Shown here: positions 1 to 64,000 of the stretch, one piece after another
Position numbering within the stretch: the stretch's first letter is position 1
Layout of the letters: each line of letters starts with the position of its first letter
Sequence record: PP496440.1
Length of the DNA stretch: 64,000 bases
Reading direction: 5' to 3' (one strand)
The notes under the pieces: model-generated
Database searches by the model: none
What the model was told of the DNA's origin: nothing
The model's input: the letters and a program-made list of their open reading frames with translations, nothing else
Made by a program: the position numbers and the translations under genes

Positions 1-11
1 CCGGAGGCTAC

Positions 12-755
12 ATGTCATCCCCGTATGGAAAGACAAGTGGCGGGTCAGACCAACCCGCCACCGCAGGATTCACCGACGAACAGGTGATGGACAGTTTGTT
101 CAACTCGTTCCGGCCTGTTCCGGTCAAATACACGGTGGAAGTAATCTCACCCATATGGCTGCGCACCGAACCGGCTCACCCCTGTCTAGTTCCATGCGTG
201 CCCGTGATCCCGGCGCAGCCACTGGTGGGGGAGTACGAGGAAGCCCCCACAAGCTCGCAGGCGGACGATGAGGAGGATGACCCCGATGATGACCGGTTCA
301 AGCGGCTAGCGCTCGCCTATCCGGGGCTGACGCGCTCGGAACTGGAAGCCATTGAAGGTGAAATCGTTGACGTTCTGGATATCGATGAGGACTTCCGAGA
401 CGAGTTCCTGCGTGACACCCAAGACATGGCGACTAATATCCGGGAATTCCTCTTCAAGCAAATCGCACCGATGGCTGTAGGTTCCAGTATTGCGTTCGAC
501 GAATTCAATCAGGAACTGTCTGCCGTCCTCGGGGACAAGAACGCCACTTCCAATTTCTCCACCGTCAAGCAGATGCTGGAGGACGCCATGACCATGAAGA
601 CTTTCGAGTTCCTGACCGAGCAGCTCAGCCTGTCGCCGGAAAGCTCACGACACGTTCTGTCGGTATTCATGGCGAAGCGCATCTCCCCCGGAGGTAAGGG
701 CCGAAACACGGAGTCCTTGCTCAAGGATCTGCTTAACGCTACCAAAGGCGCATAA
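12..755 (+). CDS. Hypothetical protein upstream of terminase (possible small terminase subunit, unsupported by motif)
   Basis: GGAGG RBS, 247 aa ORF with acidic linker, ends 1 nt before terminase start. Confidence 0.75.
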   Translation: MSSPYGKTSGGSDQPATAGFTDEQVMDSLFNSFRPVPVKYTVEVISPIWLRTEPAHPCLVPCVPVIPAQPLVGEYEEAPTSSQADDEEDDPDDDRFKRLALAYPGLTRSELEAIEGEIVDVLDIDEDFRDEFLRDTQDMATNIREFLFKQIAPMAVGSSIAFDEFNQELSAVLGDKNATSNFSTVKQMLEDAMTMKTFEFLTEQLSLSPESSRHVLSVFMAKRISPGGKGRNTESLLKDLLNATKGA

Positions 756-756
756 C

Positions 757-3138
757 ATGGCAGCCAAACCACCTGACAAGATCTCACGACGTAAGCTACA
801 GGAACTTCTGGATCGGAAAGAGGATCAACTCAAGTCTGATCGCCGATCCAAGAAGATCATCACCAAGCTCACGTCGTTCGAGAAGGCGAAAGCCGAAGCC
901 AGAGACATCACCAAGCCCTATCACAAGGAAGTGACTCTGGACGACATCATGGACCTTCGCGGAATGCTGGGCGGCAATCGCGCCATGGCCCCGTTGGAAG
1001 GTCAGTTCCTGATGACACCGGAGGAAGAACAGATCTCGGAACTGGGACTGTCGGAAACGCTGGATGAGATTTTCTCCAGTGGTATCGGCTTGCCTCCTGA
1101 CTTGAAGATCGATGACCGGGATCTGAAAGCGCTGCCCAACGTGTTCGAGTGGACCACCTCGAAGATGGGCGCGAAGATGAAGCCGTACGCCCGGCAATAC
1201 GAAGTGATGATCAAGTCCTGCTCTGAGTGGTGCCCACCGTGCACCAAGAAGCGCTGGCCGAAACACAAGATGGGTTTCGCGAAATCGTTCCACTACTCGC
1301 CCGCTCTCCCCGTGGATTTTGACGTAGCCAACATTGACGACTACGTTCAGCACTTGGAGAACGGGCGTTGTCCGTGTTGCAAGAAAAGAAAATCGGAGTT
1401 GGTGCGCAGCGGGCAGTTGCCTCTGGTTACCGAACTGGACATGTGTCTGGGTCAACGGGCGGGTAAGTCTGCAACGATCTATTCCCTGATCCCCTACCTC
1501 ATTCACCGTTGGCTCAAGGTTCCTTCGCCGGTACAGGCGCTGGGACTGCTGGACAACACCCTGCTGTCCGGGGTAGTAGTAGCATTGACCTATGCCAAGG
1601 CCACGTCCCTTCTCTGGCAGCCGATCCACAACGCTATCTCGAACACCGGCTGGTTCAAAGAGTACAACGCGCTGTTGAACCACTACCAAGAGTTCTACGG
1701 CGAGGAATTCTTCAAGCTGAAAGACTCGTTCGTGCAGTACGGCCACCGGAACATGATCTTCAGTCCCTCCGGCCCGAACAAGCGTACACTCCGGGGTGAG
1801 ACACGTATCTGGACCGGCACGGACGAAATCGGTTTCTTCTACCATGGCGACGACGGCGACGACAAGGAACGTGCATCGGCCAACGAGGTATACGTATCGC
1901 TGGGTAACTCCCTATTCACGGTTAAGAAGGCAGCGGAAACTGCCTTACTGTCCGGCATGGACGGTATTCCTATGACTCTGATGGCGAACATCTCTTCGCC
2001 ATCGAGCTACAAAGATAAGATCATGTCGCTGATCCGTGAGTTCGAGAACGAGCCTACCGTCGTGACCATGCACTTGCCTACCTGGGAGTTCAACCCCAAG
2101 ACCAGCAAGGGTGACTTCAAGAAGGAATACGCGGCGGATCCCGTCAAGGCAGACCGTGACTTCGGGGCTAACCCGCCTATGTCCGAGAACCCCTACCTTC
2201 CTGACCTCGAACCCATGAAGCGTCAGGTGCTCAAGTCCCAGCGCAATATGGTAGAGTACGAATATAAGCTGATCAAGGCTACCAACGGTGCACCACAGCG
2301 CTATGCCAAGATCAAGCGACTCCGTGAGTTCATGGACAAGGTGCCGAAGCACGTGATGACCATCGACGCCGGGCACAGCAACAACTCCTTCGCCTTGACC
2401 GTTGGTTATCCAGAGATGTACCGAGGGAAGCTTCGTCTGGTGTGCACGGGTGTGGTGGAAGTGGCGCCGACACATGGCCAGAACACTATAAACTTCACCA
2501 AGATCGCCAAGGAAATGATCTACCCATTGATTGAGCACTTCAACGTTGGTCTGGTGGTGACTGATCGCTGGAACTCTTTGAAGCTGCTGCATGACATCGA
2601 AGACGAGTACGGTATCTTCACGTTGCAGTACAGTCTGCGACCAGATGACTTCAACTTTATCTACGACTACTACATGGATGAAGACTTCGCCTATGCCCGT
2701 ATTCCGGTGCCTGAGATTCCCATTGATCAGATCATGGACGTCGATATCGATGAGTACCCGAAGTGCTTCGGTCCCGGCAACAAGACCACGGGCAGGCCAA
2801 TGCCTGTAGCGCACATGATCCATCAGTCGCAAACGGTTCAGGTGAATAGCCGGGGCAGTGTGGACAAAGGCTTGGGTCTGACCGATGACATCTTCCGTGC
2901 GTTCAACTTGCTCACCTATGTCTGCGTGGATGAGGAGTACGTGGAAGAGTACATGCTGCTAACGGGTTCGGTCGCGGGTGAGAAGCGTGCCATTGGCGCC
3001 ATGGCAAGAGGTGGCATGACGCCGGGTAGTCGGGGCAGTGGTGGCAAGGCAATGAGTACCTCCGTCGGCGCAGTCGCGGGGGCAAGCACAGCCTCCGGCA
3101 GCGGCGGGAACGGTGTATTCAGCCGTACGTCCCGCTAA
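757..3138 (+). CDS. terL: Terminase large subunit
   Basis: Walker A GQRAGKS, Walker B WTGTDE, RNase H-like nuclease motif TIDAGHSNNSF and C-terminal DDIF; CxxC...CPCC insert before Walker A. Confidence 0.88.
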   Translation: MAAKPPDKISRRKLQELLDRKEDQLKSDRRSKKIITKLTSFEKAKAEARDITKPYHKEVTLDDIMDLRGMLGGNRAMAPLEGQFLMTPEEEQISELGLSETLDEIFSSGIGLPPDLKIDDRDLKALPNVFEWTTSKMGAKMKPYARQYEVMIKSCSEWCPPCTKKRWPKHKMGFAKSFHYSPALPVDFDVANIDDYVQHLENGRCPCCKKRKSELVRSGQLPLVTELDMCLGQRAGKSATIYSLIPYLIHRWLKVPSPVQALGLLDNTLLSGVVVALTYAKATSLLWQPIHNAISNTGWFKEYNALLNHYQEFYGEEFFKLKDSFVQYGHRNMIFSPSGPNKRTLRGETRIWTGTDEIGFFYHGDDGDDKERASANEVYVSLGNSLFTVKKAAETALLSGMDGIPMTLMANISSPSSYKDKIMSLIREFENEPTVVTMHLPTWEFNPKTSKGDFKKEYAADPVKADRDFGANPPMSENPYLPDLEPMKRQVLKSQRNMVEYEYKLIKATNGAPQRYAKIKRLREFMDKVPKHVMTIDAGHSNNSFALTVGYPEMYRGKLRLVCTGVVEVAPTHGQNTINFTKIAKEMIYPLIEHFNVGLVVTDRWNSLKLLHDIEDEYGIFTLQYSLRPDDFNFIYDYYMDEDFAYARIPVPEIPIDQIMDVDIDEYPKCFGPGNKTTGRPMPVAHMIHQSQTVQVNSRGSVDKGLGLTDDIFRAFNLLTYVCVDEEYVEEYMLLTGSVAGEKRAIGAMARGGMTPGSRGSGGKAMSTSVGAVAGASTASGSGGNGVFSRTSR

Positions 3139-3191
3139 TTCAGACCCTAATTAAAGCCATTAAACGGATAACCCGAGTCGGGAGACCTGAA

Positions 3192-3419
3192 ATGCTGAAC
3201 GTATTCGATTTGATCAAGAGCAAGATGCCTAACGTCCACATCGAAGAAGCACGTGTGGCCGAGGAACGTGAGATGGCTACGGCGGGGCTGAGCAACGATG
3301 ATCCTCTGGTGTGTCCCGTGTGCAAAGAGCGAACCCAACCGATCATGGGAGGCAACAACGTACCCATGCTCATCTGCGAGAAAGACCGTGTAGCCATGCC
3401 TGTCCCTGAAGGGGTCTAA
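3192..3419 (+). CDS. Small Zn-ribbon protein of the head module
   Basis: GGAG RBS, CPVC...C motif, tightly coupled to the next gene. Confidence 0.7.
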   Translation: MLNVFDLIKSKMPNVHIEEARVAEEREMATAGLSNDDPLVCPVCKERTQPIMGGNNVPMLICEKDRVAMPVPEGV

Positions 3420-3420
3420 C

Positions 3421-5235
3421 ATGATCCGAATGAACAACCGCATGCGGTTATCAGACAAGAATGGTCGCATGACGACCATCGCGTCACCGCAGAGCATGAG
3501 TGGCAGCATGGGTGCAGGGGGTCACCCCATGACTCGCGCCATGGGTGGCAACGCGTCCACCCGAGACAGCCTGCTCGACGGCATCCTGAAGCTCGACCCG
3601 GATGTCATGCGTCAGATCTACATGGATATGTACCTGTTCGATCCGACCATCGGCGGTGCCACTGACTTGCTGGCCCAGAGCCCGTGGTCGGACTACGATC
3701 TAGTAGACGCTGAGCCGGATCAACTGGACATCTTCTACCGGTCGATGGAACTGCTGAACTACCGAGAGCTGATGCCGGAGTTCACCATCGACTACCTGAC
3801 GCTGGGCGCTGCCGTAGGTACTCCGCTGTACAGCGTGTCGGAAAAGGCATTCACCGACATCATTCCGCACTCCATCGCCAGTATTCAGGTTCAGGAAGTT
3901 CCACTGTATTCCCAAGACCCTGTGCTGACGCTGCTGGTGCCGGAAGAGATGCGCACGTTCGCGACCAGTCAAGACCCTTATGTGGTTAAGATGCGGCAGC
4001 GCATGACACCGAAGATGGTGGAAGCATTCCGAGCGCAGGAGGTTGCACTTGATCCGGTGACCACGCTGTACGTACCCCGCACTTCGTTCTCGACAGTGCA
4101 GCAAGGCGTATCGCTGTACACCCGCTTGATCCCGATCTACTTGCTCGAACGTCTGCTGTACCGTGGCACGTTGACCGAGGCTACTCGCCGCCAGCGCTCG
4201 ACGTTGCACATTCAAGCCGGTGACGATCTGTGGAACCCGGACGACAACGAGCTGAACAGTCTGGTGCAGCTGTTCCTGCAAGCCGAGCAAGATCCAGTGT
4301 CGGCCATCGTCGCTACCCAGATGAACGTGCAGACTCAGGAGATTCGAGCTGCCGGTGACTTCTGGAAGTGGACGGATAACCTGGAGCAGTTCAACGACAT
4401 CAAGCTGCGAGGCATGGGGATCAACGAATCCTACATGTCAGGTGATGTGACCTACGACAACCTGAGTACCAGTGTTACCATGTTCCAAGAGCAGCAGGAC
4501 TCGCTCCGGGAAATGATGGTACGTAAGACTCTATATACCAAGGTGTTCCCGGTCCTGTCGATCACCCACGACTTCCGCCGCAAGGAAGAGTCGAGTCATG
4601 CTCGCCGCGAGATGGCTACGGCCAAGGCTGCACAGAAGCGTACCCTGAACGATTCGTTCGCGTTCCAGGTGAACGACAAATCGTCGCTGGTCATCCCCAA
4701 AGTGGTGTGGCACAAGAAGCTACGTTCCATGTACACCGAAGGTTCGTTCGACATCCTCGAGAAGCTGTCGGAAGCTGGTCTGCCGGTTACACTCCGGGCA
4801 TGGGCCGCTGCCGGGGGTTACGACCTGGATAGCGCCATGCAGGCAATGGCCGACGACGCCAAGCTGCGGAAGCAGGTGTCAGACTTCAAAGCCGAGAACG
4901 GTATCGACGCCGGTACGGAAAACGACTTCAACCTCGATGGTGATACTGAGCTGTCGATGGTCAGGTCCGCATCCGCGTTGCTGGACAAGGCAATGGGTGG
5001 CCGGGGTATGAAGCCACTTGGTCTGCTGGGCCGTGAGTTCAGTGAGGCGGATTCAGAAGTGGTACGCCATGACCATTCCGGCAAGCGCGTCTGGGTAGTT
5101 GACCAGCACCGAGCCAAACGGGAAGAGAACGACAAGGCAATGAAGGCTTTGAAGCAGTCCTCTGATCCGGACTTCCGTGCCAAGACGATTGCCGCCGTTA
5201 ACCGTAGACAAGGCGCGAGAAAGACTCGCGGCTGA
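3421..5235 (+). CDS. Probable portal protein
   Basis: 604 aa; sits between terminase and prohead protease; YLFDPTIGGATDLL and LYRGTLTEATRRQRSTLHIQAG resemble large-phage portal signatures. Confidence 0.6.
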   Translation: MIRMNNRMRLSDKNGRMTTIASPQSMSGSMGAGGHPMTRAMGGNASTRDSLLDGILKLDPDVMRQIYMDMYLFDPTIGGATDLLAQSPWSDYDLVDAEPDQLDIFYRSMELLNYRELMPEFTIDYLTLGAAVGTPLYSVSEKAFTDIIPHSIASIQVQEVPLYSQDPVLTLLVPEEMRTFATSQDPYVVKMRQRMTPKMVEAFRAQEVALDPVTTLYVPRTSFSTVQQGVSLYTRLIPIYLLERLLYRGTLTEATRRQRSTLHIQAGDDLWNPDDNELNSLVQLFLQAEQDPVSAIVATQMNVQTQEIRAAGDFWKWTDNLEQFNDIKLRGMGINESYMSGDVTYDNLSTSVTMFQEQQDSLREMMVRKTLYTKVFPVLSITHDFRRKEESSHARREMATAKAAQKRTLNDSFAFQVNDKSSLVIPKVVWHKKLRSMYTEGSFDILEKLSEAGLPVTLRAWAAAGGYDLDSAMQAMADDAKLRKQVSDFKAENGIDAGTENDFNLDGDTELSMVRSASALLDKAMGGRGMKPLGLLGREFSEADSEVVRHDHSGKRVWVVDQHRAKREENDKAMKALKQSSDPDFRAKTIAAVNRRQGARKTRG

Positions 5236-5259
5236 CAATTATATAACTGGAGAGCATAC

Positions 5260-7452
5260 ATGAAACACAATCCACAAGTCACGCGCCTTTCCGCCTTGGC
5301 TGCTGCCGGTATCAACGTCAAGTCAGGCTCGCCGGTAGATGTCGTGCACCAGCACACTCGCACTCTGGGCAACAACATCGACAAGTTGAGCACGCCTCGT
5401 CAGTGGGCCATTGCTCATCTGATGAACGAAGCGGCCGACCTGCTGGTTGTAGAAACTGGCAGCCTTCAAGACGACTACATCGACTACTTCAAAGGTGCAC
5501 TGGAGAAGTTCGGTGTGTCCTCCCCGGCGGAATTGACCCAAGAGAAGGCTTCCGAGTTCTTCAACTGGATAAGTGCCAACTGGAAGAAAGGTGAAGGCCC
5601 GAAAGAAACGGCAGGCACCTTCAACTCCGACAAGTCTCGTCGTATCCTTCGTGATCAGCTTACGGCGGTATTGAGTCTCCCCGGCTCGAAACGTAAGTCT
5701 TTTGTGGCGCAAGTACTCAAGACGGCCAAAGCTGAAGGCACTACTATCCCCGAGCCTCAGATGTATGATGATCGCGGGCTCACTGCGTGGATGAACTCGA
5801 AAGTAACTGATCTTCAGCTCACTCAAGATGTACTCACCGACATGGGTGTACTGAAGTGGGCAGAAGAGTCGGAAGCCAACGTCGAGACTGCCGCCCCTAC
5901 TGAGCTGCGCAAGTCTCTGGACAAACTCCTACCCGTACTCAAGAAGGCATGGCCCGCTGGCGCGGACATGGACGAGATGGAGGGTTACATCTCGCTGTCC
6001 GAACTGGATGGGGATAGCCCTGACGAAGCTGGCGCCGACGCTTTCAGCAAGCTCAAAGGCGTGACCAAATGGAAGAAGATGAAGGGCAGTGGTCACTCTT
6101 ATGATCGCTGGTCGTTCACTCTGGCCGGTGTTGATGCCGAAGTCGAGTTCGACGAAGACGGTATCGGTTACGTCTGGTTGCCAGCGTCGTTCTATCCGGA
6201 GCAGGCCAGCGTAGAAACTGCCCGCACCCAGATGGATATCTTGGCCACCCGTGTGAGCGACGCCAAGTACGCTCTGTCCATCGCCAAAACGCCGGAAGCC
6301 AAGGCTAAGGCTAAGGACCGACTGACCAAGGCTAAAGCTGCCCAGTTGGCTTTCCGTAGAAAGAGCAAGGCTACGGCGGAAGTAGAAACCGCCAGCCAGT
6401 TCTCTTTCGTCAAAGTCACCCAGAACGGTAACACGTATCGTCTGGAAGCGTCGGACACCGGTAACTTCAAATCCGTCATGATCTGGAAAGGCGGCATGTG
6501 GACGAAGCCAGGTCCGGACGAAGCGTTCAAGGAGAAAGAGCCACACCGCATGCTGGGCGCCCTGCGCACGCCCAACGGTGCAGAACTGGCTACCCTCAAC
6601 CTGCCGGAAACCCCAGTGGCAAGCATGGAAGAGATGGCCGAGCTGTTCGGCGCCATGGGTATCGAAGAGAGCGAGATCCGTCGCTTCTACGGCGGTGGCC
6701 CAGAGTGGAATGATCGCAGCGTCTACGATGGCAACATCCCGAGCGTATCCCCCACTAATCTGGGTGTGAACCCGACGTACGCCTACACCGACATGCACCC
6801 GCTGCGTGCCTATGAGGCGGAAGACACCATCCGTATCAACGGCCTTGACGCCACGTTGCAATCCATCGACAACGGGCAGGCTGTGTTCACAGTTGACGGC
6901 GTAGATACTACCACGGTGCCGCTGGACAACATCGTGGTCGCTGAAGGTGAAGCCTCGGTAGTAGCCACTGCCATGGTATCTCATCGCGTACTGGTCACTG
7001 CCGGTCACGAAGACCTGACTCAGTACAAGTCGCTGCGTCACGACTTCGAGGCTGTTACTGCGAACCACCAAGAGCTGTCGCAAGTCAAGGTAGGCCCGGC
7101 ACTGCAAACCCTCGCCAAGGCGGGTAACCGTCGCGCTCTGGTACTGGCCCACGCCGGTGTGCAGCGTATCAACGAAGGTCATGCACTGCTCAAAGCCTCC
7201 ATCGGCTACGGCAAGGAAGCGGCGACCGCCAGTGTCATCACAGAGCTGGCCGATCTGAACAACTTGTGTGGCAAGGATCAAGTGTCGGCACAAGACGTGA
7301 TCGACTCCGCGCCAGTGGTCACTCATCTGAAGCAGGGGGAGTTCAAGGCAGACATGCCGGACGTGGTTGACTCTTCGGACTTCGAGCTGAACGATCCGCA
7401 AGCCGAACAGGCGTCCACGCGCAAGAGCCGCTTCCCAAGCCGCAAGCGCTAA
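5260..7452 (+). CDS. Modular head/virion protein (putative protease-processed polyprotein)
   Basis: 730 aa in head module; repeated VETA/xxTA motifs between modules; one module shared with 10284..11969. Confidence 0.7.
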   Translation: MKHNPQVTRLSALAAAGINVKSGSPVDVVHQHTRTLGNNIDKLSTPRQWAIAHLMNEAADLLVVETGSLQDDYIDYFKGALEKFGVSSPAELTQEKASEFFNWISANWKKGEGPKETAGTFNSDKSRRILRDQLTAVLSLPGSKRKSFVAQVLKTAKAEGTTIPEPQMYDDRGLTAWMNSKVTDLQLTQDVLTDMGVLKWAEESEANVETAAPTELRKSLDKLLPVLKKAWPAGADMDEMEGYISLSELDGDSPDEAGADAFSKLKGVTKWKKMKGSGHSYDRWSFTLAGVDAEVEFDEDGIGYVWLPASFYPEQASVETARTQMDILATRVSDAKYALSIAKTPEAKAKAKDRLTKAKAAQLAFRRKSKATAEVETASQFSFVKVTQNGNTYRLEASDTGNFKSVMIWKGGMWTKPGPDEAFKEKEPHRMLGALRTPNGAELATLNLPETPVASMEEMAELFGAMGIEESEIRRFYGGGPEWNDRSVYDGNIPSVSPTNLGVNPTYAYTDMHPLRAYEAEDTIRINGLDATLQSIDNGQAVFTVDGVDTTTVPLDNIVVAEGEASVVATAMVSHRVLVTAGHEDLTQYKSLRHDFEAVTANHQELSQVKVGPALQTLAKAGNRRALVLAHAGVQRINEGHALLKASIGYGKEAATASVITELADLNNLCGKDQVSAQDVIDSAPVVTHLKQGEFKADMPDVVDSSDFELNDPQAEQASTRKSRFPSRKR

Positions 7453-7463
7453 TAATCTGGACA

Positions 7464-7483
7464 GGGGGATCGCAAGGTCCCCT
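7464..7483 (+). repeat. GCAA-tetraloop hairpin repeat, copy 1
   Basis: GGGGGATCGCAAGGTCCCCT; near-identical copies at 13558-13573 and 47711-47730; no U tract. Confidence 0.75.
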
Positions 7484-7499
7484 CATCAGGAACTTGACT

Positions 7500-9149
7500 A
7501 TGACTATCAAGAGTGCTACGTTTGCGGAAGCTGAATCGCAAGCTCAAGGCCTAGCCAACTCCATGGGATGGCCGGGGGAGGTAATGGACAACGGTGACGG
7601 CACTGTCACTCTGTCGCCACCCGACGCATGGGACGATGAAGAGAACCCCGGCAAGGTGGCAGCGTCCAAGCTGACCGGTAACAAGGACTGTCACGTCTTC
7701 GCCAGTATGGCGGTACCCAGTGAAGGTGAGTGGATGGCGGTAGTCATTCAAGGTACACCGGCGCTGGTACTCATCGACCAAGGATCTGGTGAAGGCTGGT
7801 TGACCCTTCAGGCCCCTGCGGACTTCGATGTTCCGGAGAGCGTGCTGATTCCTTTCCAACAACGCCTGACCCAAACGGAAACCGCTTCAATGAAGAAGAC
7901 TATCGTGTTGGCTAACGTCTCCAGCGACCCGGCCACTCCTGATTATCAGGAAGCCTCGATCACTGGTGTTACGCCGGAAGGTCACATCTCAGTAGCGTTC
8001 GCTGACGGTGACATCGGTGTGTACCAAGGTAAGTTCGACCCTGCTGGTCTGATGCCAATCGCGGAAGCGGCAGGCGTTGAAGTTGCCAGCTTCAAACACC
8101 ACACCATGGTTCTGGCCAACGTTGGCACTGCGGCAGCACCTGAATACGCCGAAGCTGAGGTGGTTGGTTCCACTGAGGAAGGCCATCTGGAAGTCGCGTT
8201 CGCTGATGGTGACGTGGGCATCTACCGTTCCTTGTTCCACCCTACCGGTATCTTGCCGCTGGGTGTGACTGCCGAGACGGCCAGTGTGCTCATCGAGGTA
8301 GCTGCACGTACGGCAATGAGCCCGGAGCAGAAGCTCAAGCGTGCTGAGGACCTGCTCAAGCTGCGCACACTGCACGACAAGTACGAGACCAACACCGACG
8401 CCCTGAAAGGCAAGAAAGGTCCGGAGAACAAAGCCAAGCGGGACAAGAACAACGCTGACAAGGCCAAACTCCGTGCCAAGCTGGACAAGATGGGTGTCAC
8501 GTCCCTGCCGAGCAAAGCTCACCTTCAGCGCACCATCAAGCAGCACAGCGATCTGCCGACCCGTATGCGTGCTGGGGAGAAGAAGCCAGCTACTAAGGTA
8601 CCAACGAATAAGGCAGCACGGGACGCGGCTAAGAAGAAGTATGAGCCCACTAAAAAGGGACCAGCAGCCCCCGCGAAGTCCGAAGGTATGAGTGACAAGG
8701 ATCGTGCCGCGAAGGTTAAAGCCTTGAAAGCCAAGATCGAAGACCTCAAGGGTAGCCACAAGTACAGCATCAACAATCACAGTGCGGCGGCGAAGGAAGA
8801 CAACGCCCAAGTGCTGGACAAGATCCGTGCCGTGGAAGCTGAGATAAAAGCACTTCGCAAGAAACCCGCAGCGAAGAAGCCTAACTCGGTGGCCGTTCTT
8901 CGAGAAGCAGCTTTGGCTTTGGAAGACTATCAAAAGTCTATCAAGGGTAAGAAGCATACCCCAGCTAACAAGTTAAAGCTGGCAGAGCTAAAAGACGCTG
9001 TAGCTGAAGCTAGAAAGGTCGCCCGTGCTGACAACGCCAAGTCTGCAGCACGGGGTAAGGCACAGCACGCGAAGGATAGTGCCAAGCATGCCAAAGGTCA
9101 AAGGGAATTTGATAAAGACGTTAAACTCGGACTGAAGAGCGTTGACTAA
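7500..9149 (+). CDS. Modular head/virion protein with two Tudor/SH3-like repeats and Lys/Ala-rich C-terminal half
   Basis: Internal duplication VLANV...Y.EA.......GH..VAFADGD.G.Y; ETAS/EVAS motifs; AGGA RBS before ATG 7500. Confidence 0.7.
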   Translation: MTIKSATFAEAESQAQGLANSMGWPGEVMDNGDGTVTLSPPDAWDDEENPGKVAASKLTGNKDCHVFASMAVPSEGEWMAVVIQGTPALVLIDQGSGEGWLTLQAPADFDVPESVLIPFQQRLTQTETASMKKTIVLANVSSDPATPDYQEASITGVTPEGHISVAFADGDIGVYQGKFDPAGLMPIAEAAGVEVASFKHHTMVLANVGTAAAPEYAEAEVVGSTEEGHLEVAFADGDVGIYRSLFHPTGILPLGVTAETASVLIEVAARTAMSPEQKLKRAEDLLKLRTLHDKYETNTDALKGKKGPENKAKRDKNNADKAKLRAKLDKMGVTSLPSKAHLQRTIKQHSDLPTRMRAGEKKPATKVPTNKAARDAAKKKYEPTKKGPAAPAKSEGMSDKDRAAKVKALKAKIEDLKGSHKYSINNHSAAAKEDNAQVLDKIRAVEAEIKALRKKPAAKKPNSVAVLREAALALEDYQKSIKGKKHTPANKLKLAELKDAVAEARKVARADNAKSAARGKAQHAKDSAKHAKGQREFDKDVKLGLKSVD

Positions 9150-9171
9150 CCACACCTGACTGGAGCAAGAC

Positions 9172-9933
9172 ATGAACAATGTTTTTGAAATGATTGCCCA
9201 GCAGAACGCCGAGATGAAACCCATCGACGTGCACAAGCTGGTTAAAGGCAAGGATGTAGATCCAAAGCTCAAAGAAATGACCACGGCCAAAGTCGGCATG
9301 CCCGGTTTGGCCCAGGCCATTACGTTCGCGGAGTGGTTGCCGTTCGCGGCCAAGACGTATCACTGCTCGCCGGACCCGAAGGATTACATTCTGGTCCCGA
9401 ACATCGTGATGCCGTCGGAGATCCCCAACCGTAACGGCGTGGGCTTCCCTCTGCAGCAACTGGTACGCTTCAACCCCGAGACTGGTTGCCAAGGCTTCCG
9501 TACGGCAGTCGGCAAGGGTACTTACGCTGACCACCAGAACAACACCGTAGCCCCACTGGCGAAAGGCGTGATCGTGGATTCGTTCATGCGCCCGCTGGAA
9601 GGCTTCAAGGGCGGCGTGTGGAAGTTGCTATTCCTCTTGGCGTACGACCGGTCCAAAGACCAAGCGCTCACCAACGCCATCTTGGCAGGCACTCGTACCA
9701 ACTACAGCATGGGCGCGTACCTGACCAAGTACACGTGCTCGATCTGTGGCCGGGACCGGGGCCAGTGTGTTCACTTGAGCGCACAGAAAGGTTCGGTGAA
9801 CTTCCGCAAGGTAGGGAACCAGCTGGCGTACTCACAGGCATACGAACCTATTTTCTTCGAGACGTCCTCGGTAGAAGATCCGGCTTTCGTATCGTCGATC
9901 ACCGGCGCTGACCACCTGCTTATCACTCGATAA
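9172..9933 (+). CDS. Prohead (maturation) protease
   Basis: YADH His motif, NYSMG Ser motif followed by CSIC, and FFETSSVEDPAF typical of HK97/herpes-fold prohead proteases; located in head module. Confidence 0.75.
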   Translation: MNNVFEMIAQQNAEMKPIDVHKLVKGKDVDPKLKEMTTAKVGMPGLAQAITFAEWLPFAAKTYHCSPDPKDYILVPNIVMPSEIPNRNGVGFPLQQLVRFNPETGCQGFRTAVGKGTYADHQNNTVAPLAKGVIVDSFMRPLEGFKGGVWKLLFLLAYDRSKDQALTNAILAGTRTNYSMGAYLTKYTCSICGRDRGQCVHLSAQKGSVNFRKVGNQLAYSQAYEPIFFETSSVEDPAFVSSITGADHLLITR

Positions 9934-9965
9934 GTGGGAACTCCGTAACAAGTAGAGGTGACATC

Positions 9966-10124
9966 ATGGGTATCACTACCATTCTCCTGATCGTGTTGAT
10001 CGTTCTGCTCGTCTGCGGCTTGCCCGTGTTCCCCTACTCCGCAGGTTGGGGTTATGGTCCATCTGGACTGCTCACGGTGATCGTCGTTATCCTGCTGATC
10101 CTCGTCTTGACCGGACGACTGTGA
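9966..10124 (+). CDS. DUF3309-family small membrane protein (52 aa, not in ORF track)
   Basis: Translated by hand: MGITTILLIVLIVLLVCGLPVFPYSAGWGYGPSGLLTVIVVILLILVLTGRL with the LP.FPYS.GWGYGPSG signature; GAGG RBS. Confidence 0.85.
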   Translation: MGITTILLIVLIVLLVCGLPVFPYSAGWGYGPSGLLTVIVVILLILVLTGRL

Positions 10125-10129
10125 AAACT

Positions 10130-10162
10130 GCCCGCTCTGGCAAACGCTGGGGCGGGCTTTTT
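10130..10162 (+). terminator. Intrinsic terminator ending the head module
   Basis: GCCCGC...GCGGGC stem followed by TTTTT. Confidence 0.8.
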
Positions 10163-10200
10163 CGTTTCCGCCGACGGGAAACAGGCCTAATTAAAAATAG

Positions 10201-10230
10201 TTGCACGGGCTGTTTTGGGTGTGCTATAAT
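10201..10230 (+). promoter_or_regulatory. Sigma70-type early promoter
   Basis: TTGCAC-N18-TATAAT with extended -10 TG; near-duplicate at 47120-47148. Confidence 0.8.
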
Positions 10231-10283
10231 AGCACCATGGCACTATTCAAGCGCCGCCCACTGTCCCAATGAGGAAAGCAACC

Positions 10284-11969
10284 ATGACCAGATTGACCCT
10301 AGCAACCGTCAACGCCGAGATAGCAAAGTCCGGTGGCAAAGAAACTCTGGTCAAGGGTAAGGGCTACTTCTACTGGATAGGTGGCCGTGCCGACGCCGAT
10401 CCTCAAATCTGGACTTCCATTTACGTTGCTGCGCTAAACCAGATGACGCTGGCCCAGTGGCTGGAAGACTGGAAGCGCAATGACGACCAATACAACAAAC
10501 CTACTCCCGACAAGGAAACCCGCAAAATGGCTATCAGACACGTTCAGACCCTCGCAGCTCCTACCAAATCCGGTAAGACGGCATCTGCCAACCCAGCACT
10601 GGAAGCAGCCGAAGCTGAACTTAAAAAGGTTCAGAGCACCATTCAGGGTTTCAAAGCCCGTGGCCTGGTCCCTACTTCCCCGTGGGAAAGGAAACTCAAG
10701 GACGCTAAGGCAGCTGTGTCCGCTGCCAAGAAAAAGAAGACCACTGCTGCTCCTGCACAGGAGACTGCTTCCCCGGCTACCGACTTCGCCAAGTCGTTGA
10801 AGAAGGGCGTTCGTGTACTGGTCAATCTCGGCAACACCAAAGAGCCGTCCTACTTCCTCGGCGCCATTACCAAGAACAACGCCAGCAAGGGTTCGGTCAA
10901 CGTGCTGTTCGATGACGGCGACGTTGCAGAGGTCCGTGCGATCAAATCCAAGGTCGGTATCGTGGGCATCGCCATCGATAAGGTACGCAAGTCGGAAGTT
11001 CCTGCTGACCAGATCGACAAGTGGCTGGCCGGTGCAGCTCCAACGACTAAGACCCCTGCCAGCCCGAAAGCGGCGGGAGAGTGGACTGTCAAGTCTATTG
11101 TGGCGTGGCTGGAAAGCGCAGGCTACACCAAACCAGAACCAACCCGGCTTCCTACCCGGTTCGAAAGGAAGCTTCCGTCTGGTGCTGTGATTCAAGCAGA
11201 TGTAAATATGAAAAAGACCGTGGCCCTAACCGCCATGGGTAAAGAAGGGTATGTACATTACACAGTTGACTCCTTCGCCAAGCTCAAGAACGCAGACTCT
11301 TCGCTTGCCAAGTCGGCTGTTGTCGGCACCAAGGTAGGGAACGCATTGATCCCGCCGAAAAAGTCGGGTTCACCTAAACCGTTCAGCCCAGCGGAAGCCC
11401 GGAAGGTCATCGGTGCTATCCCCGGCTGGAAGGCATCCAACGTGAAGAACAAAGCGTCAGCCACGTTCACCAAAGATTACCCGAACGGTGTAACTGCTAC
11501 CGCATTGATCTTCCCGACTCACGTTACGTTCAATTATCCTCAAGGTGAGAACGATCACGTCGGCGACTTGTCCAAGATCCCAGCCTATATCCAACAGATC
11601 GACGAGGATCAAGCCGCACCAGTAGAAGACGGCAAAGCACTGGATGATCTGGCCAAGGCATTGAAGGGCTGGCCGAACAAGGTCCTCCCACGGGATGCTG
11701 ACGAAGACAACTTCCTGCTGCGCGGGTTTGAAGATGATGACCTTCCGGCTGATGTGGAGCCAACCGCTGACGCCATCGAAGCACATGCAATCTCGATCTT
11801 CAAGAAGATGAAAAGTGTTGACAACTTCAAGAAGAGCAAGATGTACCACGGGGATAACACTTACTCCTTCTCGGCTGGCGGCACCGTGGGCTACGTGTAC
11901 TTCGACGAAGATGGCGTTGGCATGGTCCGTGCAACCCCGTTCCAAGAGTCCACGCCGGGAAAGTCCTAA
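10284..11969 (+). CDS. Multi-module protein sharing domains with the two head proteins
   Basis: Tudor-like VLVNLG..V.FDDGD module, K/A-rich helices, C-terminal module homologous to part of 5260..7452; start set by GAGG RBS. Confidence 0.8.
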   Translation: MTRLTLATVNAEIAKSGGKETLVKGKGYFYWIGGRADADPQIWTSIYVAALNQMTLAQWLEDWKRNDDQYNKPTPDKETRKMAIRHVQTLAAPTKSGKTASANPALEAAEAELKKVQSTIQGFKARGLVPTSPWERKLKDAKAAVSAAKKKKTTAAPAQETASPATDFAKSLKKGVRVLVNLGNTKEPSYFLGAITKNNASKGSVNVLFDDGDVAEVRAIKSKVGIVGIAIDKVRKSEVPADQIDKWLAGAAPTTKTPASPKAAGEWTVKSIVAWLESAGYTKPEPTRLPTRFERKLPSGAVIQADVNMKKTVALTAMGKEGYVHYTVDSFAKLKNADSSLAKSAVVGTKVGNALIPPKKSGSPKPFSPAEARKVIGAIPGWKASNVKNKASATFTKDYPNGVTATALIFPTHVTFNYPQGENDHVGDLSKIPAYIQQIDEDQAAPVEDGKALDDLAKALKGWPNKVLPRDADEDNFLLRGFEDDDLPADVEPTADAIEAHAISIFKKMKSVDNFKKSKMYHGDNTYSFSAGGTVGYVYFDEDGVGMVRATPFQESTPGKS

Positions 11970-12082
11970 GTCCCGCTAAGGGACAGACCCAAGACGAGCT
12001 GAAAGCTTTCTGTCGACAGATAGGGTTGTGGGTTTCCGGTTCTAGCGTAGCCCCTAGGAACTATCGTATCTACGACGGGGGT

Positions 12083-12274
12083 ATGGAAGGTAATAAGAAA
12101 GTGTTGGATGTAGTTCTGGGCGATGAGTTTATGGCTAACGCTGATGGATCAGGCAACAGTTATGATCGACTCCTCGATAAACTGAATGCCCTGAGCGACA
12201 AGAAGTTCATCGTCAGTCCTTGCGCTGGGGTGTATGGAAACGTCGGTAAAGATCTGACCGGATTGTCCTACTGA
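12083..12274 (+). CDS. Small hypothetical protein (63 aa) behind a structured leader
   Basis: GGGGGT RBS-like sequence before ATG; open frame. Confidence 0.4.
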   Translation: MEGNKKVLDVVLGDEFMANADGSGNSYDRLLDKLNALSDKKFIVSPCAGVYGNVGKDLTGLSY

Positions 12275-12282
12275 GCCAGATA

Positions 12283-12423
12283 CGGTAAATGATCCATGTA
12301 TCGGAGGTACCGGGGCTAGATTCATAGCTGGTTCCGGGAGTCACCCTAAGAGGTGTAGGGTCAAAGGGTTTCACCCTCTTAGGTTTCGTCCGCGCTTTCC
12401 TTACCGATTGCGCGGACTTTTTT
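12283..12423 (+). ncRNA. Candidate small non-coding RNA
   Basis: Begins at GGTAAATGA motif, two hairpins (incl. perfect CCTAAGAGG/CCTCTTAGG stem), ends in terminator; no ORF above 12 codons on + strand. Confidence 0.35.
12388..12423 (+). terminator. Intrinsic terminator
   Basis: GTCCGCGC/GCGCGGAC stem followed by T6. Confidence 0.8.
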
Positions 12424-12450
12424 ATCTGCAAAAATATATTCGAAAATAAG

Positions 12451-12480
12451 TTGTACACAATGATGCCCACGTGCTATACT
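12451..12480 (+). promoter_or_regulatory. Sigma70-type early promoter with AT-rich UP element
   Basis: TTGTAC-N18-TATACT, TG extension, AAAAATATATTCGAAAATAAG upstream. Confidence 0.7.
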
Positions 12481-12551
12481 GGAATCACGGGGGCGTGATG
12501 CCCCACCAATACCGGCCCGAACGGCCACCACTGTCCCAAGAGGAATGCACC

Positions 12552-13046
12552 ATGCCAGCGATGAAGCCTAAGACCACCCCAAGCGAACGCGACATCCAGA
12601 TTGCGATCAGCCAACTGGAAAATTTGAAGCTGGTAGCGATGGGTGAGATGGATCCGGTATATCGCGATGATCTGCAGTCGTGGCTGGCCGACTGGTATCC
12701 AGACTTTTCGTGGAACCCTAACCAGTCAAGCGTTCAGATTCAAGCGATGGTTAACCTTCCAGAGTTCGCTGACGTCGAATTAAATCTTAACCGTCGGTAT
12801 GATGTAGACTTCTACAAGGAGTTGGCTGACGGCGTAGCAGAGTCCTGTGACTACCCACTGGTTCGCGACACGCTTAACGAGAGGGGAAGAGACTCAATCC
12901 GTAACGCTTCAAAACGCGGCATGCAGTTTCACGTATTCGTTGACGGCATCTGGCAAACAAGCTGGTACAGTTACGAGGTGGCTAAGTCTATCGAAGCCAA
13001 AGAGAAGAACGCCGCGACTTATAACTCCCAGTTCGAGATCGTTTGA
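12552..13046 (+). CDS. Hypothetical early protein
   Basis: CTGTCCCAAGAGG leader before ATG 12552. Confidence 0.75.
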   Translation: MPAMKPKTTPSERDIQIAISQLENLKLVAMGEMDPVYRDDLQSWLADWYPDFSWNPNQSSVQIQAMVNLPEFADVELNLNRRYDVDFYKELADGVAESCDYPLVRDTLNERGRDSIRNASKRGMQFHVFVDGIWQTSWYSYEVAKSIEAKEKNAATYNSQFEIV

Positions 13047-13074
13047 TCAACCCTATCCCAAAGAGGAATGCACC

Positions 13075-13548
13075 ATGACTTTCAAGTACACTCCAGACTT
13101 CGACGTTGCCAGCCGCACTTACCGTATCGAGTCTGACTTCGCTACCAAGGTGTTGACGTTCATTGAAACACTGTGGGGCCTGCCGGGCGCTGGTGGTACG
13201 CCGATCATGGAACGTTCCATTCAGATGTCCATGCAGAAGACCGAAAGCCACGAGATTCGTGTTACCAACTACTTCCAAGACAGCACGCTGCTGAAGACTG
13301 TCGTGGCCGTCCGTGCTTTCATGGACATGCGAGATGCGCCTAGCGCCGTGACCAATCACGTGTTCGTAGACGGGTTTGTCCCGAGCGAATCGTGGGGCTC
13401 AGACATCATGATGACCTTCAACTCGATCATCATGGACGCCAACAAGTGGATGCGGGTAGCCGCTGAGATTGGTGTGGATCAGAGCATCCACTTGAATGAA
13501 CTCCAGATGGACATGCAGGACAAGATGAACAAGGCCACTGGGCTCTGA
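13075..13548 (+). CDS. Hypothetical early protein
   Basis: TATCCCAAAGAGG leader before ATG 13075. Confidence 0.75.
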   Translation: MTFKYTPDFDVASRTYRIESDFATKVLTFIETLWGLPGAGGTPIMERSIQMSMQKTESHEIRVTNYFQDSTLLKTVVAVRAFMDMRDAPSAVTNHVFVDGFVPSESWGSDIMMTFNSIIMDANKWMRVAAEIGVDQSIHLNELQMDMQDKMNKATGL

Positions 13549-13607
13549 TCCACAACCGGGACCGCAAGGTCCCACTCCAACCTAATATCCCAAAGAGGAA
13601 CGCAACA

Positions 13608-14093
13608 ATGAACAAGCACAATCTCGCAACTGGCTCCCTGATCCTTCTCGTCACCGGCTTTCTGATGGCAGGTGTTGTAACTCAAGCAAGCGCCGCAATG
13701 ATCGCTCCCCCGGTCCTCCAGACGAATGGTAATGGTCCGGCACCGTCCGCCAACTTCGCCCGCAACGAAGAGATGTTCTGTAAGAAGCTGGGCCGCGTGT
13801 CGTTCACCGCCGCACAGATGCGTGACGTGGACGCAACACCGGAAGAGACCACAGCTGCGGTAGACATGATGACTACCACGCTGCGCCCAGATACCCGTGA
13901 GATGATGCGCTCCGTGGTGTCGGCAGTGTACGGGGATGCGCAGAAGCTCAAGCCGGAAGAGATATCGCTGAATTTGTTCTCTAATTGTATGGGACGCGTT
14001 GATCCCGCAACCACGTACACCCAGAACGGACGCCCACCGGTACAGCAAGCACCGACAGCGGTTTCCACTACGCCCAGACCCATCACCCATTAA
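13608..14093 (+). CDS. Exported hypothetical protein
   Basis: Signal peptide ending ASA, Cys pair, conserved leader. Confidence 0.75.
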   Translation: MNKHNLATGSLILLVTGFLMAGVVTQASAAMIAPPVLQTNGNGPAPSANFARNEEMFCKKLGRVSFTAAQMRDVDATPEETTAAVDMMTTTLRPDTREMMRSVVSAVYGDAQKLKPEEISLNLFSNCMGRVDPATTYTQNGRPPVQQAPTAVSTTPRPITH

Positions 14094-14122
14094 CTCACGC
14101 TGACCGCGTAAGGTAGACTACC

Positions 14123-14431
14123 GTGAAAGACAAAATCGCCCTCGTACTTTTTGCTGTGTATCTGATGTTCGTGCCCATCGCGCAGGCAGCAGACACCAAC
14201 GTTATCGGCACTCAATACGAAACGTGGGAGAAAGGCGTAGCCGCTTGCCTACGTACCCAGGTGGTTGGTGGGTACGGATGTGACAACGGCGATGGCGTCA
14301 AGCTGTTCTCCCAGTACGTGCAAGCGATCTTGGATAGTAACGGTAGGGAATCCTACAAGAGTCGAGTGGTCGCACTCGACTACCGAGGTGATGGCGCGAT
14401 CATCATTCATTACGTGTTCACCCGCAAGTAA
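14123..14431 (+). CDS. Exported hypothetical protein
   Basis: Signal peptide MKDKIALVLFAVYLMFVPIAQA, Cys pair. Confidence 0.7.
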   Translation: MKDKIALVLFAVYLMFVPIAQAADTNVIGTQYETWEKGVAACLRTQVVGGYGCDNGDGVKLFSQYVQAILDSNGRESYKSRVVALDYRGDGAIIIHYVFTRK

Positions 14432-14435
14432 CGTC

Positions 14436-14469
14436 AAGCCCGCCCGGATAGCCCCGAGGCGGGCTTTTT
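14436..14469 (+). terminator. Intrinsic terminator
   Basis: AAGCCCGCC/GGCGGGCTT stem plus T tract; near-identical to 28283-28312. Confidence 0.8.
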
Positions 14470-14699
14470 CGTTTCCGGCGCACCATCGATGCTGGGATAT
14501 CGGCATCGCACCGCCTGCGTGATCCTACGCGGTCGGGTACACTGCCAGTCGGGCACTGATCAACGTGGCTAAGGGCTAATTTAATCGGTAAATGATTAAC
14601 AGTCCCACCAAGAACCATCCTACCTAAATGCATCTTGCAGGTAAGCACCGCCATTAATTCAAGGGGTCTGCGGCCCCACCGTTTCGGAGCACAAACAGA

Positions 14700-15878
14700 A
14701 TGACGAAGAAGATTGGTACAGCACTGGCCGTATTGGTGTGCATGTTGACACTACAAGGTCAGGCCCATGCCGACTACGACACCAAGGCTTGCAACGTGTC
14801 GTTCACGGAAGAGCAGGAACGAATACTGGGGACTGCCCATCAGGTAGGTTCCCCGGTCAACTTCGGAGTGACTCTCCAAGCCATTGCATGGAAAGAGTCC
14901 TTTGTCGGGGACAAGGTAGTTCGCGCTAACCCAACCGACGGGCGTTACGGTTCTTACGGCATCACCCACGTGCAGCTCTCGACGGGCGCATGGATGCTAG
15001 ACCAGAAGCCCACCAAACCATTCCGAACAGGTCTTCGTAACGATCTAGTCACCGACGACAGCTATGCGCTCCAGTTCGCTGCGGCCTATCTGGTGCACAC
15101 GGAAACCATCGCCAAGAAGATCACCCGTGACGGTAACCGCCAATGGCGAGCCACGGTGGCGTCTTACAACGGTTCAGGCGCCCAAGCGCGCCGTTACGTG
15201 GAAGATGTTGCTGACAAAGTATCCTACCTTAAATCCTGTGGGTTGACCAAGACCATGAAACGAATCAGTACCCCTCTGGTTGCTTCCGATAGCACTGCCA
15301 AGAAGTCTGCCAAGCAGAAGCTGCGGGATCGACTTGCCGAGAAGCGAGCGGCCACATCCGTTGCTGAGACCAAATCCAAGCGCCCCAACACCAAGTCTCG
15401 CAAAGTGGCGGATGAACCCGTCAAGGTGAAGCGTGCCCGTGACGTACTGGCCGCCGCCGGTGCACTCCCGCGCAAGTCTCCGAAGTCAGTATTGCGTAAC
15501 GCTGACCCTCTGACCAAAGAGTACATCCAGAAGAAGACGATGGACATCTACACCCGTGCACTCAAGCGCGCCAAAGGTGATCCTACCGTAATCGCATGGG
15601 CCAAGGGGTTGGCGGTCAAGCACATCAAAGACCCACTGGATCAACAGTTCATGTTCTCAGTGCACACACTGGCGGCATGCTGTGTTGCCGGTGGGCAGAC
15701 GAAGTTTCAAGCCGATCTGGACTTCCTCAACTTGATGCTGGCAACCTATCTGAACCCGAGCGTGGCACTGGTGTTCAAGAACGGCAAATTCGACGCCGCG
15801 CTGATCAGTAAGGAAGAAGCCGCCGAGCGCATGCACAACGAAGACGGCATCAGCGTCATCTACAGCGTTATCGTATAA
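14700..15878 (+). CDS. Exported lytic transglycosylase (SLT-like) with basic linker and unknown C-terminal domain
   Basis: Signal peptide; LQAIAWKES (catalytic Glu), SYGITHVQ and VASYNGSG correspond to SLT motifs I-III. Confidence 0.75.
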   Translation: MTKKIGTALAVLVCMLTLQGQAHADYDTKACNVSFTEEQERILGTAHQVGSPVNFGVTLQAIAWKESFVGDKVVRANPTDGRYGSYGITHVQLSTGAWMLDQKPTKPFRTGLRNDLVTDDSYALQFAAAYLVHTETIAKKITRDGNRQWRATVASYNGSGAQARRYVEDVADKVSYLKSCGLTKTMKRISTPLVASDSTAKKSAKQKLRDRLAEKRAATSVAETKSKRPNTKSRKVADEPVKVKRARDVLAAAGALPRKSPKSVLRNADPLTKEYIQKKTMDIYTRALKRAKGDPTVIAWAKGLAVKHIKDPLDQQFMFSVHTLAACCVAGGQTKFQADLDFLNLMLATYLNPSVALVFKNGKFDAALISKEEAAERMHNEDGISVIYSVIV

Positions 15879-15888
15879 GGAGAGCATC

Positions 15889-16059
15889 ATGGCAAGTTCC
15901 GCTAAGAAAGACAAGTACCAAGACATTGACGTGGAACTTGCCATTCTCACCACGGTCAAGACGGTAACGACGGGGAAGCAGCTGACGGACAAAGTGCGAG
16001 AGGCGTTGCCTGACCTCTCTGCCGAACAACTCAAACGTTGCCTGAACAAGTTCTGCTGA
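15889..16059 (+). CDS. Small hypothetical protein (56 aa)
   Basis: AAGGAG RBS; read by hand. Confidence 0.6.
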   Translation: MASSAKKDKYQDIDVELAILTTVKTVTTGKQLTDKVREALPDLSAEQLKRCLNKFC

Positions 16060-16071
16060 GAATATCCTATT

Positions 16072-16344
16072 ATGACTCCTATCCCTGCTAATCAGGTAAC
16101 TGCACATTGCACGTGCAACCGTGACTGGATCTTCAGGCATACCAGCCACGCCCCAGATGGTGATCCGTTGGGCGGCAAGCTTACCTGCTACACGTGTGGG
16201 TTGACCACAAGGTTTGACTACTCCTTCCGGGAGTCAAGGCGTATAATATGGAAGCATGAGAGCCTTGGCAACGGTGTATGGCCGATACCTGATGATGTGT
16301 GGGTAGAATTGCAAAAGATGAATGCCCAGCGCGGGAAGAAGTAA
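16072..16344 (+). CDS. Small Zn-ribbon-like protein
   Basis: CTC...CYTC. Confidence 0.6.
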   Translation: MTPIPANQVTAHCTCNRDWIFRHTSHAPDGDPLGGKLTCYTCGLTTRFDYSFRESRRIIWKHESLGNGVWPIPDDVWVELQKMNAQRGKK

Positions 16345-16369
16345 CTACCCTAATCCGAGATACCCTACC

Positions 16370-17350
16370 ATGAAATACATCATCTTCGACGTGACGGTGA
16401 GCAAAGGGGTAAAGAAGAAGGTTCCTGTGATCTTCGATGAGTTCCTTGTGCACGCGGATGTCGCCCGTAAGCTTCAAGATGTATCCAAGCCGCTGAAGCT
16501 GCGCCCGGCCACGGCAGGCTTTATCGACTTCGATGTCAAGCAGACGTACGGGAAGTCTACGTCATTGGGTATCGGTATCGGCATTGATGATTGCGAGATC
16601 ATCGAGCGTATGTATCTCACCAAGGGATATCAGAGCCAGGAAATGGATGATTTGATATCCAGTCTGGTCAGCAAAGCGGAAGCGGTCGCCAGTAAGATGG
16701 TAGGTAAGGTAGCCAACGACAACGGCCCGTTGATTTGCCCGGTGTGCACGCGCCCAGACAATCGTCCGCATGAAGGTTGGCACACTATCTACAACTGCCA
16801 CTTCGACTGCATCGAAGGTTATGAAGCACTGGCGGAAGGCCAACCGCTCGCGCCACCAGCCAGCGTACCCAATCTCATGGCTGCCGCACGGCAAGCTCTT
16901 GACCAGTCCCGTGCGGCGAAGCAAGAGCCTACGCTGGCCCATGCGTTCACCCATACCTGCCAACTACCCAGCGTGGTGCCGAACGTCCAGATGGACACAC
17001 GCACCGCCAAGCCGCTGCTATTCACATGCCAGCGAGCCGTCCAGGCGCTCATTGCAGCGCGTCCGGCCAGCCCCCTATTCAAACGGGCGCACTGGCACTC
17101 CAAACAAGCCCTGATGGCTTCACAGCGCTTCACACAAGCATACCTGTTCCATGCGTACCAGCTCGCGGCGATGTCGGCGTGGGAGGATAACGCGGAGAAG
17201 ATCGAGTGCATGACCTTGATCAACTTGGTGCAGACCATGGACCCGCACAATGAATTACGTGACAAGGTTTTCACGGTAAATACTCAACATGGAACAGTGA
17301 CTACTCACTCTCTATCCCAAGCTAAATCCTTTGCTAGCAGGCAGGTTTAA
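16370..17350 (+). CDS. Multi-domain hypothetical protein
   Basis: Open frame of about 326 aa; CPVC/H/C cluster in the middle. Confidence 0.7.
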   Translation: MKYIIFDVTVSKGVKKKVPVIFDEFLVHADVARKLQDVSKPLKLRPATAGFIDFDVKQTYGKSTSLGIGIGIDDCEIIERMYLTKGYQSQEMDDLISSLVSKAEAVASKMVGKVANDNGPLICPVCTRPDNRPHEGWHTIYNCHFDCIEGYEALAEGQPLAPPASVPNLMAAARQALDQSRAAKQEPTLAHAFTHTCQLPSVVPNVQMDTRTAKPLLFTCQRAVQALIAARPASPLFKRAHWHSKQALMASQRFTQAYLFHAYQLAAMSAWEDNAEKIECMTLINLVQTMDPHNELRDKVFTVNTQHGTVTTHSLSQAKSFASRQV

Positions 17351-17351
17351 A

Positions 17352-18554
17352 ATGACCACCAAGACAATGCTGTTGAACAACGTCACCGCCATCGATGTAG
17401 GATTCCTGACCGCCCAAGGCGTGTTCGGGGCCAGCGTACGTCCTTCGTTCCTTATCACCGGCGAGATGTCCGAGGACGAACAGGTGGTTGTGGATTTCTC
17501 CACGATCAAGAAGTCCATCAAGGAACTGATCGACCACAAAGAGCTGGGCATCGATCACAAGACCATCGTCATCGGTCCAGCATTTCCAAAACCTGAAGAT
17601 GACGATGACTTCACCGTCACTATGGGCGGTCCTGTGGGTGGTTCCGTTCGCATGACTGCCCCGGAAGACGCTTTCGTGTTCTTGTCCGAACGTTGCCCCA
17701 ACGCACTCAGCGAAGACTGGAACACCAAGGGTAAGCTGCTGTCCGATTGCGTTGTAGTAGATCGTCACGGCGGTCTGGTATCCCCAGAGCGCTTCGTCAT
17801 TCCGTTGGTGCAAGAACTGCTGAGCCGCGAACTGCCAAAGCTCTTCCCCACGTTGACCGACATCAAGGTGTTCTACAGCAAAGACGTCACAGCGCCGTTG
17901 CAGCCTAGCCACATCCGTGTGGGCGCCATGTTCAAAGGCGAAGATCACAATCCGATGATGGACACGCTGGTGGAAGACAACATCCGCCTCACCTACTCCC
18001 ACGGTCTGCCCCGCTCCACCAGCTGGGGCTGCCAGAACATCCTGCACGGCCACGTCAGCGTCGTGACACTGGCTATGCCTCATTCCCGCTCCGACCATAC
18101 ACAGGCTATCCTGCTGGACATTCGCCATGATCTGGCGGGTAAGTATCTGGTGGCCGAGCGTGACGTAATCCCGGCGGATGATGAACCGTCTGTACTGGAC
18201 GACGAAGATGCCGTATTGGAAGGCACCGACGAAGATCAGGACGCTAACTCCGACGATCTGATGGACGCACATACCATGTCTGAAGACGATGCGCCGGACG
18301 AAGTTGACGACGTAGCTATCCAAGGTACGAACATCGGGTTCGAGTCCATGTCTCGCGGCTCGTTCAGCCTGTTCCTGCCACACGGCAGCACCCAGATCAA
18401 AGTGATGCCGACGGACACCACCGTTGAAAACATCGCCCAGTACATCTGGGACACTCACGTCCAGCCCGCCATTGAAGCCTACGAACTGACCGACGTATCC
18501 ATGTACGTCTCGGAAGGCTTGGACAAAGGCGCATTCATCCGTCAGCAGGTATGA
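17352..18554 (+). CDS. queD: QueD-like 6-carboxytetrahydropterin synthase (tandem T-fold type) with acidic insertion
   Basis: VVDFSTIKKSIKELIDH...IDHK, YSHGL...GCQNILHGH (Zn-His and catalytic Cys), TTVENIA match the long gamma-proteobacterial QueD-like family. Confidence 0.75.
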   Translation: MTTKTMLLNNVTAIDVGFLTAQGVFGASVRPSFLITGEMSEDEQVVVDFSTIKKSIKELIDHKELGIDHKTIVIGPAFPKPEDDDDFTVTMGGPVGGSVRMTAPEDAFVFLSERCPNALSEDWNTKGKLLSDCVVVDRHGGLVSPERFVIPLVQELLSRELPKLFPTLTDIKVFYSKDVTAPLQPSHIRVGAMFKGEDHNPMMDTLVEDNIRLTYSHGLPRSTSWGCQNILHGHVSVVTLAMPHSRSDHTQAILLDIRHDLAGKYLVAERDVIPADDEPSVLDDEDAVLEGTDEDQDANSDDLMDAHTMSEDDAPDEVDDVAIQGTNIGFESMSRGSFSLFLPHGSTQIKVMPTDTTVENIAQYIWDTHVQPAIEAYELTDVSMYVSEGLDKGAFIRQQV

Positions 18555-18583
18555 GCATGCTTGCACAACTCCGAGGTAACACC

Positions 18584-18940
18584 ATGATCAAGTTGGCGCT
18601 GGCCCTGCTGATGACAATGGGGGCCATGTACGGCCTTCCGATGGCACAAGCTTCCGAACCGTTACAAGGTAAGTACGAAGGTTATCAGTTCGGTGTTACT
18701 CGGTGCGACGCCCGCAACATGTCTGATCTCGGTCAGGGTTGCATCATGCGTGAGAGCATGTTTGAAGCGCGTGCCTTCAACTGGTCCGACTGGATCGTTC
18801 GGCTGACCCAGAACAGAACGGCTATCGTCACCGACATCCGGTATCAAGACGGTAAGTCTGGCGCTGATCCTTTCATCAACGTCTATTACATCTACGACCC
18901 GCACGCTCGGTACGATGAGTTGGCACCCAAGAAGGAGTAG
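18584..18940 (+). CDS. Exported hypothetical protein
   Basis: GAGG RBS, signal peptide ending AQA, Cys pair. Confidence 0.7.
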   Translation: MIKLALALLMTMGAMYGLPMAQASEPLQGKYEGYQFGVTRCDARNMSDLGQGCIMRESMFEARAFNWSDWIVRLTQNRTAIVTDIRYQDGKSGADPFINVYYIYDPHARYDELAPKKE

Positions 18941-18944
18941 TACC

Positions 18945-19517
18945 ATGATCATCTTTCCGCCGGGACTGGACGTAACCCAACGAGACAGCGCCGAGTGTGC
19001 CTATAATCGTCTGATGTTGCAGCTGGACTTAATGGAAGACGACAACGATCATACGCTCGAAATGGAGCAGATGCTGGCCGAACACCGTCAGCAATTGGAA
19101 CTGTGGATCTGCATGTTCATGGAGAAGATTGCACTGGGGTTGCACTCCAGCCCGGTGTGGCAAGAGGCCGCAGTGCTGAACATGCAACAGATCCAATCCA
19201 TCCTCGACATTATGGTCGTCTTGGTTGGTAGCCTTGATCCCAAGGAGAAGATGGAGGGTGAGTTCCCGGAACGGCGGACAAGATCATTAGCGTTGGCTCA
19301 ATCCTTCGAGAAACAACGCCGGTATAAGAACTACTTCGTCAGCACGGTAGAGAGTTTCTTTTGCTCTTTGTTCCTCGCCGTGTACCGATACAACTGGCCT
19401 TACGTGGGCAAGCTGTCCCCCGAAGATGTGCGGCTGGACTTCCTACTAGAAGAGGGAAAACGCTACATACGTGCGTTGGAGATCAATCAAAGTCAGATGA
19501 ATAATGCTCGGGTCTGA
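18945..19517 (+). CDS. Hypothetical protein
   Basis: AAGGAG RBS, open frame. Confidence 0.7.
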   Translation: MIIFPPGLDVTQRDSAECAYNRLMLQLDLMEDDNDHTLEMEQMLAEHRQQLELWICMFMEKIALGLHSSPVWQEAAVLNMQQIQSILDIMVVLVGSLDPKEKMEGEFPERRTRSLALAQSFEKQRRYKNYFVSTVESFFCSLFLAVYRYNWPYVGKLSPEDVRLDFLLEEGKRYIRALEINQSQMNNARV

Positions 19518-19618
19518 CTGAACTTTCCTACCTTTTCCTCCCGACTTACTACCCCTTGGGCAAGCTAATTCCAAGCATGTCCAACGAAATATATAACCTG
19601 CTTTAGGAGTGCTACCAG

Positions 19619-22492
19619 ATGTATGTAATCCGCCGAGACGGAAGTCGTTCCTTGTTCCAGAGCGAAAAAATCCGGGCTGCTATCGAGCGAGCCTTCTTCG
19701 CGGTCCATGGTCGTGACGCTGATATTCCCACACAGACTGGCCGTGTCACTCAGGCAGTAGAGTCTGGCTTATCCAGTCAAGAGTCTGTCCACATCGAAGT
19801 CATTCAGGAAGGCGTACTAGCTGCGCTGATCGCTGAAGGCCACCCCCGCGTCGAGCATGCCTACCGCGTGTATCGAGACGCCCGCACTGCCCAGCGTGAG
19901 CTGCCCCAGGCTTACACTGACGAGAACGGTACTGCTATCAGCATCCCGGCTCTCACCGACATCCTCGCCCGCGTATCCTTCCGCCTGCCCTACGACGTGA
20001 CGGTTCACTTGGACCTGGTGGCCGTGGCACGCTCGGCGTTCCTGCAGATGTTCAACGGGATCAAAGCCGCTGACGTGCACAACGCGCTGATCTTGGCGAC
20101 CCGTGCGTTCATCGAGCGCGCCCCCGAGTACAGCAATCTGGCAGCACAACTGCTGCTGGCTCAGACGGCACGTGAAGTGTGGGACCTTGACGCCACCACG
20201 TACCCCACCGCCGATACCTACGCCAAGTGCTACAAGCAGGATACCGTAAGGCTTCTGATTGTCGGCGTGAAAGACGGCATCTACGATCCCAAGCTGACCA
20301 CTGGTGGCAGATTAGGATTTGACTTGGACCTCCTCCGGTCAGCAATCAAACCGGAACGTGACCTGCAGTTCGACTACTTGGGTTTGCAGACCCTGTACGA
20401 CCGTTACTTCATCCGCCGCGCAGGCGAAGGCGTTCGTATCGAAATGCCACAGACGTTCTTCATGCGGGTGGCCATGGGTCTGGCGATCCTTGAAAGCGAT
20501 CCAACGTCAGCGGCGCTTGAGTTCTACGACGTGTTGTCCACGTTCGACTACATGGCCTCGACCCCGACCCTGTTCAACGCAGGCACCACCCACAGCCAGA
20601 TGTCGAGTTGCTACTTGACCACTGTGCCGGACGACCTGCTGGGCATCTACGGCGCCATTCAAGACAACGCCATGCTGTCCAAGTACGCTGGCGGTCTGGG
20701 CAACGACTGGACGCCGGTGCGTGCACTGGGTAGCCTGATCAAGGGCACCAACGGCAGGTCGCAAGGCGTGGTCCCGTTCCTCAAGGTGGTTAACGACACC
20801 GCCGTCGCCGTTAACCAAGGCGGAAAGCGCAAGGGTGCCGTGTGTGCATACCTTGAAACGTGGCACATGGACATCGAAGAGTTCACCGAGCTGCGCAAGA
20901 ACACAGGTGATGATCGTCGTCGTACCCACGACATGAACACCGCCAACTGGGTTCCTGACCTGTTCATGGATCGCCAGATGAAGGACATGGATTGGACCTT
21001 GTTCACTCCGTCGGAATGCCCTGACCTCCATGAGCTGTACGGCGAGGCTTTCAAAGCCCGTTACGAGTTCTACGAGGCGGAAGCTGCCGCTGGCCGTATC
21101 CAGACCTTCAAGACCGTGCGCGCCAAGGACTTGTACCGCAAGATCCTGTCCATGATCTTCGAAACCGGCCACCCGTGGATCACGTTCAAAGATCCATGCA
21201 ACATCCGCAGCCCGCAGCAACACGTCGGCGTCGTGCACAGCTCCAACCTGTGTACTGAGATCACCCTGAACACGAAGTCCTCCACGCCTGAACTCAAGGA
21301 CGGCGAGACGGCAGTGTGCAACTTGGGTTCGATCAACCTGCCGCGCCACTTGAAATACGTGGGCGAAGGTGGGCAGTCTCTGGACATCGACCACGAGAAG
21401 CTGAAACGCACCGTTACTCTGGCTGTGCGTATGCTGGACAACGTGATCGACATCAACTTCTACCCGACCAAGGAAGCGAAGAACAGCAACATGCGCCACC
21501 GTCCGATCGGTCTGGGTGTCATGGGCTTCCAAGACGTGTTGTACGCCAACAACGTCGGCTATGACAGCGAGCTGGCTACGTTCTGGGCGGGCTACTTCCA
21601 GCGGTCCATCGCCTTGTACGCCATCAACGCATCATGTGATCTGGCCCAACTACGCGGTGCGTACGAATCATTCCAAGGTTCGGATTGGTCGCTGGGTGTT
21701 CTTCCAGTTCACACGTTCCAAACCCAGATCGATATCCGTCGTCGTCAGGGCTTCAAGGTGGAAGCAGCGCAGAAAGCCCAAGATCATGCGTACTTTATCG
21801 GCAAAACCAAGATCAACGGCAAGACGCTGAACGAGTTGGAAAGCCAATTGGCGAACAAGGTAACTCACGGCATGCGTAACAGCAACGTGATGGCGATTGC
21901 GCCGACGGCTACCATCTCGAACATCGTGGGTGTGACTCAGAGCATCGAGCCTACGTACGAGCAGGTGTTCGTCAAGGACAACCTGAGCGGCAAGTTCACC
22001 GTGATCAACCGCTTCTTGGTTGAGCAGCTGCGTAATTGCGGTCTGTGGGACTCGGACATGCTCGACCAGCTCAAGATGAAAAACGGATCCATTCAGGGCA
22101 TCCCTGAAATCCCGGAAGGCATCAAGGACGTGTATCGCACTGCGTTCGAGTATGAGCCTGAGGTGCTGATCAACTGTGCCATCCAGCGTCAGATCCCAAT
22201 CGATCAGGCACAGTCGCTCAACCTGTACATGGCGAACCCGTCGGGTAAGAAGCTGGCGAACACGTACGACTACGGCTTCGAGATTGGGTTGAAGACCACG
22301 TATTACCTCCGCGCCAAGGCTGCGTCGTCCATCGAGAAGTCCACCAGTCGTACCGGCGGCGAGCTGAACAGCGTCAAGAACGCTGCGAAGGTAGAAGCCC
22401 CCGTTGCTGCTCCAATGCCGGAAGCTGAAGGTGCTGCATGCTTCCTGCGTCCAGGTGATCCGGGCTTTGCAGAGTGCGAAAGCTGCCAGTAG
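19619..22492 (+). CDS. nrdA: Ribonucleotide reductase class Ia alpha subunit, two ATP cones
   Basis: VIRRDG ATP cone, ASTPTLFNAG, SSCYL, SSNLCTEI, VCNLGSINL, APTATIS, KTTYYLR, C-terminal CxxC. Confidence 0.97.
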   Translation: MYVIRRDGSRSLFQSEKIRAAIERAFFAVHGRDADIPTQTGRVTQAVESGLSSQESVHIEVIQEGVLAALIAEGHPRVEHAYRVYRDARTAQRELPQAYTDENGTAISIPALTDILARVSFRLPYDVTVHLDLVAVARSAFLQMFNGIKAADVHNALILATRAFIERAPEYSNLAAQLLLAQTAREVWDLDATTYPTADTYAKCYKQDTVRLLIVGVKDGIYDPKLTTGGRLGFDLDLLRSAIKPERDLQFDYLGLQTLYDRYFIRRAGEGVRIEMPQTFFMRVAMGLAILESDPTSAALEFYDVLSTFDYMASTPTLFNAGTTHSQMSSCYLTTVPDDLLGIYGAIQDNAMLSKYAGGLGNDWTPVRALGSLIKGTNGRSQGVVPFLKVVNDTAVAVNQGGKRKGAVCAYLETWHMDIEEFTELRKNTGDDRRRTHDMNTANWVPDLFMDRQMKDMDWTLFTPSECPDLHELYGEAFKARYEFYEAEAAAGRIQTFKTVRAKDLYRKILSMIFETGHPWITFKDPCNIRSPQQHVGVVHSSNLCTEITLNTKSSTPELKDGETAVCNLGSINLPRHLKYVGEGGQSLDIDHEKLKRTVTLAVRMLDNVIDINFYPTKEAKNSNMRHRPIGLGVMGFQDVLYANNVGYDSELATFWAGYFQRSIALYAINASCDLAQLRGAYESFQGSDWSLGVLPVHTFQTQIDIRRRQGFKVEAAQKAQDHAYFIGKTKINGKTLNELESQLANKVTHGMRNSNVMAIAPTATISNIVGVTQSIEPTYEQVFVKDNLSGKFTVINRFLVEQLRNCGLWDSDMLDQLKMKNGSIQGIPEIPEGIKDVYRTAFEYEPEVLINCAIQRQIPIDQAQSLNLYMANPSGKKLANTYDYGFEIGLKTTYYLRAKAASSIEKSTSRTGGELNSVKNAAKVEAPVAAPMPEAEGAACFLRPGDPGFAECESCQ

Positions 22493-22516
22493 TCTGATCC
22501 AGCTGTAATGTAAATG

Positions 22517-22550
22517 ATAGGGCGGGCAGGCAACTGTTTCCGCCCTATTT
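22517..22550 (+). terminator. Terminator-like hairpin after nrdA
   Basis: ATAGGGCGG/CCGCCCTAT stem, GCAA loop, short T tract. Confidence 0.55.
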
Positions 22551-22576
22551 CATCTGTTGCACATGGGGCTTACCTT

Positions 22577-23362
22577 ATGAGTGCTGTACCTAATCGTGTG
22601 TCCCTAGTGGACAAGCGCATCTTCAACGGAAAGGCTGATGTCAACGCCTTGCTACCGCTTCGGTATCCGTGGGCCTATGACGCCTACGTGAACGCGAACA
22701 AGAACCACTGGCTTCCCGGCGACATCCACCTCGATCTGGATCGAGTCAACCATGAACATCAGTCGTACTGGCCTGCTGTCAGCCGGTTCCTGATCAGCGT
22801 AGCCCAGCGCGCCGAGATCGATCGACAGCACATGCTCTTCGTGTATCGGGCCACCACGGCGCCCGAGGTTCGTCAGCGCTTCCTCCGTATGGGTCAGGAA
22901 GACACCATTGCCATCATGCTGGCGCAAGACATGGGGCTGGCACTGGAAGACTTCATCCCGTCTCCAGAGGTGGTGTTGTACAAGACGGAGAAAGCCTATC
23001 TGGCCGGGCTCATGGAACTGATCGAGCGTAAGCTCTTGTCCGTGGCCGAAGGCAAGTACATCCTCGAAGAAGTACCGGGGGTGCACCAGAATATACGCAA
23101 AGCAGTTGAGAACATCCACCGCGACGTGGACTCTCAGTTGGACTTCCTGTTCACCCTGCTGCGCACCTTCCTTGGCGAATGCGAGGTCAGCTCCTACCGG
23201 GGTTGCAACACGCAAGCGTTCTGGCAGAGCAGCAACCAGTACCACGCCCACCTGAACTCGATTGTTCTGAACGTTCTGACGGGGGCGCCGGTTACCCCTA
23301 CGCCGTATCAGACACAGGTGGTCGCAGACAACCAAACCAAAGACACACTGACCTGGGACTGA
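22577..23362 (+). CDS. Degenerate NrdB paralogue (intact ORF; metal ligands and radical Tyr lost)
   Basis: DKRIFNGKADVNALLPLRYPWAY...NHWLP is NrdB N-terminus; EEAFH->EDTIA, RDESGH->RDVDSQ; ends LTWD like NrdB LEWD. Confidence 0.75.
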   Translation: MSAVPNRVSLVDKRIFNGKADVNALLPLRYPWAYDAYVNANKNHWLPGDIHLDLDRVNHEHQSYWPAVSRFLISVAQRAEIDRQHMLFVYRATTAPEVRQRFLRMGQEDTIAIMLAQDMGLALEDFIPSPEVVLYKTEKAYLAGLMELIERKLLSVAEGKYILEEVPGVHQNIRKAVENIHRDVDSQLDFLFTLLRTFLGECEVSSYRGCNTQAFWQSSNQYHAHLNSIVLNVLTGAPVTPTPYQTQVVADNQTKDTLTWD

Positions 23363-23364
23363 CT

Positions 23365-24339
23365 ATGACCGTTCTTACTCACGTAAACCCGCACGAACAT
23401 GAGTGGGCGTTGGAAAAGACCTTGGCGTCAAACTCGAACCATTGGTTGCCCCAAGAGATTGGACTGTCCACCGACATCCTGCAATGGAAGACCGGACAGT
23501 TGAGCGACGACGAGATGCGCATGGTCAAGCGTAACCTAGGGTTCTTCTCCACCGCTGACTCGCTGGCCGCGAACAACATCATTCTCGGCACTATACGCCA
23601 CATAAAGAACCGTAACTGTCGCCACTACCTGTTCCGACAAGCGTATGAAGAGGCATTCCACACGGAGTCCTACGCGTACGTGATCGAGAGCCTTGGTTTG
23701 GATCAGGGTGAGATCTTCAACGCGTACAACGAGATCGACTCGATCCGGGCCAAGGACGAATTCCTTCTGCCGTACATCGAGGTGCTGACCGATCCGGCGT
23801 TCCAAGCGGACACCATCGAGAACGTCCAGATCCTGCTCAAGTCGCTGTTCGCATTCGCGTGCATTATGGAAGGTCTGTTCTTCTACGTCGGCTTCGTCCA
23901 GATGCTGTCGCTGGGCCGTCGCAACAAGCTGCCCGGCTCCTCGCAAGAGTTCCAGTACATCCTGCGCGATGAGAGCGGCCACTGCAACTTTGGCATCGAC
24001 CTGATCAACACGATCAAGCGCGAGTACCCCGGCGTGTGGACTGCGGAACTCCAGAAGGAGTGCACCGACATGTTGCGCACCGGCGTTGACCTGGAGCAAG
24101 CCTATGCGGTAGACACTCTGCCCAACGGTGTGCTGGGTCTGAACGCGGACAACACACGCCAGTACCTGGAGTTCATCGCGGACCGCCGCTGCATTCAGGT
24201 GGAGCTGCCGGTACAGTACAACCAGAACGACAACCCGTTCCCGTGGATGTCGGAGATGGTTGACTTGAACAACGAGGAGAACTTCTTCGAGAAGAAGGTG
24301 CTTGCGTACCAGCAAGCCGCCGGACTGGAGTGGGACTAA
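23365..24339 (+). CDS. nrdB: Ribonucleotide reductase class Ia beta subunit
   Basis: FFSTAD, EEAFHTESY (ExxH plus radical Tyr), MEGLFF, RDESGH, ENFFEKKVLAYQ. Confidence 0.96.
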   Translation: MTVLTHVNPHEHEWALEKTLASNSNHWLPQEIGLSTDILQWKTGQLSDDEMRMVKRNLGFFSTADSLAANNIILGTIRHIKNRNCRHYLFRQAYEEAFHTESYAYVIESLGLDQGEIFNAYNEIDSIRAKDEFLLPYIEVLTDPAFQADTIENVQILLKSLFAFACIMEGLFFYVGFVQMLSLGRRNKLPGSSQEFQYILRDESGHCNFGIDLINTIKREYPGVWTAELQKECTDMLRTGVDLEQAYAVDTLPNGVLGLNADNTRQYLEFIADRRCIQVELPVQYNQNDNPFPWMSEMVDLNNEENFFEKKVLAYQQAAGLEWD

Positions 24340-24340
24340 C

Positions 24341-24442
24341 ATGATCTATACGTGTCCGAAGTGTAACCGGTTGCATTCAGATGGGACAAGCAACTTCGAG
24401 CTAGTCGTTCTGTGCCGGTATTGCAACCCACTGAAGGGGTAA
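24341..24442 (+). CDS. 33-aa Zn-finger microprotein
   Basis: MIYTCPKC...CRYCNPLKG read by hand; starts 1 nt after nrdB stop. Confidence 0.5.
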   Translation: MIYTCPKCNRLHSDGTSNFELVVLCRYCNPLKG

Positions 24443-24456
24443 TACGGTCCGGTAAA

Positions 24457-24487
24457 TAGGGGAGTGAGCAATCGCTTCCCTATTTTT
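24457..24487 (+). terminator. Intrinsic terminator
   Basis: TAGGGGAGTGA-GCAA-TCGCTTCCCTA followed by TTTTT. Confidence 0.75.
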
Positions 24488-24504
24488 ATGTCTGGAGTTT
24501 ACCA

Positions 24505-24747
24505 ATGGCTACCGAGACTAATGACATCTTTGTTGTAATGGCAGACGTGCAGTATGAATCATCCACGCCGGTCAAGGCATTCCGTGCCAAGCGTTCAGCC
24601 AACGCCTTTATGAAGAAGTGCGAGACGTATCAAGAAGGTTACACTGCCGGGTGTAATGATCAGAAGTGGAAGGACAAGCACCCGGCAGGCGTTGACAATT
24701 ACAACGCAGACGGTTACTCACTGTCCGTTATCCCCTTCGTGGGCTAG
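24505..24747 (+). CDS. Hypothetical protein
   Basis: GGAG RBS, 80 aa. Confidence 0.7.
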   Translation: MATETNDIFVVMADVQYESSTPVKAFRAKRSANAFMKKCETYQEGYTAGCNDQKWKDKHPAGVDNYNADGYSLSVIPFVG

Positions 24748-24754
24748 GTGAACC

Positions 24755-24943
24755 ATGACCAACGTAGTCGATTTCCCGAAGAAGGATACCGCTGAACCAG
24801 AGAGCACGGAGCTTGTGTTGAACGATCAGCAGATGGACGAGTTTGAACGTAATCTTGAGCAGCGTCCTCCCGAAACCAATCTGTCACTCCAGCGCTTGCT
24901 AAGGCGTCCTACCCGCTGGAAGGACCAATTACCTTTGGAATAG
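24755..24943 (+). CDS. Truncated DUF1778/TacA-like antitoxin (C-terminal part only)
   Basis: LVLNDQQMDEFERNLEQRPPETNLSLQRLLRRPTRW resembles the DUF1778 C-terminus; no RHH domain. Confidence 0.55.
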   Translation: MTNVVDFPKKDTAEPESTELVLNDQQMDEFERNLEQRPPETNLSLQRLLRRPTRWKDQLPLE

Positions 24944-24946
24944 AAA

Positions 24947-26044
24947 ATGAACGATGATCTGAGAATCACAGAGGTTAACTCTGTGAAGGAATACGATGAG
25001 CACGTGGACGAACTGCTGCTGACCTTGTTGGGGCTGGGTTCTTCCGCTACTCGCAACGACCAAGGCACCCGCAAGCTGGGCGCCACGTCGATCAGCTTCA
25101 ACCTGCTGTCGATGTACCCCTCGATCCCGATGACCACGCTACGCCCGATCTCGTGGGCCAGTATCCTCGGTGAGATGCTGGGTTTCATCCGGGGTGAGAC
25201 CAATGTCGAAGCGTTCAAAGAACTGGGCACCAAAGTCTGGAATGCTAACGCTAAGGAACCCGCGTGGAAGAGCAATGCACTCGCACCTAACGAAGGTGAC
25301 CTCGGACCAATCTATGGCAAGCAGTGGCGCAAGTGGGATGACATCAAGGTAGCCCCCTATGACACTGATCTGTCCACGATGGGCTACACAAAGATGGGCC
25401 GTCTGGACGATGAATTGGGATGGGAGACCGTAGGACTACCGCTTAACGCGGTGTGGCGTCGTGAAGTTGACCAGTTGATGGAAGCCTTGAACCGCATCAA
25501 GGCCAACCCCAACGACCGCCGTGCCGTCATCTCGGCGTGGAATCCCGGTGACATGGATTTCATGGCTCTGCCTCCTTGTCACGTGATGATGCAGCTGACC
25601 ACGGTGCCTTACACTCAGCACAAGTACGGCAGCTACATAGATGGGGTCAACGAATACGAAGCTGACATCGAGGTAGTACCCGAGTTCGTACTCAATCTGG
25701 TCGTGACCCAGCGCAGCCAAGACACTCTGCTCGGTCGAGCGTACAACATCCCGGCGTATGCTACCCTGCTTCGCCTGTTCGCTCACCTGTTGGAAATGGC
25801 GCCGGGCAATCTGGAGTTCAACGTCGGCGACCAGCACCTGTACAGCAACCATGGGGCAGCCGCTGACGAGGTAACTTGCCGAGAAAGTCTGGACAAGGAT
25901 GAGGAAGGCGAAAAGCTATTCCAACTCTCTATCGTCGGCGTGGACAAGTTCGAAGATTTGGACATCCTCACCGCCGACAACTTCATTCTGACTAATCAGG
26001 TTACGCATGGTAAGTTGGAATCCGACACCAAGATGACTGTGTAA
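24947..26044 (+). CDS. thyA: Thymidylate synthase
   Basis: LGPIYGKQWR, DRRAVISAWNP, ALPPCH, QRS.D.LLG..YN (dUMP-specifying Asn), HLYSNH. Confidence 0.93.
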   Translation: MNDDLRITEVNSVKEYDEHVDELLLTLLGLGSSATRNDQGTRKLGATSISFNLLSMYPSIPMTTLRPISWASILGEMLGFIRGETNVEAFKELGTKVWNANAKEPAWKSNALAPNEGDLGPIYGKQWRKWDDIKVAPYDTDLSTMGYTKMGRLDDELGWETVGLPLNAVWRREVDQLMEALNRIKANPNDRRAVISAWNPGDMDFMALPPCHVMMQLTTVPYTQHKYGSYIDGVNEYEADIEVVPEFVLNLVVTQRSQDTLLGRAYNIPAYATLLRLFAHLLEMAPGNLEFNVGDQHLYSNHGAAADEVTCRESLDKDEEGEKLFQLSIVGVDKFEDLDILTADNFILTNQVTHGKLESDTKMTV

Positions 26045-26055
26045 GGGGAATCGCC

Positions 26056-26787
26056 ATGAGCACCAATCCACCAATCAACGCCCGTATCCTCAACCTGAAA
26101 CCCCGTTCCGTTCAAGTCTACGACTTGATTCTGGACGACACGGATGATCGCACACTGCCCGAACAGATGCGAAGCGTGCTTCAAGGCATCTTCGACGAAC
26201 ATCCTGTAACCGAATATGGTGAGAAGAGTACGGTTATCGACACCGAGCACCTGACCAAAGCAACCATCGTCGCCGTAATCTACGACCCGTCCATCCGCGT
26301 CGCCTATTTGGTCGGGCAAGAACGTCGGGACGAAATGATCTCCGGCGCTTTCCCCGGCAAGCCGATGAACCCCGACTTCTACCTGAGTACTGACGCTCAA
26401 GAGTGGACGTCGGCGTTCTTCAACATCAACGGCAACTGTCTGAAAGACCTGACCGAAGATACGTTGTTCGGCTGGTTCGCCAACGCCATCGAGCGCGGCA
26501 AGTCTGACGGCACCAGTGATACCTACAATACGCTGGGTATCGTGCAGCCCGGTCTGCAAGGCATCAAGAAGGGCATTCCGCTGATGTCCCTGATCGAGGC
26601 AGGTATCCTCCCGCACACTGCGTACTGGTCCGATCCTCAGGCACCAGAATACGTCAGGTGGCTGGCGAAACAAGGCCAATCTGCTCAGCGTAGTATTGGG
26701 ATCAGGGCTACGGAAGATGTGGCAGCCCTGCTCGACGAGAAGCAGTCGTACGAATCTATCAACCCAAAGGAAGATAAGGAGTCCTGA
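26056..26787 (+). CDS. Hypothetical protein
   Basis: RBS and open frame; TDAQEW..AF...WFANAI phage-type motif. Confidence 0.75.
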   Translation: MSTNPPINARILNLKPRSVQVYDLILDDTDDRTLPEQMRSVLQGIFDEHPVTEYGEKSTVIDTEHLTKATIVAVIYDPSIRVAYLVGQERRDEMISGAFPGKPMNPDFYLSTDAQEWTSAFFNINGNCLKDLTEDTLFGWFANAIERGKSDGTSDTYNTLGIVQPGLQGIKKGIPLMSLIEAGILPHTAYWSDPQAPEYVRWLAKQGQSAQRSIGIRATEDVAALLDEKQSYESINPKEDKES

Positions 26788-26789
26788 TC

Positions 26790-27800
26790 ATGCAACAGTC
26801 ATCTGGCCGTCAAGAGTTGTTCCTGACCCGCCCTGAAGAAGTACGGGTTCATTACATCGCCAACGGTGAGTCGGTAGACGAAGCCATGGTCGAAGTCCGG
26901 AAGATGTACCCCGGCATTCGGTCCCCGGACTACTGGGTCAACCCCGGCGAAGACGCCACCGTCATCCTGATCTATATGCGCAGTGGTCAGGTAATCGTGG
27001 TGGACAACGAACACCTGCCGCGCTTCGTCATTCAGGTTCCGCTGCGCGCAGACGGGTGCTTCGCCGTATCCCCGGATCATATCAACGGTATCGTCGAAGA
27101 CCACGGAATCATGTTCGGTGCCTTCGAGAACAACACCGTCGCCAGCCTCAAGGTGAAAGGCACCGCGTTCCGAGTCCAAGGTGAATCCGGCTGCATTGAT
27201 CCTGCTGCGTTCCGACATGACCTCGGTGAAACGTACGCCATCGAGAATGCCAAGGACAAGATGTATGCGCTGGAAGGTTATGCACTGGCACGTATGCTGG
27301 GGCTGGCCGGATTGACCACGGTGGATACCACTGCCGAGTATCAGACGGGTTTCACCCTCGATGGCAAGCAACAGATCATGTTCCCCGACTACGCCACACG
27401 GGAACCAGACGGGGGTATGGACATGGACGAGGTGGAAGAAGGCATTGATCAGACTACCGAGTGTCTGAACGCAATCGTCCGAGCGGCTGAGAAGTGCTGG
27501 AGCGCAACGGTAGAGAGCGGCGGCGACCGGATGACGCAGGCCGTGGTGTTCCCCAGATTGCACGATGAATTGCTTCAGAAGGAAATGGGCACCTATCTGC
27601 TTGACCTAAATGGTCGCGTGCAGGAAGTCACTGAGAACAAAGCCATGTTCTTCCAGTGCACCATCCCCGGCAGGCACGGTATCCATCTGGTCCTGATGAA
27701 CAAGGAGATCGGTGCGACGATGTATCCCGGCGAAGATGGCTACTTCCAGTTGTCTCGGAACTTCCCGATGACCAACTGCTTCGTGACTGACCTGCCGTAG
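26790..27800 (+). CDS. Protein containing an N4 Gp49/Sf6 gp66-like domain
   Basis: TVASLKVKGTAFRVQGESGCIDPAAF..DLGETYAIENAKDKMYALEGYAL. Confidence 0.7.
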   Translation: MQQSSGRQELFLTRPEEVRVHYIANGESVDEAMVEVRKMYPGIRSPDYWVNPGEDATVILIYMRSGQVIVVDNEHLPRFVIQVPLRADGCFAVSPDHINGIVEDHGIMFGAFENNTVASLKVKGTAFRVQGESGCIDPAAFRHDLGETYAIENAKDKMYALEGYALARMLGLAGLTTVDTTAEYQTGFTLDGKQQIMFPDYATREPDGGMDMDEVEEGIDQTTECLNAIVRAAEKCWSATVESGGDRMTQAVVFPRLHDELLQKEMGTYLLDLNGRVQEVTENKAMFFQCTIPGRHGIHLVLMNKEIGATMYPGEDGYFQLSRNFPMTNCFVTDLP

Positions 27801-27811
27801 TAGGCCTGTTC

Positions 27812-27860
27812 TAGCTACTTCCAAGTATTGAATGAATAGTTTTTCACTTGGAGGTAGCTA
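27812..27860 (+). promoter_or_regulatory. RBS-sequestering hairpin
   Basis: TAGCTACTTCCAAGT pairs with ACTTGGAGGTAGCTA (15 bp, one G:U), covering GGAGG and the A of ATG. Confidence 0.7.
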
Positions 27861-28270
27861 TGAAAAGCCGGGTAGGGATTCCGGTCGGGGAAACCTTGGT
27901 TTTCGAAGATAGGACCAATGCTAACAATCTTGGTCAGCTCTATAAGATCACCGTTAAGAACGTGGTGTTCCATCACATTCAAGGTGAACTCGCCCGGACC
28001 GTAGAATTGTGTATGGAGATCGTGGATGGGAAAGGTGTTGTCGCTCGGCAACAGACTTTCTTCACCCAGCAGAACAGCCCTTTCCCGTTTGGTAAGCTCT
28101 CGCTAACCGTGGGGATGGTCAGCAAGTCAAGAGTCAGCAAGTCCATGGTAATCCTGGCCTGCATTCACCCGCACTGGATGAAAGTGTACCCGGAGAACCA
28201 AAGCTTCCCGCTCACCACGCGGGACGTGATCAATCATGAGCCTGAGTTGAAAGCCCAAGCATGTGTATAA
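27860..28270 (+). CDS. Hypothetical protein under hairpin translational control
   Basis: GGAGG RBS, 136 aa. Confidence 0.7.
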   Translation: MKSRVGIPVGETLVFEDRTNANNLGQLYKITVKNVVFHHIQGELARTVELCMEIVDGKGVVARQQTFFTQQNSPFPFGKLSLTVGMVSKSRVSKSMVILACIHPHWMKVYPENQSFPLTTRDVINHEPELKAQACV

Positions 28271-28282
28271 GCAGCGACCCAC

Positions 28283-28312
28283 GCCCGCCCCGGTAGCCCC
28301 GAGGTGGGCTTT
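28283..28312 (+). terminator. Intrinsic terminator
   Basis: GCCCGCC/GGTGGGC stem plus T residues. Confidence 0.65.
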
Positions 28313-28351
28313 CCCGTTTTAGGGTCTTGAAAAATATTTTATACTGCCCAC

Positions 28352-28380
28352 TTGACACTATGAAATATACCTGACATAAT
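28352..28380 (+). promoter_or_regulatory. Sigma70-type early promoter
   Basis: TTGACA-N17-CATAAT, TG extension, AT-rich UP element at 28330-28345. Confidence 0.8.
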
Positions 28381-28469
28381 GGTGCCATGCTGGGGCTTCA
28401 TGGGCTGGTAAACAATGATGCCAGCAACCCCACCATCACCACTACCGATGTCCTTTAGGAGATGCACCG

Positions 28470-30371
28470 ATGTCCAATACTTCCAAGGTTACCGCGCTGT
28501 CCACCTTCAAGATTTCCAAACTGACCCAATCTATTTTGGATATCCTGAAGAAAGATGGCTCGATGTCGCTCAGCGAATACGGCGAGCTGCCGTTGCAGGT
28601 GGGTTTGGCAACCGAGGTATTGCTTCACGCTGATTGCCCCGCCAATACAGTGTTCAGCATCAAGGGCCGTTCCGTCGGTCGCTACGTTGAACTGACTCAT
28701 CTCGATGTGGCCGACAAGATCAAGCCGGACCCACTCGCCAGCATCGGTGCCACCAGCGCCGCTCAGGTACCCGCAGCATTCGACGGCGAAATCAAACTGA
28801 TGTATCTCGCCATCCCTACTACCACCGAAATGGATGCAGACGGCCTGCTCGAATACGTCGAAGAGATGATCGACACCATTCGCGAATCGCTCGTTTCCGA
28901 AGGCTACTCCCCCGAGGAACGTGAGACGCTGATCGGCGTGCACAAAGACTTCGTCGAGCATACCAGTGAAGTGCACGTGTTCATCGATCTGGACATCCTC
29001 GAAGACGCGAAGTACAGCGTCACTCTCGATGAGTACTTCGAAGCTGATGCCTACGAGAAGTTCGACAGCGACGAGTACGACGAGAAGTATCGCTTGCCTG
29101 AACTGTTGCGCGGCCTGCCAGATGACGTCATGCTGCAACTGGCGGCGAAGCTCGACATCAAGAAGGGCACCACCAAGAAGTCGAAGCTGACCACGGCCAG
29201 CATCACCGAGGCCATCCTCAAGCTCGACACCGAAGTCGTCAAAGCGGCTATCTCCGAGCTGATCGATCCGGCTGCTGTCGAAACCACGGAAGGCGCCGAC
29301 GCCGACTTGGCCGAGACCCTCAGCGGCTTGACGGCCAAGCAACTGCGTGAGGTGGCAGAGCACATGGAGCTGGAAGTCGGCAAGAAGGACAAGTCCGAAG
29401 CCATCACCACGCTGATCCTCGCCGAAGAAGAAGGCGACGTGATCGATGCACTGGACGCACTGGGCTTGCTGGAAGATGAGACCCCGGAAGGCGGCGGTGT
29501 TTCCGAGGAAGAATCGTTGGAGGACATCCTGAAAGGTCTGGACGACGCCGACGTTCGTGCCACGGCCAAAGCGTTGAAGCTGACCGTGCCGAAGAAGACA
29601 ACGCTGGAAGGTGTTATCGCCCTGTTGCTGGAAGAAGATGCGAACGACGTAGCGGAAGCGCTGGTTGATCTGGGCTTCGTCGAAGCGGAGGAAGAAGAGG
29701 AGCAACCGGAAACTCCACCGGCTGACGACGAGGAAGAAGAGGAGCAGGAAGAGGAAGAAGAACTCGACACCGTGGAGCTGGAGAACGCACTGGCCGAGCT
29801 GGACGTTGACCAGATGACCGTCGTGATCGAAACGCTGGAACTGGAGCTGCCGAAGAAGTCGACGCTGGCAACCCTGACCAAGGTGATCATGGACTCCGTG
29901 ACCGACGCCGAAACGCTGGAAGCGGCAACCGACGCCGTGGCAGAGGAAGCTGGCGAGGGTGAGGAAGGTGAGTCGCTGGAAACGCTGTACAGCGTGCTGG
30001 TCGATCTGAAGGCAACCCGTGGCAATGCGGCAACCCGCAAGGAAGCACTGGCCGAGATGTCGGAAACCGACTTGACCGAAGCCAAGCGCAAAGACGTGGT
30101 CGCCCTGTTCGCCATCGCCGAGATGACCGAGCTGGACGAAGACGCTCAGGAGTTGATCGCTCGACTGGCCGGTGAAGAGTCGGAGCTGAACGAAACCGTG
30201 CTGGGTTACTTCACCAAGGTGTTCGCCAAGCTGATCGCTGACGACGCCCCGGAAGAAGTGGCAACGCCGAAGCCGACTGGCAAAGGTAAATTGGCAGGCA
30301 CTGTCACTGCCAACGCAGCCAAACCGGCAGGCAAGGGTCCAACCACCCGCAAGCCAGCCAGCAAGAAGTAA
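28470..30371 (+). CDS. Very acidic protein with 4-5 HeH/Rho-N-like helical repeats
   Basis: Repeats such as LSGLTAKQLREVAEHMELEVGKKDKSEAITTLI separated by poly-Glu linkers; basic tail. Confidence 0.85.
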   Translation: MSNTSKVTALSTFKISKLTQSILDILKKDGSMSLSEYGELPLQVGLATEVLLHADCPANTVFSIKGRSVGRYVELTHLDVADKIKPDPLASIGATSAAQVPAAFDGEIKLMYLAIPTTTEMDADGLLEYVEEMIDTIRESLVSEGYSPEERETLIGVHKDFVEHTSEVHVFIDLDILEDAKYSVTLDEYFEADAYEKFDSDEYDEKYRLPELLRGLPDDVMLQLAAKLDIKKGTTKKSKLTTASITEAILKLDTEVVKAAISELIDPAAVETTEGADADLAETLSGLTAKQLREVAEHMELEVGKKDKSEAITTLILAEEEGDVIDALDALGLLEDETPEGGGVSEEESLEDILKGLDDADVRATAKALKLTVPKKTTLEGVIALLLEEDANDVAEALVDLGFVEAEEEEEQPETPPADDEEEEEQEEEEELDTVELENALAELDVDQMTVVIETLELELPKKSTLATLTKVIMDSVTDAETLEAATDAVAEEAGEGEEGESLETLYSVLVDLKATRGNAATRKEALAEMSETDLTEAKRKDVVALFAIAEMTELDEDAQELIARLAGEESELNETVLGYFTKVFAKLIADDAPEEVATPKPTGKGKLAGTVTANAAKPAGKGPTTRKPASKK

Positions 30372-30391
30372 CTGACTGACCCGCTGCACCG

Positions 30392-30418
30392 TGCCCCGGT
30401 TTCGACTGGGGCATTTTT
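30392..30418 (+). terminator. Intrinsic terminator
   Basis: TGCCCCGGT-TTCG-ACTGGGGCA followed by TTTTT. Confidence 0.85.
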
Positions 30419-30451
30419 CTCTCAAGCCCCACTGTCCCATTGAGGTGATCC

Positions 30452-30865
30452 ATGTTCAAGCATTATGTGTCTGGTCCTAGCAGTAAAGAACCCGCCGATC
30501 TTCCCCCACATCTGGCACACTGGCATAAGCACTCCACCAAGGTGATGAGCATGCTGTGGACGGTCAAGTCAACCCCCGAGCAGATGAAGGAGCGTCGGGT
30601 AGCTCATGGGTCTATCCAGCTGACGGAACTGAAATCTCAGGAGGGTGAAGAGGTAGGAATCCATGGGTACACGTACCCTATGCCCGACCGCTACTTGATC
30701 CACATCTCTAACTGGGCGGTGTATCGCGGCAAGCACCCGAGCAATGAGATCAAGGATTGGCTGAACCCGGACCATGCCTATGAGGTGTACGAGTTCACCA
30801 CGATCAATGAGGCATTTGCCTTCCTCGCCCTTTTCACCGCCGACAAGATCTGCGTCCAACGCTGA
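30452..30865 (+). CDS. Hypothetical protein
   Basis: CTGTCCCATTGAGGTGATCC leader. Confidence 0.75.
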   Translation: MFKHYVSGPSSKEPADLPPHLAHWHKHSTKVMSMLWTVKSTPEQMKERRVAHGSIQLTELKSQEGEEVGIHGYTYPMPDRYLIHISNWAVYRGKHPSNEIKDWLNPDHAYEVYEFTTINEAFAFLALFTADKICVQR

Positions 30866-30894
30866 TCCACTCCCTGTCCCAATGAGGTGTCACC

Positions 30895-31131
30895 ATGCCA
30901 ATGTCATTCCCAGATATGCAGTCCCTGATCAACCGTGCCGAACAACGAGGCTTCCGTCGCCCGCTCAAAGCGGAAACCGAAGAGGAGTTCCGCAACGCGC
31001 TGGCAGACCATATGCTCAACATCGACCGTGTGGAATCCGCCGAGATCCGTTCGGGCAAGGGCTGGGACCAGCAAGACCAGCGCTCCATGCTGTCGGCCAT
31101 GGGAATCGATCTCAAGGATTTTGAGCTGTGA
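30895..31131 (+). CDS. Hypothetical protein
   Basis: CTGTCCCAATGAGG leader. Confidence 0.75.
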   Translation: MPMSFPDMQSLINRAEQRGFRRPLKAETEEEFRNALADHMLNIDRVESAEIRSGKGWDQQDQRSMLSAMGIDLKDFEL

Positions 31132-31421
31132 TCCGGGCGCTGCTGGTGCTGGCACTGGCAAGCGTACTGGCGGGCTGTGCGGGCAACCAATACGAGCCGT
31201 CGCAGGCGGCCGTTTACGGGGATTGCCGGACCCAAACCATACCAACGGTGGGCCACGGGCGTTACGAAGCGCCTGCGACGGCTCAGGAGCCCGTGGGTGG
31301 CGTGTATTATGACCCGGAACTGGTCGCCATGCGCCCCAGCTTCGGCACATCCGAGACCATGCGGCGTGTCCTCCCGCTGATCCGCATCTTGATCGGCCCG
31401 ACTTCTGACATCTATTTTTGA
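31128..31421 (+). CDS. Lipoprotein
   Basis: Signal peptide II with LAGC lipobox. Confidence 0.7.
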   Translation: MIRALLVLALASVLAGCAGNQYEPSQAAVYGDCRTQTIPTVGHGRYEAPATAQEPVGGVYYDPELVAMRPSFGTSETMRRVLPLIRILIGPTSDIYF

Positions 31422-31430
31422 GGTGACGCC

Positions 31431-31703
31431 ATGCTCATTAAACTGCCGCACAAAGTGTATGAAGGTCAGGACGCCATCACGCCACAAGGCGTCGTGGTTA
31501 AAGTGGTGGACTACGTGATAAAGAAGTCAGTAGTAGCCATCGTCAAAGTAAAGCCTTACGTGTACGGCACTGGGTCTTCTTCCGCCCCCGATTATCAGTT
31601 CTTCCCGGACACACGTACGGAAGAGTACGCCCCGGATGAGTTGACCTTTCTTCTACCCGGCACAGGTGAAGCCTACACGCTTCCCAACGACTATGAGGTA
31701 TAA
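31431..31703 (+). CDS. Hypothetical protein
   Basis: GAGGTGA RBS. Confidence 0.7.
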   Translation: MLIKLPHKVYEGQDAITPQGVVVKVVDYVIKKSVVAIVKVKPYVYGTGSSSAPDYQFFPDTRTEEYAPDELTFLLPGTGEAYTLPNDYEV

Positions 31704-31706
31704 CCC

Positions 31707-32858
31707 ATGACTTCCAACACTTCTGAATCTTTCGCATTCGTGGAAGGCGGTGCAAACGAACTGGCTCGACTGATCAACCAAGAGATCACGGAATGCCAGT
31801 CCATGGGCGCTGATGAAGGTTCGTTCGCCATTCATACGGCGGGGCGTTATCAGGTACAGATTCGTGTCACCCGCGAATACGACAACAAGCTCGACACTCT
31901 GATGTCGGGTGTGGCAGTCCCCGCGTCGGACGAAGCTGAAGAATCGGATGACGACGATGAAGATGATGACGATGCGGACAACGAGGAAGAGCTGGCCGCA
32001 TTCATCAAGGACGACGAAGATCGGGAGGAACGTGAAGAGGAGGAAGCGCTCGACCGGGAAGTGCACGACGAGATCATGGCCGGTCAGGCCAGTCGGAACG
32101 TGGAAGAGCTGCGCACACCGCTGCTGGAACTGTCCATGCTAGGCCTGGTGACGTTGCGTAACCATCTGGAAAAGTCTGTAGGGAAACAATCCACTGCCGG
32201 GCTCTTCTTCACCCTCATGGGCAAGGAAGACCGTGTGGATGCAATTCTTGACTCCTACACGTCCGAGCAGATCACCGCAGCACTCGAAGCCGTCGGGCTG
32301 ACTAAACCTCACCCGGATCGTGACGTAGAAGAGTTGTTCGGGGAAGACCTAATCCTTACGGGATACAACAAGGAGCAGACCGAGATCGCTGACATGCTGG
32401 TCAATAAGTCGGGTGCTGCCTTGAACTTGATCCACCGTGGCTTGAAAACGATGAGTCTGGATGAGTCGCCGTTTGACCCCATGACCAAGGTGAAGCGGAT
32501 TCGTGCCATCCTTGCATATCCAGTAGGTCATATCCGGGCTGTGATTAGATCTAGCAATCTGGATACGCGGACCGACTTCGAACGCCACGACCCGGACCAC
32601 GCTCTGGTCACCAGTGCCACCCGCACCAAAGAGCGGTGTGTCCAGTTGGCTAAGCTATCCCGTGAAGACCTGCTTCGACTGATCGAACTGATAGAGCAAG
32701 GTGAAGGTAAGGCAGGTATTGTAACGACGGCGGGCACGCATATCTCCACGCTCATCGATCACCTGGTGGACTACTACACCCACGCTCAGGTGCAGGCTGC
32801 GGCTAAGGAACTGGGCGTCAAACTGGGTAGCGCTAACGTGAAAGGTCCAGAGCTGTGA
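31707..32858 (+). CDS. Acidic protein with three helical repeats similar in style to 28470..30371
   Basis: Poly-D/E tract followed by three L..L....L..L...K..I..IL repeats. Confidence 0.8.
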   Translation: MTSNTSESFAFVEGGANELARLINQEITECQSMGADEGSFAIHTAGRYQVQIRVTREYDNKLDTLMSGVAVPASDEAEESDDDDEDDDDADNEEELAAFIKDDEDREEREEEEALDREVHDEIMAGQASRNVEELRTPLLELSMLGLVTLRNHLEKSVGKQSTAGLFFTLMGKEDRVDAILDSYTSEQITAALEAVGLTKPHPDRDVEELFGEDLILTGYNKEQTEIADMLVNKSGAALNLIHRGLKTMSLDESPFDPMTKVKRIRAILAYPVGHIRAVIRSSNLDTRTDFERHDPDHALVTSATRTKERCVQLAKLSREDLLRLIELIEQGEGKAGIVTTAGTHISTLIDHLVDYYTHAQVQAAAKELGVKLGSANVKGPEL

Positions 32859-33358
32859 TCGCGCCGTGGGTTGAGTACAAGATGATCAAGGCCTTCTACG
32901 GCGACCGTACCGCCGAGCGTAGTAAGGTGCCGCTGATACTTCACATCGATGAGGGTCTTGCCATACTTGAAAAGCTGGAGGCCAACGAGACGGTGAAGCG
33001 CGCCTTCTGCTTGCACCCGATGCTTCAAGGTGATAAGGAGTTGAAGGCAAACTGGATTGCCATCTGCTTGAACCCAGCGGTGGATCGGGGCGCCATCTTG
33101 CTGGCAATGGAATACCGGCGAGCGGCAAACGCATACCTGTGCACGGAGGATACGGACCACTTCCTGCTGGACACTGCCCGTAAGGCTATCGGGTTGCTGA
33201 TGCCAGAGGTTCGTCAGATGCTTATTGCGGACAAGCGCCAGAATCAAAAGGACTTCCTCATTCATCACGCGGAGACCCACCCGCGCCGGAATCAACTTGA
33301 CGTCTACTTCAAACGCTGGTTACTTATCTTGGAGGGACCACCCAGTGGAAAGCCCTGA
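32855..33358 (+). CDS. HD-fold-like protein (Mesh1/SAH-like spacing, HD->HP)
   Basis: PLILHIDEGLAIL, AFCLHP, LIADKRQN. Confidence 0.5.
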   Translation: MIAPWVEYKMIKAFYGDRTAERSKVPLILHIDEGLAILEKLEANETVKRAFCLHPMLQGDKELKANWIAICLNPAVDRGAILLAMEYRRAANAYLCTEDTDHFLLDTARKAIGLLMPEVRQMLIADKRQNQKDFLIHHAETHPRRNQLDVYFKRWLLILEGPPSGKP

Positions 33359-33548
33359 CCTTATCTTCCCCGACGGAATGCCCACCACGCCGCAAGGTTG
33401 GGACTGCTACATTCTGATGCTTCGGATGTTGATGACCGAGCAGGAGGCAGCGATGGAAAAGGAGATGAATGAGCTGCGCCGACATCGGGCATTGACGTAC
33501 AGCGAAGGTCCGATGTTCCCCGTTTACGACCCTGCTGATCACTATTGA
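33345..33548 (+). CDS. Hypothetical protein
   Basis: GGAGG RBS before GTG. Confidence 0.55.
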   Translation: MESPDLIFPDGMPTTPQGWDCYILMLRMLMTEQEAAMEKEMNELRRHRALTYSEGPMFPVYDPADHY

Positions 33549-33557
33549 TCGAACCTG

Positions 33558-33589
33558 AACCCGCCGGTCCCAAGCCGTGCGGGTTTTTT
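33558..33589 (+). terminator. Intrinsic terminator
   Basis: AACCCGC/GCGGGTT stem followed by TTTT. Confidence 0.8.
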
Positions 33590-33642
33590 CGTCTCCAGCG
33601 TCCGGTAAATGAGATGTATAAATCCACACTGGAGTCAATACA

Positions 33643-33837
33643 ATGAGACGTCCTTGGCGATTCATCGGTGCCTTATTTTTCACCTTCTGCTTTCTCCTCT
33701 TTGCCATGGGCATGGGGTCTGCCATCACAACCGCGGGTTCTGAATACCCCAAACTGATAGGGATTACCTTTTCCCTTTTAACGACAACCCTGATTGCCAT
33801 CTTGTGGCAGTACGTCCGTGACGGGGAGGACTTATGA
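33643..33837 (+). CDS. Small 2-TM membrane protein
   Basis: Two hydrophobic segments; GGAG RBS. Confidence 0.65.
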   Translation: MRRPWRFIGALFFTFCFLLFAMGMGSAITTAGSEYPKLIGITFSLLTTTLIAILWQYVRDGEDL

Positions 33838-34025
33838 AACGCTTTCTAGTAATAATGGTCTTTACGATAGGCTACCCTCTATTCCTCGAAGCATTGGTGG
33901 AAGCAGATGGGACTGTCGTTAACGTACCCTTTCTCTTGAAGCTGGTACTGCAAGTTGTTGTGTTCTTCCACGCGGCTAGTTCTTATGACATGCTGTTTCC
34001 AGAGGGTAGAGTCCGTGGCCGTTAA
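33834..34025 (+). CDS. Small 2-TM membrane protein
   Basis: Two hydrophobic segments; ATGA overlap with upstream gene. Confidence 0.6.
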   Translation: MKRFLVIMVFTIGYPLFLEALVEADGTVVNVPFLLKLVLQVVVFFHAASSYDMLFPEGRVRGR

Positions 34026-35085
34026 AGAGACCAGTGTCGTACATATCGGTGACCTTCACCTGAACAAGCTGGACCGGGTGTTCGGCGACAAGGCACTGGA
34101 CTACCAGTTCGCCGAGATCAGGAAGCCGCTCGACTACGCCGTGGAGAAGGGCATCAAGCATGTCATCTTCCTCGGCGACATCGCCGACAAGCCCCGCATG
34201 ACAGAGGAAGCCTTGATCCGGCTGGTGCTCCTGCTCCGAGAATACACCGACAAGGATCGCGTCCTCCATCTGATCAAGGGCAACCATGATGTTGAGAACA
34301 AGGAACGTCACTCGCTACGCGGGCTGGAAGACCTGTGCAAAGCGGGTATGCTCCCCAATGTTCACATCTACACCGACCCCGCGCTGGTATGGATCGATGG
34401 ATGCCCGATCAACTTCGCCCCGTTCCCGTCCACAAGCGCGCAGGCGGACGCTTTGAACATCGGCCACTTCGATACCCCCGGCACCATCCGGGATAACGGC
34501 CACGTGGCGCCTGGGGACTTGCCGCCCGCACGGGATCAATGGGTGATTGGTCACCTGCACACGCCGCAGGAAGGGAACCGCAGGCATTACGCGGGTACCT
34601 TGTACCAACTAAGCCGAGCCGAGCAGCGGATCAAGAGTTTCACCGTCAGCCGTCTCAAGTACGACACCAAAGCCAAGGTGGGTAGCCGACTGACCGTACG
34701 CCACCAGCGCGTACCTGTTACTCCCGAATTCCAGTTCGTCAACGTTGAGGTTGTTCGCCTACGTGACCTCGAACAAGTGACGGACAACCCTTTGCATCTG
34801 CACACGGTGTGGGTAAAATCCAAGGTGGAACTTCCGGCCACGTGGTTGCAGCAACACCCCAACGTTATTGACCTGATCCCGTACAGCAACAAGAAGCAGC
34901 TCAAGGAACTCCAGAGTACGGGCATCGAGAAAGTAGACCTTGAGCTGGACAAGATGTTCGATCAATACGTCACCGATAAGTTCTCCCTGACTCCCCAAGA
35001 GTTGAAATTTGCTCAGTACACGGTGAACAGGTACCATGGTCAGATTACAAAGAGTACCCTATCTGATATTTCATCAGAAGGTTAA
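34015..35085 (+). CDS. sbcD: SbcD/Mre11 (gp47-like) metallophosphoesterase nuclease
   Basis: GDLH, LGDI.D, GNHD, GHFD, GHLH, YAGTL motifs. Confidence 0.85.
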   Translation: MAVKETSVVHIGDLHLNKLDRVFGDKALDYQFAEIRKPLDYAVEKGIKHVIFLGDIADKPRMTEEALIRLVLLLREYTDKDRVLHLIKGNHDVENKERHSLRGLEDLCKAGMLPNVHIYTDPALVWIDGCPINFAPFPSTSAQADALNIGHFDTPGTIRDNGHVAPGDLPPARDQWVIGHLHTPQEGNRRHYAGTLYQLSRAEQRIKSFTVSRLKYDTKAKVGSRLTVRHQRVPVTPEFQFVNVEVVRLRDLEQVTDNPLHLHTVWVKSKVELPATWLQQHPNVIDLIPYSNKKQLKELQSTGIEKVDLELDKMFDQYVTDKFSLTPQELKFAQYTVNRYHGQITKSTLSDISSEG

Positions 35086-35213
35086 GGCTTGCAAGGTACA
35101 GCGTCCGGTGCCAATGGGCCGGGAATACGTAAACAAGAAAGGTGAGGTTGTTGGACTGGCTGAATACCATCGCCATGACAGACCCATCTACTACATACCA
35201 ATTGAGGTTAGCG

Positions 35214-35795
35214 ATGAACAGAACAGTAGTCAAGCTCGGGATTCGGGCGCTCAAGCTGCGAGAGATGTATACGTCGAGTGACTGGCACGTCTCGTTCGAC
35301 TTGAAACTCGCCAAAGATTTCCTTGATAAGCAGGCTACGGAAACCTACATCAAGCTGGCGCAGTCCGTAGAAGGTTGCTACTTCCTCGACGTAGCGGAAG
35401 ACGGGAACCCTATCAAGCAGGTTGATCCGGTGTACGTAGAGCTTAGTCTGGCAATTAAGTCTACAGCAATCATTTCGTTCGCCAAGGCACTGATGGCTAC
35501 GGAAGGTAATCTGTTCAGTGGGATACTGGCCGAGCTTCAGAACATGGGGTTGATTGCGTTCGGGATGGTACAGATTCCTGATCCTAGGTTCCTCATCACC
35601 CGGCCCACGCTGGACGAAGGTGAAGTGCCGGAAGGTAAGGTGTACTTGCTTCAAGGTCACGGGACGAAGCTGTTCAAGAAGCTTAGTATCGCCACCACGA
35701 TCCCTGTAGACCCACAAGGTAATCCGATAGGTCTCGCGGAACCCGTGCACGTAAACTGGCCTGCTCAACTACTTGAGGTGCACTTCGATGACTGA
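35214..35795 (+). CDS. Hypothetical protein
   Basis: GAGG RBS. Confidence 0.7.
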   Translation: MNRTVVKLGIRALKLREMYTSSDWHVSFDLKLAKDFLDKQATETYIKLAQSVEGCYFLDVAEDGNPIKQVDPVYVELSLAIKSTAIISFAKALMATEGNLFSGILAELQNMGLIAFGMVQIPDPRFLITRPTLDEGEVPEGKVYLLQGHGTKLFKKLSIATTIPVDPQGNPIGLAEPVHVNWPAQLLEVHFDD

Positions 35796-36771
35796 GACAT
35801 GGGAACAACGCCGCCGCCGAATCATGGCGGAGATCAATGCGGAGGAATCTGCCAAAGAGCAGGACCGCCAGAAGGTGACCGTCAAGCATACGAAGTGGAT
35901 GCCGCCAGCAGGTATGGTTCGGGGTAGTCTGGCCAATCATACATTGTCGCCGCAACCGTTCAATCCCCAGGCCAACGTGCACAAGCTGATCCACGTCTTG
36001 ACTCATGCCAAGGAAGAGATCAAGCGCTCGGATCGACTGGTAACCCTGTTCCTACCCGGCGACAACACGACCCGAATGCTGGAGCGGGATGCCGCACTTA
36101 CATGCCTGCGTAGCAATGAGGAAGGTTTCCCTTTCGTACGAGGTCTGGTGCACAGTACGCCCGAGTTCGAGATTGACTTCTTATCCCTTCGGCTTGACGA
36201 ATCTAGTCAGCAAGAGGCTTACGATAAAGGTGTGATCACTCCCGTATATCATCTCAGCCTAAAGGACAAGGCTAGTGTGTCGGGGTATTCGATCTACTCC
36301 GATGAGGATGTGATCACACCGTCGGTAGAGATTATCTACTGCATGGCTCGCTGTGTGTCGGCGATGTTCCGCAAGATCGTGGAACCTATCCTGACCGTGG
36401 ATATGAAAACACTGATGCTGGCTATCAATGCCTTCACTGATGAGTTCAACAGGCTGATAGCCCATCGGTACATGCAAGGCTGGGCGGCGCGCTACGAATT
36501 GAAAGGGTATGAGATAGTTATTCGACTGGTGCACGAAAAGGCGTTTAAGTCGTACACGCTTAATCTGGTGTTCGAACGGTCGGGTGTCCTGCTCCATCTG
36601 GTCACGCCCAACGACATCCTGACGGTCAACACCTACCGGTTGTTACTGGCGCTGCTCTATCCCGAGGTAAAGATGCCAGCGATCCTGCGCCGGGATCAGA
36701 CCACGGCGGGAGTCATGCCCTACTACTACTTCAACATCTTGCCCAGCGCCGGTTTCGAGCTGGATCTGTAA
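35788..36771 (+). CDS. Hypothetical protein
   Basis: GAGGTG RBS, 327 aa. Confidence 0.7.
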   Translation: MTETWEQRRRRIMAEINAEESAKEQDRQKVTVKHTKWMPPAGMVRGSLANHTLSPQPFNPQANVHKLIHVLTHAKEEIKRSDRLVTLFLPGDNTTRMLERDAALTCLRSNEEGFPFVRGLVHSTPEFEIDFLSLRLDESSQQEAYDKGVITPVYHLSLKDKASVSGYSIYSDEDVITPSVEIIYCMARCVSAMFRKIVEPILTVDMKTLMLAINAFTDEFNRLIAHRYMQGWAARYELKGYEIVIRLVHEKAFKSYTLNLVFERSGVLLHLVTPNDILTVNTYRLLLALLYPEVKMPAILRRDQTTAGVMPYYYFNILPSAGFELDL

Positions 36772-36817
36772 ATAACCAGCAGCAAGCTTACACACCTACC
36801 GAATAAGGATCAGACAG

Positions 36818-38017
36818 ATGGCTCGCAGTAGCGAAGTAACCGTACCCAAGAAAGCAACGATCAAGGAGCGCCAGCTCGATCTCAAGTACCGCCCATGGCA
36901 GTGGTCTGACGTCGTTGGGCATGCACCCGTTCTCAACGAACTTAAGACCATCGTCAAGAATTCAGGCAAGCAGTTGCCAGCGGTACTGGGGTTCTTCGGT
37001 GAATCCGGTCGCGGTAAGACCACACTGGCCCGCATGATGGCGACCTACCTGAACTGTGCGACAGATGACGCGTGTGGGGAGTGTGAGTCGTGCACCTTGA
37101 TGATCGACAACCGGCATCCCGACTACAAAGAAATCAACATGGCCGAGATCGGCACTGACGAAGTGGGCGCCATCGTCAACAACGCCAACTTCAAGCCTCG
37201 GTTCAAAACCCGCATCATCTTCCTCGACGAAATCCACAAGATCAAGTCTCAGGCCGCGATGGATAAGCTGCTCAAGCCGATGGAAGAACCGCCGGTTGGC
37301 ACCATGTGGATCATCGCGACCAACCTGCCGGAAAAGATCCCGAACAACAAGGCAGTGATCGGTCGTGCACTGTCCCTCTGGCTGAATGCCCCGACGCCGG
37401 AAGAAATCTCCAAGCGCTTGCTGGCGATTGCCAAGCTGGAGAAGGTGGCGTGGATCACCAGTGAAATGACCAACACGCTGGCGCAGAATTGCAACGCCCA
37501 GGTACGTAACTCGGTCAAGTCGCTGGAACGTCTGATCAACGCCGGTACGGAGTTCTTCTCCAATGATCGCAAGGCCAAGCGTACCGGGAAGATCGACAAG
37601 AAGTCGCTGGATGTCATGCTCAGCAGCATCACGTCTGCGGGTATCGGTGAGGACGCCGAGGTCAACCAGCTGGCATCCGATCTGTTGATGGCGTTGTACA
37701 CCAGTGATCCGGGCAAGGCCATGGTCGCCATCATGTCCAGCAAGGATCAGGTGAAGCTGGTCAACTCCATGATGTACCTGAACCAGTACGTGATGGCCGT
37801 GCAGTTCACGCAGCGCTGCCCCGGCATCTGGCATTCGGACACCAACAAGGCGTTCGCGGCACTGGTCAAGAAAGTATGCAAGGCGATCCCGGCCAACGAG
37901 CTGGGCATGCTGCATAAGGCAATCATTGATCTGCGTATGGCAGTGGTCAGCGGCAACGTAGACGCCACCCAGCACATGATCGCCGGTTGCATGAACCTTA
38001 TGCTTCCACCGGAGTAA
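36818..38017 (+). CDS. dnaX: DnaX (gamma/tau)-like clamp loader ATPase
   Basis: KYRP..WSDVVGH, GESGRGKTT, C4 Zn module CATDDACGECESC, IFLDEIH, LLKPMEEPP. Confidence 0.88.
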   Translation: MARSSEVTVPKKATIKERQLDLKYRPWQWSDVVGHAPVLNELKTIVKNSGKQLPAVLGFFGESGRGKTTLARMMATYLNCATDDACGECESCTLMIDNRHPDYKEINMAEIGTDEVGAIVNNANFKPRFKTRIIFLDEIHKIKSQAAMDKLLKPMEEPPVGTMWIIATNLPEKIPNNKAVIGRALSLWLNAPTPEEISKRLLAIAKLEKVAWITSEMTNTLAQNCNAQVRNSVKSLERLINAGTEFFSNDRKAKRTGKIDKKSLDVMLSSITSAGIGEDAEVNQLASDLLMALYTSDPGKAMVAIMSSKDQVKLVNSMMYLNQYVMAVQFTQRCPGIWHSDTNKAFAALVKKVCKAIPANELGMLHKAIIDLRMAVVSGNVDATQHMIAGCMNLMLPPE

Positions 38018-38021
38018 GGCC

Positions 38022-38105
38022 ATGGATTGGTTATACCTAATAGGTATGCTTGCGGTAATTCTTGCCGGTTGCTACCTTCACGCCAACTGGTATCCGGGTG
38101 ACTGA
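38022..38105 (+). CDS. 27-aa membrane/lipoprotein microprotein
   Basis: MDWLYLIGMLAVILAGCYLHANWYPGD read by hand; fills the gap between two genes. Confidence 0.45.
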   Translation: MDWLYLIGMLAVILAGCYLHANWYPGD

Positions 38106-38106
38106 C

Positions 38107-38607
38107 ATGATTGCCGCACTGCATGTGAGCAAAGACGGGACGAATGAGATCCCAAAGGATGATGATTACTTCGGTTTGGTAAATCTTCGGCATAATCACC
38201 CGAAGACAGGCCGAAGTGTTGCGTTCACTATCTCACGGGATGTGAACTACTTTTGGGTTAACATCCTGCCGTCAAGGCATAACGATCCGGGGTTGATCCC
38301 CCGGTTGACCGATTATCTGCGTTGCCGGTTGAACGGTATGCAGACGTATCGCTGGGTGTCGGGGTTCAAGATTCACACCTTCGATAGCTACCGCATCAAG
38401 CGGCATGGCCCTCTGCGTGCTGATATCGAGTACACCTGTTCGGGAACGGGATTGACAGTAGCCAAGCCTTTCTTCGCCAGCACTGGGCGGCTATTGAACT
38501 CCGTGGCAGAGCATGCGCTTGCTAGAGGCTATACCGTGATCGAATTCAGCCGGGACTATGAACTAGACCGGCACTTCGTTCACCTCAACTTGATCGGGGA
38601 ACTGTAA
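38107..38607 (+). CDS. Hypothetical protein
   Basis: Open frame coupled to neighbours. Confidence 0.6.
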   Translation: MIAALHVSKDGTNEIPKDDDYFGLVNLRHNHPKTGRSVAFTISRDVNYFWVNILPSRHNDPGLIPRLTDYLRCRLNGMQTYRWVSGFKIHTFDSYRIKRHGPLRADIEYTCSGTGLTVAKPFFASTGRLLNSVAEHALARGYTVIEFSRDYELDRHFVHLNLIGEL

Positions 38608-39077
38608 TGACAGACGAAACCAGACGAGAGATGGTACCAGCGTACAAGTTCGACACACTGGTTGCTCACTCTCAAGCGCAGGAAGAGATGATCGCCAAGC
38701 TGACGGCGCGCAACAACCACCTGGAGCTGTACGCCCGCAACGACGTATGGCACTGGCAGAAGGACGGCGGCAATTTCCTCGAGAGCTTGACGTGCCCGGT
38801 CGTGATCGACCCCGCTGACCTGCGGGCATTCCTGCTTGAGAACAATCACGTTGCTCGCTTGAAGACTGTAGCTGACCAGTTCGAAGCGTTTCTGGCAGAT
38901 GAGAAGATTAAAAAGGATGACCTTCAAGGGCGACTGACCCGACTTGCTACTCTGGCCAATACTTTGGTGGAATCAGGTGAGCCCCATGCCCACCCGGACT
39001 TTCCAAAGTTGGTGGACGCCATCGAAGAGGCGATCCCTAGTAAACTGGTCCCTAAGAATCCACCGAAGGGGAGATGA
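38607..39077 (+). CDS. Hypothetical protein
   Basis: Stop-start overlap, coiled-coil character. Confidence 0.7.
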   Translation: MTDETRREMVPAYKFDTLVAHSQAQEEMIAKLTARNNHLELYARNDVWHWQKDGGNFLESLTCPVVIDPADLRAFLLENNHVARLKTVADQFEAFLADEKIKKDDLQGRLTRLATLANTLVESGEPHAHPDFPKLVDAIEEAIPSKLVPKNPPKGR

Positions 39078-39078
39078 T

Positions 39079-39282
39079 ATGAGCAATCAAAAGATCTTCG
39101 AAGCTGCACAGGAATCTGCGGCCCAGCACCAACGTAACCGTCCGGCGCCAGAATCAAAGCTGGATCGTGTTCGGCAGGCTATGAGTTGGTGGAACGCCCA
39201 GACAATGGACGTACGTGAGGTATTGCGGGCTCACTCCAATCTGATCACATCCACCGATATAACCAGCTTCTACTGGGGATAA
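39079..39282 (+). CDS. Hypothetical protein
   Basis: GGAG RBS. Confidence 0.6.
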   Translation: MSNQKIFEAAQESAAQHQRNRPAPESKLDRVRQAMSWWNAQTMDVREVLRAHSNLITSTDITSFYWG

Positions 39283-39284
39283 GC

Positions 39285-39767
39285 ATGACCATCAAGATTG
39301 GAAACTTCGAGGTACGATCCAACCAATGGGTGTGCCATCCGGAGACGTGTAACCACGACAGCCACCCGGCGTATATGATCACCTACCGGGGTAAATCGTA
39401 TCGGAACGCTGACTCAGAGGAAGAGGCCCGGAAGCTCATAGAGTCTGACATCGCGAGTGGTGCTGAGAAGGTGTTGGACAGCTTATTCCATAAAGGTGAG
39501 TCTATCTACCCGCAGGAGGACCTCAAAGGGTTTGTGTGGGAGTCAGTAGCCCAACCGGAGTCTACTCACCTGAAACCGAGTCCACTGTCCTTTTACGAGA
39601 AGGAGGTGGTTAGTCTGCTAGCGGAGGCGTGGAACAAGTTCATGTTGCTCCCAGAGGAGCACCCCAACGACCGACAGACTTTCTGCGACCGGATCAATGA
39701 ACTCCAGAACATGGTCATGTGCCGCCCGGTGCGGCGAATAGGTTGGACGAAAAAGGAAGACGTATGA
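39285..39767 (+). CDS. Hypothetical protein
   Basis: Coupled ORF, 160 aa. Confidence 0.7.
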   Translation: MTIKIGNFEVRSNQWVCHPETCNHDSHPAYMITYRGKSYRNADSEEEARKLIESDIASGAEKVLDSLFHKGESIYPQEDLKGFVWESVAQPESTHLKPSPLSFYEKEVVSLLAEAWNKFMLLPEEHPNDRQTFCDRINELQNMVMCRPVRRIGWTKKEDV

Positions 39768-40279
39768 AGATCAGCATTATTGCAGCAATGGGTAAGAACC
39801 GCGTCATCGGCAAGAACAACACGCTGCCGTGGCACGTACCCGCCGACCTGAAACGCTTCAAAGAACTGACCATGGGCAAGCCGGTGGTCATGGGGCGCAA
39901 CACCTGGGACTCCCTGCCGGACAAGGTACGCCCACTTCCCGGCCGTCTCAACATAATCCTGTCCACGACCCTCCCGGCGGGCACAGGCATAAATGGCACA
40001 CTGGTGTGTCCTAACGTCTCCGAAGCCCTGAACGCCTTGCATGCGATGGAACTCGTACCGGAAGAGGTATTCATCATCGGGGGTGCTCAGGTATACAGTC
40101 ACCTACTGGAATACGATCTGGTGGACAAGATGTACTTGACGTTCGTAGAACAGGACGTGCCGGACGGCGACGCCTTCTTCCCCGAGTTCAACCGGATGGA
40201 CTGGCTCGTCACGGAATCCGATGTGGACTATTCTGACCGCACCCTGTTCAAGGTGTTCGAACGCCGGGGCGAGCGATGA
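39764..40279 (+). CDS. folA: Dihydrofolate reductase
   Basis: IIAAMGKNRVIG..N.LPWH.PADLKRFKELT, VMGR.TW, RPLPGRLNIILS, FIIGGAQVY, GDAFFP. Confidence 0.96.
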   Translation: MKISIIAAMGKNRVIGKNNTLPWHVPADLKRFKELTMGKPVVMGRNTWDSLPDKVRPLPGRLNIILSTTLPAGTGINGTLVCPNVSEALNALHAMELVPEEVFIIGGAQVYSHLLEYDLVDKMYLTFVEQDVPDGDAFFPEFNRMDWLVTESDVDYSDRTLFKVFERRGER

Positions 40280-40590
40280 AAAAGGAGATCCTTGACCGTA
40301 TTCTGGCACAGACTTCCATGTTCCAGCATTCCCAAGAGATGGATAGGTTGAACGCCACCATCGAGCACAACGATCTGAAGTTCCTGTTCAACTTCAAGAC
40401 CAAGGAACTTCAGGTTGTCAACGCCGACGAACTGGCTACCATCTTCGCCAGCCGTAAGCATTCATGGGTAGTCTTGCACAATTTCCCGGAATACCTGCGG
40501 CTGCTTCGAGACAATAGCAAGTTCGAAACCCTCTGGCCCGTGATCAAGGCTATCCTTGACAGCTACCCACCACCGCCACATAAGAGCTAA
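40276..40590 (+). CDS. Hypothetical protein
   Basis: ATGA overlap. Confidence 0.65.
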   Translation: MKKEILDRILAQTSMFQHSQEMDRLNATIEHNDLKFLFNFKTKELQVVNADELATIFASRKHSWVVLHNFPEYLRLLRDNSKFETLWPVIKAILDSYPPPPHKS

Positions 40591-40594
40591 TCTC

Positions 40595-41194
40595 ATGATC
40601 AACGACTGGATCATCACTCATTCTGGCAAGCGCTTCGAACTGGCCGACCCCAGGCCGGAGATGGTGTGCATCGAAGACATTGCCATCGCGCTAGCCCGAC
40701 AGACTCGCTTCAATGGGCACTGCGACCGGTTCTATTCCGTGGCTATGCACTCGTACATCATCTCCAATCACCTTCCCAAGCACTTGCGACTGGAAGGTTT
40801 GTTGCATGACGCGGCGGAGGCCTATATCGGTGACATCAGCAGCCCGCTCAAGAAGATCATCAAGGCACATTGGCCGGGGTTCAAGGCATTCGAAACCCGT
40901 ATTGAGGAAGTCATCTTCGACGCGTTGGGTGTACCGTTGTCCAATGATCCGATGATCAAGGAATACGATCTACGCATGCTGGCCGTGGAACATCGTGACC
41001 TGATGCCTAAGACGGAACATGAATGGTCTATGTTGGTGGGTGTTAAACCCTTGTCCGATGTATTCCCTGAAAGGGAATCACTCGACGCGCAGCTAACGTC
41101 TCGATCTATGTACCATCCGGAGGTTATGGCTCCGACTTTTATCAAGACGTTTAACTATCTGAAAGCCAAGGGTTGGCACTTACCTAAAATCTAG
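40595..41194 (+). CDS. HD-domain phosphohydrolase (YfbR/5'-deoxynucleotidase-like)
   Basis: IEDIAIALA...RFNGH...YSVAMHS, LLHDAAEAYIGDI.SPLK. Confidence 0.85.
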   Translation: MINDWIITHSGKRFELADPRPEMVCIEDIAIALARQTRFNGHCDRFYSVAMHSYIISNHLPKHLRLEGLLHDAAEAYIGDISSPLKKIIKAHWPGFKAFETRIEEVIFDALGVPLSNDPMIKEYDLRMLAVEHRDLMPKTEHEWSMLVGVKPLSDVFPERESLDAQLTSRSMYHPEVMAPTFIKTFNYLKAKGWHLPKI

Positions 41195-41204
41195 GGGAGC
41201 TTCT

Positions 41205-41414
41205 ATGTGGCGCAAGATCCTAGTCGTGATAGGCCTGCTGCTGGTTATGAGCGGGCTTGTCTACGCCAACACCATCTTCGGTGGGGCATCCAGCATCGGG
41301 ACCGTGATAGTCTCCCTACTGTTCACCATTGCCGCCGTCTCAGCCATCCTCGTTACGGAAAAGGTATGGATGGATATTGACAAGAGTAAGGATAAGCGTA
41401 ATGGGAAAAGCTAA
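41205..41414 (+). CDS. Small 2-TM membrane protein
   Basis: Two hydrophobic helices, basic tail. Confidence 0.65.
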   Translation: MWRKILVVIGLLLVMSGLVYANTIFGGASSIGTVIVSLLFTIAAVSAILVTEKVWMDIDKSKDKRNGKS

Positions 41415-41595
41415 GTGGATTATCTGTTCGATTGGGGTGCTAGTCGTTTGTCTCATCCTGTACCTTGTCCACGTAAAGGTTGATCTTGACACGAATAGAG
41501 GTCAGGTGGCTAGCTTGTTCTTCCTGATAGCCATAGCCATGACCCTTATCTCCACGTTGAAGGCACTGGAACTGGTTGACGAAATGCGCCGGTAA
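41401..41595 (+). CDS. Small 2-TM membrane protein
   Basis: Two hydrophobic helices. Confidence 0.6.
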   Translation: MGKAKWIICSIGVLVVCLILYLVHVKVDLDTNRGQVASLFFLIAIAMTLISTLKALELVDEMRR

Positions 41596-41629
41596 ATAAG
41601 CCGTATATGATTCATCTTAGGATAGTGCC

Positions 41630-44095
41630 GTGAACACTCTTCATTCGCTCGAACTCAACAACGTCATCTACATCGAGGAAGCCACACTCGATCTGGATTA
41701 CGAAGGCATCACGTGGATCACCGGTAAGAACCTGAACGCCAAGCTCAAGGGCCGGAACAACGGTGCGGGCAAATCCCTGCTCGTATCTCCGTTGGCCCAG
41801 CTGATGGCTAACAGCCTGCCGACGCAAGAAAAGGGTCAACGGTCTTCCAAGAACGCCTTTTACCAAAACGGCACCTCGACCATCCTGACTCAGACCGTCA
41901 AAGGAATCACCTATCGTTCCACGAAGTCCATGGCCAAGAACAAGGTGTCGTGGACCGTGGCGCAGAAGAACGGTGCCGGTAAGTTCGTAGATATGGAATT
42001 CGCAACCCCAAGCAAGGCGGAAGCTTTCGCGTTGGGGCTTTGTGCGTTGTCCAATGAAGAAGTGTTCAGCACTGTATACCTGGATAGTCGTAAGCCCTTC
42101 GTGATGGTCACCGGCACACCGACCGAGCGCTTTAACTACATCTCCAACTTGTTCCGGTTGGAAGACTATGATCGGGTTCGCCAGATGGCACTGGACGACT
42201 TGGCCGCAGTCAACAAGCAAGAGGTGGAGCTTACCGCCCTGCGTGAGACGTACGAAGGCACCGTTGTCAACCCCGCTGACCTGCGCAAGTGGAGGAAGCT
42301 GCATACCCGCAAGTTGGCGGAAGCAACGGCAGCGCGTGCAGAGGCCGACACCTTACGATCCCACGTTGACGCAATCAAGGTGTACCTCAAGTACAAGGAC
42401 GACATCGAACTGCTCGACGTTGACCTGAAAGCGTTGAAACGTCAGTGGGCCAGCCATACGAAGCAGAAGCGCGCGTACGAAGACTACCAGTCCGTCATGG
42501 CCGAGGGCAAGACCGCCAAGCGCTCGCTAGAAAAGCTGGAGCGTAAGGAAGGTGAGTTCCTCATTCGTCTGAAGGAACTGTGCACCCGGGTGTCAGTACC
42601 CTTCTCGTTGAAGGATGACCCGCAGGAGGTCATGAACGCACTGGTCAAGGTGTTGGATACCGCCCACAACCTGATGTGCGATCAGGAAGAGTTGGTCGGG
42701 ACGCTGGACGACGAACGGCTGAGGATGGAAGCAGGCTACCTCAAAGTGCAGGACGCCGACAAGGCTCTGCGCATTGCCAAGCGCAAGCTGAAAGGTAAGC
42801 CTACACAGAAAGAGGTGTATGGCGAGCAACGGGTGACAGAGCATCGTATCGTGGAGCTGCGCAAGCATCTCGATGCCCACAATGATGGCAAGTGCACCAC
42901 CTGCGGACACTCGTACCCGGCCCGGAAAGCCAAGAAGGACCTGCGGGTGCTGGAGGATCGACTGGCCGAACTGGATCTGTTGGCACGTCAGCACGACAAG
43001 TACGAAAAGGCGAGCAAGGAACGCGACAAGCTGTACGAAGGTACTGCCAAGCAGTTAGACTCTGAACTGGACAAGCTGGTTGAGAGTCTGGTAGTGGCTC
43101 AGAGTGTGCTGAACAAGATGAAGGATGAGCTGGCCGCTTCCGGCTGGGAATCCTTTGCAGTCGCCGCAGACACAGTCAACGCCGACTGGCAGGATGACTG
43201 GGAAGACATTGCCAAGGACAAGTCCGCGCTGACCAAGCAGGCACGTGCTGCGCGTAAAGCGACCAAAGTGGAGAAGCCTTCCACGGACCGCAAGCTGAAA
43301 GACACAATGATCCGTGCCGATAAGGTGCAGGATCACGCTGACCTCATTCGCTCCGGTGCGTCAATCGCCCAAGAGTACGAAGTGTCCGGCAAACCAATCT
43401 CCAGTATCCTGCGTAGTCTTGAGCGCGGCGTCAAACTGGCTGAGAACAAAGTCGCCAGTGCCAGCGTCAACGCGGGTAAATACGAAACGAAAGTGATGGA
43501 AGGTCAGCGCACCATCCGTCAGCTAGCCAAGGTCAAGCACCGCATCCGTGAACTCCGTGAGAACGTGAAGTTCAAGCGTAGTTATGAAGCAGTGGCAGAT
43601 GCCTATGGCAAGAATGGGGTGAAGATGTCCCACGTGGATATCCTCTGCCAACGTATCAGTTCCAATCTGAACAAGTACTCCCATCTGTTGTTCCCGGAAA
43701 AATTCGAGTTCCAGATCGTGGTTGCTCCTAACACCTTCGACGTATTGGTCAAGCGCCCTACAGGTGAGGGACCAGCCAAGGTGTCGGACGCACTGCACTT
43801 ATCCGGGTCGGAAGGTCGTTCGTTCCAGCTACTATGGCTTATCTCCGTGTTGCCGTTCCTGCCCGCCGAGCGTAGGTACAACGTAGCCATCCTCGACGAG
43901 ATGGAAGCGACCATGGATGAACCGAGCCGAGAGCTGATGATCCGTGACTTCCTGCCGGTGTTGAACAAGATAATTCCGCATATCGTCTTCATTAGTCCCA
44001 ACTCTGACAACACGCCGGGTCACAACTACCGTCATCTGGAAGTGGTCAAGAAGGGTAAAACTTCCACCGTACACCTTATCAACGAGGTAGCCTGA
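41630..44095 (+). CDS. sbcC: SbcC/Rad50 (gp46-like) SMC-family ATPase
   Basis: Walker A NGAGKS, coiled coils, Zn hook CTTC, signature LSGSE, Walker B ILDE. Confidence 0.9.
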   Translation: MNTLHSLELNNVIYIEEATLDLDYEGITWITGKNLNAKLKGRNNGAGKSLLVSPLAQLMANSLPTQEKGQRSSKNAFYQNGTSTILTQTVKGITYRSTKSMAKNKVSWTVAQKNGAGKFVDMEFATPSKAEAFALGLCALSNEEVFSTVYLDSRKPFVMVTGTPTERFNYISNLFRLEDYDRVRQMALDDLAAVNKQEVELTALRETYEGTVVNPADLRKWRKLHTRKLAEATAARAEADTLRSHVDAIKVYLKYKDDIELLDVDLKALKRQWASHTKQKRAYEDYQSVMAEGKTAKRSLEKLERKEGEFLIRLKELCTRVSVPFSLKDDPQEVMNALVKVLDTAHNLMCDQEELVGTLDDERLRMEAGYLKVQDADKALRIAKRKLKGKPTQKEVYGEQRVTEHRIVELRKHLDAHNDGKCTTCGHSYPARKAKKDLRVLEDRLAELDLLARQHDKYEKASKERDKLYEGTAKQLDSELDKLVESLVVAQSVLNKMKDELAASGWESFAVAADTVNADWQDDWEDIAKDKSALTKQARAARKATKVEKPSTDRKLKDTMIRADKVQDHADLIRSGASIAQEYEVSGKPISSILRSLERGVKLAENKVASASVNAGKYETKVMEGQRTIRQLAKVKHRIRELRENVKFKRSYEAVADAYGKNGVKMSHVDILCQRISSNLNKYSHLLFPEKFEFQIVVAPNTFDVLVKRPTGEGPAKVSDALHLSGSEGRSFQLLWLISVLPFLPAERRYNVAILDEMEATMDEPSRELMIRDFLPVLNKIIPHIVFISPNSDNTPGHNYRHLEVVKKGKTSTVHLINEVA

Positions 44096-44096
44096 T

Positions 44097-44393
44097 ATGA
44101 CCCACCCCAAAGAAACAAAACCGGATCCACGGTTAGTGGATGATCTGGCCCGTCACTTGATCGCATTTTCACGGGAACAAAAGAACCCGGTGCGGCTGGT
44201 CGGAAACCTGCACGGGCGTAACTTCGTGTGGACACCGGGTGGTACCCTGTTCTGGATACAGACTCCCGGAGCTACTATGCCGCGAGGGGAGTCCAAACTG
44301 ATCGTGGATGGGGATACCCTCGACGGCGGTATGCGTATGCAGGTCTGCAAGGACGGGCACGCCACCGTGAAGCAGGAGCCTCGTCATGGCTAG
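44097..44393 (+). CDS. Hypothetical protein
   Basis: GAGG RBS. Confidence 0.65.
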   Translation: MTHPKETKPDPRLVDDLARHLIAFSREQKNPVRLVGNLHGRNFVWTPGGTLFWIQTPGATMPRGESKLIVDGDTLDGGMRMQVCKDGHATVKQEPRHG

Positions 44394-44542
44394 ACATCGC
44401 GGTCGTACCCAACCTGAACCCCGCCGTCCAGCGTCCCCCAAGATGAGTGAATTGCTCACCCTGAGCTATGCGCGTCCGGGCAGCATCACCCTCATCTGCC
44501 GCTTCCGTGAGATCTTCGGCATGAACTACAAGGAGGTAAAAG

Positions 44543-44986
44543 ATGACCAACGCAAACGCTGAAGCTCCAGACGGGTGCGGTGTCCTCCTTCTGGATGTCA
44601 CTAACCCGGACTTCTTCAAGTTTATGAGCTGCGGCTTGCGCTTCCTGCGTGAAGCCCGACAGATCACGTTTCCCACTCAAAAGCTGTGGGACCAGTTCTG
44701 CTTGGGTGAAGGCCGTCCATTCACTCCGTGGGTGTCTTGGTTGCCGGAACCCATGGCAGAGATTCAGAAACTGGTCACGGGTAAGGTGGTAGCCACTGGC
44801 ATCTTCGATACCCGGTCGTTCATCGAGGTACGTAAAGTTCCCGGTCTTCAGGAAAACTGGATGCGCGTCATGTACGCCGAGAGCAAAGCCCGGACGTTCA
44901 ACAGCAGGATCGAAGCTCTGCGTGAATGCGGCACCACACGGGATGACTGGTGGGATGAGGTTGTTGTCGGCTGGAAGGAGGCGTAA
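44543..44986 (+). CDS. Hypothetical protein
   Basis: AAGGAGGT RBS. Confidence 0.75.
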   Translation: MTNANAEAPDGCGVLLLDVTNPDFFKFMSCGLRFLREARQITFPTQKLWDQFCLGEGRPFTPWVSWLPEPMAEIQKLVTGKVVATGIFDTRSFIEVRKVPGLQENWMRVMYAESKARTFNSRIEALRECGTTRDDWWDEVVVGWKEA

Positions 44987-44988
44987 CC

Positions 44989-45519
44989 ATGGCTAAGGGA
45001 AAGACTGTCAAGTTCTACTTGGCCACCTCGTACGAGCTGCATGCCTCCGCCGAACTGTATGTGGACTGGATTCAGAACCACACGGATACCCAGCTCAAGA
45101 ACACAGCGCGATGGATCTGGGATGAAAACGATACCGACCACGTGGCGCAGAAAGCCAAGATGGACTTCGAGGACATCGACAAGGCAGATGCCCTGATCGC
45201 CTTCTGGCCGTTCGGCAAGGGGACCAGCGCCGAGATTGCCTACGCGTACGCCAAGGGTTTGCAGATCATCATGTACATCCCGGAGGATTTCTACGACGAA
45301 GGGAAGATTGCGTGCATGCCGGTTGGCCTTGGTGTCCCACTGGAATACGCGGAGTGGCATACAGGTGACGGTGGGCCGGATGAAAGCTCAGAGCCATGGG
45401 CGTCCGCTCGGTACCACCCCTGCCACTACAGCAAGAAACTCCTACCCACCGAGCCAGTGATCGTCCACAACCTTAAAGGGCTGTCGTTCGCTCTAACGCT
45501 CCTTACCAAGAGACAGTAG
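44989..45519 (+). CDS. Nucleoside 2-deoxyribosyltransferase / dNMP N-glycosidase-like protein
   Basis: FYLAT, D..DIDKADALI, GTSAEIAYAYAKG. Confidence 0.75.
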   Translation: MAKGKTVKFYLATSYELHASAELYVDWIQNHTDTQLKNTARWIWDENDTDHVAQKAKMDFEDIDKADALIAFWPFGKGTSAEIAYAYAKGLQIIMYIPEDFYDEGKIACMPVGLGVPLEYAEWHTGDGGPDESSEPWASARYHPCHYSKKLLPTEPVIVHNLKGLSFALTLLTKRQ

Positions 45520-45521
45520 CC

Positions 45522-45992
45522 ATGACCACCCGAGTCCGGCCACAAGGTACAGACATTCCGTTGTCCATTCGCTTCGGCGTGCGGGCAACCCTCTTGATGA
45601 ACAACGTTGCAGCCGCTCTGGTTAAGTACCGCAACAATGTCGTAGCTCTAGCCTTCGCCGGACTACTCGCGACGTGTACTTACCTGTATCTGGATAACAG
45701 CTGCATGCGCCGCTGGGAAGGTGTACCGGTACAGACCCGCTGGGCATGGGGTGAGTGCCAAGTCAAGGTAGATGAGCTGTGGCGTGAAGAAGGGTTCGCC
45801 GTCAACTACCTGAAAAGCAAGTTTGCAAGGGACGGGTTCTTCATCCTGTCCAGTAGTGCCATCTACTCCGAGGAATTCCAAGAGCTGGATGTGCACAGCC
45901 GGGGAAAACACCTGGCACCCGATGTAACCCCGGAACACTCACCTACCGATAAACCCGCAAAGGAACAGACCAATGCTTCTTCAAAACACTGA
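45522..45992 (+). CDS. Membrane-anchored hypothetical protein
   Basis: Single TM segment. Confidence 0.6.
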   Translation: MTTRVRPQGTDIPLSIRFGVRATLLMNNVAAALVKYRNNVVALAFAGLLATCTYLYLDNSCMRRWEGVPVQTRWAWGECQVKVDELWREEGFAVNYLKSKFARDGFFILSSSAIYSEEFQELDVHSRGKHLAPDVTPEHSPTDKPAKEQTNASSKH

Positions 45993-47061
45993 TAGCATTC
46001 ACGAACAGATGGGCGAGACTGCTGAATCTCGCGTCCAGCACCTGATCACAATGCTGACCATGCAGTACGCTAATAACCAGATCCAGCACGACCCTTGCTG
46101 GGCGCACTTCGACAACTCGGTTCGCGCCGATTACCGCATGGCTCTTATCGAACTGGGTGAAGTGTGGGATCACCTGCCGTCCGGCCAATGGTGGAAGAAG
46201 GGCGACCAGACCGAAGCTTTCCTCAATCTGGAGCAACGTGATCAAGCGGCGCTGGAGATCGTGGATGCGATGCACTTTGCTTTAAGCCACACCATCCGCA
46301 ACTACATCGACGACCCAGACCACACCGTGATGGCCGAGGTCATCCCTGACATCGCCTCGTTGATCGCCAGCGTCAGCATGCAGGCATCGGTCGTGTACGA
46401 AGACTTCCTGCGCGGTGACTTCACCGTTGAACAGATCATGGGTGAGTTCAACTCTCTGATCGACACGGCCATCATCAATACCAACTTCGAGGTGTTCCCG
46501 CTGGACTCGGTTACCGTGCCGTCCAACCTGTTGGGTAACGGCACGCACCAGAGCTTCACCAACTTCTGGTCGAGCGTGTTCCTCGCACTGCATCTGCTGG
46601 ACTACAGCTTCGAGCAGGTCGTCGCGCTGTACGTCACCAAGAACCGCCTCAACACCTTCCGCGTTAAAAACGGTTACACCAAGAAGGCCGGTGAAGACCG
46701 TTATATCAAGTTGGCGTATGATGGCGGTTCTGATACCGTCCCAGTCGAAGACAACCATCACGTCCCGGCCATGGCCCGTTCGGCAGCAGAGGCTACTGCA
46801 CTGCGCGGCAGCGACTTGACGATGGAGATCGACAACGCCATCATTGCGATGTACCGTAACCGTCTGGCGCAGGTGTGGGGTGTGATCGATGCTATCTCTA
46901 GTCGCTCAATTGCTGCGACTCAGGATGCCTTCCCCGCTCATTGGCTGTTGCCAGTCGGTGGCTGGAACCTGGTTAACACCCAAGATGGCTTGGGGTATCA
47001 CAATACTGATACACAAGAGACGATCGTGTACCAAGGCGTGCACCCACACTTCTCTAAGTAA
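45973..47061 (+). CDS. dut: Dimeric all-alpha dUTPase
   Basis: ALIELGE, WWKK, LEIVDAMHFALS, YVTKNRLNTFRVKNGY. Confidence 0.85.
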   Translation: MLLQNTDSIHEQMGETAESRVQHLITMLTMQYANNQIQHDPCWAHFDNSVRADYRMALIELGEVWDHLPSGQWWKKGDQTEAFLNLEQRDQAALEIVDAMHFALSHTIRNYIDDPDHTVMAEVIPDIASLIASVSMQASVVYEDFLRGDFTVEQIMGEFNSLIDTAIINTNFEVFPLDSVTVPSNLLGNGTHQSFTNFWSSVFLALHLLDYSFEQVVALYVTKNRLNTFRVKNGYTKKAGEDRYIKLAYDGGSDTVPVEDNHHVPAMARSAAEATALRGSDLTMEIDNAIIAMYRNRLAQVWGVIDAISSRSIAATQDAFPAHWLLPVGGWNLVNTQDGLGYHNTDTQETIVYQGVHPHFSK

Positions 47062-47087
47062 GCCCTGATCCACCGCAGCGACAAAGG

Positions 47088-47135
47088 AACCCCGTGTAAA
47101 ACTATCTGTCAAATGGTAGTTGCACGGGGTTTTTT
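47088..47135 (+). terminator. Long-stem terminator overlapping the -35 of the next promoter
   Basis: AACCCCGTGTAA/TTGCACGGGGTT stem followed by TTTT. Confidence 0.7.
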
Positions 47136-47148
47136 CGTGTGCTATAAT
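47120..47148 (+). promoter_or_regulatory. Sigma70-type early promoter
   Basis: TTGCAC-N17-TATAAT, TG extension; duplicate of 10201 promoter including downstream GCACCATGGCAC. Confidence 0.8.
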
Positions 47149-47215
47149 GGCACCATGGCACCAGCCATGCCCGGAAACATTGAGCTTCCGGCCACTGTCC
47201 CAAGAGGAACGCACC

Positions 47216-47704
47216 ATGATCAATCAAGACTTGCAAGTAACTGGCACCACTCCAGCCGTGGACGGGTATCAGGTTGAAGTGAACGACACTAAGCACGGTT
47301 TCCGCTTTCGTCTGCGCCACATCCCTACTGACCGGGTAACTCACTGGGCAGGTTACCAGAGCATAGTCATGCTGGACGACATCGCCGCGACCACCGGCTA
47401 TTATGGCGGCGCCGGCGAAGATCTGGTCCCCCGTTCCGCTGCAGACATCCTGCGTCAGTTCGCTGTGCAAGACGTCACCATCAAGTTTGGCGATGAGTTC
47501 ACCGAAGCAGGTGATGCGGTAGCCGACGCCAAGGTAGCTTTGCTGGACACTGACGAAGTTGAGGAGATGCAGCAGTCGTTCACCGACTCACTGGCAGACG
47601 CCCTTCGTGGTTCCGGTGACTTGCTGGAGAACATGTCTGACGACGACTTCGCCGCTGGCATGAAGGCTTTCGACGCAGCTACTCCGCTGACGAAGAAGAA
47701 CTGA
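47216..47704 (+). CDS. Hypothetical early protein, acidic C-terminus
   Basis: CTGTCCCAAGAGG leader. Confidence 0.75.
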   Translation: MINQDLQVTGTTPAVDGYQVEVNDTKHGFRFRLRHIPTDRVTHWAGYQSIVMLDDIAATTGYYGGAGEDLVPRSAADILRQFAVQDVTIKFGDEFTEAGDAVADAKVALLDTDEVEEMQQSFTDSLADALRGSGDLLENMSDDDFAAGMKAFDAATPLTKKN

Positions 47705-47748
47705 TAACCACGGGGATCGCAAGGTCCCCGACCCTGAGAGGGTGTATC

Positions 47749-48108
47749 ATGAAGCCTGAGTATTGCGACTACTGCGATCTAGACACCAGCTCGGAGGAAC
47801 TCGAGACCGTTGTGGATGGCAAACACACTGTCTTCCCCGTGACGGGTAGCAAGAGCAAACAGTTCCCGGATGCACAGCCCGTTGAAGTTGTCGCCGGTCT
47901 GGAACTTTCGTACCGCAACTGGTCGATCATCCGCAATAGCAGAAATGACGTATGGGAGATATTTCATCCGGATACGCCAGACAGTACTGAAGATGAGTAT
48001 CCACGTGTCTGGGACTGCATGCGTTGCATAGACAAAGAGATTGAAGACGGTCGCCATCTTGGCGATGCCATCACCCCCGAAACTGAAGACTGCGTACTCC
48101 GAGCCTAA
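47749..48108 (+). CDS. Hypothetical acidic protein
   Basis: GAGGG RBS, CxxC. Confidence 0.7.
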   Translation: MKPEYCDYCDLDTSSEELETVVDGKHTVFPVTGSKSKQFPDAQPVEVVAGLELSYRNWSIIRNSRNDVWEIFHPDTPDSTEDEYPRVWDCMRCIDKEIEDGRHLGDAITPETEDCVLRA

Positions 48109-48152
48109 GCTACTGCTTGAGAGTCCGCCCCTACCCCGAAGAGGATTGCATC

Positions 48153-49307
48153 ATGGCCCGAGTCAATACCGCCCGCTACGCTTCCCAACTCCAGAATCTG
48201 GAAGGCGTCACTATTAAGATCGTTCCATTGGGCGAAGCAGGGGATAAAGCCCCCGTCAGTCCGATGATGGACGCGTACTTCTGGACCCGCAAGCTTCCAG
48301 ACAACGCCACGCTGCGCCAGTTGATCAACCGCATTCGTACTTCGTCTGGTCACGTCAAACAAGGCGACGAAGCACAAGGGGCACCGGGCAACGTCTTGTT
48401 GGTCGGTAAGCATACATGCCAGCTGCAGGTGTTCACGGCCAAAGGTTCGCCGTTGACCAAGAAAGAGATGTCGGTCGCCACTATCACCATGGGCCAGTTA
48501 CGCAAGCAGGCACCAGCCAAGGTCGTTCGTAAGGATCACGTTGCTTCGGCCAAAGGATCGATGGAACAGATAAAGAAAGACGATCCAGAGCTGTATGCAG
48601 CAGCGACCGGCAAGACGTTCGATCCGACCAAAGCCCAGACGGCAGCGAAAGCTTCGACGATGGACGCCATCACCGGCATGCTCGCCCAGTTCTCTAACAA
48701 GCCCCGCAAGGGTGAGAAGAAAGCTGACACACTGCCGACCGACCCCAAAGAAGCCGTGCAGTTCCTTCTACAGCACTGGCACAACACCGGTGGCCCGAAA
48801 GAGGTTAGCACCACGGTGTCGAAGGAAGGCGCCCAGTTTGTCGATGACATGTACAACAGCTCGTATCCAGAGATGATGCAGGACGTAGGCCACCCGCCTA
48901 CTGAATACCTTCTCAAGTTCTGGGAAGTGAACCGCTACCGCTTCGGCATCGGCCACCCGGTTAAGATTCCACCCGCTGATCTGCCGGTAAAGTCCACGAT
49001 GACGGGTAAGGTGTTGTGGCTGGGTGGTAAGCAGAAGAGCGTGATCAAGAAAGTCGTATCGCGTCAGCTACCGGGTCGTCCAGAGGGTGAGCGTACCGAG
49101 TTCGCCATTACGGTGTCGGGTGAAGAGGTGCAAACCCGTCATCTGATCAAGCACAAGGGCGACTCGTACCAGATCAATGACTTGGCAATCATCTCGGATG
49201 GCATCCTCCGTCCTGAGACGTCAACGGTCACCCCGAAGCCCGGCCCGACCAAACCGAAGAAGCCAGCACTGGAAGTCAAAGCCAAGAAGAAAGGTAAGAC
49301 GAAATGA
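48153..49307 (+). CDS. Basic hypothetical protein
   Basis: GAGG RBS, Lys-rich. Confidence 0.8.
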   Translation: MARVNTARYASQLQNLEGVTIKIVPLGEAGDKAPVSPMMDAYFWTRKLPDNATLRQLINRIRTSSGHVKQGDEAQGAPGNVLLVGKHTCQLQVFTAKGSPLTKKEMSVATITMGQLRKQAPAKVVRKDHVASAKGSMEQIKKDDPELYAAATGKTFDPTKAQTAAKASTMDAITGMLAQFSNKPRKGEKKADTLPTDPKEAVQFLLQHWHNTGGPKEVSTTVSKEGAQFVDDMYNSSYPEMMQDVGHPPTEYLLKFWEVNRYRFGIGHPVKIPPADLPVKSTMTGKVLWLGGKQKSVIKKVVSRQLPGRPEGERTEFAITVSGEEVQTRHLIKHKGDSYQINDLAIISDGILRPETSTVTPKPGPTKPKKPALEVKAKKKGKTK

Positions 49308-49549
49308 GTCGGTTCAAGATGATGTACGGTAACGTCAAGGTGTGGGGCATGTTCATTCTGGCTATCCTCCTTGCCGTGATCGCCGCCGTCATATGGCTGA
49401 TTGGTGCCGGTATGGTGCTCGTAGGACGCGCAGGCCGGGTTTTGCAGCGCATCGGTGCCGGGAGTTGGGGCGCGAGCGCTAATGCCAGTGAGCACAGCCT
49501 CAGCATATACAACCGCATCCGGCCTAAGAAGCCTAACGACCCGTCTTGA
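49304..49549 (+). CDS. Small membrane protein
   Basis: Long hydrophobic segment, ATGA overlap. Confidence 0.6.
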   Translation: MSRFKMMYGNVKVWGMFILAILLAVIAAVIWLIGAGMVLVGRAGRVLQRIGAGSWGASANASEHSLSIYNRIRPKKPNDPS

Positions 49550-49607
49550 CCCCATCCACTAAGACACCGGTAAATGAGCCGGTGTCCTACCGCTTACCGA
49601 GGTAACC

Positions 49608-49931
49608 ATGAGTACGCCAGACACTGACCAAACCACTGCGGATGTCGAGGCAGTTGTTGTTCGACTTGAACGTGGGAATGATAAAGACGGAAACCCCGTT
49701 CATTACTTCCTGACGTACCGAGGCAAGGATGTTCCGATGGGTGAACGTGAGGTTCGTACCACGGCCAACATCAAGCACGCCTTCCGCTTCAACACGGAAG
49801 ATGAGGCAGTCGCTGCCACGCAGTCGGAAGGCTTCCAGCAGTTGGTAGCCAAGATCAACCGGTCCGGCCCCGGTGTCACCAACGTGACAACGCCGAAGAT
49901 GAGCATTCGTTACGCTCTGCTTCCTGAATAA
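49608..49931 (+). CDS. Hypothetical protein
   Basis: GAGGT RBS. Confidence 0.7.
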   Translation: MSTPDTDQTTADVEAVVVRLERGNDKDGNPVHYFLTYRGKDVPMGEREVRTTANIKHAFRFNTEDEAVAATQSEGFQQLVAKINRSGPGVTNVTTPKMSIRYALLPE

Positions 49932-49981
49932 CCAAACCCAATCTCAATAGCAACATCTAAAGTCCCGATAGGAGTTACACC

Positions 49982-51637
49982 ATGACCGTTCCAGCACGAT
50001 TCGCAGCAGCAGAAGCAAAACTTTACGTCGGCAACAAGGCTGACAACATCCGCATCCAGCTGAAAGGCAACGTTGCCTTGATTCAAGGCTGGAAGGACGA
50101 CAAGGAAGATACCGAAGTTGCCCGCGAGGAATTCAAGACCGCCAAGGATTTGACTGACCTGATCAAGTCGGCCCGCAACGAAGTCAATGCCCCCGACGGC
50201 CAGATTCGTGTGGTCAGTGACGACGCCAGCATCATCGTCATCGATCTGGGTACTGAAGCGGAAGAGATCCGTAGCTTCGGCAAGTCTGGAGCCAAGCTGT
50301 TGGACGCTCTGATCACGCTGGCTAAAGCGGAAGAAATCGAAGGTGAAGCGGCTCGCGGTCAACTGGCAGATAAATTGGCCGAAGCGTTGGCTAAGCCTGA
50401 GTCGGACCAAGGTGAAACCGCTGTGGAAACCGTAGCAGGCAAGCTGACCACTGCACCGGCCACTGGCACTGACCTTGTCGGAACTCCGCTCAACTCCCCG
50501 GTACAAGGCGCGGGTATCGATCTGAAGCAGGAAGCTGACGCACAGGGCGACGAACTCGGTTTGGTCGAAACCATGGAAGAGCAATTCCAGCACCCCGGTC
50601 TGGTGCATCGCTTCGGCTTCCCGGCTGGCATCACTCTGGGTGGCGCCGTGGATGTGACCCTGCCAGATGGTAGCGTTACCGAGCACTACACTTTCTCTGA
50701 CATGGACGGTGACCCCGCCGACGACAGCGCTGAAGGTACCGTGGTCGTCGAAGTGCGTACCTACGCCACGGATGCAGACGAGGAAGCGGAAGACGATCGC
50801 ATCTCGCTGGAACTGCCGACCCTCACCGCGATCAATCGTCTGCTCAACCTGATCGAGACGTACGGCGACGAACTGAAATTCAACATGGTGTCTGTGCTGA
50901 CACTGGACGTGCCCGCTCTGGAACTGGAATATCGCTACACCCCCGAGAAGGGCAAGCTGACCAGCAAGATCCGTGTCGAGTTCGCCGAGGCATTCATCGC
51001 AGACCTTAGTGCCATCGCGGTGCCGACGTACACCCCGTTCGATCTGCGTATGCACGGCGAGTTCAGCTACGAAGACTTCGCCCACGTAACCAGCAACTAC
51101 GCAGCCTCGTTGAGCGCTCGCTGCCGCAACTCTTCCCCGGCGTCTGTCCTGACTGGCAAGATCGAACTTATCGGCTGGGCCAGCCTCACGGATGATGCAG
51201 GGGAGTCTTCTACCCTGATGTTCGACGGTGCATCCGCCAGCAACTCCCAAGGCGATGAAGTGACCATGCAGGTAGCAGTGGCCCAACTGCTCGCCGCCGA
51301 CAAGATCACGTTCTTCCCCGACACCCGCTTGATGAAGATCGCCAAAGCGTCCACCGCCAAGGACAAGTCTTTCGGCCCGGAAGCACTTACAGGTATGGCG
51401 GTCAAGCTTAACGGCAAGGATGAAGGAATCATCTACACCACCAAAGGCTTGGGCACCCTGCTCAACAACTTCCATCAGACCCAAGTGGCCGCAGTCACCG
51501 AGGAAGTGAAGAAGGTGAACGAGCTGGTTGATACCGAACTCAGCATCGTCTTGAGCGAGCTGATGGTTGATCTGCCGCAGGACGTCCCTGAGAAGAAGAT
51601 CAAGTCGGTCCAAACCAAGCCTCGCATCATTAAGTAA
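49982..51637 (+). CDS. Large acidic hypothetical protein
   Basis: AGGAG RBS, strongly C-ending codons. Confidence 0.85.
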   Translation: MTVPARFAAAEAKLYVGNKADNIRIQLKGNVALIQGWKDDKEDTEVAREEFKTAKDLTDLIKSARNEVNAPDGQIRVVSDDASIIVIDLGTEAEEIRSFGKSGAKLLDALITLAKAEEIEGEAARGQLADKLAEALAKPESDQGETAVETVAGKLTTAPATGTDLVGTPLNSPVQGAGIDLKQEADAQGDELGLVETMEEQFQHPGLVHRFGFPAGITLGGAVDVTLPDGSVTEHYTFSDMDGDPADDSAEGTVVVEVRTYATDADEEAEDDRISLELPTLTAINRLLNLIETYGDELKFNMVSVLTLDVPALELEYRYTPEKGKLTSKIRVEFAEAFIADLSAIAVPTYTPFDLRMHGEFSYEDFAHVTSNYAASLSARCRNSSPASVLTGKIELIGWASLTDDAGESSTLMFDGASASNSQGDEVTMQVAVAQLLAADKITFFPDTRLMKIAKASTAKDKSFGPEALTGMAVKLNGKDEGIIYTTKGLGTLLNNFHQTQVAAVTEEVKKVNELVDTELSIVLSELMVDLPQDVPEKKIKSVQTKPRIIK

Positions 51638-51659
51638 TTCAAGCAAGGACAATCAGGCC

Positions 51660-52448
51660 ATGGATGGCACTCACGGACAACGCAGGGTTAGTAAAATGAA
51701 GGTTTCTACGAAACGACGTATTCTCTACTGGGCACCATCGGTACTGGTTCTGCTGGCGTCAATGTCACTGGTCGGTCTCGCTGCCCACGCCAACACCGCG
51801 CGAGCTGATGAGATGGCGCCACCTATGAACTCTGAAGTTCACCGGGCAGCAATGTCGGTACAAGCGGCGCAGGGGTTCAATGGTAATGCCAGCCCACTGA
51901 CGCTGGATCGCCAGGCCTATCCGTCGGACGTCAAAGCCAAGATGGACGAAGTGATGCGTCAGTGTCCAGTGGACGGCTCGCTGAAACAGGTGCGACTGTT
52001 CCGCTATTCGGAAGGTGAAGTCCCCTCCCCGAGTATGTTCGACGCCATCTGTAGTTTGCTGGTTCTGCCACCCGACGTGTACCACAAGACTGATCCGATG
52101 AAGTGGCGCAAGTTCACGCAGAAGGTTACCCCGGTCAGCGCCGAGATCCTGATCGAAGTGGATTCGAGCAAGCCTCAGGATGAGAAGGCGCGCTTCCTGT
52201 TTCAGCAGGTGCTGAACAATCCCGACTGGTTCCAACTGGTCGAAGTGAAAACCATGAAGGTGAAGGGCACTGCGCTGGAGCGTACGGTGATCTTCCAGAT
52301 CCAGCAATCGGTAGGTGTGTATTACGACATGCTGGCGGCGTACGTTAGCCAACAAGGTAAGCCTGTCGTCGAACCCATCCCGACTATCCAGAGCGGGAGC
52401 CGCAGCACGGACAACCGACCCATCACCATGTTGACCGAACAGAAGTAA
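51660..52448 (+). CDS. Exported hypothetical protein (start could be 51696)
   Basis: Signal peptide ending ARA, Cys pair. Confidence 0.7.
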   Translation: MDGTHGQRRVSKMKVSTKRRILYWAPSVLVLLASMSLVGLAAHANTARADEMAPPMNSEVHRAAMSVQAAQGFNGNASPLTLDRQAYPSDVKAKMDEVMRQCPVDGSLKQVRLFRYSEGEVPSPSMFDAICSLLVLPPDVYHKTDPMKWRKFTQKVTPVSAEILIEVDSSKPQDEKARFLFQQVLNNPDWFQLVEVKTMKVKGTALERTVIFQIQQSVGVYYDMLAAYVSQQGKPVVEPIPTIQSGSRSTDNRPITMLTEQK

Positions 52449-52483
52449 CCTGAAACACCCACTGTCCCAATGAGGTATCTACC

Positions 52484-52846
52484 GTGAATAAGTTTACCGA
52501 TTTCAAGAAAGAAGGTCAGATAGTACGTATGCTCCCCGACTGGCCTGCTAAGCCTGCGTTCGTTCGTCTAAAGGAAAGACCGGATACAGATGATCTAATC
52601 CCTGTTGACTTCTCCTGTACACTGATGTCACTGCCTAAGTCTTTCACCCTCCCGATTGTGACTGAAGATGGTAACCACCACGTACTACGAACGGGCATCA
52701 AGGCCTACGCTCGCATCGCCGCTTTCATTCAGATGAGTGGCCCCTTCAAGGGTAAGGATGTGGGCTTCCGTGCGCAGGCTGATCAAGCCCGTGCTTTCAA
52801 GCTGGCCGACCTGGTACAGCGTAACATGATCAAGTACGGGAAATAA
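52484..52846 (+). CDS. Hypothetical protein
   Basis: CTGTCCCAATGAGG leader, GTG start. Confidence 0.7.
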   Translation: MNKFTDFKKEGQIVRMLPDWPAKPAFVRLKERPDTDDLIPVDFSCTLMSLPKSFTLPIVTEDGNHHVLRTGIKAYARIAAFIQMSGPFKGKDVGFRAQADQARAFKLADLVQRNMIKYGK

Positions 52847-52849
52847 GAC

Positions 52850-53881
52850 ATGCGCAATAAAGACATGGACAAAGTGGAACTGCACGTAGCAGTGACCGAT
52901 GAGATTCAAGGTGCTTTCACCGACGGCACAAAAGATTACCGGGGTTGCACACGCGAACGTATCGAAGATACCCGTGCCCTGATCAAACGGTCTTACGTGT
53001 CGCTGCGTGAAGTTGGTTACTGGCTGGTCAAAGCGTTCGGCGTGGAGACTGCCCATGACAAGAAGGAGCGTGTCTACCGCTTCACCGAGGAAGCTCTGGA
53101 GCTGGGGCAAGCCACGGGACTGACAAAGGAAGAAGCACTGGCGCTGGTGGACTACGTATTCGAAAGGCCTGTCGGGGAAATCAAACAGGAGGTAGGCGGT
53201 GTGATGACCACTCTTGCGGCGTTGTGCTTCGCTCACGAGATCGATCACCATGAATGCGGGCGCATCGAGCTGGACCGTGTGCAAGATCCTGCCGTGCTGG
53301 AGAAGATCAGGATAAAGCAAGCCAACAAGAAGATTCGCAGTCCGCTGCCGGGCATCGTGAAAGAAGAGTGTCAAGCGGAACCGGCACTCAAGGGTTTTGA
53401 TCCAGTGTGTTCCTGCAAGGAATGTGAGGTTATTCGGTACGGCCATCGACACTCTCAACCGCAGAAACAAGCGGTGTCCTATGTGGAAGACGTGATCGAC
53501 AAGTTGAAAGCCGATCAGGTGGCTGGGCACACCGGGGTTACTCTGGTGGTCGTCCGCACCCTGATGGCGATTAACCGGATCAGGGAAGCCATGGAAGATA
53601 AGGGCACCGTGTGCGTCGTAAGAAAGATGGGGGACTTTGAAGGAGCAATGGGCAGTGTTGAAGGGTTAAGGGAAGGAGAGCAACTGTACATTGTAGGCAC
53701 CAAGGGTATACTGTGTGCCGGATGGTCGCTGATCACCCCCTTCGATGTTCGCGTGTACAGCACCTGCCCGCTAGGGGATGACCACTACGTCCAGCTGATG
53801 GCGCGCTGGTTCAAAGACGGAGTGCGGACACTTCCGGTCTACCACTATGTTCCGGGCCGCACAGACAATCCCGGACTGTAG
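52850..53881 (+). CDS. MazG/NTP-pyrophosphatase-like domain fused to a degenerate helicase-C-like domain
   Basis: ER..RFTEEALEL...VDYVF.RPVGE..QEVGGVM.TLAALC; C-terminal GILCAGW...YVQLMAR. Confidence 0.55.
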   Translation: MRNKDMDKVELHVAVTDEIQGAFTDGTKDYRGCTRERIEDTRALIKRSYVSLREVGYWLVKAFGVETAHDKKERVYRFTEEALELGQATGLTKEEALALVDYVFERPVGEIKQEVGGVMTTLAALCFAHEIDHHECGRIELDRVQDPAVLEKIRIKQANKKIRSPLPGIVKEECQAEPALKGFDPVCSCKECEVIRYGHRHSQPQKQAVSYVEDVIDKLKADQVAGHTGVTLVVVRTLMAINRIREAMEDKGTVCVVRKMGDFEGAMGSVEGLREGEQLYIVGTKGILCAGWSLITPFDVRVYSTCPLGDDHYVQLMARWFKDGVRTLPVYHYVPGRTDNPGL

Positions 53882-53936
53882 TTCTTAATTACAGCGGTCC
53901 ACTACGGGCTTTATACAATCCGATGGAGATAAGATC

Positions 53937-54455
53937 ATGGCTTCGAAAAAGCGTGGCAACACCCCCGTTGCAGAATCCACTGGCGCTGGTACGCCGGTCA
54001 CCGAAAACGAAAAGACTTCACCTAACCTGATTCAGACCCAGATTCCTTCGGCTGAGTCCGGTGCGGAGAAGATCGCTGAGTCCGATGTTGCGCCGACCGG
54101 TGAACCCGTTCAAGAGCGACACGAAGGCCAGCACGAAGATTCGATCAGCTCGGAACAAGTTGGTGATCTGGCTTCCATCATGGGCAACGGAGACACCGCC
54201 AAGCAAGACGCCCCAGTGGAACAGGATCAGTCCGAGGACACCCAATCAGAACCGCGTCAAGAAGCTACCGAAGCCGGTATCGCACTGGCCGACAAGATCT
54301 CGGAACTGGAAACCAACGGTGACACCGCTGAAGAGCTGCGCCACAAAGTCAGCGGCGAAGGTGGCATCATGGATCAGTTGAACAAGCTGGCTGAAGGTAG
54401 CGAGCGTGAAGAGCTGACCCAGCGTGCACAAGCAATTCTGGTTAACCGCGTCTAA
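53937..54455 (+). CDS. Acidic, probably disordered protein
   Basis: GGAG RBS; E/Q/S/T-rich. Confidence 0.8.
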   Translation: MASKKRGNTPVAESTGAGTPVTENEKTSPNLIQTQIPSAESGAEKIAESDVAPTGEPVQERHEGQHEDSISSEQVGDLASIMGNGDTAKQDAPVEQDQSEDTQSEPRQEATEAGIALADKISELETNGDTAEELRHKVSGEGGIMDQLNKLAEGSEREELTQRAQAILVNRV

Positions 54456-54468
54456 ATCTTCGGCGCGC

Positions 54469-54510
54469 AAAAAACCCCACTCGCGTACATCACGAGTGGG
54501 GTTTTGTTTT
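54469..54510. terminator. Bidirectional intrinsic terminator between convergent units
   Basis: A6-CCCCACTCG/CGAGTGGGG-TTTT. Confidence 0.85.
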
Positions 54511-54607
54511 ATCTGCAGTACGGCTTCGCAGGCTAGCGTGTGGGCGCGTTGGCTATCCCAGCCCGGTCGATATGACCCCAAGCTGGGATAAACCCGCCTG
54601 CGCGATC

Positions 54608-55282
54608 CTACGCGGCCAGTGCGGCAGCGGCGATATCCCACAAACGCTTCCGGTCGTCCGCGCCGATCTGACCGCCGTTGATGGCCTGGGTCACATCGAA
54701 GAAGCGCCCGGCATCAGCCAGCTTGTTGCAGTTGTTCTCATCCCAGTAGTCGGCAGCTGCCATGAAGCCTGCTTCGGGCAACGCCAGCAGATCCGGGTTG
54801 TTGATGAGTGGGATACCCAGCTTGTTCTGCAACTTGAGGTACTCCGCTTTGCCGGTACGCATGATCGGGCAACGACCTCGGTACTTCCACCCGTCACCAC
54901 TCGCCTCGTCGCCGTTACCCATGCGGTTCGCATAACAGTTGTTGGCGATGGCCTGGGGTTTGCGCGCCAGCTTGATCGCCAGTGCGTTAGGTGCAACGCG
55001 TACTTGCCCTTTGTCGTTGGTGATCTTGACGCGCTTGCCATTAGCGTCTACCAACCCGTAGCGAGTCGGCCAGGTGTTTGCCAATCCGTCGGCGCTGTAG
55101 TTCAAGCCTTCCTCGAACTTGGCAAGGTCACCCGACTCATGGTCGATCTGGCCGAGGAACATCGCCATGCGTTGCTTGTTAAGGCTGATCAGGTACTTGT
55201 CCATGGCAGCTTGCAGTGGCTTAAGATAAGCCATGGGCGCCGACGGGAAGATTTTCTTGAATTGCAATTCAGTAAGCAGCAT
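54608..55282 (-). CDS. Glycoside hydrolase family 19 endolysin
   Basis: AMFLGQIDHESG..EEGLNYS, YANRMGNGDEASGDGWKYRGR, VTQAINGG..G.DDR; GGAG RBS before ATG 55282. Confidence 0.92.
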   Translation of the reverse strand: MLLTELQFKKIFPSAPMAYLKPLQAAMDKYLISLNKQRMAMFLGQIDHESGDLAKFEEGLNYSADGLANTWPTRYGLVDANGKRVKITNDKGQVRVAPNALAIKLARKPQAIANNCYANRMGNGDEASGDGWKYRGRCPIMRTGKAEYLKLQNKLGIPLINNPDLLALPEAGFMAAADYWDENNCNKLADAGRFFDVTQAINGGQIGADDRKRLWDIAAAALAA

Positions 55283-55610
55283 GGGGTACATCTCCATTGT
55301 TCAGGGTAGACAACATTGCCTGCCAGTCTCCGGTGTTGGGCATTCCATCTTCATGGAACCGGAGGGGCACGACGGGGTGAATGGATAAGGCGTGGTCACG
55401 CATCCGCAGCAGGATGGCGTCGATGGCAGTGTCAATAGACTCGCCTCGGTATTCCATCCGTTGCAGTATCTCTTCCCGAAACATGCGGAACTGCTCTGGT
55501 GGGAAGTTGTACTTAAGACAACTGGCGTGGATGTCAGCCTTGTTCCTCTGGTAGTACGTGACCATCGCGGTAACCCTCGGACATCTGGGGGTGTTGCGTG
55601 TTTTGCTCAT
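55269..55610 (-). CDS. Hypothetical protein co-transcribed with endolysin
   Basis: GGGAG RBS; overlaps endolysin start. Confidence 0.65.
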   Translation of the reverse strand: MSKTRNTPRCPRVTAMVTYYQRNKADIHASCLKYNFPPEQFRMFREEILQRMEYRGESIDTAIDAILLRMRDHALSIHPVVPLRFHEDGMPNTGDWQAMLSTLNNGDVPHAAY

Positions 55611-55742
55611 TGCTCCCTCTCCATGAGGTGTGCTAAGTGGATGACGGACAGATTAGTAATTATTTTGATGTCGCTCGGAATTACGCAAATGGCAGGCTGT
55701 AAATAGCTGTAAAATCCAACCACCAATAGCAAGGACCTTAGC

Positions 55743-56510
55743 ATGGGCTCTATTCTCTATACCCACCGTCAGATCGTCAATACTCCCAACCTCCGTAAGG
55801 AAGCCCGTGAAAGCAAGAGCTTCAAGGAGTACAGCAAGACCGTCGCGAAGAAAGCCAAGCGCTTGCCGATTCCGGTCCTGTATGTAGACGGCACCCCGAC
55901 CACCGAACAATTCAGCCGCCTGCTGAATGACCGCTTGATCTTTCTGGTGTGCTTGTTCCCCCCGACCGCCAGCATCGAGAAGCTGACCGAGCTGTCCAAG
56001 GTGTTCAGCAGCCAGCCGTGGTATCTGAACATCAACAAGATCAAGGTGTACCAGTTGGATGGCTGCATGGTGACCCGCACCAACCAGACCACCAAGGAAA
56101 CCACCGAAGAGTTCGACTTCCGTACTGCACAGATGTACGCCGTGCAAGAGATCGACAAACTGCTCAACACGCAGGAAGGCCAGATTCTGGCGGCTGCTCA
56201 ATGCCGTATCGTACCAGAAGGCCAGCCGGACACGTGGGCACAAGGCGGTGGTGTCACCACGAAGCTGCAAGGCGCACCCGCTGACCAGCAAACCAGCCTG
56301 GGTGTTGGTGGGAAGTCAGCGGCAGAGATTCAGGCGGGGGTGTCCGAAGTTGAAGCTCAGGATGAAACGGAGTATCTGCTTAGCACTCCGGCTAACGCTG
56401 AACGTCTTCGCCGGTCCATCGCTGAATTGAGCCGTAAGCCTATTCGCGGTCTTGACGGCAAGTTCATCAAGATGGACCAATCTTCGTTCAAGAAGGAGGA
56501 CGGGGAATGA
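55743..56510 (+). CDS. Hypothetical protein with C-terminal YefM-like toxin-binding helix
   Basis: DETEYLLSTPANAERLRRSIAEL at 56361-56429. Confidence 0.75.
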   Translation: MGSILYTHRQIVNTPNLRKEARESKSFKEYSKTVAKKAKRLPIPVLYVDGTPTTEQFSRLLNDRLIFLVCLFPPTASIEKLTELSKVFSSQPWYLNINKIKVYQLDGCMVTRTNQTTKETTEEFDFRTAQMYAVQEIDKLLNTQEGQILAAAQCRIVPEGQPDTWAQGGGVTTKLQGAPADQQTSLGVGGKSAAEIQAGVSEVEAQDETEYLLSTPANAERLRRSIAELSRKPIRGLDGKFIKMDQSSFKKEDGE

Positions 56511-56920
56511 GCCTAAGCTACCGTCCCGGTATTACCCAAGCGCTCAATCTGCTGGATTCCTACCCGGCGGATCGTGACCCACTGGAGGTGCTGACCGAGT
56601 ATCGTCAGATGCTGGTCAAGGAACTTGACGACAATCTGCCGACCCTGAAAGAAGTACAGGATTGGATGAGCCGTGTCCTGTATCAGAACCATGGCAATCC
56701 ATCGCGCGAAGAGCTGGAGCGCCGGGCCAAGGAAGAACTGGGAATGGATTTCAGGTTCACCCACGCGGATCGCACAGGCAACGGCAAGCTCATTGCAGCC
56801 TTAACCTGCAAGCGCCGTACGGTAAATATCACACTGGAACCTACCAAGGTACCTCCACGCGGTCAGATGTCCGAGGGCCGGGAACGGCTCCAGATTACCG
56901 CAATCAATGTAGAGGAATGA
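56507..56920 (+). CDS. Hypothetical protein
   Basis: ATGA overlap, GGAGG RBS. Confidence 0.7.
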   Translation: MSLSYRPGITQALNLLDSYPADRDPLEVLTEYRQMLVKELDDNLPTLKEVQDWMSRVLYQNHGNPSREELERRAKEELGMDFRFTHADRTGNGKLIAALTCKRRTVNITLEPTKVPPRGQMSEGRERLQITAINVEE

Positions 56921-57864
56921 CCATGGCCTTAGCAGCCAAGAAAAAGATCCGTCTGAAACGGCGGGATCGGGACAAGGCGGAGCAGCCACCGGTCGAGTCC
57001 ACCAAGGCCTCGGTGCGCAACATCGTTGGCATCTGCAACCACAACCCGTATCAGGTAGGCCAGCTGTTGCCTAGCGAGCCTGCGGTTATGGGAATGGACG
57101 GGAAGATCACGGGTGCACGTCGCGCCCAATACCTGTTTGTGCCCTATGTCGCCACTCTGCTCCAGTTCCGGGACGTGGTGCTGGCGTTCAAAGGGACCGT
57201 GATCGTCTTCGATGATCCGGTCAAGCTGGACCACGTGCTTCAGATTGGTAACGTGCTGGACATCGTGACCAAGAACCATAGCTACCAGTACACCTTCTGC
57301 CCGCTTACTTCGGCCAAGCTGGTAGCCGCAGATGAGCCCCGGCGCCCAATTATGATCGATCAGGAACGGGTCAACGTTCTGCCGAACATGATCAATGCGG
57401 TGCAGGGCAGTATCGCGCAAGTTATTATGGAAGCCACGCAGAGCCTGATCCCGACCGTCAAGTCGGATGTGCTCAAGACCATCTTCTCGTGGATCAGCGA
57501 GTCCGACTTGACCCCGGATCTGCTGTTGCAGGAACTGGAAAGGTTGAACGTGGAGGATCCTGAGGTAATGATGGCGCCGTTGCTGGCGTTCCTTGGCACC
57601 GAGCAGGGTCAGAAGACATGCAAAGCTTTTGCGATGGTTGCGGAGTACAAGGCCAAAGGGAAAAGCGTTCCGTATCCGAAGATTGAAAAGGCGACCGGTG
57701 TTCCGTCATTCGATCTGCAGTTTGCCATTCGCTACATTCGCCGGACAACCTCTGTGCGTCGGCCAGGTATGACGTTGAGTCAGATCCATGCGGCGCGTAA
57801 ACTCAAATCCAACAATGATGTTCTGGGCGGGATCGATGATCCCGAGGACGAAGAAGATGTTTGA
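56917..57864 (+). CDS. Hypothetical protein
   Basis: GAGG RBS, ATGA overlap. Confidence 0.75.
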   Translation: MTMALAAKKKIRLKRRDRDKAEQPPVESTKASVRNIVGICNHNPYQVGQLLPSEPAVMGMDGKITGARRAQYLFVPYVATLLQFRDVVLAFKGTVIVFDDPVKLDHVLQIGNVLDIVTKNHSYQYTFCPLTSAKLVAADEPRRPIMIDQERVNVLPNMINAVQGSIAQVIMEATQSLIPTVKSDVLKTIFSWISESDLTPDLLLQELERLNVEDPEVMMAPLLAFLGTEQGQKTCKAFAMVAEYKAKGKSVPYPKIEKATGVPSFDLQFAIRYIRRTTSVRRPGMTLSQIHAARKLKSNNDVLGGIDDPEDEEDV

Positions 57865-58771
57865 GACAATTATGCGAGGGGGCTTAGCATCCTTCATCTA
57901 CATCGCGATTATCATCGTGGTTATCGTCTGGGTGGTCAATTCGATATACCGACAGAAAAAGATTGCCCAGATCCGGCAGCACGAACGGCAAGTCAAGCAG
58001 ACAGAGCAGGACCGCAAGGACGTAATCTCCGACGCTGAAGACGCCCGTCCCATCGAATACGTGACAGAGGACACGGGGATGTCGGTTCCCAACTTCTTCC
58101 TGTCCAAGTTCATCGAAGAGCTGGCGCTGGTCACCAGTGCGTCGGTGCGCAGGCTCAGCCCGGTGGCCGGTGCAGAAAGTCTGGAGGACTTGCGAGTTGA
58201 GTTCTCCCGGCTGCAAGCGTTGCTCCACCTTCAGTTCGAGCAAGTCGTTGGTCCCGTTCTTGAAGAAGAGATGCGGTCCACGTACGAACGGGTTGAAGCA
58301 GCGTTGGCCGACGCCAAGGCGAAAGGCATGGTGCGAGGCGAACGTGAATTCGGTAGCCTGCCGCATACGCAACCGCCGCGTGAGTATCGCACCTACACCA
58401 ATGAACGCCTGGGTATTCGTGTGCACAGCACCATGTCGGACATCGAGGTTGCGGAAGCAGTAAAGTGGGCGGAAGGATTGGTCATCTCGCTTGCTTCGGA
58501 AGCTGACAGGGTGGATAAGTTCCGTGAACTCTTGCAGCAGGGTCAGGTCAACGAAGTAAAGGTTGAACTGATCAATTCCCCGGAACCGCAGATCTATCGT
58601 CATCGGTTCGAAGGCTTGAACGTAACCACTACGCTGCCCCGTGAAGAGGTGGCCGCTGTGGTAAAACCCTATCTGGGGATGGCGGTCACCGAGTCGGTAC
58701 TGGAAGAGATTAAGTTCATCCTCCAGCAGAAGACCAGTGACGCAGTAATCGTCGATACAGACGCTACGTAA
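57857..58771 (+). CDS. N-terminally membrane-anchored protein
   Basis: TM helix, coiled coil, short C-terminal duplication. Confidence 0.75.
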   Translation: MFETIMRGGLASFIYIAIIIVVIVWVVNSIYRQKKIAQIRQHERQVKQTEQDRKDVISDAEDARPIEYVTEDTGMSVPNFFLSKFIEELALVTSASVRRLSPVAGAESLEDLRVEFSRLQALLHLQFEQVVGPVLEEEMRSTYERVEAALADAKAKGMVRGEREFGSLPHTQPPREYRTYTNERLGIRVHSTMSDIEVAEAVKWAEGLVISLASEADRVDKFRELLQQGQVNEVKVELINSPEPQIYRHRFEGLNVTTTLPREEVAAVVKPYLGMAVTESVLEEIKFILQQKTSDAVIVDTDAT

Positions 58772-58776
58772 TACTC

Positions 58777-58805
58777 AGGGTGTTCCTTTCTGGAACACCC
58801 TTTTT
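58777..58805 (+). terminator. Intrinsic terminator
   Basis: AGGGTGTTCC/GGAACACCCT followed by TTTT. Confidence 0.85.
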
Positions 58806-58820
58806 CATTTGGAGATCGTA

Positions 58821-59057
58821 ATGGCTAAAGCAACCTGCTACGGAATCTGCCCACAATGCGGCAGCGATGTCACCAAGGTGAACTTCCGCGATGACACCAT
58901 GACCTGTTTAGGTGGGCACCAGTGCACCTTCGAGCGTATGATCAGTCTGGTGGGTGTAGTGGACGAACCACCTACGGCGGAACTGATTGACATGGCACAG
59001 AACGCCCACGTGTTGCGACCACCCTCTTGCTACGCACGACTGCTTACTCGGGATTGA
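58821..59057 (+). CDS. Small Zn-ribbon protein
   Basis: CPQC...C..GH; GGAG RBS. Confidence 0.65.
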   Translation: MAKATCYGICPQCGSDVTKVNFRDDTMTCLGGHQCTFERMISLVGVVDEPPTAELIDMAQNAHVLRPPSCYARLLTRD

Positions 59058-59119
59058 CAGCTCTGGTAAATGATGTCATACTAGTGGCAACGCCACGTAC
59101 TGCGCGGGAGCAGTGAGCC

Positions 59120-59518
59120 ATGAGCAAGCAACGCACCACCAAGAAGCAACGAGAGGAACAGCAAGCCCGGCAACGGGAGGAAGCCCGGTTGAAGAAGGAG
59201 CGGGATCACGCATTCCGTCCTCTCTTCGGGACCGGTGGCTCCGGGCGCAGAACTCCGAATCGGGTGCCGACGCTGGAGACTCCAGTATACGCCAAAGACA
59301 GCAAGCACGTACCTTCGTTGATCACGGCCAAACCGTTCAACAAGCAGGTGCCGGTCCAGTACGATGAAGAGATGTCGGTACGGGAAGCTGCGGCGCAAGT
59401 CGAGATCGCACACAAGCGTAAGCGGGTCGCGGTCGTCTGCCACAAGTCCGGCTATCAGTACGTCGGTGAAGTGGAAGATCCGAAAACTTTCGGTAAGAAA
59501 TCTCAAGCACTGGAGTAA
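59120..59518 (+). CDS. Conserved-looking phage hypothetical protein (basic)
   Basis: GGAG RBS; C-terminal HKSGYQYV. Confidence 0.75.
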   Translation: MSKQRTTKKQREEQQARQREEARLKKERDHAFRPLFGTGGSGRRTPNRVPTLETPVYAKDSKHVPSLITAKPFNKQVPVQYDEEMSVREAAAQVEIAHKRKRVAVVCHKSGYQYVGEVEDPKTFGKKSQALE

Positions 59519-59519
59519 G

Positions 59520-59681
59520 ATGATGGACAGTGAAGACAGGCAACCGTGCCCTAACAGAGAGTGTCAGCACAAGACTTACGAGTCACACACCTGCCCGTAC
59601 AAGGAAAGTGTGAATGACGATACAGAGTCCCTGTGCCATTGCTGGGAGAACTGCAAACAACAATGTGCGGAGGAAATTTGA
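59520..59681 (+). CDS. Cys-rich microprotein
   Basis: C...C...HTCPY...CHC..C..C; GGAG RBS. Confidence 0.6.
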   Translation: MMDSEDRQPCPNRECQHKTYESHTCPYKESVNDDTESLCHCWENCKQQCAEEI

Positions 59682-60097
59682 TGATAGAAGTTCTTATGTG
59701 GGTCGTGGGAATAGTCGCATCTGTCTGCGCGTTCCCTTTCGTGTTCATCTGGACCCACGACCTGCTTGTCAAGCCCGCGACAAACAATAGAACCATAGAC
59801 GGAGGGCATAGCTGTCCGTACGCGAACATGACGGATGAAGAGCTGTATGACTTCGAAGCAGATTCCTTTCATGGTATCAAGCCAGAGAATCGTACATGGC
59901 CGACACTGGCAGCTTTTCTGATGTATCAAGACCGTAAGTCTGCATCGAAGGAACTAGCAGTAGCGACGGAACCGCTGGAAGGTGAGTTGCTTTATCCCGA
60001 GATGGAAGTCAGGGAGAACACTGCGGTTATCGCTAATGATGCCTGGCTAGCTACCAAAGGAATATACCGGGACCGAGATCCCAAGTGGCCCCACTAA
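59681..60097 (+). CDS. Membrane-anchored hypothetical protein
   Basis: N-terminal TM, TGATG overlap. Confidence 0.65.
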   Translation: MIEVLMWVVGIVASVCAFPFVFIWTHDLLVKPATNNRTIDGGHSCPYANMTDEELYDFEADSFHGIKPENRTWPTLAAFLMYQDRKSASKELAVATEPLEGELLYPEMEVRENTAVIANDAWLATKGIYRDRDPKWPH

Positions 60098-60129
60098 TCC
60101 TCTACACGCTGTCCTGATAGGAGATCCAC

Positions 60130-60606
60130 GTGAACAATATTGATGCCGACATGCGATTGGCCCACGAACTGGCCGAGGTAGTAGCTTCAGTTCCTGAGAG
60201 CTGTGAAAGAGTGGTTGTCTTGATCCCCGACTACTATGAAGCTCTGGGCAAGTCTAGCGTAATGCTGAACACCATAGACAGACTACGGAATGCAGGTATC
60301 ATGGTGGACGTGATGCGCCCCAGTGATATCCGTAGCCTGGAGGGAGTGGAGGCCCATCCATTGGATGGTGTTCATCTTCCGATGGATTTCTCTGCCCTAG
60401 AGGAGCGTGCAGCTCGGTCTATGTTCTTCGACTCCTTTCAGGACTTGTCGGGTACGGATACCGGTTCAGACAGGGCTCAGTTCAGGCTTACGCCGACCGC
60501 CCGCATCACACCGCATCCGTTGAAAGCTCTGGACTACATCCAGAAGGGTAGCGGCAAACTTTCCAAGGGCATGAAGCTCATGCTGAAGAAGCAAAGGGGA
60601 TGGTAA
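60130..60606 (+). CDS. Hypothetical protein
   Basis: AGGAG RBS. Confidence 0.7.
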   Translation: MNNIDADMRLAHELAEVVASVPESCERVVVLIPDYYEALGKSSVMLNTIDRLRNAGIMVDVMRPSDIRSLEGVEAHPLDGVHLPMDFSALEERAARSMFFDSFQDLSGTDTGSDRAQFRLTPTARITPHPLKALDYIQKGSGKLSKGMKLMLKKQRGW

Positions 60607-60607
60607 C

Positions 60608-61237
60608 ATGATCATCAATACTGCGAAGAAGATACTGGAGCAAGTGGCTCCGCCTGCTGTGTGTAAACTCACGCTGTCAGACCGTACCGACATCGGCTGC
60701 TTCCTCCTGCATGATCTAGGTAAGGACAATTCCAACCACGACATGATCATTGGCGGAATGTTCAACCAAGAACTGTGTCTGGCGTTCTACATGTTGCTTA
60801 ACTCAGACGTTGCTACTTCACTGGAGCAGTCTGTCAGTGAGGACGTGATCAAAGAACTCAATGCCATGAAGGCGTACATTTATCACAAGAAGGGGTTGAT
60901 CGGTGGGCGACTCCCAGAACCCACATTGATGTTGCGAGCGATAACCGGTGACTTGATCTCGAATGCCGTGCGTGACCCATTCTTCAGTGGGCAGCGACAC
61001 GATCAGACGTGCAGCGATACCCGACTACGGTTCAATGCCCAGCACGCCAAAGCGCCGGAAGGTTCAGTGAAAGAACTGGCCGCGAAGTACGGGGTGTCGA
61101 TCAGTGAGGTACGCCGGTTGAAAGCTGCGGGCCAACTGCATACCCTCGGCCAGTCAGCCGAACCCCAACCAGACAATGCTGCCGATGAACAAAAGGTAGC
61201 GCAAACCAAAGCCCTGCTTGAGAGCTTACTGCCATGA
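60608..61237 (+). CDS. Hypothetical protein with C-terminal HTH-like motif
   Basis: VKELAAKYGVSISEVRRLKAAGQL. Confidence 0.65.
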   Translation: MIINTAKKILEQVAPPAVCKLTLSDRTDIGCFLLHDLGKDNSNHDMIIGGMFNQELCLAFYMLLNSDVATSLEQSVSEDVIKELNAMKAYIYHKKGLIGGRLPEPTLMLRAITGDLISNAVRDPFFSGQRHDQTCSDTRLRFNAQHAKAPEGSVKELAAKYGVSISEVRRLKAAGQLHTLGQSAEPQPDNAADEQKVAQTKALLESLLP

Positions 61238-62259
61238 CAGATGCAACGTTGGATACCGCCGGTGACGTAATGAAGATTCAAGCTGCCGAGGTAGTGTCGA
61301 AGTTCATTGACAACTACGCCCTCACCATGATGTCTGTGTCCGATAAGGACTACCCAGAAGCCTTCAAGAAGGCTAAGAATAAACTGGCTCAGCTGGCCGG
61401 ATCTGCCATGAGCATCCCGGCGTCCGTGGAAGTAATGAGAGCTATGCCGTTCGCTATCCTGTTTGCCGGGGTACGTCAGGTAAGCCATGCAGTCACTCTG
61501 GCAAAAGCTGTACTACCCGAGGGTTTACCCTTGAAAGCTCTTGGGTTCGACTATTGGACAGATGTACGTACTCAGCTGGAGCGTAATCTGATTGATCGGG
61601 GTGTGGGTGAGATGCACCGGGGTGCGCAGTTGGATAAGTTGCCCCGGCCCCCGCTTTCCCCAGACGAACTACGGGAAAAGAAAGACGACCCATTCGCTGA
61701 CGTAGATCATGATTCCGATCACGTGCACGAATTGAGCGAGATGCTGTCCCCGGCTGGCGTCCCATGGTACATCTCCAACGACCGGATCAAAGCCGACCGC
61801 AAGGACGCAGGCGGTGCGATGGACGCTGCCATGGTGATGGTTAGCGAGCGCCACGCCAAACGCCACCTGGTCGAGCTAGTGAACGCTGCGCTGCTATTCA
61901 AGCCGCCGGTCAAACATCCTTACCCTATCTCGGAGTATTCAGCCGAGGATTGGTGGGTGAAAGAGATTGCGGGCATCGCGTCTTCGTTGGTGCCGTTGAC
62001 TGCAGACCAGTACCGCGCCATCCACATTGCCCGTAACTTCGCCCGTCTGGTGTTCGACACCGTAGCGGCACCTAGCGATGACCAGATAGTTTATCAGTAC
62101 CGTTCGCGATGGAAAGCGGAAGATTCTTGGAGCGAATGGCATACCACGACGAAGTCTAGCTTCGACACTATCAAGATCACGTGGGGTCACATGGCTGACC
62201 GTTACGAGTTCCGTCTCCTGCGCGTTATTCCTGAGGTGATCAATGCCGACTCCAACTGA
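61234..62259 (+). CDS. Multi-domain hypothetical protein (Ead/Ea22-like C-terminus, tentative)
   Basis: VYQYR...WSEW...YEFRLL. Confidence 0.7.
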   Translation: MTDATLDTAGDVMKIQAAEVVSKFIDNYALTMMSVSDKDYPEAFKKAKNKLAQLAGSAMSIPASVEVMRAMPFAILFAGVRQVSHAVTLAKAVLPEGLPLKALGFDYWTDVRTQLERNLIDRGVGEMHRGAQLDKLPRPPLSPDELREKKDDPFADVDHDSDHVHELSEMLSPAGVPWYISNDRIKADRKDAGGAMDAAMVMVSERHAKRHLVELVNAALLFKPPVKHPYPISEYSAEDWWVKEIAGIASSLVPLTADQYRAIHIARNFARLVFDTVAAPSDDQIVYQYRSRWKAEDSWSEWHTTTKSSFDTIKITWGHMADRYEFRLLRVIPEVINADSN

Positions 62260-62515
62260 ACAGACACTACCCACGGTCGCATCACTGGACGATATATCAT
62301 CTAGTGGCACCTACCGGGTGGACTACACCATCGTTATGCAGATGAATTTCACCCCTGATTTCATGTCCCGCGTCAAGTTCATACGGGACATCATGGACTC
62401 GGAAACCAAGAAGCTGGTATCTCAGCAGGTGGGATTCGAAGACGGTAGCATCTTCACTCGTACCCACGGGGAAGATGGGGACTGGACGTATGGGCCGTGG
62501 GTGAAGGAGGTGTAA
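62243..62515 (+). CDS. Small protein with tail-fibre knob-like signature
   Basis: SLDDI.SSGTY...Q......G.IFTR...W.YGPW. Confidence 0.55.
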   Translation: MPTPTEQTLPTVASLDDISSSGTYRVDYTIVMQMNFTPDFMSRVKFIRDIMDSETKKLVSQQVGFEDGSIFTRTHGEDGDWTYGPWVKEV

Positions 62516-62516
62516 G

Positions 62517-62687
62517 ATGTATCGTAGCGCAGTGAAGTATAAAGACCACGGCTATCTTGCTCCGGGTAGCCGTGCGTTCGAACTCTACCACGACAAGTCT
62601 GACAAAGGCCACAAGTTGCTGGATCAGCACATGGCCGAGGTGGACGCCGCGTGGCGCAAACTGGAGGGACGCAAGAATGGAAAGTAA
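62517..62687 (+). CDS. Small hypothetical protein (56 aa)
   Basis: AAGGAGGT RBS; read by hand. Confidence 0.6.
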   Translation: MYRSAVKYKDHGYLAPGSRAFELYHDKSDKGHKLLDQHMAEVDAAWRKLEGRKNGK

Positions 62688-63123
62688 CAAGTTAAAGTCC
62701 CTCCTTCTTACGCAGCTGGTTGTCGTGTTGCTCATCTCAGGCTACTATATGTTCAAGGTCGGCCAGCACCGAAGTGAAGAGGTGATGCGATATGCCTCTA
62801 TGGTGGATACCAGTGCCGACTCTGCTCGCCATAAGTCGAACTACTCGTACAACACATCTGGTTACTTCCGCGACGAAGAGACCAACGCTTTCTTTCGCGA
62901 CGACATCTCGGACAAGCTGTATCGGGAGTTCGAAGCGGGAGGCAACAAGCCGATCCGGGTGAGCTGGCACTACAGCATCGACAAGCGAGAGCAGACTAGC
63001 ATCGGCGTCTTCTACATGATGGGCGGCGTTATGTTAGAGGCCATTGCGATCATCATCCTGATCCATCTGACCATGGTGGCGTGGGCCAAGCACGTACGGG
63101 AGCGCAAACCTGATGTGGATTGA
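62677..63123 (+). CDS. 2-TM membrane protein
   Basis: N- and C-terminal TM helices, GGAGG RBS. Confidence 0.7.
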   Translation: MESNKLKSLLLTQLVVVLLISGYYMFKVGQHRSEEVMRYASMVDTSADSARHKSNYSYNTSGYFRDEETNAFFRDDISDKLYREFEAGGNKPIRVSWHYSIDKREQTSIGVFYMMGGVMLEAIAIIILIHLTMVAWAKHVRERKPDVD

Positions 63124-63496
63124 TTACGTCTGGGGTTACAAGCTGTTTGGTGGCCTGTACGAAACAGTGCGGGTCAAGTTCCAAAGCGAAGAGATGGACA
63201 AACTGGATAACGTCTTCCTCAGTGAAACGGATGCCCGTAAAGCAGTCGAGACGTTGAACTACAAACGCATTCAAGGTGCCGTTACCTACTTGCACGCTCT
63301 CAACAAACTCGACACCGAATCGGTGCAGGGTGAGCAGGCTGTGTACAACGTGATTGCAGGGTATGGCGAACCCGACGCGTGTATAGACGGTTACGAAGAT
63401 AGGTTGCTGCTCAGAACCAAGACGGCATGCCTGATTCGCTTTGACCGCCGCATCACCCAGAGCTCACGCAACATTCCCTTTCCGGAGATCCTATGA
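63113..63496 (+). CDS. Hypothetical protein
   Basis: Overlapping coupled ORF. Confidence 0.6.
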   Translation: MWIDYVWGYKLFGGLYETVRVKFQSEEMDKLDNVFLSETDARKAVETLNYKRIQGAVTYLHALNKLDTESVQGEQAVYNVIAGYGEPDACIDGYEDRLLLRTKTACLIRFDRRITQSSRNIPFPEIL

Positions 63497-64000
63497 ATTC
63501 TTACGAGATTAAAGAGGTACATGTGGGTGTCCATCGCAACAACCCAACCTTTAAGTTAATGCGGCGGATACCTAGTCATACGCATCGTGGACATATCATC
63601 TCGGACGAGCAGTTCCGGGTTAAGATGGACACCATTATGCTGCTTGACCTGGCCCATATGTCCGAAGCCGAAGTGAATGCAAAGGTGGAGGAAGACTGGA
63701 TCAAGCATCTAAACTTCAGTCTTCCTAACGGCGAAGGTGAATACCCGTGCCTGAAACTTACGGACGAGGAGATAGCTGCCCATCGTCGCGCTGATCCAGA
63801 ATCGCGACGAGTGATGAAGTATGCCAATGAAGAGAATGGCAACTACAGTAACCAGTGCGCGCACTGTAGCTCTATGTTCATCGGCTACAAGGGGTTCGGT
63901 TCCTGCCAGCTATGCAGCGACCTTTTAACTTTTCGCCGAGACCAGCATGAGTTTGAGTTCCACGCTAAAGAGAACCTGGGGCTGAGCACGAAGAAGCTGG
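63493..64000 (+). CDS. Hypothetical protein with Zn-finger, truncated by window end
   Basis: GGAG RBS, ATGA overlap, CAHC...CQLC, no stop before window end. Confidence 0.6.
   Translation, partial: MNSYEIKEVHVGVHRNNPTFKLMRRIPSHTHRGHIISDEQFRVKMDTIMLLDLAHMSEAEVNAKVEEDWIKHLNFSLPNGEGEYPCLKLTDEEIAAHRRADPESRRVMKYANEENGNYSNQCAHCSSMFIGYKGFGSCQLCSDLLTFRRDQHEFEFHAKENLGLSTKKL

Follow-up and report, generated by a model that had tools for sequence, protein, structure and literature searches.

One domain in two genes: an orphan domain is shared by a candidate protease-processed cassette carrier of the head module and a mosaic gene with its own predicted promoter in Pseudomonas phage vB_PpuM-KoPa-5

Why does a domain that lies inside a protein of the phage head module recur at the end of a gene that stands behind a terminator, with a promoter of its own? 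The question arises in Pseudomonas phage vB_PpuM-KoPa-5, a jumbo myovirus of 201 kb infecting Pseudomonas putida, the first 64 kb of which form the stretch of DNA analysed here (the window). Its capsid protein and protease belong to the lineage of PaBG, Lu11, RSL1 and the Erwinia Y3-type group. For comparison, we used nine sister phages of the genus, including KoPa-5, Voja-6, Pori-4, Amme-1, Peetri, Aura and SKa-4, with nucleotide identities of 91–98%.

The domain, termed B below, occupies positions 5893–6207 (residues 212–316 of gp5, 5260..7452) and 11631–11945 (residues 450–554 of gp10, 10284..11969, ending seven residues before the C-terminus). The initial annotation had matched these two modules by eye; its coordinates and quoted strings were correct, and the homology was borne out by alignment. 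The two domains aligned with a BLASTP E-value of 9e-9 at 33% identity, and the whole proteins with an E-value of 2e-8 at 37% identity over 110 columns. Searching all 832 ORFs of the window with each copy in phmmer returned the other copy as the sole match (E 2.6e-6 and 2.2e-5), and the same was true among the 2542 ORFs of the complete 201-kb genome. The two segments are homologous, well beyond chance, and their identity of about 35% indicates that they diverged long ago.

The first copy is embedded in a protein whose architecture is modular, as laid out below (arrows mark the putative cut sites).

5260..7452, plus strand: gp5, 730 aa, annotated as hypothetical; encoded between portal and prohead protease in the head module; candidate carrier polyprotein for protease processing
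5260..5607, plus strand: conserved N-terminal part of gp5, residues 1–116, ending PKE↓TAG; nearly invariant in 6 phages
5608..5886, plus strand: cassette A, residues 117–209, ending NVE↓TAA
5887..6216, plus strand: cassette B, residues 210–319, homologous to the gp10 C-terminus
6217..6387, plus strand: cassette C, residues 320–376, basic helical segment, ending EVE↓TAS
6388..7452, plus strand: conserved C-terminal part, residues 377–730 plus stop; nearly invariant in 6/6 phages

A word-indexed search with gp5 confined its family to the nine sister phages; beyond the genus, tblastn returned nothing except a 45-residue patch, and the sole PHROG match is phrog_28651 (residues 67–110). The protein carries four E↓TA sites (E116, E209, E319 and E376), and its conserved C-terminal part begins directly after the last of them, an E↓TAS site. 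Five different cassette layouts occur among the sister phages. Cassette A is found in KoPa-5, Pori-4 and Amme-1, whereas Peetri, Aura and SKa-4 either lack it or have a different segment there; cassette C (pI 10.4, predicted helix 319–380) is limited to KoPa-5 and Pori-4 among the aligned phages. Cassette B (12 kDa, pI 4.5, net charge −9) is present in the gp5 of three of the nine phages, KoPa-5, Voja-6 and Pori-4, and missing from the other six; domain B is kept in gp10 of all nine, invariant or nearly so. In Amme-1, residues 210–374 are missing and the P1 Glu marks the junction; Aura and Peetri have other cassettes between the same sites, and in SKa-4 the N- and C-terminal parts are linked by a single SVE↓TAS with no cassettes. 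Every gp5 cassette junction in the sister phages coincides with an E↓TA motif, insertions and deletions falling exactly on the sites. The gp5 copy itself sits exactly between NVETA (residues 207–211) and SVETA (residues 317–321), as had been claimed, and the proposed polyprotein model gains support from these insertions and deletions as well as from the motif statistics.

A candidate enzyme for the motif is encoded a short distance downstream.

9172..9933, plus strand: gp8, T4 gp21-type prohead protease; phrog_18299 (head maturation protease), E 5e-62

The annotation of gp8 relatives in Vibrio, Xanthomonas, Erwinia and Dickeya phages, RSL1 and phage G is prohead core protease. For the gp21-type proteases of T4 (PMC9026906) and SPN3US (PMC10052503), Glu at P1 is the rule, and gp8 very probably cuts at the xVE↓TA motif. 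The string ETA[SA] was found seven times in the genome against about 2.8 expected for a proteome of 63.7k residues, and six of the seven lie in gp5 (two), gp6 (two), gp10 (one) and the major capsid protein (one); gp5 additionally has ETAR and ETAG variants. If the motifs were not cleavage sites, gp5 would be an ordinary multidomain protein in which only the domain duplication is real. We regard this as very improbable: the four motif-bearing proteins make up just 3.5% of the proteome, the motif marks every gp5 cassette junction, and the peptide is kept although codons differ between sites, which indicates conservation of the peptide and not of a DNA repeat. In the major capsid protein, the site falls at residues 67–69, or 19% of the length, the expected propeptide boundary; maturation removes about 20% of the mass of the homologous PaBG protein (PMC7412058). 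In favour of the motifs not being cleavage sites, the motif-bearing region of the capsid protein is poorly conserved in more distant relatives.

Between gp5 and the protease lies a second protein of similar construction.

7500..9149, plus strand: gp6, 549 aa, second candidate polyprotein

Its N-domain is followed by TQTE↓TAS, two tandem T repeats (residues 128–194 and 195–259) with GVE↓VAS in between and TAE↓TAS at the close, and a very basic tail. Four sister phages have some 210 additional residues in gp6, a cassette that begins directly behind the first site; against the cassette model, it has such a site on one side only. The location of gp5 and gp6 between portal and protease, their multiple cut sites and their long charged helices (cassette C; the gp6 tail with a net charge of +36), which would yield several fragments in the manner of T4 gp22/gp67 (PMC9026906), could mean that they are scaffold or core proteins whose cassettes are filler, chopped and expelled in maturation. 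On that view, B would serve in assembly or have no role at all, and its recurrence in gp10 would be a chance product of domain shuffling, with no shared function in the host cell. This seems unlikely, given that cassettes differ among phages sharing more than 95% identity and that SKa-4 has none, so that they appear dispensable for assembly. A scaffold would be expected to be conserved in relatives sharing the capsid protein and protease, but gp5 and gp6 are not: Xanthomonas phage PhiXhv-16, which has a homologous protease and capsid protein, showed no counterpart of either between portal and protease, and Vibrio phage GR11A has a single 178-aa gene in their place. No E↓TA-type motif and no T module were found in the portal–protease region of GR11A. 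A separate structural-protein gene, moreover, adjoins the capsid-protein gene, the usual position of a scaffold gene, and the compact fold predicted for B, together with its near-invariance in gp10, does not suit a filler.

The second copy of B belongs to a gene in a different transcriptional setting.

9966..10124, plus strand: gp9, 52-aa hydrophobic protein, last gene of the head operon
10130..10167, plus strand: intrinsic terminator closing the terminase–portal–gp5–gp6–protease–gp9 block (stem 10130–10157, 12 bp, 9 GC pairs, then a T-run)
10201..10230, plus strand: sigma-70-type promoter of gp10 (TTGCAC, 18-nt spacer including TG, TATAAT)
10258..10269, plus strand: conserved leader box CCACTGTCCCAA, just 5' of the ribosome-binding site
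10284..11969, plus strand: gp10, 561 aa, mosaic protein
10764..11057, plus strand: T module of gp10, residues 161–258, homologous to the two gp6 repeats
11619..11966, plus strand: B domain of gp10, residues 446–561, second copy

The terminator and the sigma-70 promoter that the initial annotation had placed upstream of gp10 are both present. The terminator is conserved in the sister phages. The promoter has an extended −10 element (TGcTATAAT) and an A/T-rich upstream stretch, and is identical in five of six phages, Pori-4 differing by one base; the leader varies little or not at all among the six, and its box occurs five times in the window against 0.4 expected. Elsewhere in the genome, such promoters precede blocks of small non-structural genes, and inspection upstream of known structural genes revealed none. 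When a late-promoter consensus was sought in upstream regions and among k-mers of the non-coding gaps, only terminator-derived words were enriched. These features support gp10 as a transcription unit of its own with a conserved consensus sigma-70 promoter, and the promoter consensus suggests that it may be expressed early.

The protein is assembled from an N domain (residues 1–93, phrog_9154), a variable basic linker (94–160) ending in AQE↓TAS, the T module (161–258), a variable module (259–364), an M module (365–445) and the B domain (446–561, pI 4.6). The T module matches gp6 with a phmmer E-value of 1e-6 and, in jackhmmer, of 1e-15 to 1e-19 per repeat; further occurrences are in gp126, gp140 and gp147 of the same genome, and gpX, an extra gene of sister phages, has the module at its N-terminus. 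A match of the module to Tudor (PF21744) was sub-threshold, at E 0.033.

This composition raises the possibility, which we rate clearly below our preferred reading, that gp5 and gp10 are both head proteins, gp10 entering the prohead and being cut at AQE↓TAS (residue 160). B would then be a paralogous domain of two internal or ejection proteins using a single route, the capsid, as in the phiKZ-like paralogue families. The site is one of the seven ETA[SA] motifs in the genome, lies at a domain boundary and is conserved in six of six alleles, and the chance of a single such motif in gp10 is about 2.5%. The gene is located directly behind the head-protease operon and its product shares one module with gp6 and another with gp5, so a head role for gp10 itself is possible; SPN3US provides a documented case of paralogous ejection proteins whose long propeptides are cleaved several times (PMC10052503). 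However, a strong terminator parts gp10 from the head operon, and its conserved promoter resembles those in front of the blocks of small non-structural genes. The motif may have been inherited as a passenger of the adjoining T module; the paralogue gpX begins at the equivalent position without the motif or the N-terminal part, and many unrelated phages encode the N domain by itself as a small protein. The earlier proposal of two supply routes, capsid and early synthesis, consequently stands in part: gp10 appears to have its own sigma-70 unit, but cassette B is absent from gp5 in six of nine phages and gp10 is possibly packaged.

We also asked what kind of domain B is. Pfam gave no family above threshold in gp5, gp6 or gp10; PHROG had no match for domain B and matched the three proteins only to families of unknown function; a sequence search of the PDB with gp5 and gp10 yielded no match. 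A profile search of 1.84 billion representatives with domain B returned the gp10 family alone, so by sequence B is an orphan with no relative beyond the phage genus in that set. The AlphaFold2 model of the gp10 B domain (pLDDT 75.7, pTM 0.71) comprises a helix, an acidic loop, a second helix and four strands, predicting a compact folded domain. The full-length gp5 model was of low confidence (pLDDT 40), too low for a fold search; the order of elements in its B region is the same as in the gp10 model. Foldseek with the gp10 B model gave no significant match in the PDB (best E 0.18) or in BFVD (best E 1.1e-3 and TM 0.42, to an uncharacterised PaBG protein). Foldseek hits to Hsp90 and RnlA were rejected (TM < 0.4). 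The gp5 cassettes of Peetri, which by eye share an FDE.GI-like patch with B, were likewise rejected as homologues (E 0.016–0.16, not significant).

The explanation we favour, with a probability of roughly 55%, is that gp5, and likewise gp6, is a cassette carrier cut by the prohead protease, and that B was reused in gp10 by module shuffling. Both would be genus-specific accessory proteins of the head module, built from conserved N- and C-terminal parts around an array of exchangeable cassettes whose limits are gp21-type protease sites. Cuts would fall behind the Glu of x-x-E↓T-A-[S/A], and cassette B would be set free in the prohead as a folded 110-residue fragment of acidic, alpha/beta character. 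In turn, gp10 would have been assembled from the same genus-specific pool of modules, sharing T with gp6 and B with gp5, and would be transcribed alone from its host-type promoter behind the head-operon terminator. The occurrence of B in both proteins suggests one domain deployed in two contexts. From the motifs and their setting, we infer cleavage at E↓TA and, for the fragments of gp5, packaging and delivery into the cell. The variability of B in gp5 and this presumed delivery context make non-essential host-interaction cargo, for takeover or counter-defence, the most likely class. In a RexAB study with the same host, no escape mutations were obtained in these phages.

A close parallel is offered by IPI, IPII and IPIII of T4, the cargo of an expression–packaging–processing system that uses a capsid targeting sequence. 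These non-essential proteins enter the prohead and are freed when the gp21-type protease cuts behind Glu; close relatives differ in their sets, and at least one member, IPI*, is a small alpha/beta protein with an anti-restriction function that leaves the head together with the DNA (PMC9026906). The gp5 cargo set similarly varies among close phages and, if packaged, would be protease-freed head cargo. In T4, however, every cargo protein has a gene of its own and an N-terminal tag of 10 residues, whereas the putative cargo units here are in-frame segments of a 730-aa carrier, flanked on either side by a cut site. An N-terminal targeting peptide of about 10 residues with the cut site immediately behind it is not seen: cassette B starts at gp5 residue 210, and in gp10 the site lies at residue 160. 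Against our reading, B is acidic while the T4 internal proteins are basic (PMC9026906). The two sets of proteins have no sequence relationship. The heads of SPN3US, phiKZ and 201phi2-1 contain paralogous internal protein families, which a gp21-like protease cleaves at A-X-E, several times in each propeptide (PMC10052503). The KoPa-5 lineage is different, its motif differs in a strong Thr-Ala preference at P1'–P2', and sequence similarity is absent; as far as we found, presence/absence polymorphism of cassettes has not been described for those ejection proteins. Polyvalent proteins also join unrelated modules in one polypeptide predicted to travel with the DNA and be cut (Iyer et al. 2017, PMC5512222), but they have recognisable conflict domains, among them zincin-like peptidases, ADP-ribosyltransferases, methylases and nucleases, and usually an embedded peptidase. 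By Pfam, gp5, gp6 and gp10 have no such domain, and the head protease would act on them in trans.

Packaged and early-made paralogues coexist in phiKZ as its virion and non-virion RNA polymerases. Likewise, the paralogous domains of T4 Alt and ModA/ModB are packaged and injected in the former and made early in the latter (PMC5512222). The T4 case is a precedent for two routes, although those are known enzymes whereas B has no recognisable catalytic or binding signature. A more speculative and rather doubtful extension is a plug-in system in which interchangeable cargo cassettes in carrier head proteins, and the same modules on host-type early promoters, form the fast-evolving counter-defence toolkit of the genus; B would then be present from DNA entry through the capsid copy and topped up by early synthesis of gp10. 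Should the cut-site reading be right, the locus would be a natural form of T4 engineering, in which fusion cargo is loaded into the capsid and released by the head protease, with the cargo arranged in frame as an array of cassettes whose make-up changes from one nearly identical phage to the next. E↓TA-flanked modules would then provide a simple sequence rule for capsid-delivered proteins in a poorly studied jumbo-phage lineage, and an orphan acidic domain kept in every member would be a candidate host-interaction factor. Domain paralogy between head proteins, if that is all there is, would be ordinary jumbo-phage biology.

Two minor observations concern neighbouring genes. By eye, the C-terminal half of gpX shows an R / S-x-S / E-x-E spacing resembling ADP-ribosyltransferases, without support from Pfam. 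Vibrio phage GR11A has a small gene at the same place as gp9.

The window corresponds, with 100% identity, to bases 1-64000 of the 201,088-bp genome of Pseudomonas phage vB_PpuM-KoPa-5 (PP496440.1). KoPa-5 is one of nine closely related P. putida jumbo myoviruses from Estonia and Finland, which form genus cluster G3 of the CEPEST collection. The head-gene block and the gene after it are arranged as follows:

gp1, first in the block
757..3138, terminase
gp3, between terminase and portal
3421..5235, portal
5260..7452, gp5, 3' of the portal
7500..9149, gp6, between gp5 and the prohead protease
9172..9933, gp8, prohead protease (phrog_18299, E 5e-62)
9966-10124, gp9, 52 aa and almost wholly hydrophobic, directly 3' of the protease gene
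10284..11969, gp10, next after gp9, its own transcription unit

Vibrio phage GR11A carries a small gene at the position equivalent to gp9.

A small acidic domain, B, is an optional, motif-bounded cassette in the head-module protein gp5 and the constant C-terminus of gp10, a mosaic protein with its own promoter. Copy 1 (5893-6207, gp5 residues 212-316) lies exactly between NVETA (207-211) and SVETA (317-321), while copy 2 (11631-11945, gp10 residues 450-554) lies close to the C-terminus. The homology that the initial annotation had proposed was borne out, with correct coordinates: BLASTP gave E 9e-9 between the copies and E 2e-8 between whole gp5 and gp10 (37% identity, 110 columns), and phmmer with each copy against all six-frame window ORFs returned the other as its sole match (E about 1e-5 to 1e-6). 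When a profile built from the two sequences was run against every ORF of the whole genome, it matched the known copies only, with no third one; run against 1.84 billion cluster representatives, it recovered the gp10 family alone, and no relative from beyond the genus.

B is acidic in both proteins (pI 4.5-4.6, net charge -8 or -9), with the charge concentrated in a loop; speculatively, such a surface would fit a nucleic-acid-mimicking inhibitor. An AlphaFold2 model of gp10 residues 440-561 (3-row alignment) was compact and moderately confident (pLDDT 75.7, pTM 0.71), in which a helix is followed by a long acidic loop containing a short strand, a second helix and a four-stranded sheet; the same order of elements was predicted for B in a poor full-length gp5 model. 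Foldseek of the B model gave no significant PDB match (best E 0.18), and its best BFVD match was a borderline one to an uncharacterised PaBG protein (E 1.1e-3, TM 0.42).

Alignment of gp5 from six of the nine phages showed nearly invariant N and C parts (residues 1-116 and 377-730) around a variable middle region, the pieces of which start and stop on E/TA sites (the slash marks the putative cut):

KoPa-5 and Pori-4 (and Voja-6), cassettes A (117-209), B (210-319) and C (320-376)
Amme-1, cassette A only, with the deletion junction at the P1 Glu of the NVE site
SKa-4, zero cassettes, a single SVE/TAS linking the N and C parts
Aura, one different cassette of 99 residues
Peetri, another cassette type in two tandem copies, with GVE/VAA between them

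Two observations thereby confirm that the motifs bound B exactly, as originally claimed: how far the homology extends, and the natural presence or absence of the cassette across sister phages. Every one of the nine phages has B in gp10, but only three have it in gp5. That SKa-4 does without any cassette counts against an essential scaffold role for them.

The gp6 protein comprises a conserved N domain, TQTE/TAS, two tandem repeats closed by TAE/TAS and a very basic tail. In four sister phages, a cassette of about 210 residues follows directly 3' of the first site, with a site at one side only. The C-terminal part of gp6 (residues 260-549, window 8277-9146) contains 73 K+R, for a net charge of +36, and its end varies among sister phages; a DNA-binding internal protein and a scaffold-like region are both conceivable readings of this basic tail. 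Both gp5 and gp6 are genus-specific: no member of the gp5 family was found outside the nine phages among 5.8 billion proteins, a Xanthomonas relative has the protease directly after the portal with nothing between, and one 178-aa gene fills that space in a Vibrio relative.

The E/TA motif is very probably the site at which gp8, a T4 gp21-type protease, would cut. Across the genome's six-frame ORFs that reach 80 aa or more (a 63.7k-residue proteome), ETA followed by S or A was observed 7 times versus about 2.8 expected:

gp5, two sites (plus ETAR and ETAG variants), putative P1 residues E116, E209, E319 and E376
gp6, two sites (plus VE/VAS between its repeats), putative P1 residues E127, E194 and E259
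gp10, one site
gp161, major capsid protein, one site
gp104, one site

The first four proteins make up 3.5% of the proteome yet contain six of the seven motifs. Different codons encode the sites, so the peptide is conserved and not a DNA repeat. In the capsid protein, QVE/TAS lies at residues 67-69 of 361 (19% of the length); the homologous PaBG capsid protein (36% identity) loses about 20% of its mass during maturation (PMC7412058). Proteases of the gp21 type cut after Glu as a rule, in T4 (PMC9026906) as in SPN3US (PMC10052503). The seventh site, KE/TAA, is near the N-terminus of gp104, a 192-aa hypothetical protein (L003:17703-18281 in a later genome stretch; genome 81703..82281) with its gene adjoining one annotated as a peptidase; gp104 may be a further substrate with a short propeptide.

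The gp10 protein is a mosaic drawn from the same module pool as gp5 and gp6:

1-93, N domain (phrog_9154), which many other phages encode as a small protein by itself
94-160, basic, variable linker that closes with an invariant AQE/TAS
161-258, T module
259-364, variable module
365-445, M module (two copies in Peetri)
446-561, B domain

Its T module is homologous to both gp6 repeats (phmmer E 1e-6; jackhmmer E 1e-15 to 1e-19) and to the N-terminal regions of three further proteins, and it is matched by the N-terminus of gpX, an additional 403-aa gene located 3' of the gp9 terminator and 5' of the gp10 promoter in SKa-4, Amme-1 and Pori-4:

L003:37345-38166 (genome 101345..102166), gp126, T module at start, adjoins the baseplate hub
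L004:4994-6142 (genome 118994..120142), gp140, T module at start
L004:10781-11944 (genome 124781..125944), gp147, T module at start, zinc ribbon
L008:9830-11041, gpX of SKa-4
L009:10084-11295, gpX of Amme-1
L010:9952-11163, gpX of Pori-4

The sole hint to the T-module fold was a sub-threshold Pfam match to the Tudor-like PF21744 (E 0.033). The gpX gene is absent from the window (10167 to 10201). By eye, the R / S-x-S / E-x-E spacing in its C-terminal half recalls ADP-ribosyltransferases, a likeness without support from Pfam or PHROG.

The cut-site motif in gp10, its modules in common with gp5 and gp6, and the adjacency of its gene to the head genes would also suit a gp10 that is itself a cleaved head protein. 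We regard this main rival as unlikely, if serious; under it, the finding would shrink to paralogy among internal head proteins, which is known from SPN3US and phiKZ (PMC10052503).

The terminator and sigma-70 promoter reported before gp10 were both located. A strong terminator (10130-10157, a 12-bp stem, then a T-run) closes the head block, and the promoter (10201-10230) is near-consensus, has an extended -10 element and is preceded by an A/T-rich stretch; conservation of promoter and leader extends to all six phages examined. The leader contains a conserved box, CCACTGTCCCAA, 3' of the promoter and 1-2 bases upstream of the ribosome-binding site, which has five copies in the window versus 0.4 expected:

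10258-10269, 12528-12539, 30429-30440, 47192-47203 and 52459-52470

The box precedes several genes, whether or not a sigma-70 promoter is present farther upstream, and may function either as a promoter specific to the phage or in translation. Similar near-consensus promoters with an extended -10 were found at three other positions, all likely early promoters of the phage:

window 12451-12480
window 47120-47148
genome 184107-184136

Two TTGACA-type promoters lie farther on. All of these promoters come 3' of a terminator and begin a block that consists mostly of small hypothetical genes, and a similar transcript start, GGCACCATGGCAC or GGAATCACGGG, follows the first three. No promoter of the gp10 type was found upstream of the capsid, sheath, portal and other structural genes inspected, and no late-promoter consensus was definable from upstream regions or non-coding-gap k-mers. 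From this promoter company, small-gene blocks and none of the structural genes inspected, it is reasonable to infer that gp10 is expressed early by host RNA polymerase.

About 480 unannotated bases follow gp10 (11970-12450), with an 82-codon ORF (12026..12274) and a terminator-like hairpin at the end (about 12390-12425). This region varies among sister phages; in Aura, a 105-aa gene replaces gp11.

For the reading of B as both head cassette and early product, the prohead protease would free the cassette inside the prohead, the fragment would remain in the head and enter the cell together with the DNA, and gp10 would be made early. Virion and non-virion RNA polymerases of phiKZ-like phages are a precedent for two such routes. 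T4 provides another, with packaged Alt versus early ModA and ModB (PMC5512222).

With cleavage and packaging as proposed, the array would resemble in its working the CTS cargo system of T4 internal proteins and the families of ejection proteins in giant phages, and the proteins formally resemble polyvalent proteins. However, no sequence relationship to these systems was found: unlike T4 internal proteins, the KoPa-5 proteins have no short N-terminal tag, and unlike polyvalent proteins, they have no recognisable conflict domain or embedded peptidase. What seems new is the cassette array in a carrier head protein, with units that are in frame, flanked by sites and polymorphic for presence or absence. 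Also seemingly new is that a gene with a separate promoter reuses modules of this array.

Farther downstream, gp15 (window 14700-15878) gave a sub-threshold match to SLT transglycosylase (E 0.002) and also matched phrog_600; it is possibly a virion-associated or lysis-related muralytic protein.

What the first reader, a model, noticed from the sequence alone, without database searches (positions are those of the whole stretch)
10258..52475. Conserved CCACTGTCCCAA(T)GAGG leader fused to the RBS of eight or more accessory genes
Copies lie at 10258-10274, 12528-12543, 30429-30445, 30872-30887, 47192-47207 and 52459-52475. TATCCCAAAGAGG variants lie at 13051-13066 and 13585-13598, and a weaker variant at 48129-48144. 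All are directly 5' of the Shine-Dalgarno of mostly small unknown genes in early clusters. I did not see it before the replication or nucleotide enzymes. CTGTCCC is not anti-SD complementary, so it needs another explanation. Inference: either a phage translational enhancer or operator bound by a phage or host factor, or a recombination handle that makes these genes exchangeable cassettes.
Basis: partly seen in the sequence, partly recalled or inferred. Interest (0 to 1): 0.65.

Follow-up and report, generated by a model that had tools for sequence, protein, structure and literature searches.

The report
Start-codon tag on phage early genes
A Pseudomonas putida jumbo phage puts the same short sequence directly in front of the ribosome-binding site of about 16 unrelated small genes read from host-type early promoters; this resembles the still unexplained "start-associated sequences" of mycobacteriophages, and here it sits in a host where it could be tested genetically.

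Summary
The window is the first 64 kb of phage vB_PpuM-KoPa-5 (201 kb). The motif is a 26-29 nt translation-initiation block: a 12-nt 5' half (consensus CCACTGTCCCAA; invariant T and CCC), 0-1 nt, GAGG, a 6-10 nt spacer, then the start codon. There are 9 strong copies in the window and 16 in the genome. All are in the sense orientation directly before start codons of unrelated hypothetical genes, and none lies elsewhere. The block is private to the nine phages of this genus and is at chance level in a P. putida chromosome. It goes with sigma70-type promoters (odds ratio 42). Replication genes instead lie behind a different motif, GGTAAAT(A/G). Within the genus the non-SD core never varies while neighbouring positions do (p=0.004). 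I found no pairing partner in rRNA or in the phage, and no RegA, RegB, CsrA, CSD or ProQ homologue.

Best reading: an mRNA-level, SAS-like tag marking early-gene translation start sites, probably read by an unidentified factor. Recombination between blocks is real at two loci, but blocks are not breakpoint hotspots, so that looks like a by-product. No expression data were available, so the mechanism is inferred.

The parts
10258..10286 (+). Block copy 1 (12-nt 5' half, SD, spacer, ATG of gene 10); first gene behind a sigma70-type promoter
12528..12554 (+). Block copy 2 (gene 11); first gene behind a sigma70-type promoter
13050..13077 (+). Block copy 3 (gene 12); intercistronic, starts 4 nt after the stop of gene 11; the right breakpoint of a 186-nt deletion in SKa-4, Aura and Amme-1 lies at 13046
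13582..13610 (+). Block copy 4 (gene 13); follows a GNRA-loop hairpin at 13558-13573
30429..30454 (+). Block copy 5 (gene 31); follows the terminator-like hairpin at 30393-30418; its SD extends to full anti-SD complementarity
30871..30897 (+). Block copy 6 (gene 32); intercistronic
47192..47218 (+). Block copy 7 (gene 58); first gene behind a sigma70-type promoter; duplicated as a 26-nt direct repeat around an extra gene in Peetri and SKa-4
48128..48155 (+). Block copy 8 (gene 60), CCCCTACCCCGA variant; crossover partner in the loss of gene 59 in SKa-4 and Aura
52459..52486 (+). Block copy 9; points to a GTG start at 52484 for gene 65 (annotated ATG 52529)
49957..49984 (+). Degenerate copy (gene 63), PWM 6.9 bits, SD is TAGGAG
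60106..60132 (+). Degenerate copy; points to a GTG start at 60130 for gene 78 (annotated ATG 60151)
10201..10230 (+). sigma70-type promoter (TTGCAC-N18-TATAAT with extended TG) driving gene 10; preceded by a terminator at 10130-10162
12451..12480 (+). sigma70-type promoter driving genes 11-13
28352..28380 (+). sigma70-type promoter driving gene 30 (degenerate block-like start site) and, by read-through, genes 31-32
47120..47148 (+). sigma70-type promoter driving gene 58 and the genes after it

Best explanation
The block is a start-associated RNA element. It is a genus-private 12-nt sequence (invariant T and CCC within CCACTRYCCCRA) fused to an ordinary-strength Shine-Dalgarno, and it tags the translation start sites of the phage's early genes, the ones transcribed by host RNA polymerase.

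Shown: it lies in 5' UTRs and intercistronic gaps, always in the sense orientation, at fixed distance from the start codon. It precedes unrelated genes, goes with sigma70-type promoters, is absent from the host, and its non-SD core is under purifying selection.

Inferred: it acts on the mRNA at translation initiation, as the recognition site of a sequence-specific factor. That factor is most likely a phage-encoded protein of an unknown family, and it would give early messages class-specific control: either preferential initiation right after infection or coordinated shut-off later, which is the logic of T4 RegA and RegB. Because the copies are near-identical and the phage has a UvsX-type recombination system, the copies also occasionally recombine, adding or removing the genes between them. 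I treat that as a side effect.
For: Position and orientation: 14 of 14 near-consensus sites lie 6-10 nt before a same-strand start, with none elsewhere. Start sites score at least 9 bits in a leave-one-out PWM 15 times more often than random windows.

Transcribed: 7 copies lie 45-71 nt downstream of sigma70-type -10 boxes; the others are intercistronic within the same units.

Class link: 7 of 11 promoter-proximal genes carry the block against 9 of 227 others (odds ratio 42, p=4e-7). Replication and nucleotide genes instead follow GGTAAAT(A/G) at variable distance.

Not a result of gene duplication: the 16 proteins are unrelated ORFans, and the linker between promoter and block is not conserved.

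Selection: across six genomes 0 of 36 T+CCC columns and 0 of 36 GAGG columns vary, against 39 of 234 other start-site columns (p=0.004 and 2e-5).

Phage-specific: 2 hits in a 6.6-Mb P. putida chromosome (reversed-pattern control 1) against 9-11 per 0.2-Mb phage genome. Only the nine phages of this genus carry it among 50,697 phage records.

The SD half behaves as an SD: it is of average strength (-6.6 against -6.5 kcal/mol), and degenerate copies keep anti-SD pairing through different sequences.

Start sites with the block are somewhat less structured (P unpaired 0.58 against 0.50, p=0.012).
Against: There is no expression, ribosome-profiling or 5'-end data, because no sequencing run was listed. 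Any effect on translation is therefore untested.

No candidate factor was found: RegA, RegB, CsrA, CSD and ProQ families are all absent.

The relatives are 96-98% identical, so the selection test rests on few substitutions.

A DNA-level reading cannot be excluded from sequence alone.

Sequence identity among copies could be partly maintained by gene conversion rather than by recognition.
Confidence: 0.42

Rival explanations
1. A factor-independent translational enhancer or standby site. In this reading the C/A-rich, G-poor 5' half simply keeps the SD region single-stranded, or binds ribosomal protein S1, and so gives strong initiation on early messages without any phage factor.
For: Start sites with the block are less structured (MFE -16.9 against -21.4 kcal/mol, p=0.008; SD-to-AUG unpaired probability 0.58 against 0.50, p=0.012). 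The 5' half is rich in pyrimidines. A Felix O1-like phage has a repeated start site of similar layout, C/A-rich then TCCTAA then SD then AAT.
Against: An unstructured spacer would not need invariant T and CCC positions, nor variation restricted to transitions. The host itself does not use the sequence. The accessibility gain is small.
Confidence: 0.24
2. A DNA-level operator of the 'stoperator' type. A phage DNA-binding protein would bind the asymmetric site inside early transcription units and block elongating host RNA polymerase, shutting early transcription off.
For: The site is asymmetric, has multiple copies, is always oriented with transcription, lies downstream of the early promoters and between early genes, and is phage-private. 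These are the same formal properties as the L5 stoperators mentioned in PMC3203893.
Against: The 5' half is joined to the SD with only 0-1 nt of play in every copy, and the whole element sits at a fixed distance from the start codon. A roadblock site has no need for that. There is no palindromic or half-site structure.
Confidence: 0.12
3. Primarily a recombination handle: a portable homology patch whose selected function is to let ORFan cassettes be inserted, deleted and swapped, as proposed for PeSLs.
For: In Peetri and SKa-4 an unrelated 111-aa gene is flanked by a 26-nt direct repeat of the block where KoPa-5 has a single copy. Gene 59 is missing in SKa-4 and Aura, and the two genomes have different crossover points between the same two blocks. 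A deletion in gene 11 ends 4 nt before a block.
Against: Breakpoints are about 7-fold enriched at start sites in general (25 of 69 against 4.9% expected). Block-type start sites are hit no more often than ordinary ones (3 of 9 against 15 of 51, odds ratio 1.2, p=1.0). Most block-bearing genes (12, 13, 31, 32, 60, 65) are conserved in all genomes examined. This reading does not explain the fusion to the SD or the link to one promoter class.
Confidence: 0.08
4. Neutral copy-and-paste. One start-site version would have spread by gene conversion or by co-insertion with new genes, with no function beyond carrying an SD.
For: Some copies are identical through the spacer. The phage encodes a UvsX-like recombinase. 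Block-to-block exchange is documented.
Against: Three subfamilies differ in SD flank and spacer yet keep the same 5' half. Between orthologues the core never changes while the spacer and linker do. The association with one promoter class is strong.
Confidence: 0.08
5. A promoter for the phage's own sigma factor, giving near-leaderless mRNAs. The GAGG would then be a promoter element rather than an SD.
For: The phage encodes a sigma factor that matches only region 2. The distance from GAGG to the start (6-10 nt) would also fit a -10-to-start-site distance.
Against: A better candidate for that sigma exists: GGTAAAT(A/G), which resembles the T4 late promoter, upstream of 25 genes. Degenerate copies replace GAGG with other anti-SD-complementary words. 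The GC-rich 5' half is a poor melting element. Copies already sit behind sigma70 promoters.
Confidence: 0.05

Closest known systems
Start-associated sequences (SAS) of Cluster K mycobacteriophages (Pope et al. 2011, PMC3203893; still unexplained in 2025, PMC12699233)
   Same: Both are short asymmetric repeats with about 10-20 copies per genome, in one orientation, a few nt from start codons. Both contain the SD core plus conserved positions that cannot pair with 16S rRNA. Both occur before non-structural genes of different families, mostly with ATG starts, and are essentially absent from the host genome.
   Different: There is no sequence similarity to GGGATAGGAGCCC. Here the extra conserved part lies 5' of the SD rather than flanking it. 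No ESAS-type inverted repeats were found. The host is a Gram-negative bacterium and the phage is a virulent 201-kb myovirus. Here there is an explicit tie to sigma70-type promoters.
PeSL cassettes of T4-type phages (Arbiol et al. 2010, PMC2839356; Comeau et al. 2014, PMC4122927) and the 26-bp SAS-like repeat of Felix O1-like phage Mordin (PMC4611695)
   Same: Seven copies sit at the 3' end of modules made of a terminator hairpin, an AT-rich stretch, a sigma70 promoter, a UTR, the SD and the start codon, in front of ORFans. Copies recombine with one another and add or remove genes. Mordin's repeat has a similar layout (C/A-rich, TCCTAA, SD, AAT).
   Different: In PeSLs and in Mordin the whole cassette of about 100 nt is homologous, with the stem-loop placed within the promoter. 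Here only the start-site block (and separately the promoter) is conserved, and the linker is not. Nine of 16 copies have no promoter of their own.
T4 RegA translational operators and RegB cleavage of early-mRNA SD sequences
   Same: The logic is the same: a shared feature of early-gene ribosome-binding sites that allows class-wide post-transcriptional control.
   Different: The phage has no RegA or RegB homologue. RegA sites are AU-rich and overlap the AUG. RegB needs only GGAG in context.
Stoperators of Cluster A mycobacteriophages (L5)
   Same: Both are asymmetric sites of about 13 bp, with many copies, oriented with transcription inside transcription units.
   Different: Stoperators act on DNA and are not fused to the SD at fixed spacing.
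Epsilon-type translational enhancers (T7 gene 10 leader) that pair with 16S rRNA
   Same: Both are sequences just 5' of the SD on phage messages.
   Different: There is no complementarity to 16S or to the rest of the rrn operon beyond shuffled or permuted controls.

Membership tests
SAS-like start-associated sequence (phenomenological class) | Short asymmetric repeat, about 10-20 copies per genome, in one orientation | tested here: met
   16 strong copies, all in the sense orientation
SAS-like start-associated sequence (phenomenological class) | Located within a few nt of start codons and containing the SD core | tested here: met
   GAGG ends 6-10 nt before the start in 14 of 14 sites; its SD pairing energy is typical
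SAS-like start-associated sequence (phenomenological class) | Conserved positions that cannot pair with the 16S rRNA 3' end | tested here: met
   The 5' half shows no complementarity beyond controls
SAS-like start-associated sequence (phenomenological class) | Restricted to non-structural genes of unrelated families | tested here: met
16 of 16 are hypothetical proteins with no paralogy among them.
SAS-like start-associated sequence (phenomenological class) | Essentially absent from the host genome | tested here: met
   2 hits in 6.6 Mb, reversed-pattern control 1
Cluster K SAS family proper | Match to the consensus GGGATAGGAGCCC (up to 2 mismatches) and associated ESAS inverted repeats | tested here: not met
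   The sequence is different. The test for an upstream hairpin or inverted repeat was only marginal (p=0.055).
PeSL | Strong sigma70-like early promoter within the repeat | tested here: inconclusive
   Present upstream of 7 of 16 copies, but separated from the block by a non-conserved linker; 9 copies have none
PeSL | Stem-loop or terminator as part of the conserved cassette | tested here: inconclusive
   Terminators precede the promoters, but their sequences are not conserved
PeSL | Copies are preferred sites of indel or replacement | tested here: not met
   Two loci show block-to-block recombination, but there is no enrichment over other start sites (odds ratio 1.2, p=1.0)
RegA operator / RegB target | Cognate RegA (PF01818) or RegB (PF10715) protein encoded by the phage | tested here: not met
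   No match at E<=1 in the six-frame search of the whole record
Stoperator | Bound by a phage repressor on DNA; position independent of the SD | not testable with these tools
   Binding cannot be tested here; the fixed fusion to the SD argues against it
rRNA-pairing enhancer (epsilon type) | Complementarity to 16S rRNA outside the anti-SD | tested here: not met
   The best duplexes differ from variant to variant and do not beat shuffled sequences. The wobble-tolerant scan gave a maximum of 9 of 12 paired positions, the same as permuted controls.

The most novel reading that the evidence does not exclude
The block would be the RNA operator of a new, sequence-specific translational regulator encoded by the phage, with the logic of RegA or RegB but an unrelated fold. 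This regulator would define an early-gene post-transcriptional regulon. SAS-like tags in mycobacteriophages, Felix O1-like phages and this jumbo phage would then be convergent versions of one general strategy: labelling a temporal class of messages at the ribosome-binding site.
Probability: 0.3. Interest if true: 0.7.

Novelty: new variant of a known kind. Interest (0 to 1): 0.45.

Why it matters
Start-associated sequences have been known since 2011 and, according to a 2025 survey of 188 genomes, still have no demonstrated function. This element has the same formal properties but occurs in a virulent phage of P. putida KT2440, a fast-growing host with good genetics. It also comes with a clear hypothesis about temporal class: host-type promoters go with the block, and GGTAAAT(A/G) promoters go with ordinary start sites. 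Simple reporter and pull-down experiments could therefore settle what such tags do.

On the practical side, the block corrects at least two gene starts. It identifies the probable immediate-early gene set of a new phage genus. If it proves to be an enhancer or an infection-responsive operator, it would be a compact expression part for P. putida.

Tried and rejected
- Pairing with 16S rRNA: the best duplexes differ between variants and are no better than shuffled sequences.
- A wobble-tolerant RNA partner anywhere in the host rrn operon or on either phage strand: no better than column-permuted controls. No antisense copy exists other than the blocks themselves.
- Known RNA families: none in the window.
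- tRNA link: none.
- Phage-encoded RegA, RegB, CsrA, cold-shock domain or ProQ/FinO: none.
- Host usage of the motif: chance level.
- Occurrence in other phages: IMG/VR gave 55 single-copy hits, as expected by chance, with no multi-copy contig. GenBank phages gave only the nine phages of this genus.
- Nearest outgroup, Vibrio phage GR7B: no SD-fused block in the syntenic 50 kb, only a promoter-like word at variable distance from the SD.
- A conserved hairpin immediately 5' of the block: marginal (p=0.055).
- Elevated conservation of the block region as a whole compared with its flanks: uninformative, because the genomes are 96-98% identical everywhere.
- Paralogy of the downstream genes: none.
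- An upstream small ORF running from the conserved transcript start into the block: the reading frame is not consistent between copies (my reading).
- Public RNA or DNA sequencing runs: none was listed.
Full report
IDENTITY OF THE DNA. The window is identical to bases 1-64000 of Pseudomonas phage vB_PpuM-KoPa-5 (PP496440.1, 201,088 bp). This is a virulent jumbo myovirus of P. putida KT2440/PaW85. Eight close relatives form a new genus-level cluster, G3 of the CEPEST collection. The paper describing them says nothing about promoters or motifs. I assembled the whole genome from five annotated stretches. I also took the syntenic 50 kb from five relatives: Peetri, Pori-4, SKa-4, Amme-1 and Aura.

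THE OBSERVATION. It is real. The 17-mer with up to 3 mismatches occurs 8 times in the window against 0.73 expected, and no shuffle reached 8. The weaker copy at 48128 is also there.

- Aligning the copies shows that the conserved unit is the whole translation-initiation region, 26-29 nt long. It has a 12-nt 5' half (consensus CCACTGTCCCAA, more generally CCACTRYCCCRA), 0-1 nt, GAGG, a 6-10 nt spacer that often ends in CACC, and the start codon.
- Genome-wide there are 16 strong copies, 9 of them in the window. About six more are degenerate.
- Every one of the 14 distinct sites within 3 mismatches of the 5' half plus SD lies 6-10 nt upstream of a same-strand start codon. None lies elsewhere on either strand.
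- In an unbiased k-mer comparison of all 238 upstream regions, pieces of the 5' half are the most enriched words that are not SD sequences. An annotation-free version of the scan also recovers them as top hits.
- The 5' half carries about 12.7 bits. Each strong copy still scores 9.5-19.3 bits when left out of the model. Start sites reach 9 bits 15 times more often than random windows.

WHAT IT IS ATTACHED TO. All 16 downstream genes are annotated hypothetical. The ten window genes tested have no informative Pfam or PHROG assignment. The 16 proteins are not paralogues of each other. The block therefore did not spread by gene duplication.

Seven copies belong to the first gene behind a module made of a terminator hairpin, an AT-rich stretch and a sigma70-type promoter (TTGaCA-like, 16-18 nt, TATAAT-like, often with an extended TG). 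In these the -10 box ends 45-71 nt before the start codon. With one uniform promoter definition, 7 of 11 promoter-proximal genes carry the block against 9 of 227 others (odds ratio 42, p=4e-7). Those nine lie further down the same units or just behind hairpins. Promoters of the same type share their first transcribed bases, but the linker between promoter and block differs in sequence and length. Promoter and block are therefore separate conserved modules.

A second recurrent motif, GGTAAAT(A/G), stands 19-105 nt upstream of 25 genes, where 1.8 were expected for the 7-mer. These include the clamp loader, SSB, primase, Holliday-junction resolvase, a helicase, the topoisomerase operon and the Que genes. 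It resembles the T4 late promoter. The phage's sigma factor matches only sigma70 region 2. My inference is that the genome has a host-polymerase early class, which carries the block, and a phage-directed class, which has ordinary start sites.

SPECIFICITY. A complete P. putida chromosome has 2 matches to the core pattern in 6.6 Mb, with 1 for the reversed control. Each of the four phage genomes searched has 9-11 in 0.2 Mb. Among 50,697 GenBank phage records, only the nine phages of this genus match a full copy. IMG/VR gave only single-copy hits, as expected by chance. The nearest outgroup is Vibrio phage GR7B, whose terminase is 50% identical. It has no SD-fused block in the syntenic region, only a promoter-like word at variable distance from the SD.

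SELECTION. The relatives are 96-98% identical throughout, so average identity says nothing. Column by column across nine orthologous sites in up to six genomes, the picture is clearer:

- The T, the CCC and the GAGG never vary: 0 of 72 columns.
- The R and Y positions, the linker, the spacer and the flanks do vary: 39 of 234 columns.
- This gives p=2e-5 for the whole core and p=0.004 for T+CCC alone.
- The positions that vary between orthologues are the same ones that vary between copies within a genome.
- Three subfamilies differ in SD flank and spacer but keep the same 5' half.

HOW IT MIGHT WORK. The GAGG part behaves as a normal SD. Its pairing energy with the host anti-SD is -6.6 kcal/mol, against -6.5 for other phage genes and -3.5 for random sequence. 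Degenerate copies keep complementarity through different words.

The 5' half does not pair with 16S rRNA beyond shuffled controls. A wobble-tolerant scan was prompted by the transition-only variability, and it found no partner in the whole rrn operon or in phage transcripts. There is no antisense copy and no Rfam family. Block start sites are modestly less structured. The phage has no RegA, RegB, CsrA, cold-shock domain or ProQ homologue.

The strict fusion to the SD, the sense-only orientation and the fixed spacing favour an RNA-level role in initiation. The invariant, sequence-specific core and its absence from the host favour recognition by a dedicated factor over a mere unstructured leader. 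That step is inference. No RNA-seq run was listed for this phage.

THE RECOMBINATION IDEA. Homology breakpoints between KoPa-5 and five relatives are about 7-fold enriched in start-site windows in general (25 of 69 against 4.9% expected). Block-type start sites are hit no more often than others (3 of 9 against 15 of 51, odds ratio 1.2, p=1.0). Clean cases do exist.

- In Peetri and SKa-4 an unrelated 111-aa gene lies between two copies of the block, behind the promoter that drives gene 58 in KoPa-5. The alignment overlap of 26 nt is the direct repeat.
- Gene 59 is absent from SKa-4 and Aura. In both, its upstream hairpin is joined to gene 60 through a block, but SKa-4 keeps the gene 59-type spacer and Aura the gene 60-type spacer. 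So there were two different crossovers between the same pair of blocks.

The block is therefore a usable homology patch, as in the PeSL model, but this looks like a consequence of repetition rather than its purpose.

COMPARISON WITH WHAT IS KNOWN. The closest class is the start-associated sequences of Cluster K mycobacteriophages. Those are 13-bp asymmetric repeats, 11-19 per genome, 3-7 bp from starts of non-structural genes. They contain the SD plus positions that cannot pair with rRNA, are absent from the host, and have no known function. A 2025 survey still calls for functional tests.

A genome announcement reports a 26-bp SAS-like repeat in the Felix O1-like phage Mordin. In the record, these repeats are the 3' ends of fully homologous PeSL-type cassettes.

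PeSLs of T4-type phages combine a sigma70 promoter, a stem-loop, the SD and the start codon before ORFans, and they mediate shuffling.

The present element shares the phenomenology of SAS and the promoter context of PeSLs. It is not homologous to either, it is a free-standing module, and it occurs in a new phage lineage. I class it as a new variant of a known kind.

LIMITS. The temporal class, the translation-level action and the existence of a factor are all inferred from sequence. The promoter calls are consensus matches. The selection test rests on few substitutions. The scan's earlier notes on this window did not bear on the motif itself.

Noticed in passing
window 36768-36774, 24452-24458, 49570-49576, 55699-55705, 14588-14594, 17276-17282 and others; genome-wide upstream of 25 genes: GGTAAAT(A/G), which resembles the T4 late promoter TATAAATA, recurs 19-105 nt upstream of replication, recombination and Que genes (18 genes against 1.8 expected for the 7-mer). 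It is a candidate promoter for the phage's sigma factor, which matches only region 2.
   Followed up: partly
window 52484 vs 52529: Gene 65 (KoPa5_00065) probably starts at GTG 52484, directly behind a perfect block, not at the annotated ATG 52529. The relatives carry the same annotation.
   Followed up: partly
window 60130 vs 60151: Gene 78 probably starts at GTG 60130, behind a degenerate block with a TAGGAG SD, not at the annotated ATG 60151.
   Followed up: partly
window 11950-12377: A KoPa-5-specific insert of 330-430 nt between gene 10 and the gene 11 promoter is replaced by 3-51 nt in relatives. It contains an unannotated ORF (12026-12274 in the ORF list).
   Followed up: no
L006 (Peetri) about 49370-49730: An unannotated homologue of KoPa-5 gene 59 with a GTG start, behind a block-type start site.
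   Followed up: partly
window 10171-10196: Pori-4, SKa-4 and Amme-1 carry a 1.25-kb insertion here, just upstream of the gene 10 promoter. It encodes a 403-aa protein with a stretch about 69% identical at the DNA level to part of gene 10. Gene 10 itself is internally hypervariable between relatives.
   Followed up: partly
window 10231-10245 and 47149-47163; genome about 175590: Three sigma70-type promoters share the first transcribed bases GCACCATGG, which places an ATG about where transcription should start. In two cases the resulting short ORF ends at a stop codon inside the block, but the frame is not consistent in the third.
   Followed up: partly
genome starts 16370, 83460(-), 89256(-), 152272(-), 153016(-), 195818: There is a second start-site type in which the word CCCTACC or CCTACC fills the spacer between the SD and the ATG. 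So the same C-rich word can lie on either side of the SD.
   Followed up: no
window 8051-8131: ARAGORN calls a tRNA-Gly (GCC) inside the CDS 7500-9149. It is probably a false positive.
   Followed up: no
window 13558-13573, 47712-47729, 7465-7482: Short GC hairpins with GNRA loops (GGGACC-GCAA-GGTCCC type) recur in intercistronic gaps, two of them just 5' of start sites.
   Followed up: no
L189 (Vibrio phage GR7B) 1-50000, minus strand: A word of the form CCGATTATGT recurs about 17-30 nt upstream of at least 10 start codons, at variable distance from the SD. It is likely a phage promoter -10 region.
   Followed up: no
L188 (Citrobacter phage Mordin) 3689-4237 and 8685-15232: The arm of Mordin that carries the nine SAS-like repeats also encodes a protein annotated as similar to the T4 endoribonuclease RegB. 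That is a possible factor-target pairing worth testing in that phage.
   Followed up: no

Follow-up and report, generated by a model that had tools for sequence, protein, structure and literature searches.

A maintained, ligand-less NrdB paralogue encoded between the nrdA and nrdB genes of Pseudomonas phage vB_PpuM-KoPa-5 is a candidate non-catalytic β′ subunit of the phage ribonucleotide reductase

The nrdA-nrdB region and its counterparts in other phages

The window analyzed here, 64,000 nucleotides in length, is the left part of the 201-kb genome of Pseudomonas phage vB_PpuM-KoPa-5 (PP496440.1), a jumbo phage whose host is P. putida, and window coordinates are identical to those of the record. 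On its + strand, the nrdA gene (19619-22492) encodes the α subunit of a class Ia ribonucleotide reductase (RNR), a protein of 957 amino acids with the Pfam domains ATP-cone, Ribonuc_red_lgN, and Ribonuc_red_lgC that scores 1224 bits against NCBIfam model NF005544 (cut-off 965 bits) and has 5im3 as its top PDB match (E 1.6e-302). The nrdB gene (23365-24339, + strand) encodes a canonical β subunit of 324 amino acids, recognized by PF00268 (E 2e-78) and by NF005550 (501 bits; cut-off 309 bits). Between the two lies an open reading frame of 261 codons plus stop (22577-23362, + strand; TGA at 23360-23362), which is intact, as the original prediction had stated, and whose stop codon is followed after 2 nt by the start of nrdB. 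We refer to its product, a NrdB paralogue devoid of metal ligands, as β′. Further downstream, a hairpin with a 14-pair stem and a T-rich tail (24454-24485, + strand) resembles a terminator by consensus match only and stands at the end of the nrdA-β′-nrdB block; a thymidylate synthase gene follows at 24947-26044. No NrdI-like gene was found among the scanned neighbors of the β′ gene, and Rfam gave no match in the window between 19000 and 25000. Upstream of nrdA, a 400-amino-acid open reading frame (17352-18554) has a weak C-terminal match to 6-pyruvoyl-tetrahydropterin synthase (QueD-like; PF01242, E 3e-8), which hints at a possible modification of nucleotides or bases in the RNR module.

The spacer between nrdA and the β′ gene, 84 nt long in KoPa-5, contains a G+C-rich hairpin (22516-22548, + strand) followed by a weak U-rich stretch. 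The surrounding RNA (22490-22580) folds at −33.1 kcal/mol, with a z score of −3.0 relative to shuffled sequences, and the hairpin was not called in a terminator scan. In the deposited record, the β′ open reading frame is labeled "hypothetical protein" and starts at 22514, 63 nt upstream of the ATG at 22577. This upstream start is probably a mis-call, because the extension it creates (22514-22576) reads through the hairpin and because homologues start at the position of ATG 22577, which is the start in most related phages. The preference of the original prediction for 22577 is thus borne out, as all homologues begin there.

The β′ gene is intact in nine related phages, where the proteins share 95-100 % amino acid identity, and it is labeled "hypothetical protein" in nine deposited genomes. 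Beyond this group, a profile word-search of 5.8 billion proteins returned 11 clusters (at 90 % identity) with E values of 1e-88 or lower, the next matches being true NrdBs at 1e-34, and an exhaustive HMM search of 1.84 billion representatives returned eight proteins below 1e-30; a scan of IMG/VR added no further member of the β′ family. The gene was examined at seven independent loci (the window, L001, L002-4, L005, L012, L013, and L014), whose contigs resemble those of large phages in carrying family-A DNA polymerase and clamp-loader-like genes. The order nrdA-β′-nrdB is the same at all seven. Across the loci, the β′ and nrdB genes are separated by 1-4 nt or overlap by 10 nt, while the distance between nrdA and the β′ gene is looser, with a 4-nt overlap in L012, 48-128 nt elsewhere, or an inserted HNH gene in Peetri and L014.

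Comparing KoPa-5 with Peetri, the most distant of the nine phages, we counted about 40 synonymous and about 17 nonsynonymous differences in the β′ gene, which corresponds to a dN/dS of ~0.10-0.12, versus 0.02-0.05 for nrdB. Between loci, β′ is 30-37 % identical to the KoPa-5 protein, β is 58-62 % identical, and α is 52-58 % identical. Taken together, the dN/dS ratio, the deep clusters, and the intactness of the gene indicate that, as far as sequences can tell, the β′ gene is old, fast evolving, and selectively maintained. These data also bear on the reading of the β′ gene as a decaying duplicate or a chance open reading frame, to which the loss of the active site (see below) and the deposited label "hypothetical protein" might lead. 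Against this reading stand the dN/dS of ~0.10 with its excess of synonymous (~40) over nonsynonymous (~17) changes, the persistence of an intact gene at 30 % identity in loci where even the α subunits are only 52-58 % identical, and a confidently predicted fold in both AlphaFold2 runs. We regard the pseudogene reading as refuted by dN/dS, intactness, and deep conservation, and leave it practically no probability. Decay in the homologues had been named in the original prediction as an outcome that would speak against it; the homologues, checked by dN/dS (~0.10), are instead intact.

Several mobile elements and relationships were observed around these genes. An HNH endonuclease gene occupies the same site in the nrdA/β′ spacer of Peetri (L007, 3203-3904) and L014 (1265-1996), two loci whose β′ proteins are only ~35 % identical to each other. 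The possibility that β′ is the remnant of a gene split driven by a homing endonuclease was rejected, since it is a full-length paralogue with or without the HNH gene. In L013, a group I intron (7928-8137; Rfam RF00028, 67 bits, E 7e-17) interrupts nrdB just before the exon that encodes the α-binding tail, and the called NrdB protein therefore ends early. As for the KoPa-5 NrdB itself, its nearest cellular relatives are betaproteobacterial (Duganella, Pollutimonas, Polynucleobacter, and Achromobacter, at 58-62 % identity) and not from Pseudomonas. Among 50,697 deposited phages, its type occurs only in its own phage group and in the Acinetobacter phage MD-2021a records (54 % identity), with an Aquificae virus NrdB as a distant match (33 %).

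Homology, predicted fold, and active-site residues of β′

When searched as a single sequence, β′ is significantly similar to NrdB over residues ~5-112 only, with E values of 5e-12 for PDB entry 6y2n and 1e-9 for Chlamydia R2c. Its scores against PF00268 (21.6 bits) and NF005550 (61.5 bits) fall below the respective cut-offs of 33.6 and 309 bits, and it has no PHROG match. At the level of profiles, the relationship extends much further: hhalign of the β′ family against true NrdBs gave a probability of 99.86 % (E 5.6e-31) over 269 columns, spanning β′ residues 3-239 and β residues 1-285. Given this span, the end-to-end alignment with NrdB, which the original prediction had made by eye, holds, and we consider the homology of β′ to NrdB as certain on sequence grounds. 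The protein is ~60 residues shorter than β; it lacks some of the stretch that joins helices C and E, as well as ~13 residues of the tail.

The AlphaFold2 model of β′ (pLDDT 85, pTM 0.84) comprises long helices at residues 31-42, 65-92, 96-118, 138-165, 171-201, and 221-235, followed by a disordered tail. In a fold search with this model, the top 50 PDB matches were all R2 proteins of RNRs; Chlamydia R2c and 6y2n ranked highest, with TM scores of 0.65-0.70 (0.68-0.70 for Chlamydia R2c). A control model built from an alignment of the β′ family only (pLDDT 79) gave the same helix boundaries and the same top matches, which argues that the R2 fold was not imported into the prediction from true NrdB sequences; across the two models, TMq for the top PDB matches was 0.60-0.70. 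β′ is thus predicted to adopt the ferritin-like helical fold of R2 proteins. Together with the shared sequence features described below, these relationships place β′, as judged from alignments, as an old and maintained duplicate of a NrdB of the Chlamydia/betaproteobacterial-type clade.

We then compared β′ with the catalytic residues of true NrdBs, using as reference columns D65, E96, H99, Y103, E169, E203, H206, and the tail tyrosine Y315 of the adjacent KoPa-5 β, in which all six ligands, the radical tyrosine, and the tail tyrosine are present. The residues of β′ at the first seven of these columns are A, D, A, A, L (M when the register is taken from hhalign), V, and Q; the tail tyrosine is missing. 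The changes claimed in the original prediction for the first metal/radical motif (residues 107-116, 22895-22924, + strand; EEAFHTESY to EDTIAIMLA) are readily seen where this stretch is aligned to the ExxH...Y of true NrdBs, with Ala112 in place of the histidine, Asp109 in place of the ligand glutamate, and Ala116 at the position of the radical tyrosine. The same is true of the second ExxH (residues 182-187, 23120-23137, + strand; RDESGH to RDVDSQ), where R182 and D183 are retained while the glutamate has become Val184 and the histidine Gln187. To these losses we add two that had not been listed, namely, the first carboxylate ligand, now alanine, and the glutamate of helix E. For the C-terminal radical-transfer tyrosine, the claimed replacement (LAYQ to ADNQ) stands only in part: there is indeed no tyrosine in the last 17 residues of β′, but the alignment of ADNQ with LAYQ is arbitrary, given that beyond P-x-P-Y the tail of β′ is ~13 residues shorter than that of β. 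Other positions have been kept, and W45 and D183 of β′ appear equivalent to what we take to be their E. coli counterparts, W48 and D237; the β alignment, which begins at query residue 24 and chain residue 45, is consistent with this assignment.

The losses are not peculiar to KoPa-5. Not one of the six metal-ligand columns is conserved in the β′ family, and the column of the radical tyrosine holds A, V, I, F, or R. In contrast, the adjacent true βs read D-E-H-Y-E-E-H at all seven loci, and six of the seven have the tail tyrosine, which in L013 lies within the tail exon past the intron. With no conserved metal ligand, no radical tyrosine, and no tail tyrosine, β′ therefore cannot generate or relay a radical.

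Class Ie, class Ic, and R2lox proteins were considered as well and rejected. Class Ie subunits are metal-free and operate with a DOPA radical. They have lost part of the carboxylate ligands and retain the tyrosine that becomes the radical (PMC8463856), whereas in the β′ family the tyrosine column and both histidine columns are unconserved. A class Ic R2c or R2lox protein is likewise rejected, since the Mn/Fe ligand set is lost; R2lox structures do occur as weak fold matches to the β′ model from the family-only alignment.

The disappearance of all catalytic residues, along with the fast evolution, the deletion of ~60 residues relative to β, and the lack of a match to curated families, could also be read as the mark of a ferritin-like scaffold that has been neofunctionalized for a task unrelated to ribonucleotide reduction, such as binding another ligand or protein. 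However, the gene accompanies nrdA and nrdB at each of the seven loci, and the conserved features of β′ are exactly those that it has in common with true NrdBs, including the terminus. We therefore hold such a change of function to be very unlikely.

The N-terminal arm and the C-terminal tail

Conservation within the β′ family is concentrated in five regions: residues 8-30, which form an N-terminal arm; residues 31-50, with helix A and an N-H-W motif; residues 93-118; the R-D...Q..F pattern of helix 171-201; and the last six residues. In the arm (22598-22666, + strand), the share of the commonest residue averages 0.74 and reaches at least 0.9 in 8 of 23 columns. The arm motif DKRI.NG..DVN.L.P is present in β′ and missing from the adjacent KoPa-5 NrdB, just as the original prediction had pointed out. 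To place this difference in a wider context, we tallied the arm columns in 13 members of the β′ family, 35 cellular NrdBs of the clade, and the seven adjacent βs. K13, D21, and N23 are invariant in the first two groups (13/13 and 35/35), with L25, Y37, and P47 close to invariant. The adjacent βs differ: all seven have changed or deleted K13 and D21, N23 is retained in only two, L25 is gapped or replaced in all seven, Y37 is replaced in six and gapped in one, and P47 has become alanine in five; in the βs of KoPa-5 and L005, the arm is deleted altogether. The alignments thus indicate that β′ and its adjacent β have degenerated in a complementary manner, with β keeping the chemistry without the arm and β′ keeping the arm without the chemistry. 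This pattern would be expected if the two proteins act as a single unit and is hard to explain by mere competition of a dead copy with its active relative.

At the other end of the protein, the tail (residues 245-261, 23309-23359, + strand) consists of a variable linker and a conserved L-x-W-D (23348-23359), a division that is visible in both pLDDT and conservation. The linker is the least conserved part of β′ (0.27, compared with 0.62 for the tail end), and residues 247-255 have pLDDT values below 50, while L258 and W260 are invariant. In sequence, this is how a flexible tether that anchors by its end would look. The retention of the terminal L.WD, another element of the original prediction, is plain from the L-T-W-D with which the KoPa-5 protein closes. 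An L-x-W-[DE] end also closes most of the clade's cellular NrdBs and the adjacent βs; in L013, a matching motif is found in the tail exon past the intron. Being common to the whole clade, the motif is silent on which α is bound, and we accordingly rejected the idea that the tail could distinguish host α from phage α. Covariation between the tails of β′ and its own β, considered as a test for a shared α site, was uninformative, since the leucine and the tryptophan never vary and the residue between them differs freely.

The C-terminus of β is the α-binding element in class I RNRs. Peptides with the C-terminal sequence of β compete with β for α and thereby inhibit RNR (PMC9221315), and they resemble β′ in offering a terminus without a radical source to the α cleft; however, the inhibitors are short peptides, whereas β′ is a whole, folded, and conserved R2-like body that is always encoded beside a true β. 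By analogy, β′ might be a stand-alone competitor or regulator, a monomer or homodimer that blocks or tunes α by inserting its L-x-W-D into the cleft for the β tail, directed either at the α of the host, which it would sequester or poison, or at that of the phage, which it would dampen. The retained terminus of a protein unable to deliver a radical agrees with this idea, as does the occurrence of the same terminus in the cellular NrdBs of the clade. The phage α is close to a Pseudomonas class Ia α (5im3), so that cross-binding is conceivable, and ligand-less NrdB-like genes occur in other large phage contigs without nrdA or nrdB nearby. Yet a competitor leaves unexplained why the adjacent β lost the arm while β′ retained it and why the gene is tightly coupled to nrdB at every locus. 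Moreover, the tail alone would do for such a function, but the whole fold, the arm, and the helix-A and helix-C segments are conserved, and shutting down dNTP synthesis would be an odd aim for a phage that encodes its own RNR and thymidylate synthase. On balance, we find a stand-alone competitor unlikely.

A proposed β-β′ enzyme, its precedents, and other ligand-less R2-like proteins

The reading that we favor, by a modest degree of confidence, is that the open reading frame at 22577-23362 encodes a non-catalytic β′ of the phage's own class Ia RNR, which would pair with β and dock on α. What speaks for such a partnership is the gene order at all seven loci, the coupling to nrdB, and the complementary degeneration of the two small subunits. 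According to this model, β′ and β would be made together through coupled translation and would assemble into a β-β′ heterodimer, in which β would provide the cofactor and the radical path and β′ would perform the task of the arm and add a second tail for docking on α; the working enzyme would be α2-β-β′. β′ might, in addition, aid the folding of β or its acquisition of the cofactor, as reported for yeast Rnr4. Some observations temper the model. With 34-37 % identity from locus to locus, as compared with 58-62 % for β, the much faster evolution of β′ counts against it, gene order and coupling would equally fit a stoichiometric regulator, and with a tail ~13 residues shorter than that of β, the reach of β′ to the α cleft from a docked dimer is putative. 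Of the two mechanisms that the original prediction had offered, it is thus the β/β′ partnership that is favored, while the poisoning or sequestration of host RNR gained no specific support, the tail motif being clade-wide. Its more general proposal, a catalytically dead β-like protein with a tail of the α-docking type, is supported at the levels of sequence, predicted fold, and selection.

To our knowledge, the small subunits of class I RNRs from bacteria and bacterial viruses are regarded as homodimers, and the only β-β′ enzymes described are eukaryotic, from yeast and Plasmodium; our search of open-access papers and preprints found no paper on a non-catalytic β paralogue in a phage or bacterium. 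The two precedents are yeast R2/R4 (PMC3267527) and Plasmodium PfR2/PfR4 (PMC3824934). Like the phage protein, Rnr4 (Y4/R4) of Saccharomyces cerevisiae is an R2 paralogue with the R2 fold but without metal ligands that exists alongside a canonical β; it is inactive alone and is reported to be necessary for correct R2 folding and to form a β-β′ heterodimer (PMC3267527; PMC3824934). The fold search with β′ matched PDB entries 1sms and 1jk0_B of Rnr4, which ranked 41-45, whereas the phage protein is nearest to Chlamydia R2c and 6y2n-type NrdBs, which points to an independent origin and a likeness to Rnr4 and PfR4 by function and not by descent. The degeneration of the phage β′ is also more radical than that of Rnr4, with no ligand position conserved and ~60 residues deleted. 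Unlike Rnr4, it is encoded in an operon and coupled to its β, and the partner β has itself lost the N-terminal arm; the heterodimer, reported for the yeast enzyme, is putative for the phage. PfR4 of Plasmodium falciparum, which belongs to the apicomplexan R2_e2 clade and for which interactions with PfR2 and R1 have been reported, is similarly a divergent and fast-evolving R2 paralogue that lacks the radical residue, is intact in all taxa, and has a conserved C-terminal motif (PMC3824934). It differs in being eukaryotic, in being unlinked to the canonical gene, and in conserving most key residues (PMC3824934), all of which are lost in the phage β′. Two features of non-catalytic β′ proteins as a class, an R2 fold that selection maintains despite an incomplete metal site and a canonical β that always coexists with it, are found in the phage protein, with the canonical gene next to it at all seven loci.

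Two further comparisons help to define what is particular to the phage protein. With Chlamydia trachomatis R2c and the 6y2n-clade NrdBs, it shares the N-terminal arm, the NHW motif, the segment preceding the first ExxH, and the L-x-W-[DE] end, but these proteins have a full metal site and a tail tyrosine, and β′ has neither. "Candidatus Liberibacter asiaticus" carries a short nrdB, which is similarly an nrdB-derived open reading frame without an active site beside full-length copies; that gene, however, is a 3′ fragment of recent origin that matches the long form at >99 % identity (PMC5154197), while β′ is ancient, divergent, and of full fold.

The precedent of Rnr4 also lends itself to a narrower interpretation, in which β′ would be a transient maturation factor that binds β only during folding or cofactor loading and is absent from the working enzyme. 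R2 of yeast has been described as dependent on R4 to fold correctly (PMC3267527), R4 has been suggested to act as a chaperone (PMC3824934), and translation coupled to that of nrdB would suit such a function. A chaperone, however, needs no invariant terminal motif of the α-binding type on a flexible tail, and the idea overlaps with the β-β′ enzyme without excluding it. We judge a purely transient role to be quite unlikely.

Extending the proposal of a β-β′ enzyme, it is tempting to speculate that the phage encodes an obligately asymmetric class Ia RNR in which neither β nor β′ is complete alone, the first β-β′ enzyme outside eukaryotes. Its β′ may also belong to a wider, hitherto overlooked group of R2-like proteins that lack the ligands and occur in large phages, some as stand-alone proteins that may act on the host RNR instead. 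We offer this broader picture tentatively, as one that may well prove wrong. If it were true, an independently evolved phage β′ would make the heterodimer a recurrent outcome of the built-in asymmetry of RNR, the N-terminal arm of the NrdB clade would gain a testable role, and the phage would provide a small, operon-encoded system in which to describe the contributions of the second protomer and its tail. In addition, a protein annotated as hypothetical in nine deposited genomes could be named.

Ligand-less NrdB-like proteins were also encountered in other settings. In L016 (4689-6062), a 269-kb IMG/VR contig, and in L017 (4357-5298), a Logan contig with a TubZ-like gene, both of them large and phage-like, such genes have no nrdA or nrdB within 5 kb and lie one gene away from a SNF2/ResIII helicase gene. 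Both proteins retain the N-terminal arm, and the one from L017 (P0015) ends in L-x-W-D; they may represent a different, stand-alone use of a dead β. A large group of metagenome proteins of 400-750 amino acids (P0022, P0026, P0036, P0053, P0079, P0109, and others) matches PF00268 over most of the profile, lacks the ligands, with a recurrent W-N-x-Q at the ligand columns, has no tail tyrosine, and ends in G-x-L-x-W. One cluster of this group has 96 members, with contigs of up to 300 kb. The proteins are unnamed or labeled "beta chain", and many ligand-less R2-like proteins from metagenomes thus carry the labels of ordinary RNR β chains.

Follow-up and report, generated by a model that had tools for sequence, protein, structure and literature searches.

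Gene KoPa5_00070 of Pseudomonas phage vB_PpuM-KoPa-5 raises the question of why a phage protein annotated only as hypothetical contains, close to its C-terminus, a short peptide resembling the toxin-binding region of the bacterial antitoxin YefM, and whether this peptide could serve the phage against a host toxin. The stretch of DNA analyzed here (the window) is 64 kb long and, as determined by megablast, corresponds to bases 1-64000 of the phage genome (PP496440.1). KoPa-5 is a 201-kb jumbo myovirus that was isolated on Pseudomonas putida PaW85/KT2440. It is one of nine jumbo phages with nearly identical genomes that make up G3 in the CEPEST collection; they are reported to be lytic, with no integrase or recombinase detected (PMC7616413). 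The gene opens a rightward block of four tightly packed genes (00070-00073) that ends at a terminator-like hairpin (Table 1); a consensus scan found no sigma-70-like promoter upstream of position 55743. Homologs were found only in the nine sister phages, with a match to the N-terminal domain also in Vibrio phage GR11A, and in the literature we found no functional description of KoPa5_00070 or of a homolog from P. aeruginosa phages.

Table 1 Features of the KoPa5_00070 locus; positions are those of the window
Feature	Coordinates	Strand	Description and basis
KoPa5_00070	55743..56510	+	255 aa, annotated 'hypothetical protein'; ORF list and GenBank
N-terminal domain, aa 1-165	55743..56237	+	Not Phd/YefM; no Pfam or PHROG match
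Gly/Ala/Gln-rich linker, aa 166-203	56238..56351	+	Differs between sister phages; predicted unstructured
YefM-like toxin-binding module, aa 204-231	56352..56435	+	End of α3 plus α4; Pfam, PDB and profile matches
C-terminal extension, aa 232-255	56436..56507	+	Sister-phage alignment; no match to the β4 part of the module profile
KoPa5_00071	56507..56920	+	137 aa, 4-nt overlap with 00070; no recognizable toxin
Terminator-like hairpin closing block 00070-00073	58777..58801	+	Consensus scan: 10-bp stem, then T-run

Does the resemblance to YefM reflect common descent? The 23-residue peptide at the center of the preliminary description (aa 207-229, positions 56361-56429, inside the YefM-like module) was said to match Escherichia coli YefM at 14 of 23 positions, and the phmmer alignment with the E. 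coli structure (2a6q_A, residues 40-75) yields the same count. The six best matches in the PDB are all YefM-type antitoxins (2a6q, 6l8e, 6l8g, 6l8f and two chains of 7bwf), followed, behind one unrelated chain, by the RelJ chains 3cto and 3oei; altogether, eight of the nine matches are of the Phd/YefM type, with weak single-sequence E-values (0.09-1.5). As the preliminary description led one to expect, a match was obtained with the PhdYeFM_antitox profile of Pfam (PF02604), whose positions 42-73 (of 74) align with aa 200-231 at E = 5.4e-4; the score of 20.1 bits falls below the gathering threshold of 29.8 because only one third of the domain is present. The match spans the end of helix α3 and helix α4 and does not include β4, and the N-terminal β1-α1-α2-β2-β3 part of PF02604, which is responsible for dimerization and DNA binding, is absent from KoPa5_00070 according to both Pfam and hhalign.

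Searches of larger protein sets were more telling. When the last 61 aa were compared with 1.84 billion representative proteins, seven matches were obtained at E<=0.001: KoPa5_00070 itself, four confirmed Phd/YefM antitoxins (the best with E = 1.6e-5), a motif-only mini-protein (P0006) and an unrelated S-layer protein. A word-index search added further antitoxins of 84 aa, one of which (P0014) has 18 consecutive residues in common with the phage segment; the closest true antitoxin, P0008, is identical to the phage peptide at 20 of 23 positions. We also took the tails encoded by 80 bacterial genes that carry the motif and derived from them a 39-position profile of the module; among all stop-to-stop segments of the phage genome, its sole significant match is KoPa5_00070, aa 204-231 (E = 8.7e-17). 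In plasmids, all 25 listed matches (of 93) are Phd/YefM-type antitoxins. By these sequence comparisons, the phage segment is homologous to YefM's C-terminal part (helices α3-α4). That an amphipathic helix came to resemble YefM by chance or convergence, without common descent, would accord with the weak PDB E-values and the subthreshold Pfam score, but is extremely improbable given the run of 18 identities shared with P0014, the near-identity to P0008 and the predominance of Phd/YefM proteins among the PDB and listed plasmid matches; the antitoxin matches in the protein searches, together with the E-value of the profile match, exclude it.

The nearest bacterial relatives of the phage tail are antitoxins from Alphaproteobacteria and Bacteroidota, none from Pseudomonas, so the part of the preliminary description that named antitoxins of the host as the source was not borne out. 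The GC content of the module (0.526, compared with 0.553 for the window) carries no compositional sign of a recent transfer.

Outside the module, KoPa5_00070 does not look like an antitoxin. The Phd/YefM DNA-binding domain had been described as lacking, and this is indeed the case: Pfam matches the tail only, and hhalign comparison of the N-domain alignment with seven YefM proteins gave a probability of 0.05%. Beyond the Pfam and PHROGs searches, a profile search of 5.8 billion proteins that could have pointed to the function of the N-terminal domain retrieved only the sister phages and GR11A, in which a 186-aa protein without the tail (GR11A_00197) is 33% identical to KoPa5_00070 over aa 45-108. 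We modeled the whole protein with AF2 from a three-row alignment; the mean pLDDT is 41.9, so that confidence is low. For aa 152-207, pLDDT is below 50 and there is almost no secondary structure except for one 5-residue helix. The linker is variable between the sister phages and, judging from this prediction, probably disordered, in line with the flexible linker proposed earlier. A weak hhalign similarity (E = 0.15) of the linker to the motif, which might have marked a decayed second copy, is noise, being equaled by 20% of shuffled sequences.

The same low-confidence model places one helix at aa 208-212 and another at aa 216-230, matching the end of α3 and α4 of YefM, and two 2-residue strands within aa 234-242. 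The peptide had been placed at the end of the protein; it is near the C-terminus, but 24-26 residues follow the YefM-like segment. Positions 29-39 of the bacterial module profile, which represent β4, have no match in KoPa5_00070, whose chain goes on from the module for 24 residues unrelated to it; this C-terminal extension might conceivably substitute for β4. The best explanation of this architecture is that KoPa5_00070 is a chimera of a phage-specific N-terminal domain, a flexible linker and a 28-residue module descended from a Phd/YefM antitoxin.

The structure of the Staphylococcus aureus complex indicates what this module does in its original setting. There, α3 (41-57) together with α4 and β4 (57-83) of YefM forms a U-shaped clamp over the catalytic face of YoeB, with hydrophobic contacts through T51, Y53, L54, L64, I68 and L71 and a salt bridge between E50 and a conserved arginine of YoeB (PMC7544224). 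In an ungapped alignment of 6l8e_A residues 41-74 with phage aa 199-232, all seven of these contact residues are identical (E208, T209, Y211, L212, L222, I226 and L229 in KoPa5_00070). The copy in the sister phage Peetri likewise retains all seven, with five other helix positions altered. Judged by the conserved contacts, the segment appears to be a true YefM toxin-binding element, as had been suggested.

Pattern scans of species-representative genomes recovered more than 226 relatives, and 80 loci were kept; these were picked by a pattern over aa 209-218, so that conservation at those positions is partly circular, whereas the α4 positions lie outside the pattern. In 74 of the 80, a YoeB-like gene, mostly encoding a plain YoeB protein of about 85-90 aa (four of the partners are short), follows directly downstream on the same strand, ending 100-500 nt away; one of the six motif genes lacking such a partner is truncated by a contig end. 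The gene for P0008 overlaps a YoeB gene of PF06769. By profile, 19 of 85 motif genes lack the Phd N-terminal domain, among them P0010 and P0011 from a Hymenobacteraceae MAG and metagenomes. In these 74-aa proteins, which have no PF02604 match, the module follows a short linker on another, unrelated N-terminal domain, with the same N-terminal boundary as in the phage protein; where P0010 and the phage tail align, they have 85% of residues in common. They differ from KoPa5_00070, which has no toxin partner, in being small true antitoxins with an 84-aa YoeB gene (PF06769 in the case of P0010) directly next, overlapping the stop codon. Given that motif genes with non-Phd N-domains still sit beside YoeB, the module already moves between scaffolds in bacteria while keeping its YoeB partner.

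Comparison with YefM itself (E. coli 2a6q; S. aureus 6l8e) thus has two sides. KoPa5_00070 resembles YefM in the sequence of the α3 end and α4, both in the identities with the E. coli protein and in the complete set of S. aureus contacts, and, as in the C-terminus of YefM, its tail is predicted to be unstructured save for two short helices. Unlike YefM, it has no Phd dimerization and DNA-binding domain, no recognizable β4, no adjacent yoeB gene and no sign of autoregulation, and its module sits inside a 255-aa protein of a virulent phage.

The preliminary description had reported no toxin nearby, and this holds well beyond the vicinity: a YoeB profile run against all 201 kb of the genome, translated in six frames, found no YoeB (best E = 1.5). 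The downstream gene KoPa5_00071 has no Pfam match at E<=1 and no match to the YoeB profile; its single-sequence model, which is moderately confident (pLDDT 72.5) and consists of helices followed by a four-stranded sheet, resembles no fold in the PDB at E<=0.001, nor does it match RelE, ParE or YoeB. It is nevertheless conceivable that 00070 and 00071 form a phage-borne pair of the toxin-antitoxin (TA) type, in which the YefM-like tail would bind 00071 as a novel toxin. The overlap of start and stop codons by 4 nt mirrors the yefM-yoeB layout, and the order of helices and sheet in the 00071 model also speaks for such a pair. We consider this very improbable: besides the lack of any Pfam, YoeB-profile or RelE/ParE/YoeB fold match, 00071 is intact in all nine phages, including all five that lack the helix. 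The pair is largely refuted by Pori-4, in which a tail-less 00070 is followed by a copy of 00071 that is 96% identical to that of KoPa-5, so that 00071 is independent of the tail.

The sister phages show how the tail varies within a nearly uniform genomic background. The helix segment is present in four of the nine and absent in five. Three length forms occur: the full form, with both the helix and the C-terminal extension (KoPa-5, Voja-6, Amme-1 and Peetri); an intermediate form that retains most of the extension and from which exactly the helix is missing (Aura and Illi-2); and a short form with neither (Lauda, Pori-4 and SKa-4). What separates the short form from the intermediate one is a 57-nt indel with a 5-nt AGAAG repeat at its flanks, and the Peetri linker contains a 48-nt tandem duplication. 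A model of simple deletion fails to account for the three forms because the full-tail allele has also diverged through the linker into gene 00071, forming a mosaic block that is compatible with either gain or loss. The YefM-like module is a discrete, dispensable unit, and its presence in four of nine near-identical phages fits an accessory counter-defense trait.

The same pattern could also be produced by a neutral recombination relic, that is, a piece of a yefM gene from a bacterium or plasmid that became joined in frame to 00070 at its 3' end and is tolerated there as an inactive appendage. The five phages that do without the module, the absence of the β4 part and the character of the region as a mosaic hot spot, with indels, the linker duplication and two allelic blocks reaching into 00071, agree with this possibility. 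We nonetheless regard it as unlikely: all seven key contacts are kept, even in the Peetri copy with its five other substitutions in the helix, and base composition gives no hint of a recent arrival.

A further argument against a relic comes from other phages, in which the same minimal segment with the same boundaries is found on two additional, unrelated scaffolds. One is a 317-aa protein encoded on a 231.8-kb IMG/VR contig (IMGVR_UViG_3300028608_000006; L024:3152-4105) and also on a 56-kb contig (L023). Here, the motif is C-terminal, follows an acidic linker, is identical to the phage peptide at 18 of 23 positions and retains a canonical β4-like end; the rest of the 8-kb L024 locus has no BLAST match to KoPa-5. 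The other scaffold emerged when the 36-aa module was compared with 50,697 phage records using tblastn. This search matched 126 records, of which 121 are Pseudomonas phages, the four tail-bearing G3 phages included; at least 117 of the matched records are P. aeruginosa phages of about 90-95 kb, and the six that we inspected belong to Pakpunavirus. In this protein family (about 200 aa, PHROG 7101), the motif is in the middle of the protein, with domains on both sides; the match of KoPa5_00070 to PHROG 7101 (E = 0.0099, profile positions 106-138 of 220) is confined to the motif. The copy in phage EM (EM_124) is annotated as 'YoeB-like TA antitoxin', and SPA05_00148 is another member of the family; both come from Pakpunavirus phages.

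By Pfam, the P. aeruginosa phage proteins contain no Phd domain; their neighbor genes are not toxins and include no YoeB. Thus, EM_124, SPA05_00148 and the 317-aa protein are like KoPa5_00070 in having a YefM-like motif in large phages of virulent type with neither Phd domain nor neighboring YoeB, but outside the motif neither scaffold is related to KoPa5_00070 or to the other (BLAST detects no similarity among the three), and the motif is internal in P. aeruginosa phages versus terminal in the 232-kb contig. By contrast, the yefM-yoeB pairs on small 'viral' contigs that resemble plasmids or prophages are ordinary and complete. Retention of the segment in more than 100 P. aeruginosa phage genomes also argues against an inert relic. 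The proposal that a neutralizing peptide alone has been captured repeatedly gains from the two further unrelated scaffolds; the 'TacA-like fragment' that had been cited for it as a second example received no support, with no Pfam DUF1778 match at E<=0.01 among the 68 hypothetical proteins of the window. With at least two unrelated phage lineages carrying the same peptide, it is probably a portable anti-toxin device, as far as this can be read from sequence. We tentatively propose, as a serious possibility short of a probability, that virulent phages have on three or more occasions taken up nothing but the peptide with which YefM clamps YoeB, each time on a different, unrelated scaffold: in the jumbo phages of P. 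putida, in the uncultured phage of 232 kb and in the phages of P. aeruginosa (Pakpunavirus in the records inspected). Tethered to phage proteins, it would be a portable and perhaps broad-spectrum inhibitor of YoeB-family RNases.

For KoPa5_00070 itself, the best reading, in which we place moderate confidence, is that the grafted peptide would neutralize YoeB and serve counter-defense. The binding and neutralization of YoeB and the role in counter-defense would work as follows. On its own, the tail would be disordered; on meeting a YoeB-family ribosome-dependent mRNase of the host, it would fold onto the concave face of the β-sheet and hide the active site in the manner of YefM. Translation could then continue undamaged when the labile antitoxin of the host is depleted by infection or when infection sets off a YoeB-type defense effector. 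The N-terminal domain might be merely a stable carrier or might have a second activity. A plausible target is present in the host: PaW85/KT2440 encodes yefM-yoeB (PP_2940-2939), and deletion of the antitoxin was not achieved (PMC7280312), which suggests that the toxin is active.

Several observations stand against counter-defense, namely, plating data, the unrecognizable β4, relatives outside Pseudomonas, the poor structural model and the dispensability of the module in five of nine phages. The plating data are the sole phenotype data that bear on the question, and they are negative for this host. The phages were isolated on a host devoid of 13 TA loci, and deletion of these 13, yefM-yoeB included, left plating unchanged for all 67 of 67 CEPEST phages (PMC7616413). 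The G3 phages without the tail must be among these 67, so that in the laboratory the YoeB of this host does not make the tail necessary, a result that applies only to that host and those conditions. Equal plating on hosts with and without yefM-yoeB is also what would be expected of the inactive relic considered above.

The indifference of these phages to the classical yefM-yoeB of the host (PMC7616413) also suits a non-classical partner, such as a multidomain defense effector containing a YoeB/BECR-like domain (for example, PtuZ of the proposed ptuXYZ locus) or the YefM-YoeB-operator complex; in the latter case, the tail would rewire regulation or recruit the activity of the N-terminal domain, rather than plainly neutralize. 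Candidate multidomain defense proteins do contain YoeB-like domains (bioRxiv 10.1101/2025.01.28.635273), and cryptic prophages, acting through uncharacterized effectors, restrict the G3 phages by a factor of more than 1000 (PMC7616413). Moreover, the association of the module with a conserved 165-aa domain, as well as its being flanked by domains on both sides in the P. aeruginosa family, suggests more than a bare plug. We consider such a partner quite improbable, given that none was identified in this analysis, that plain YoeB proteins are the partners of nearly all bacterial motif genes, and that the residues kept are exactly those that touch canonical YoeB.

Neutralization of a YoeB-family toxin, the reading we prefer, would place KoPa5_00070 within a known strategy. 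Orphan antitoxins and antitoxin mimics are well established in phages against TA systems of other types (PMC11825919; PMC13728456): Dmd of phage T4 acts against RnlA and LsoA (PMC7354431), AdfN is a DarG1-like enzyme described as a DarG relative that has lost a domain, and Gp145 of ICP1 acts against DarT (PMC11825919; PMC13728456). KoPa5_00070 has the features of an orphan antitoxin in that it is encoded by a virulent phage without YoeB and its homology is confined to the neutralizing part of the antitoxin, and it shares with Dmd, AdfN and Gp145 the situation of a virulent phage with only the neutralizing half of a host TA system. These proteins differ from it in that they either counter toxins of type IV or of other kinds or lack homology to the antitoxin of the host; unlike them, KoPa5_00070 has a 28-residue type II peptide grafted on another protein. 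A type II peptide graft like this one did not turn up in the literature that we searched. On balance, KoPa5_00070 seems to add to the orphan-antitoxin strategy in the form of a type II peptide graft.

It has long been debated whether classical type II TA modules protect bacteria from phages, and in the laboratory where KoPa-5 was isolated, 13 TA loci had no effect (PMC7616413). If the interpretation offered here is true, a peptide-only copy of the antitoxin would show directly, at the level of sequence, that virulent phages are under selection from YoeB-type toxins, and it could be part of the reason why type II TA loci on chromosomes so often seem to do nothing against those phages that are amenable to isolation. 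It would be a minimal, type II addition to the anti-TA strategies described so far (Dmd, pseudo-ToxI, TifA, AdfA/AdfN and Gp145), defining a 'peptide graft' class of anti-defense, and would provide a simple sequence signature for finding such grafts. More generally, the motif shows disordered antitoxin tails moving between protein scaffolds, in bacteria as well as in phages.

The YefM-like toxin-binding motif of KoPa5_00070 is also found on other phage scaffolds. In an uncultured phage of jumbo size, it forms the end of a 317-aa protein, with 18 of the 23 positions identical, and is preceded by an acidic linker; the body of this protein matches PHROG 28183 and, outside the motif, has nothing in common with KoPa-5. 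In a family of proteins of ~200 aa (PHROG 7101), encoded by P. aeruginosa phages with genomes of about 90-95 kb, the motif is located in the middle of the protein. At least 117 records of P. aeruginosa phages include a member of this family, and all six of the records inspected belong to the genus Pakpunavirus. The PHROG 7101 proteins lack the Phd domain and no YoeB gene adjoins them; their database names vary, including 'YoeB-like TA antitoxin', 'prevent-host-death protein' and hypothetical protein.

Several bacterial and metagenomic proteins also carry the motif. Three bacterial Phd/YefM antitoxins (P0004, P0005, and P0009; loci L014-L016) contain two copies of the toxin-binding motif in tandem, and the first two of these have no adjoining YoeB gene. 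P0006, a protein of 63 aa from four short metagenome contigs, consists of hardly more than the motif and is 70% identical to the phage tail; its gene is adjoined by a HU-HIG gene on all four contigs, and no YoeB gene was found within the available 1.7-2.8 kb. Among the loci examined, five include short or partial YoeB genes next to motif-bearing bacterial antitoxins, which may represent decaying toxin-antitoxin pairs.

Coordinates of the features discussed
Feature	Location	Further location or comparison
317-aa protein ending in the motif	L024:3152-4105 (IMGVR_UViG_3300028608_000006, 231.8 kb)	L023:3152-4105
PHROG 7101 proteins	L106:1707-2300 (phage EM, EM_124)	L108:1701-2342 (phage SPA05)
P0006 gene	about 120-340	L009-L012 (metagenome contigs)
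Short or partial YoeB genes	L013:803-1003	L043, L049, L076, L086
Peetri linker duplication	L004:3035-3340	window 56280-56530
Mosaic block	window 56240-56900	corresponding stretches of L002-L008 (sister phages)
Longest ORF, 00069	window 55269-55610 (-)	
Longest ORF, 00073	window 57788-58771 (+)	
Queuosine-type and CRISPR/Cas-annotated genes	L109-L111 (KoPa-5, outside the window)	KoPa5_00109, 00188, 00190, 00231, 00235

Among the sister phages, Peetri carries a 48-nt tandem duplication of a linker unit immediately upstream of the module. A mosaic block extends from the linker of gene 00070 to the C-terminal half of gene 00071, the alleles of which fall into two types that are about 63% identical across the full length of the protein. 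The two haplotypes have recombined in Pori-4.

A Pfam scan of the 68 annotated hypothetical genes of the window yielded only nine family matches (DUF3309, Phage_gp49_66, PTPS, DUF2303, SLT, Nuc_deoxyrib_tr, and others), and neither TacA/DUF1778, to which the preliminary description had likened a fragment, nor any other antitoxin family was among them. For genes 00069 and 00073, the annotation places the start downstream of that of the longest ORF. For 00069, the longer version is annotated in some sister phages and the shorter one in others. For 00073, residues ~33-74 of the longest ORF resemble short viral membrane proteins in Pfam, but the matches are weak and sub-threshold; since translation from the annotated start (57857) would begin 23 codons further downstream, this stretch lies near the N-terminus of the protein.

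Outside the window, the KoPa-5 genome (PP496440.1) encodes genes of a queuosine-type (7-deazaguanine) pathway and a protein annotated as 'CRISPR/Cas system associated protein', which may be relevant to DNA modification and other counter-defence.
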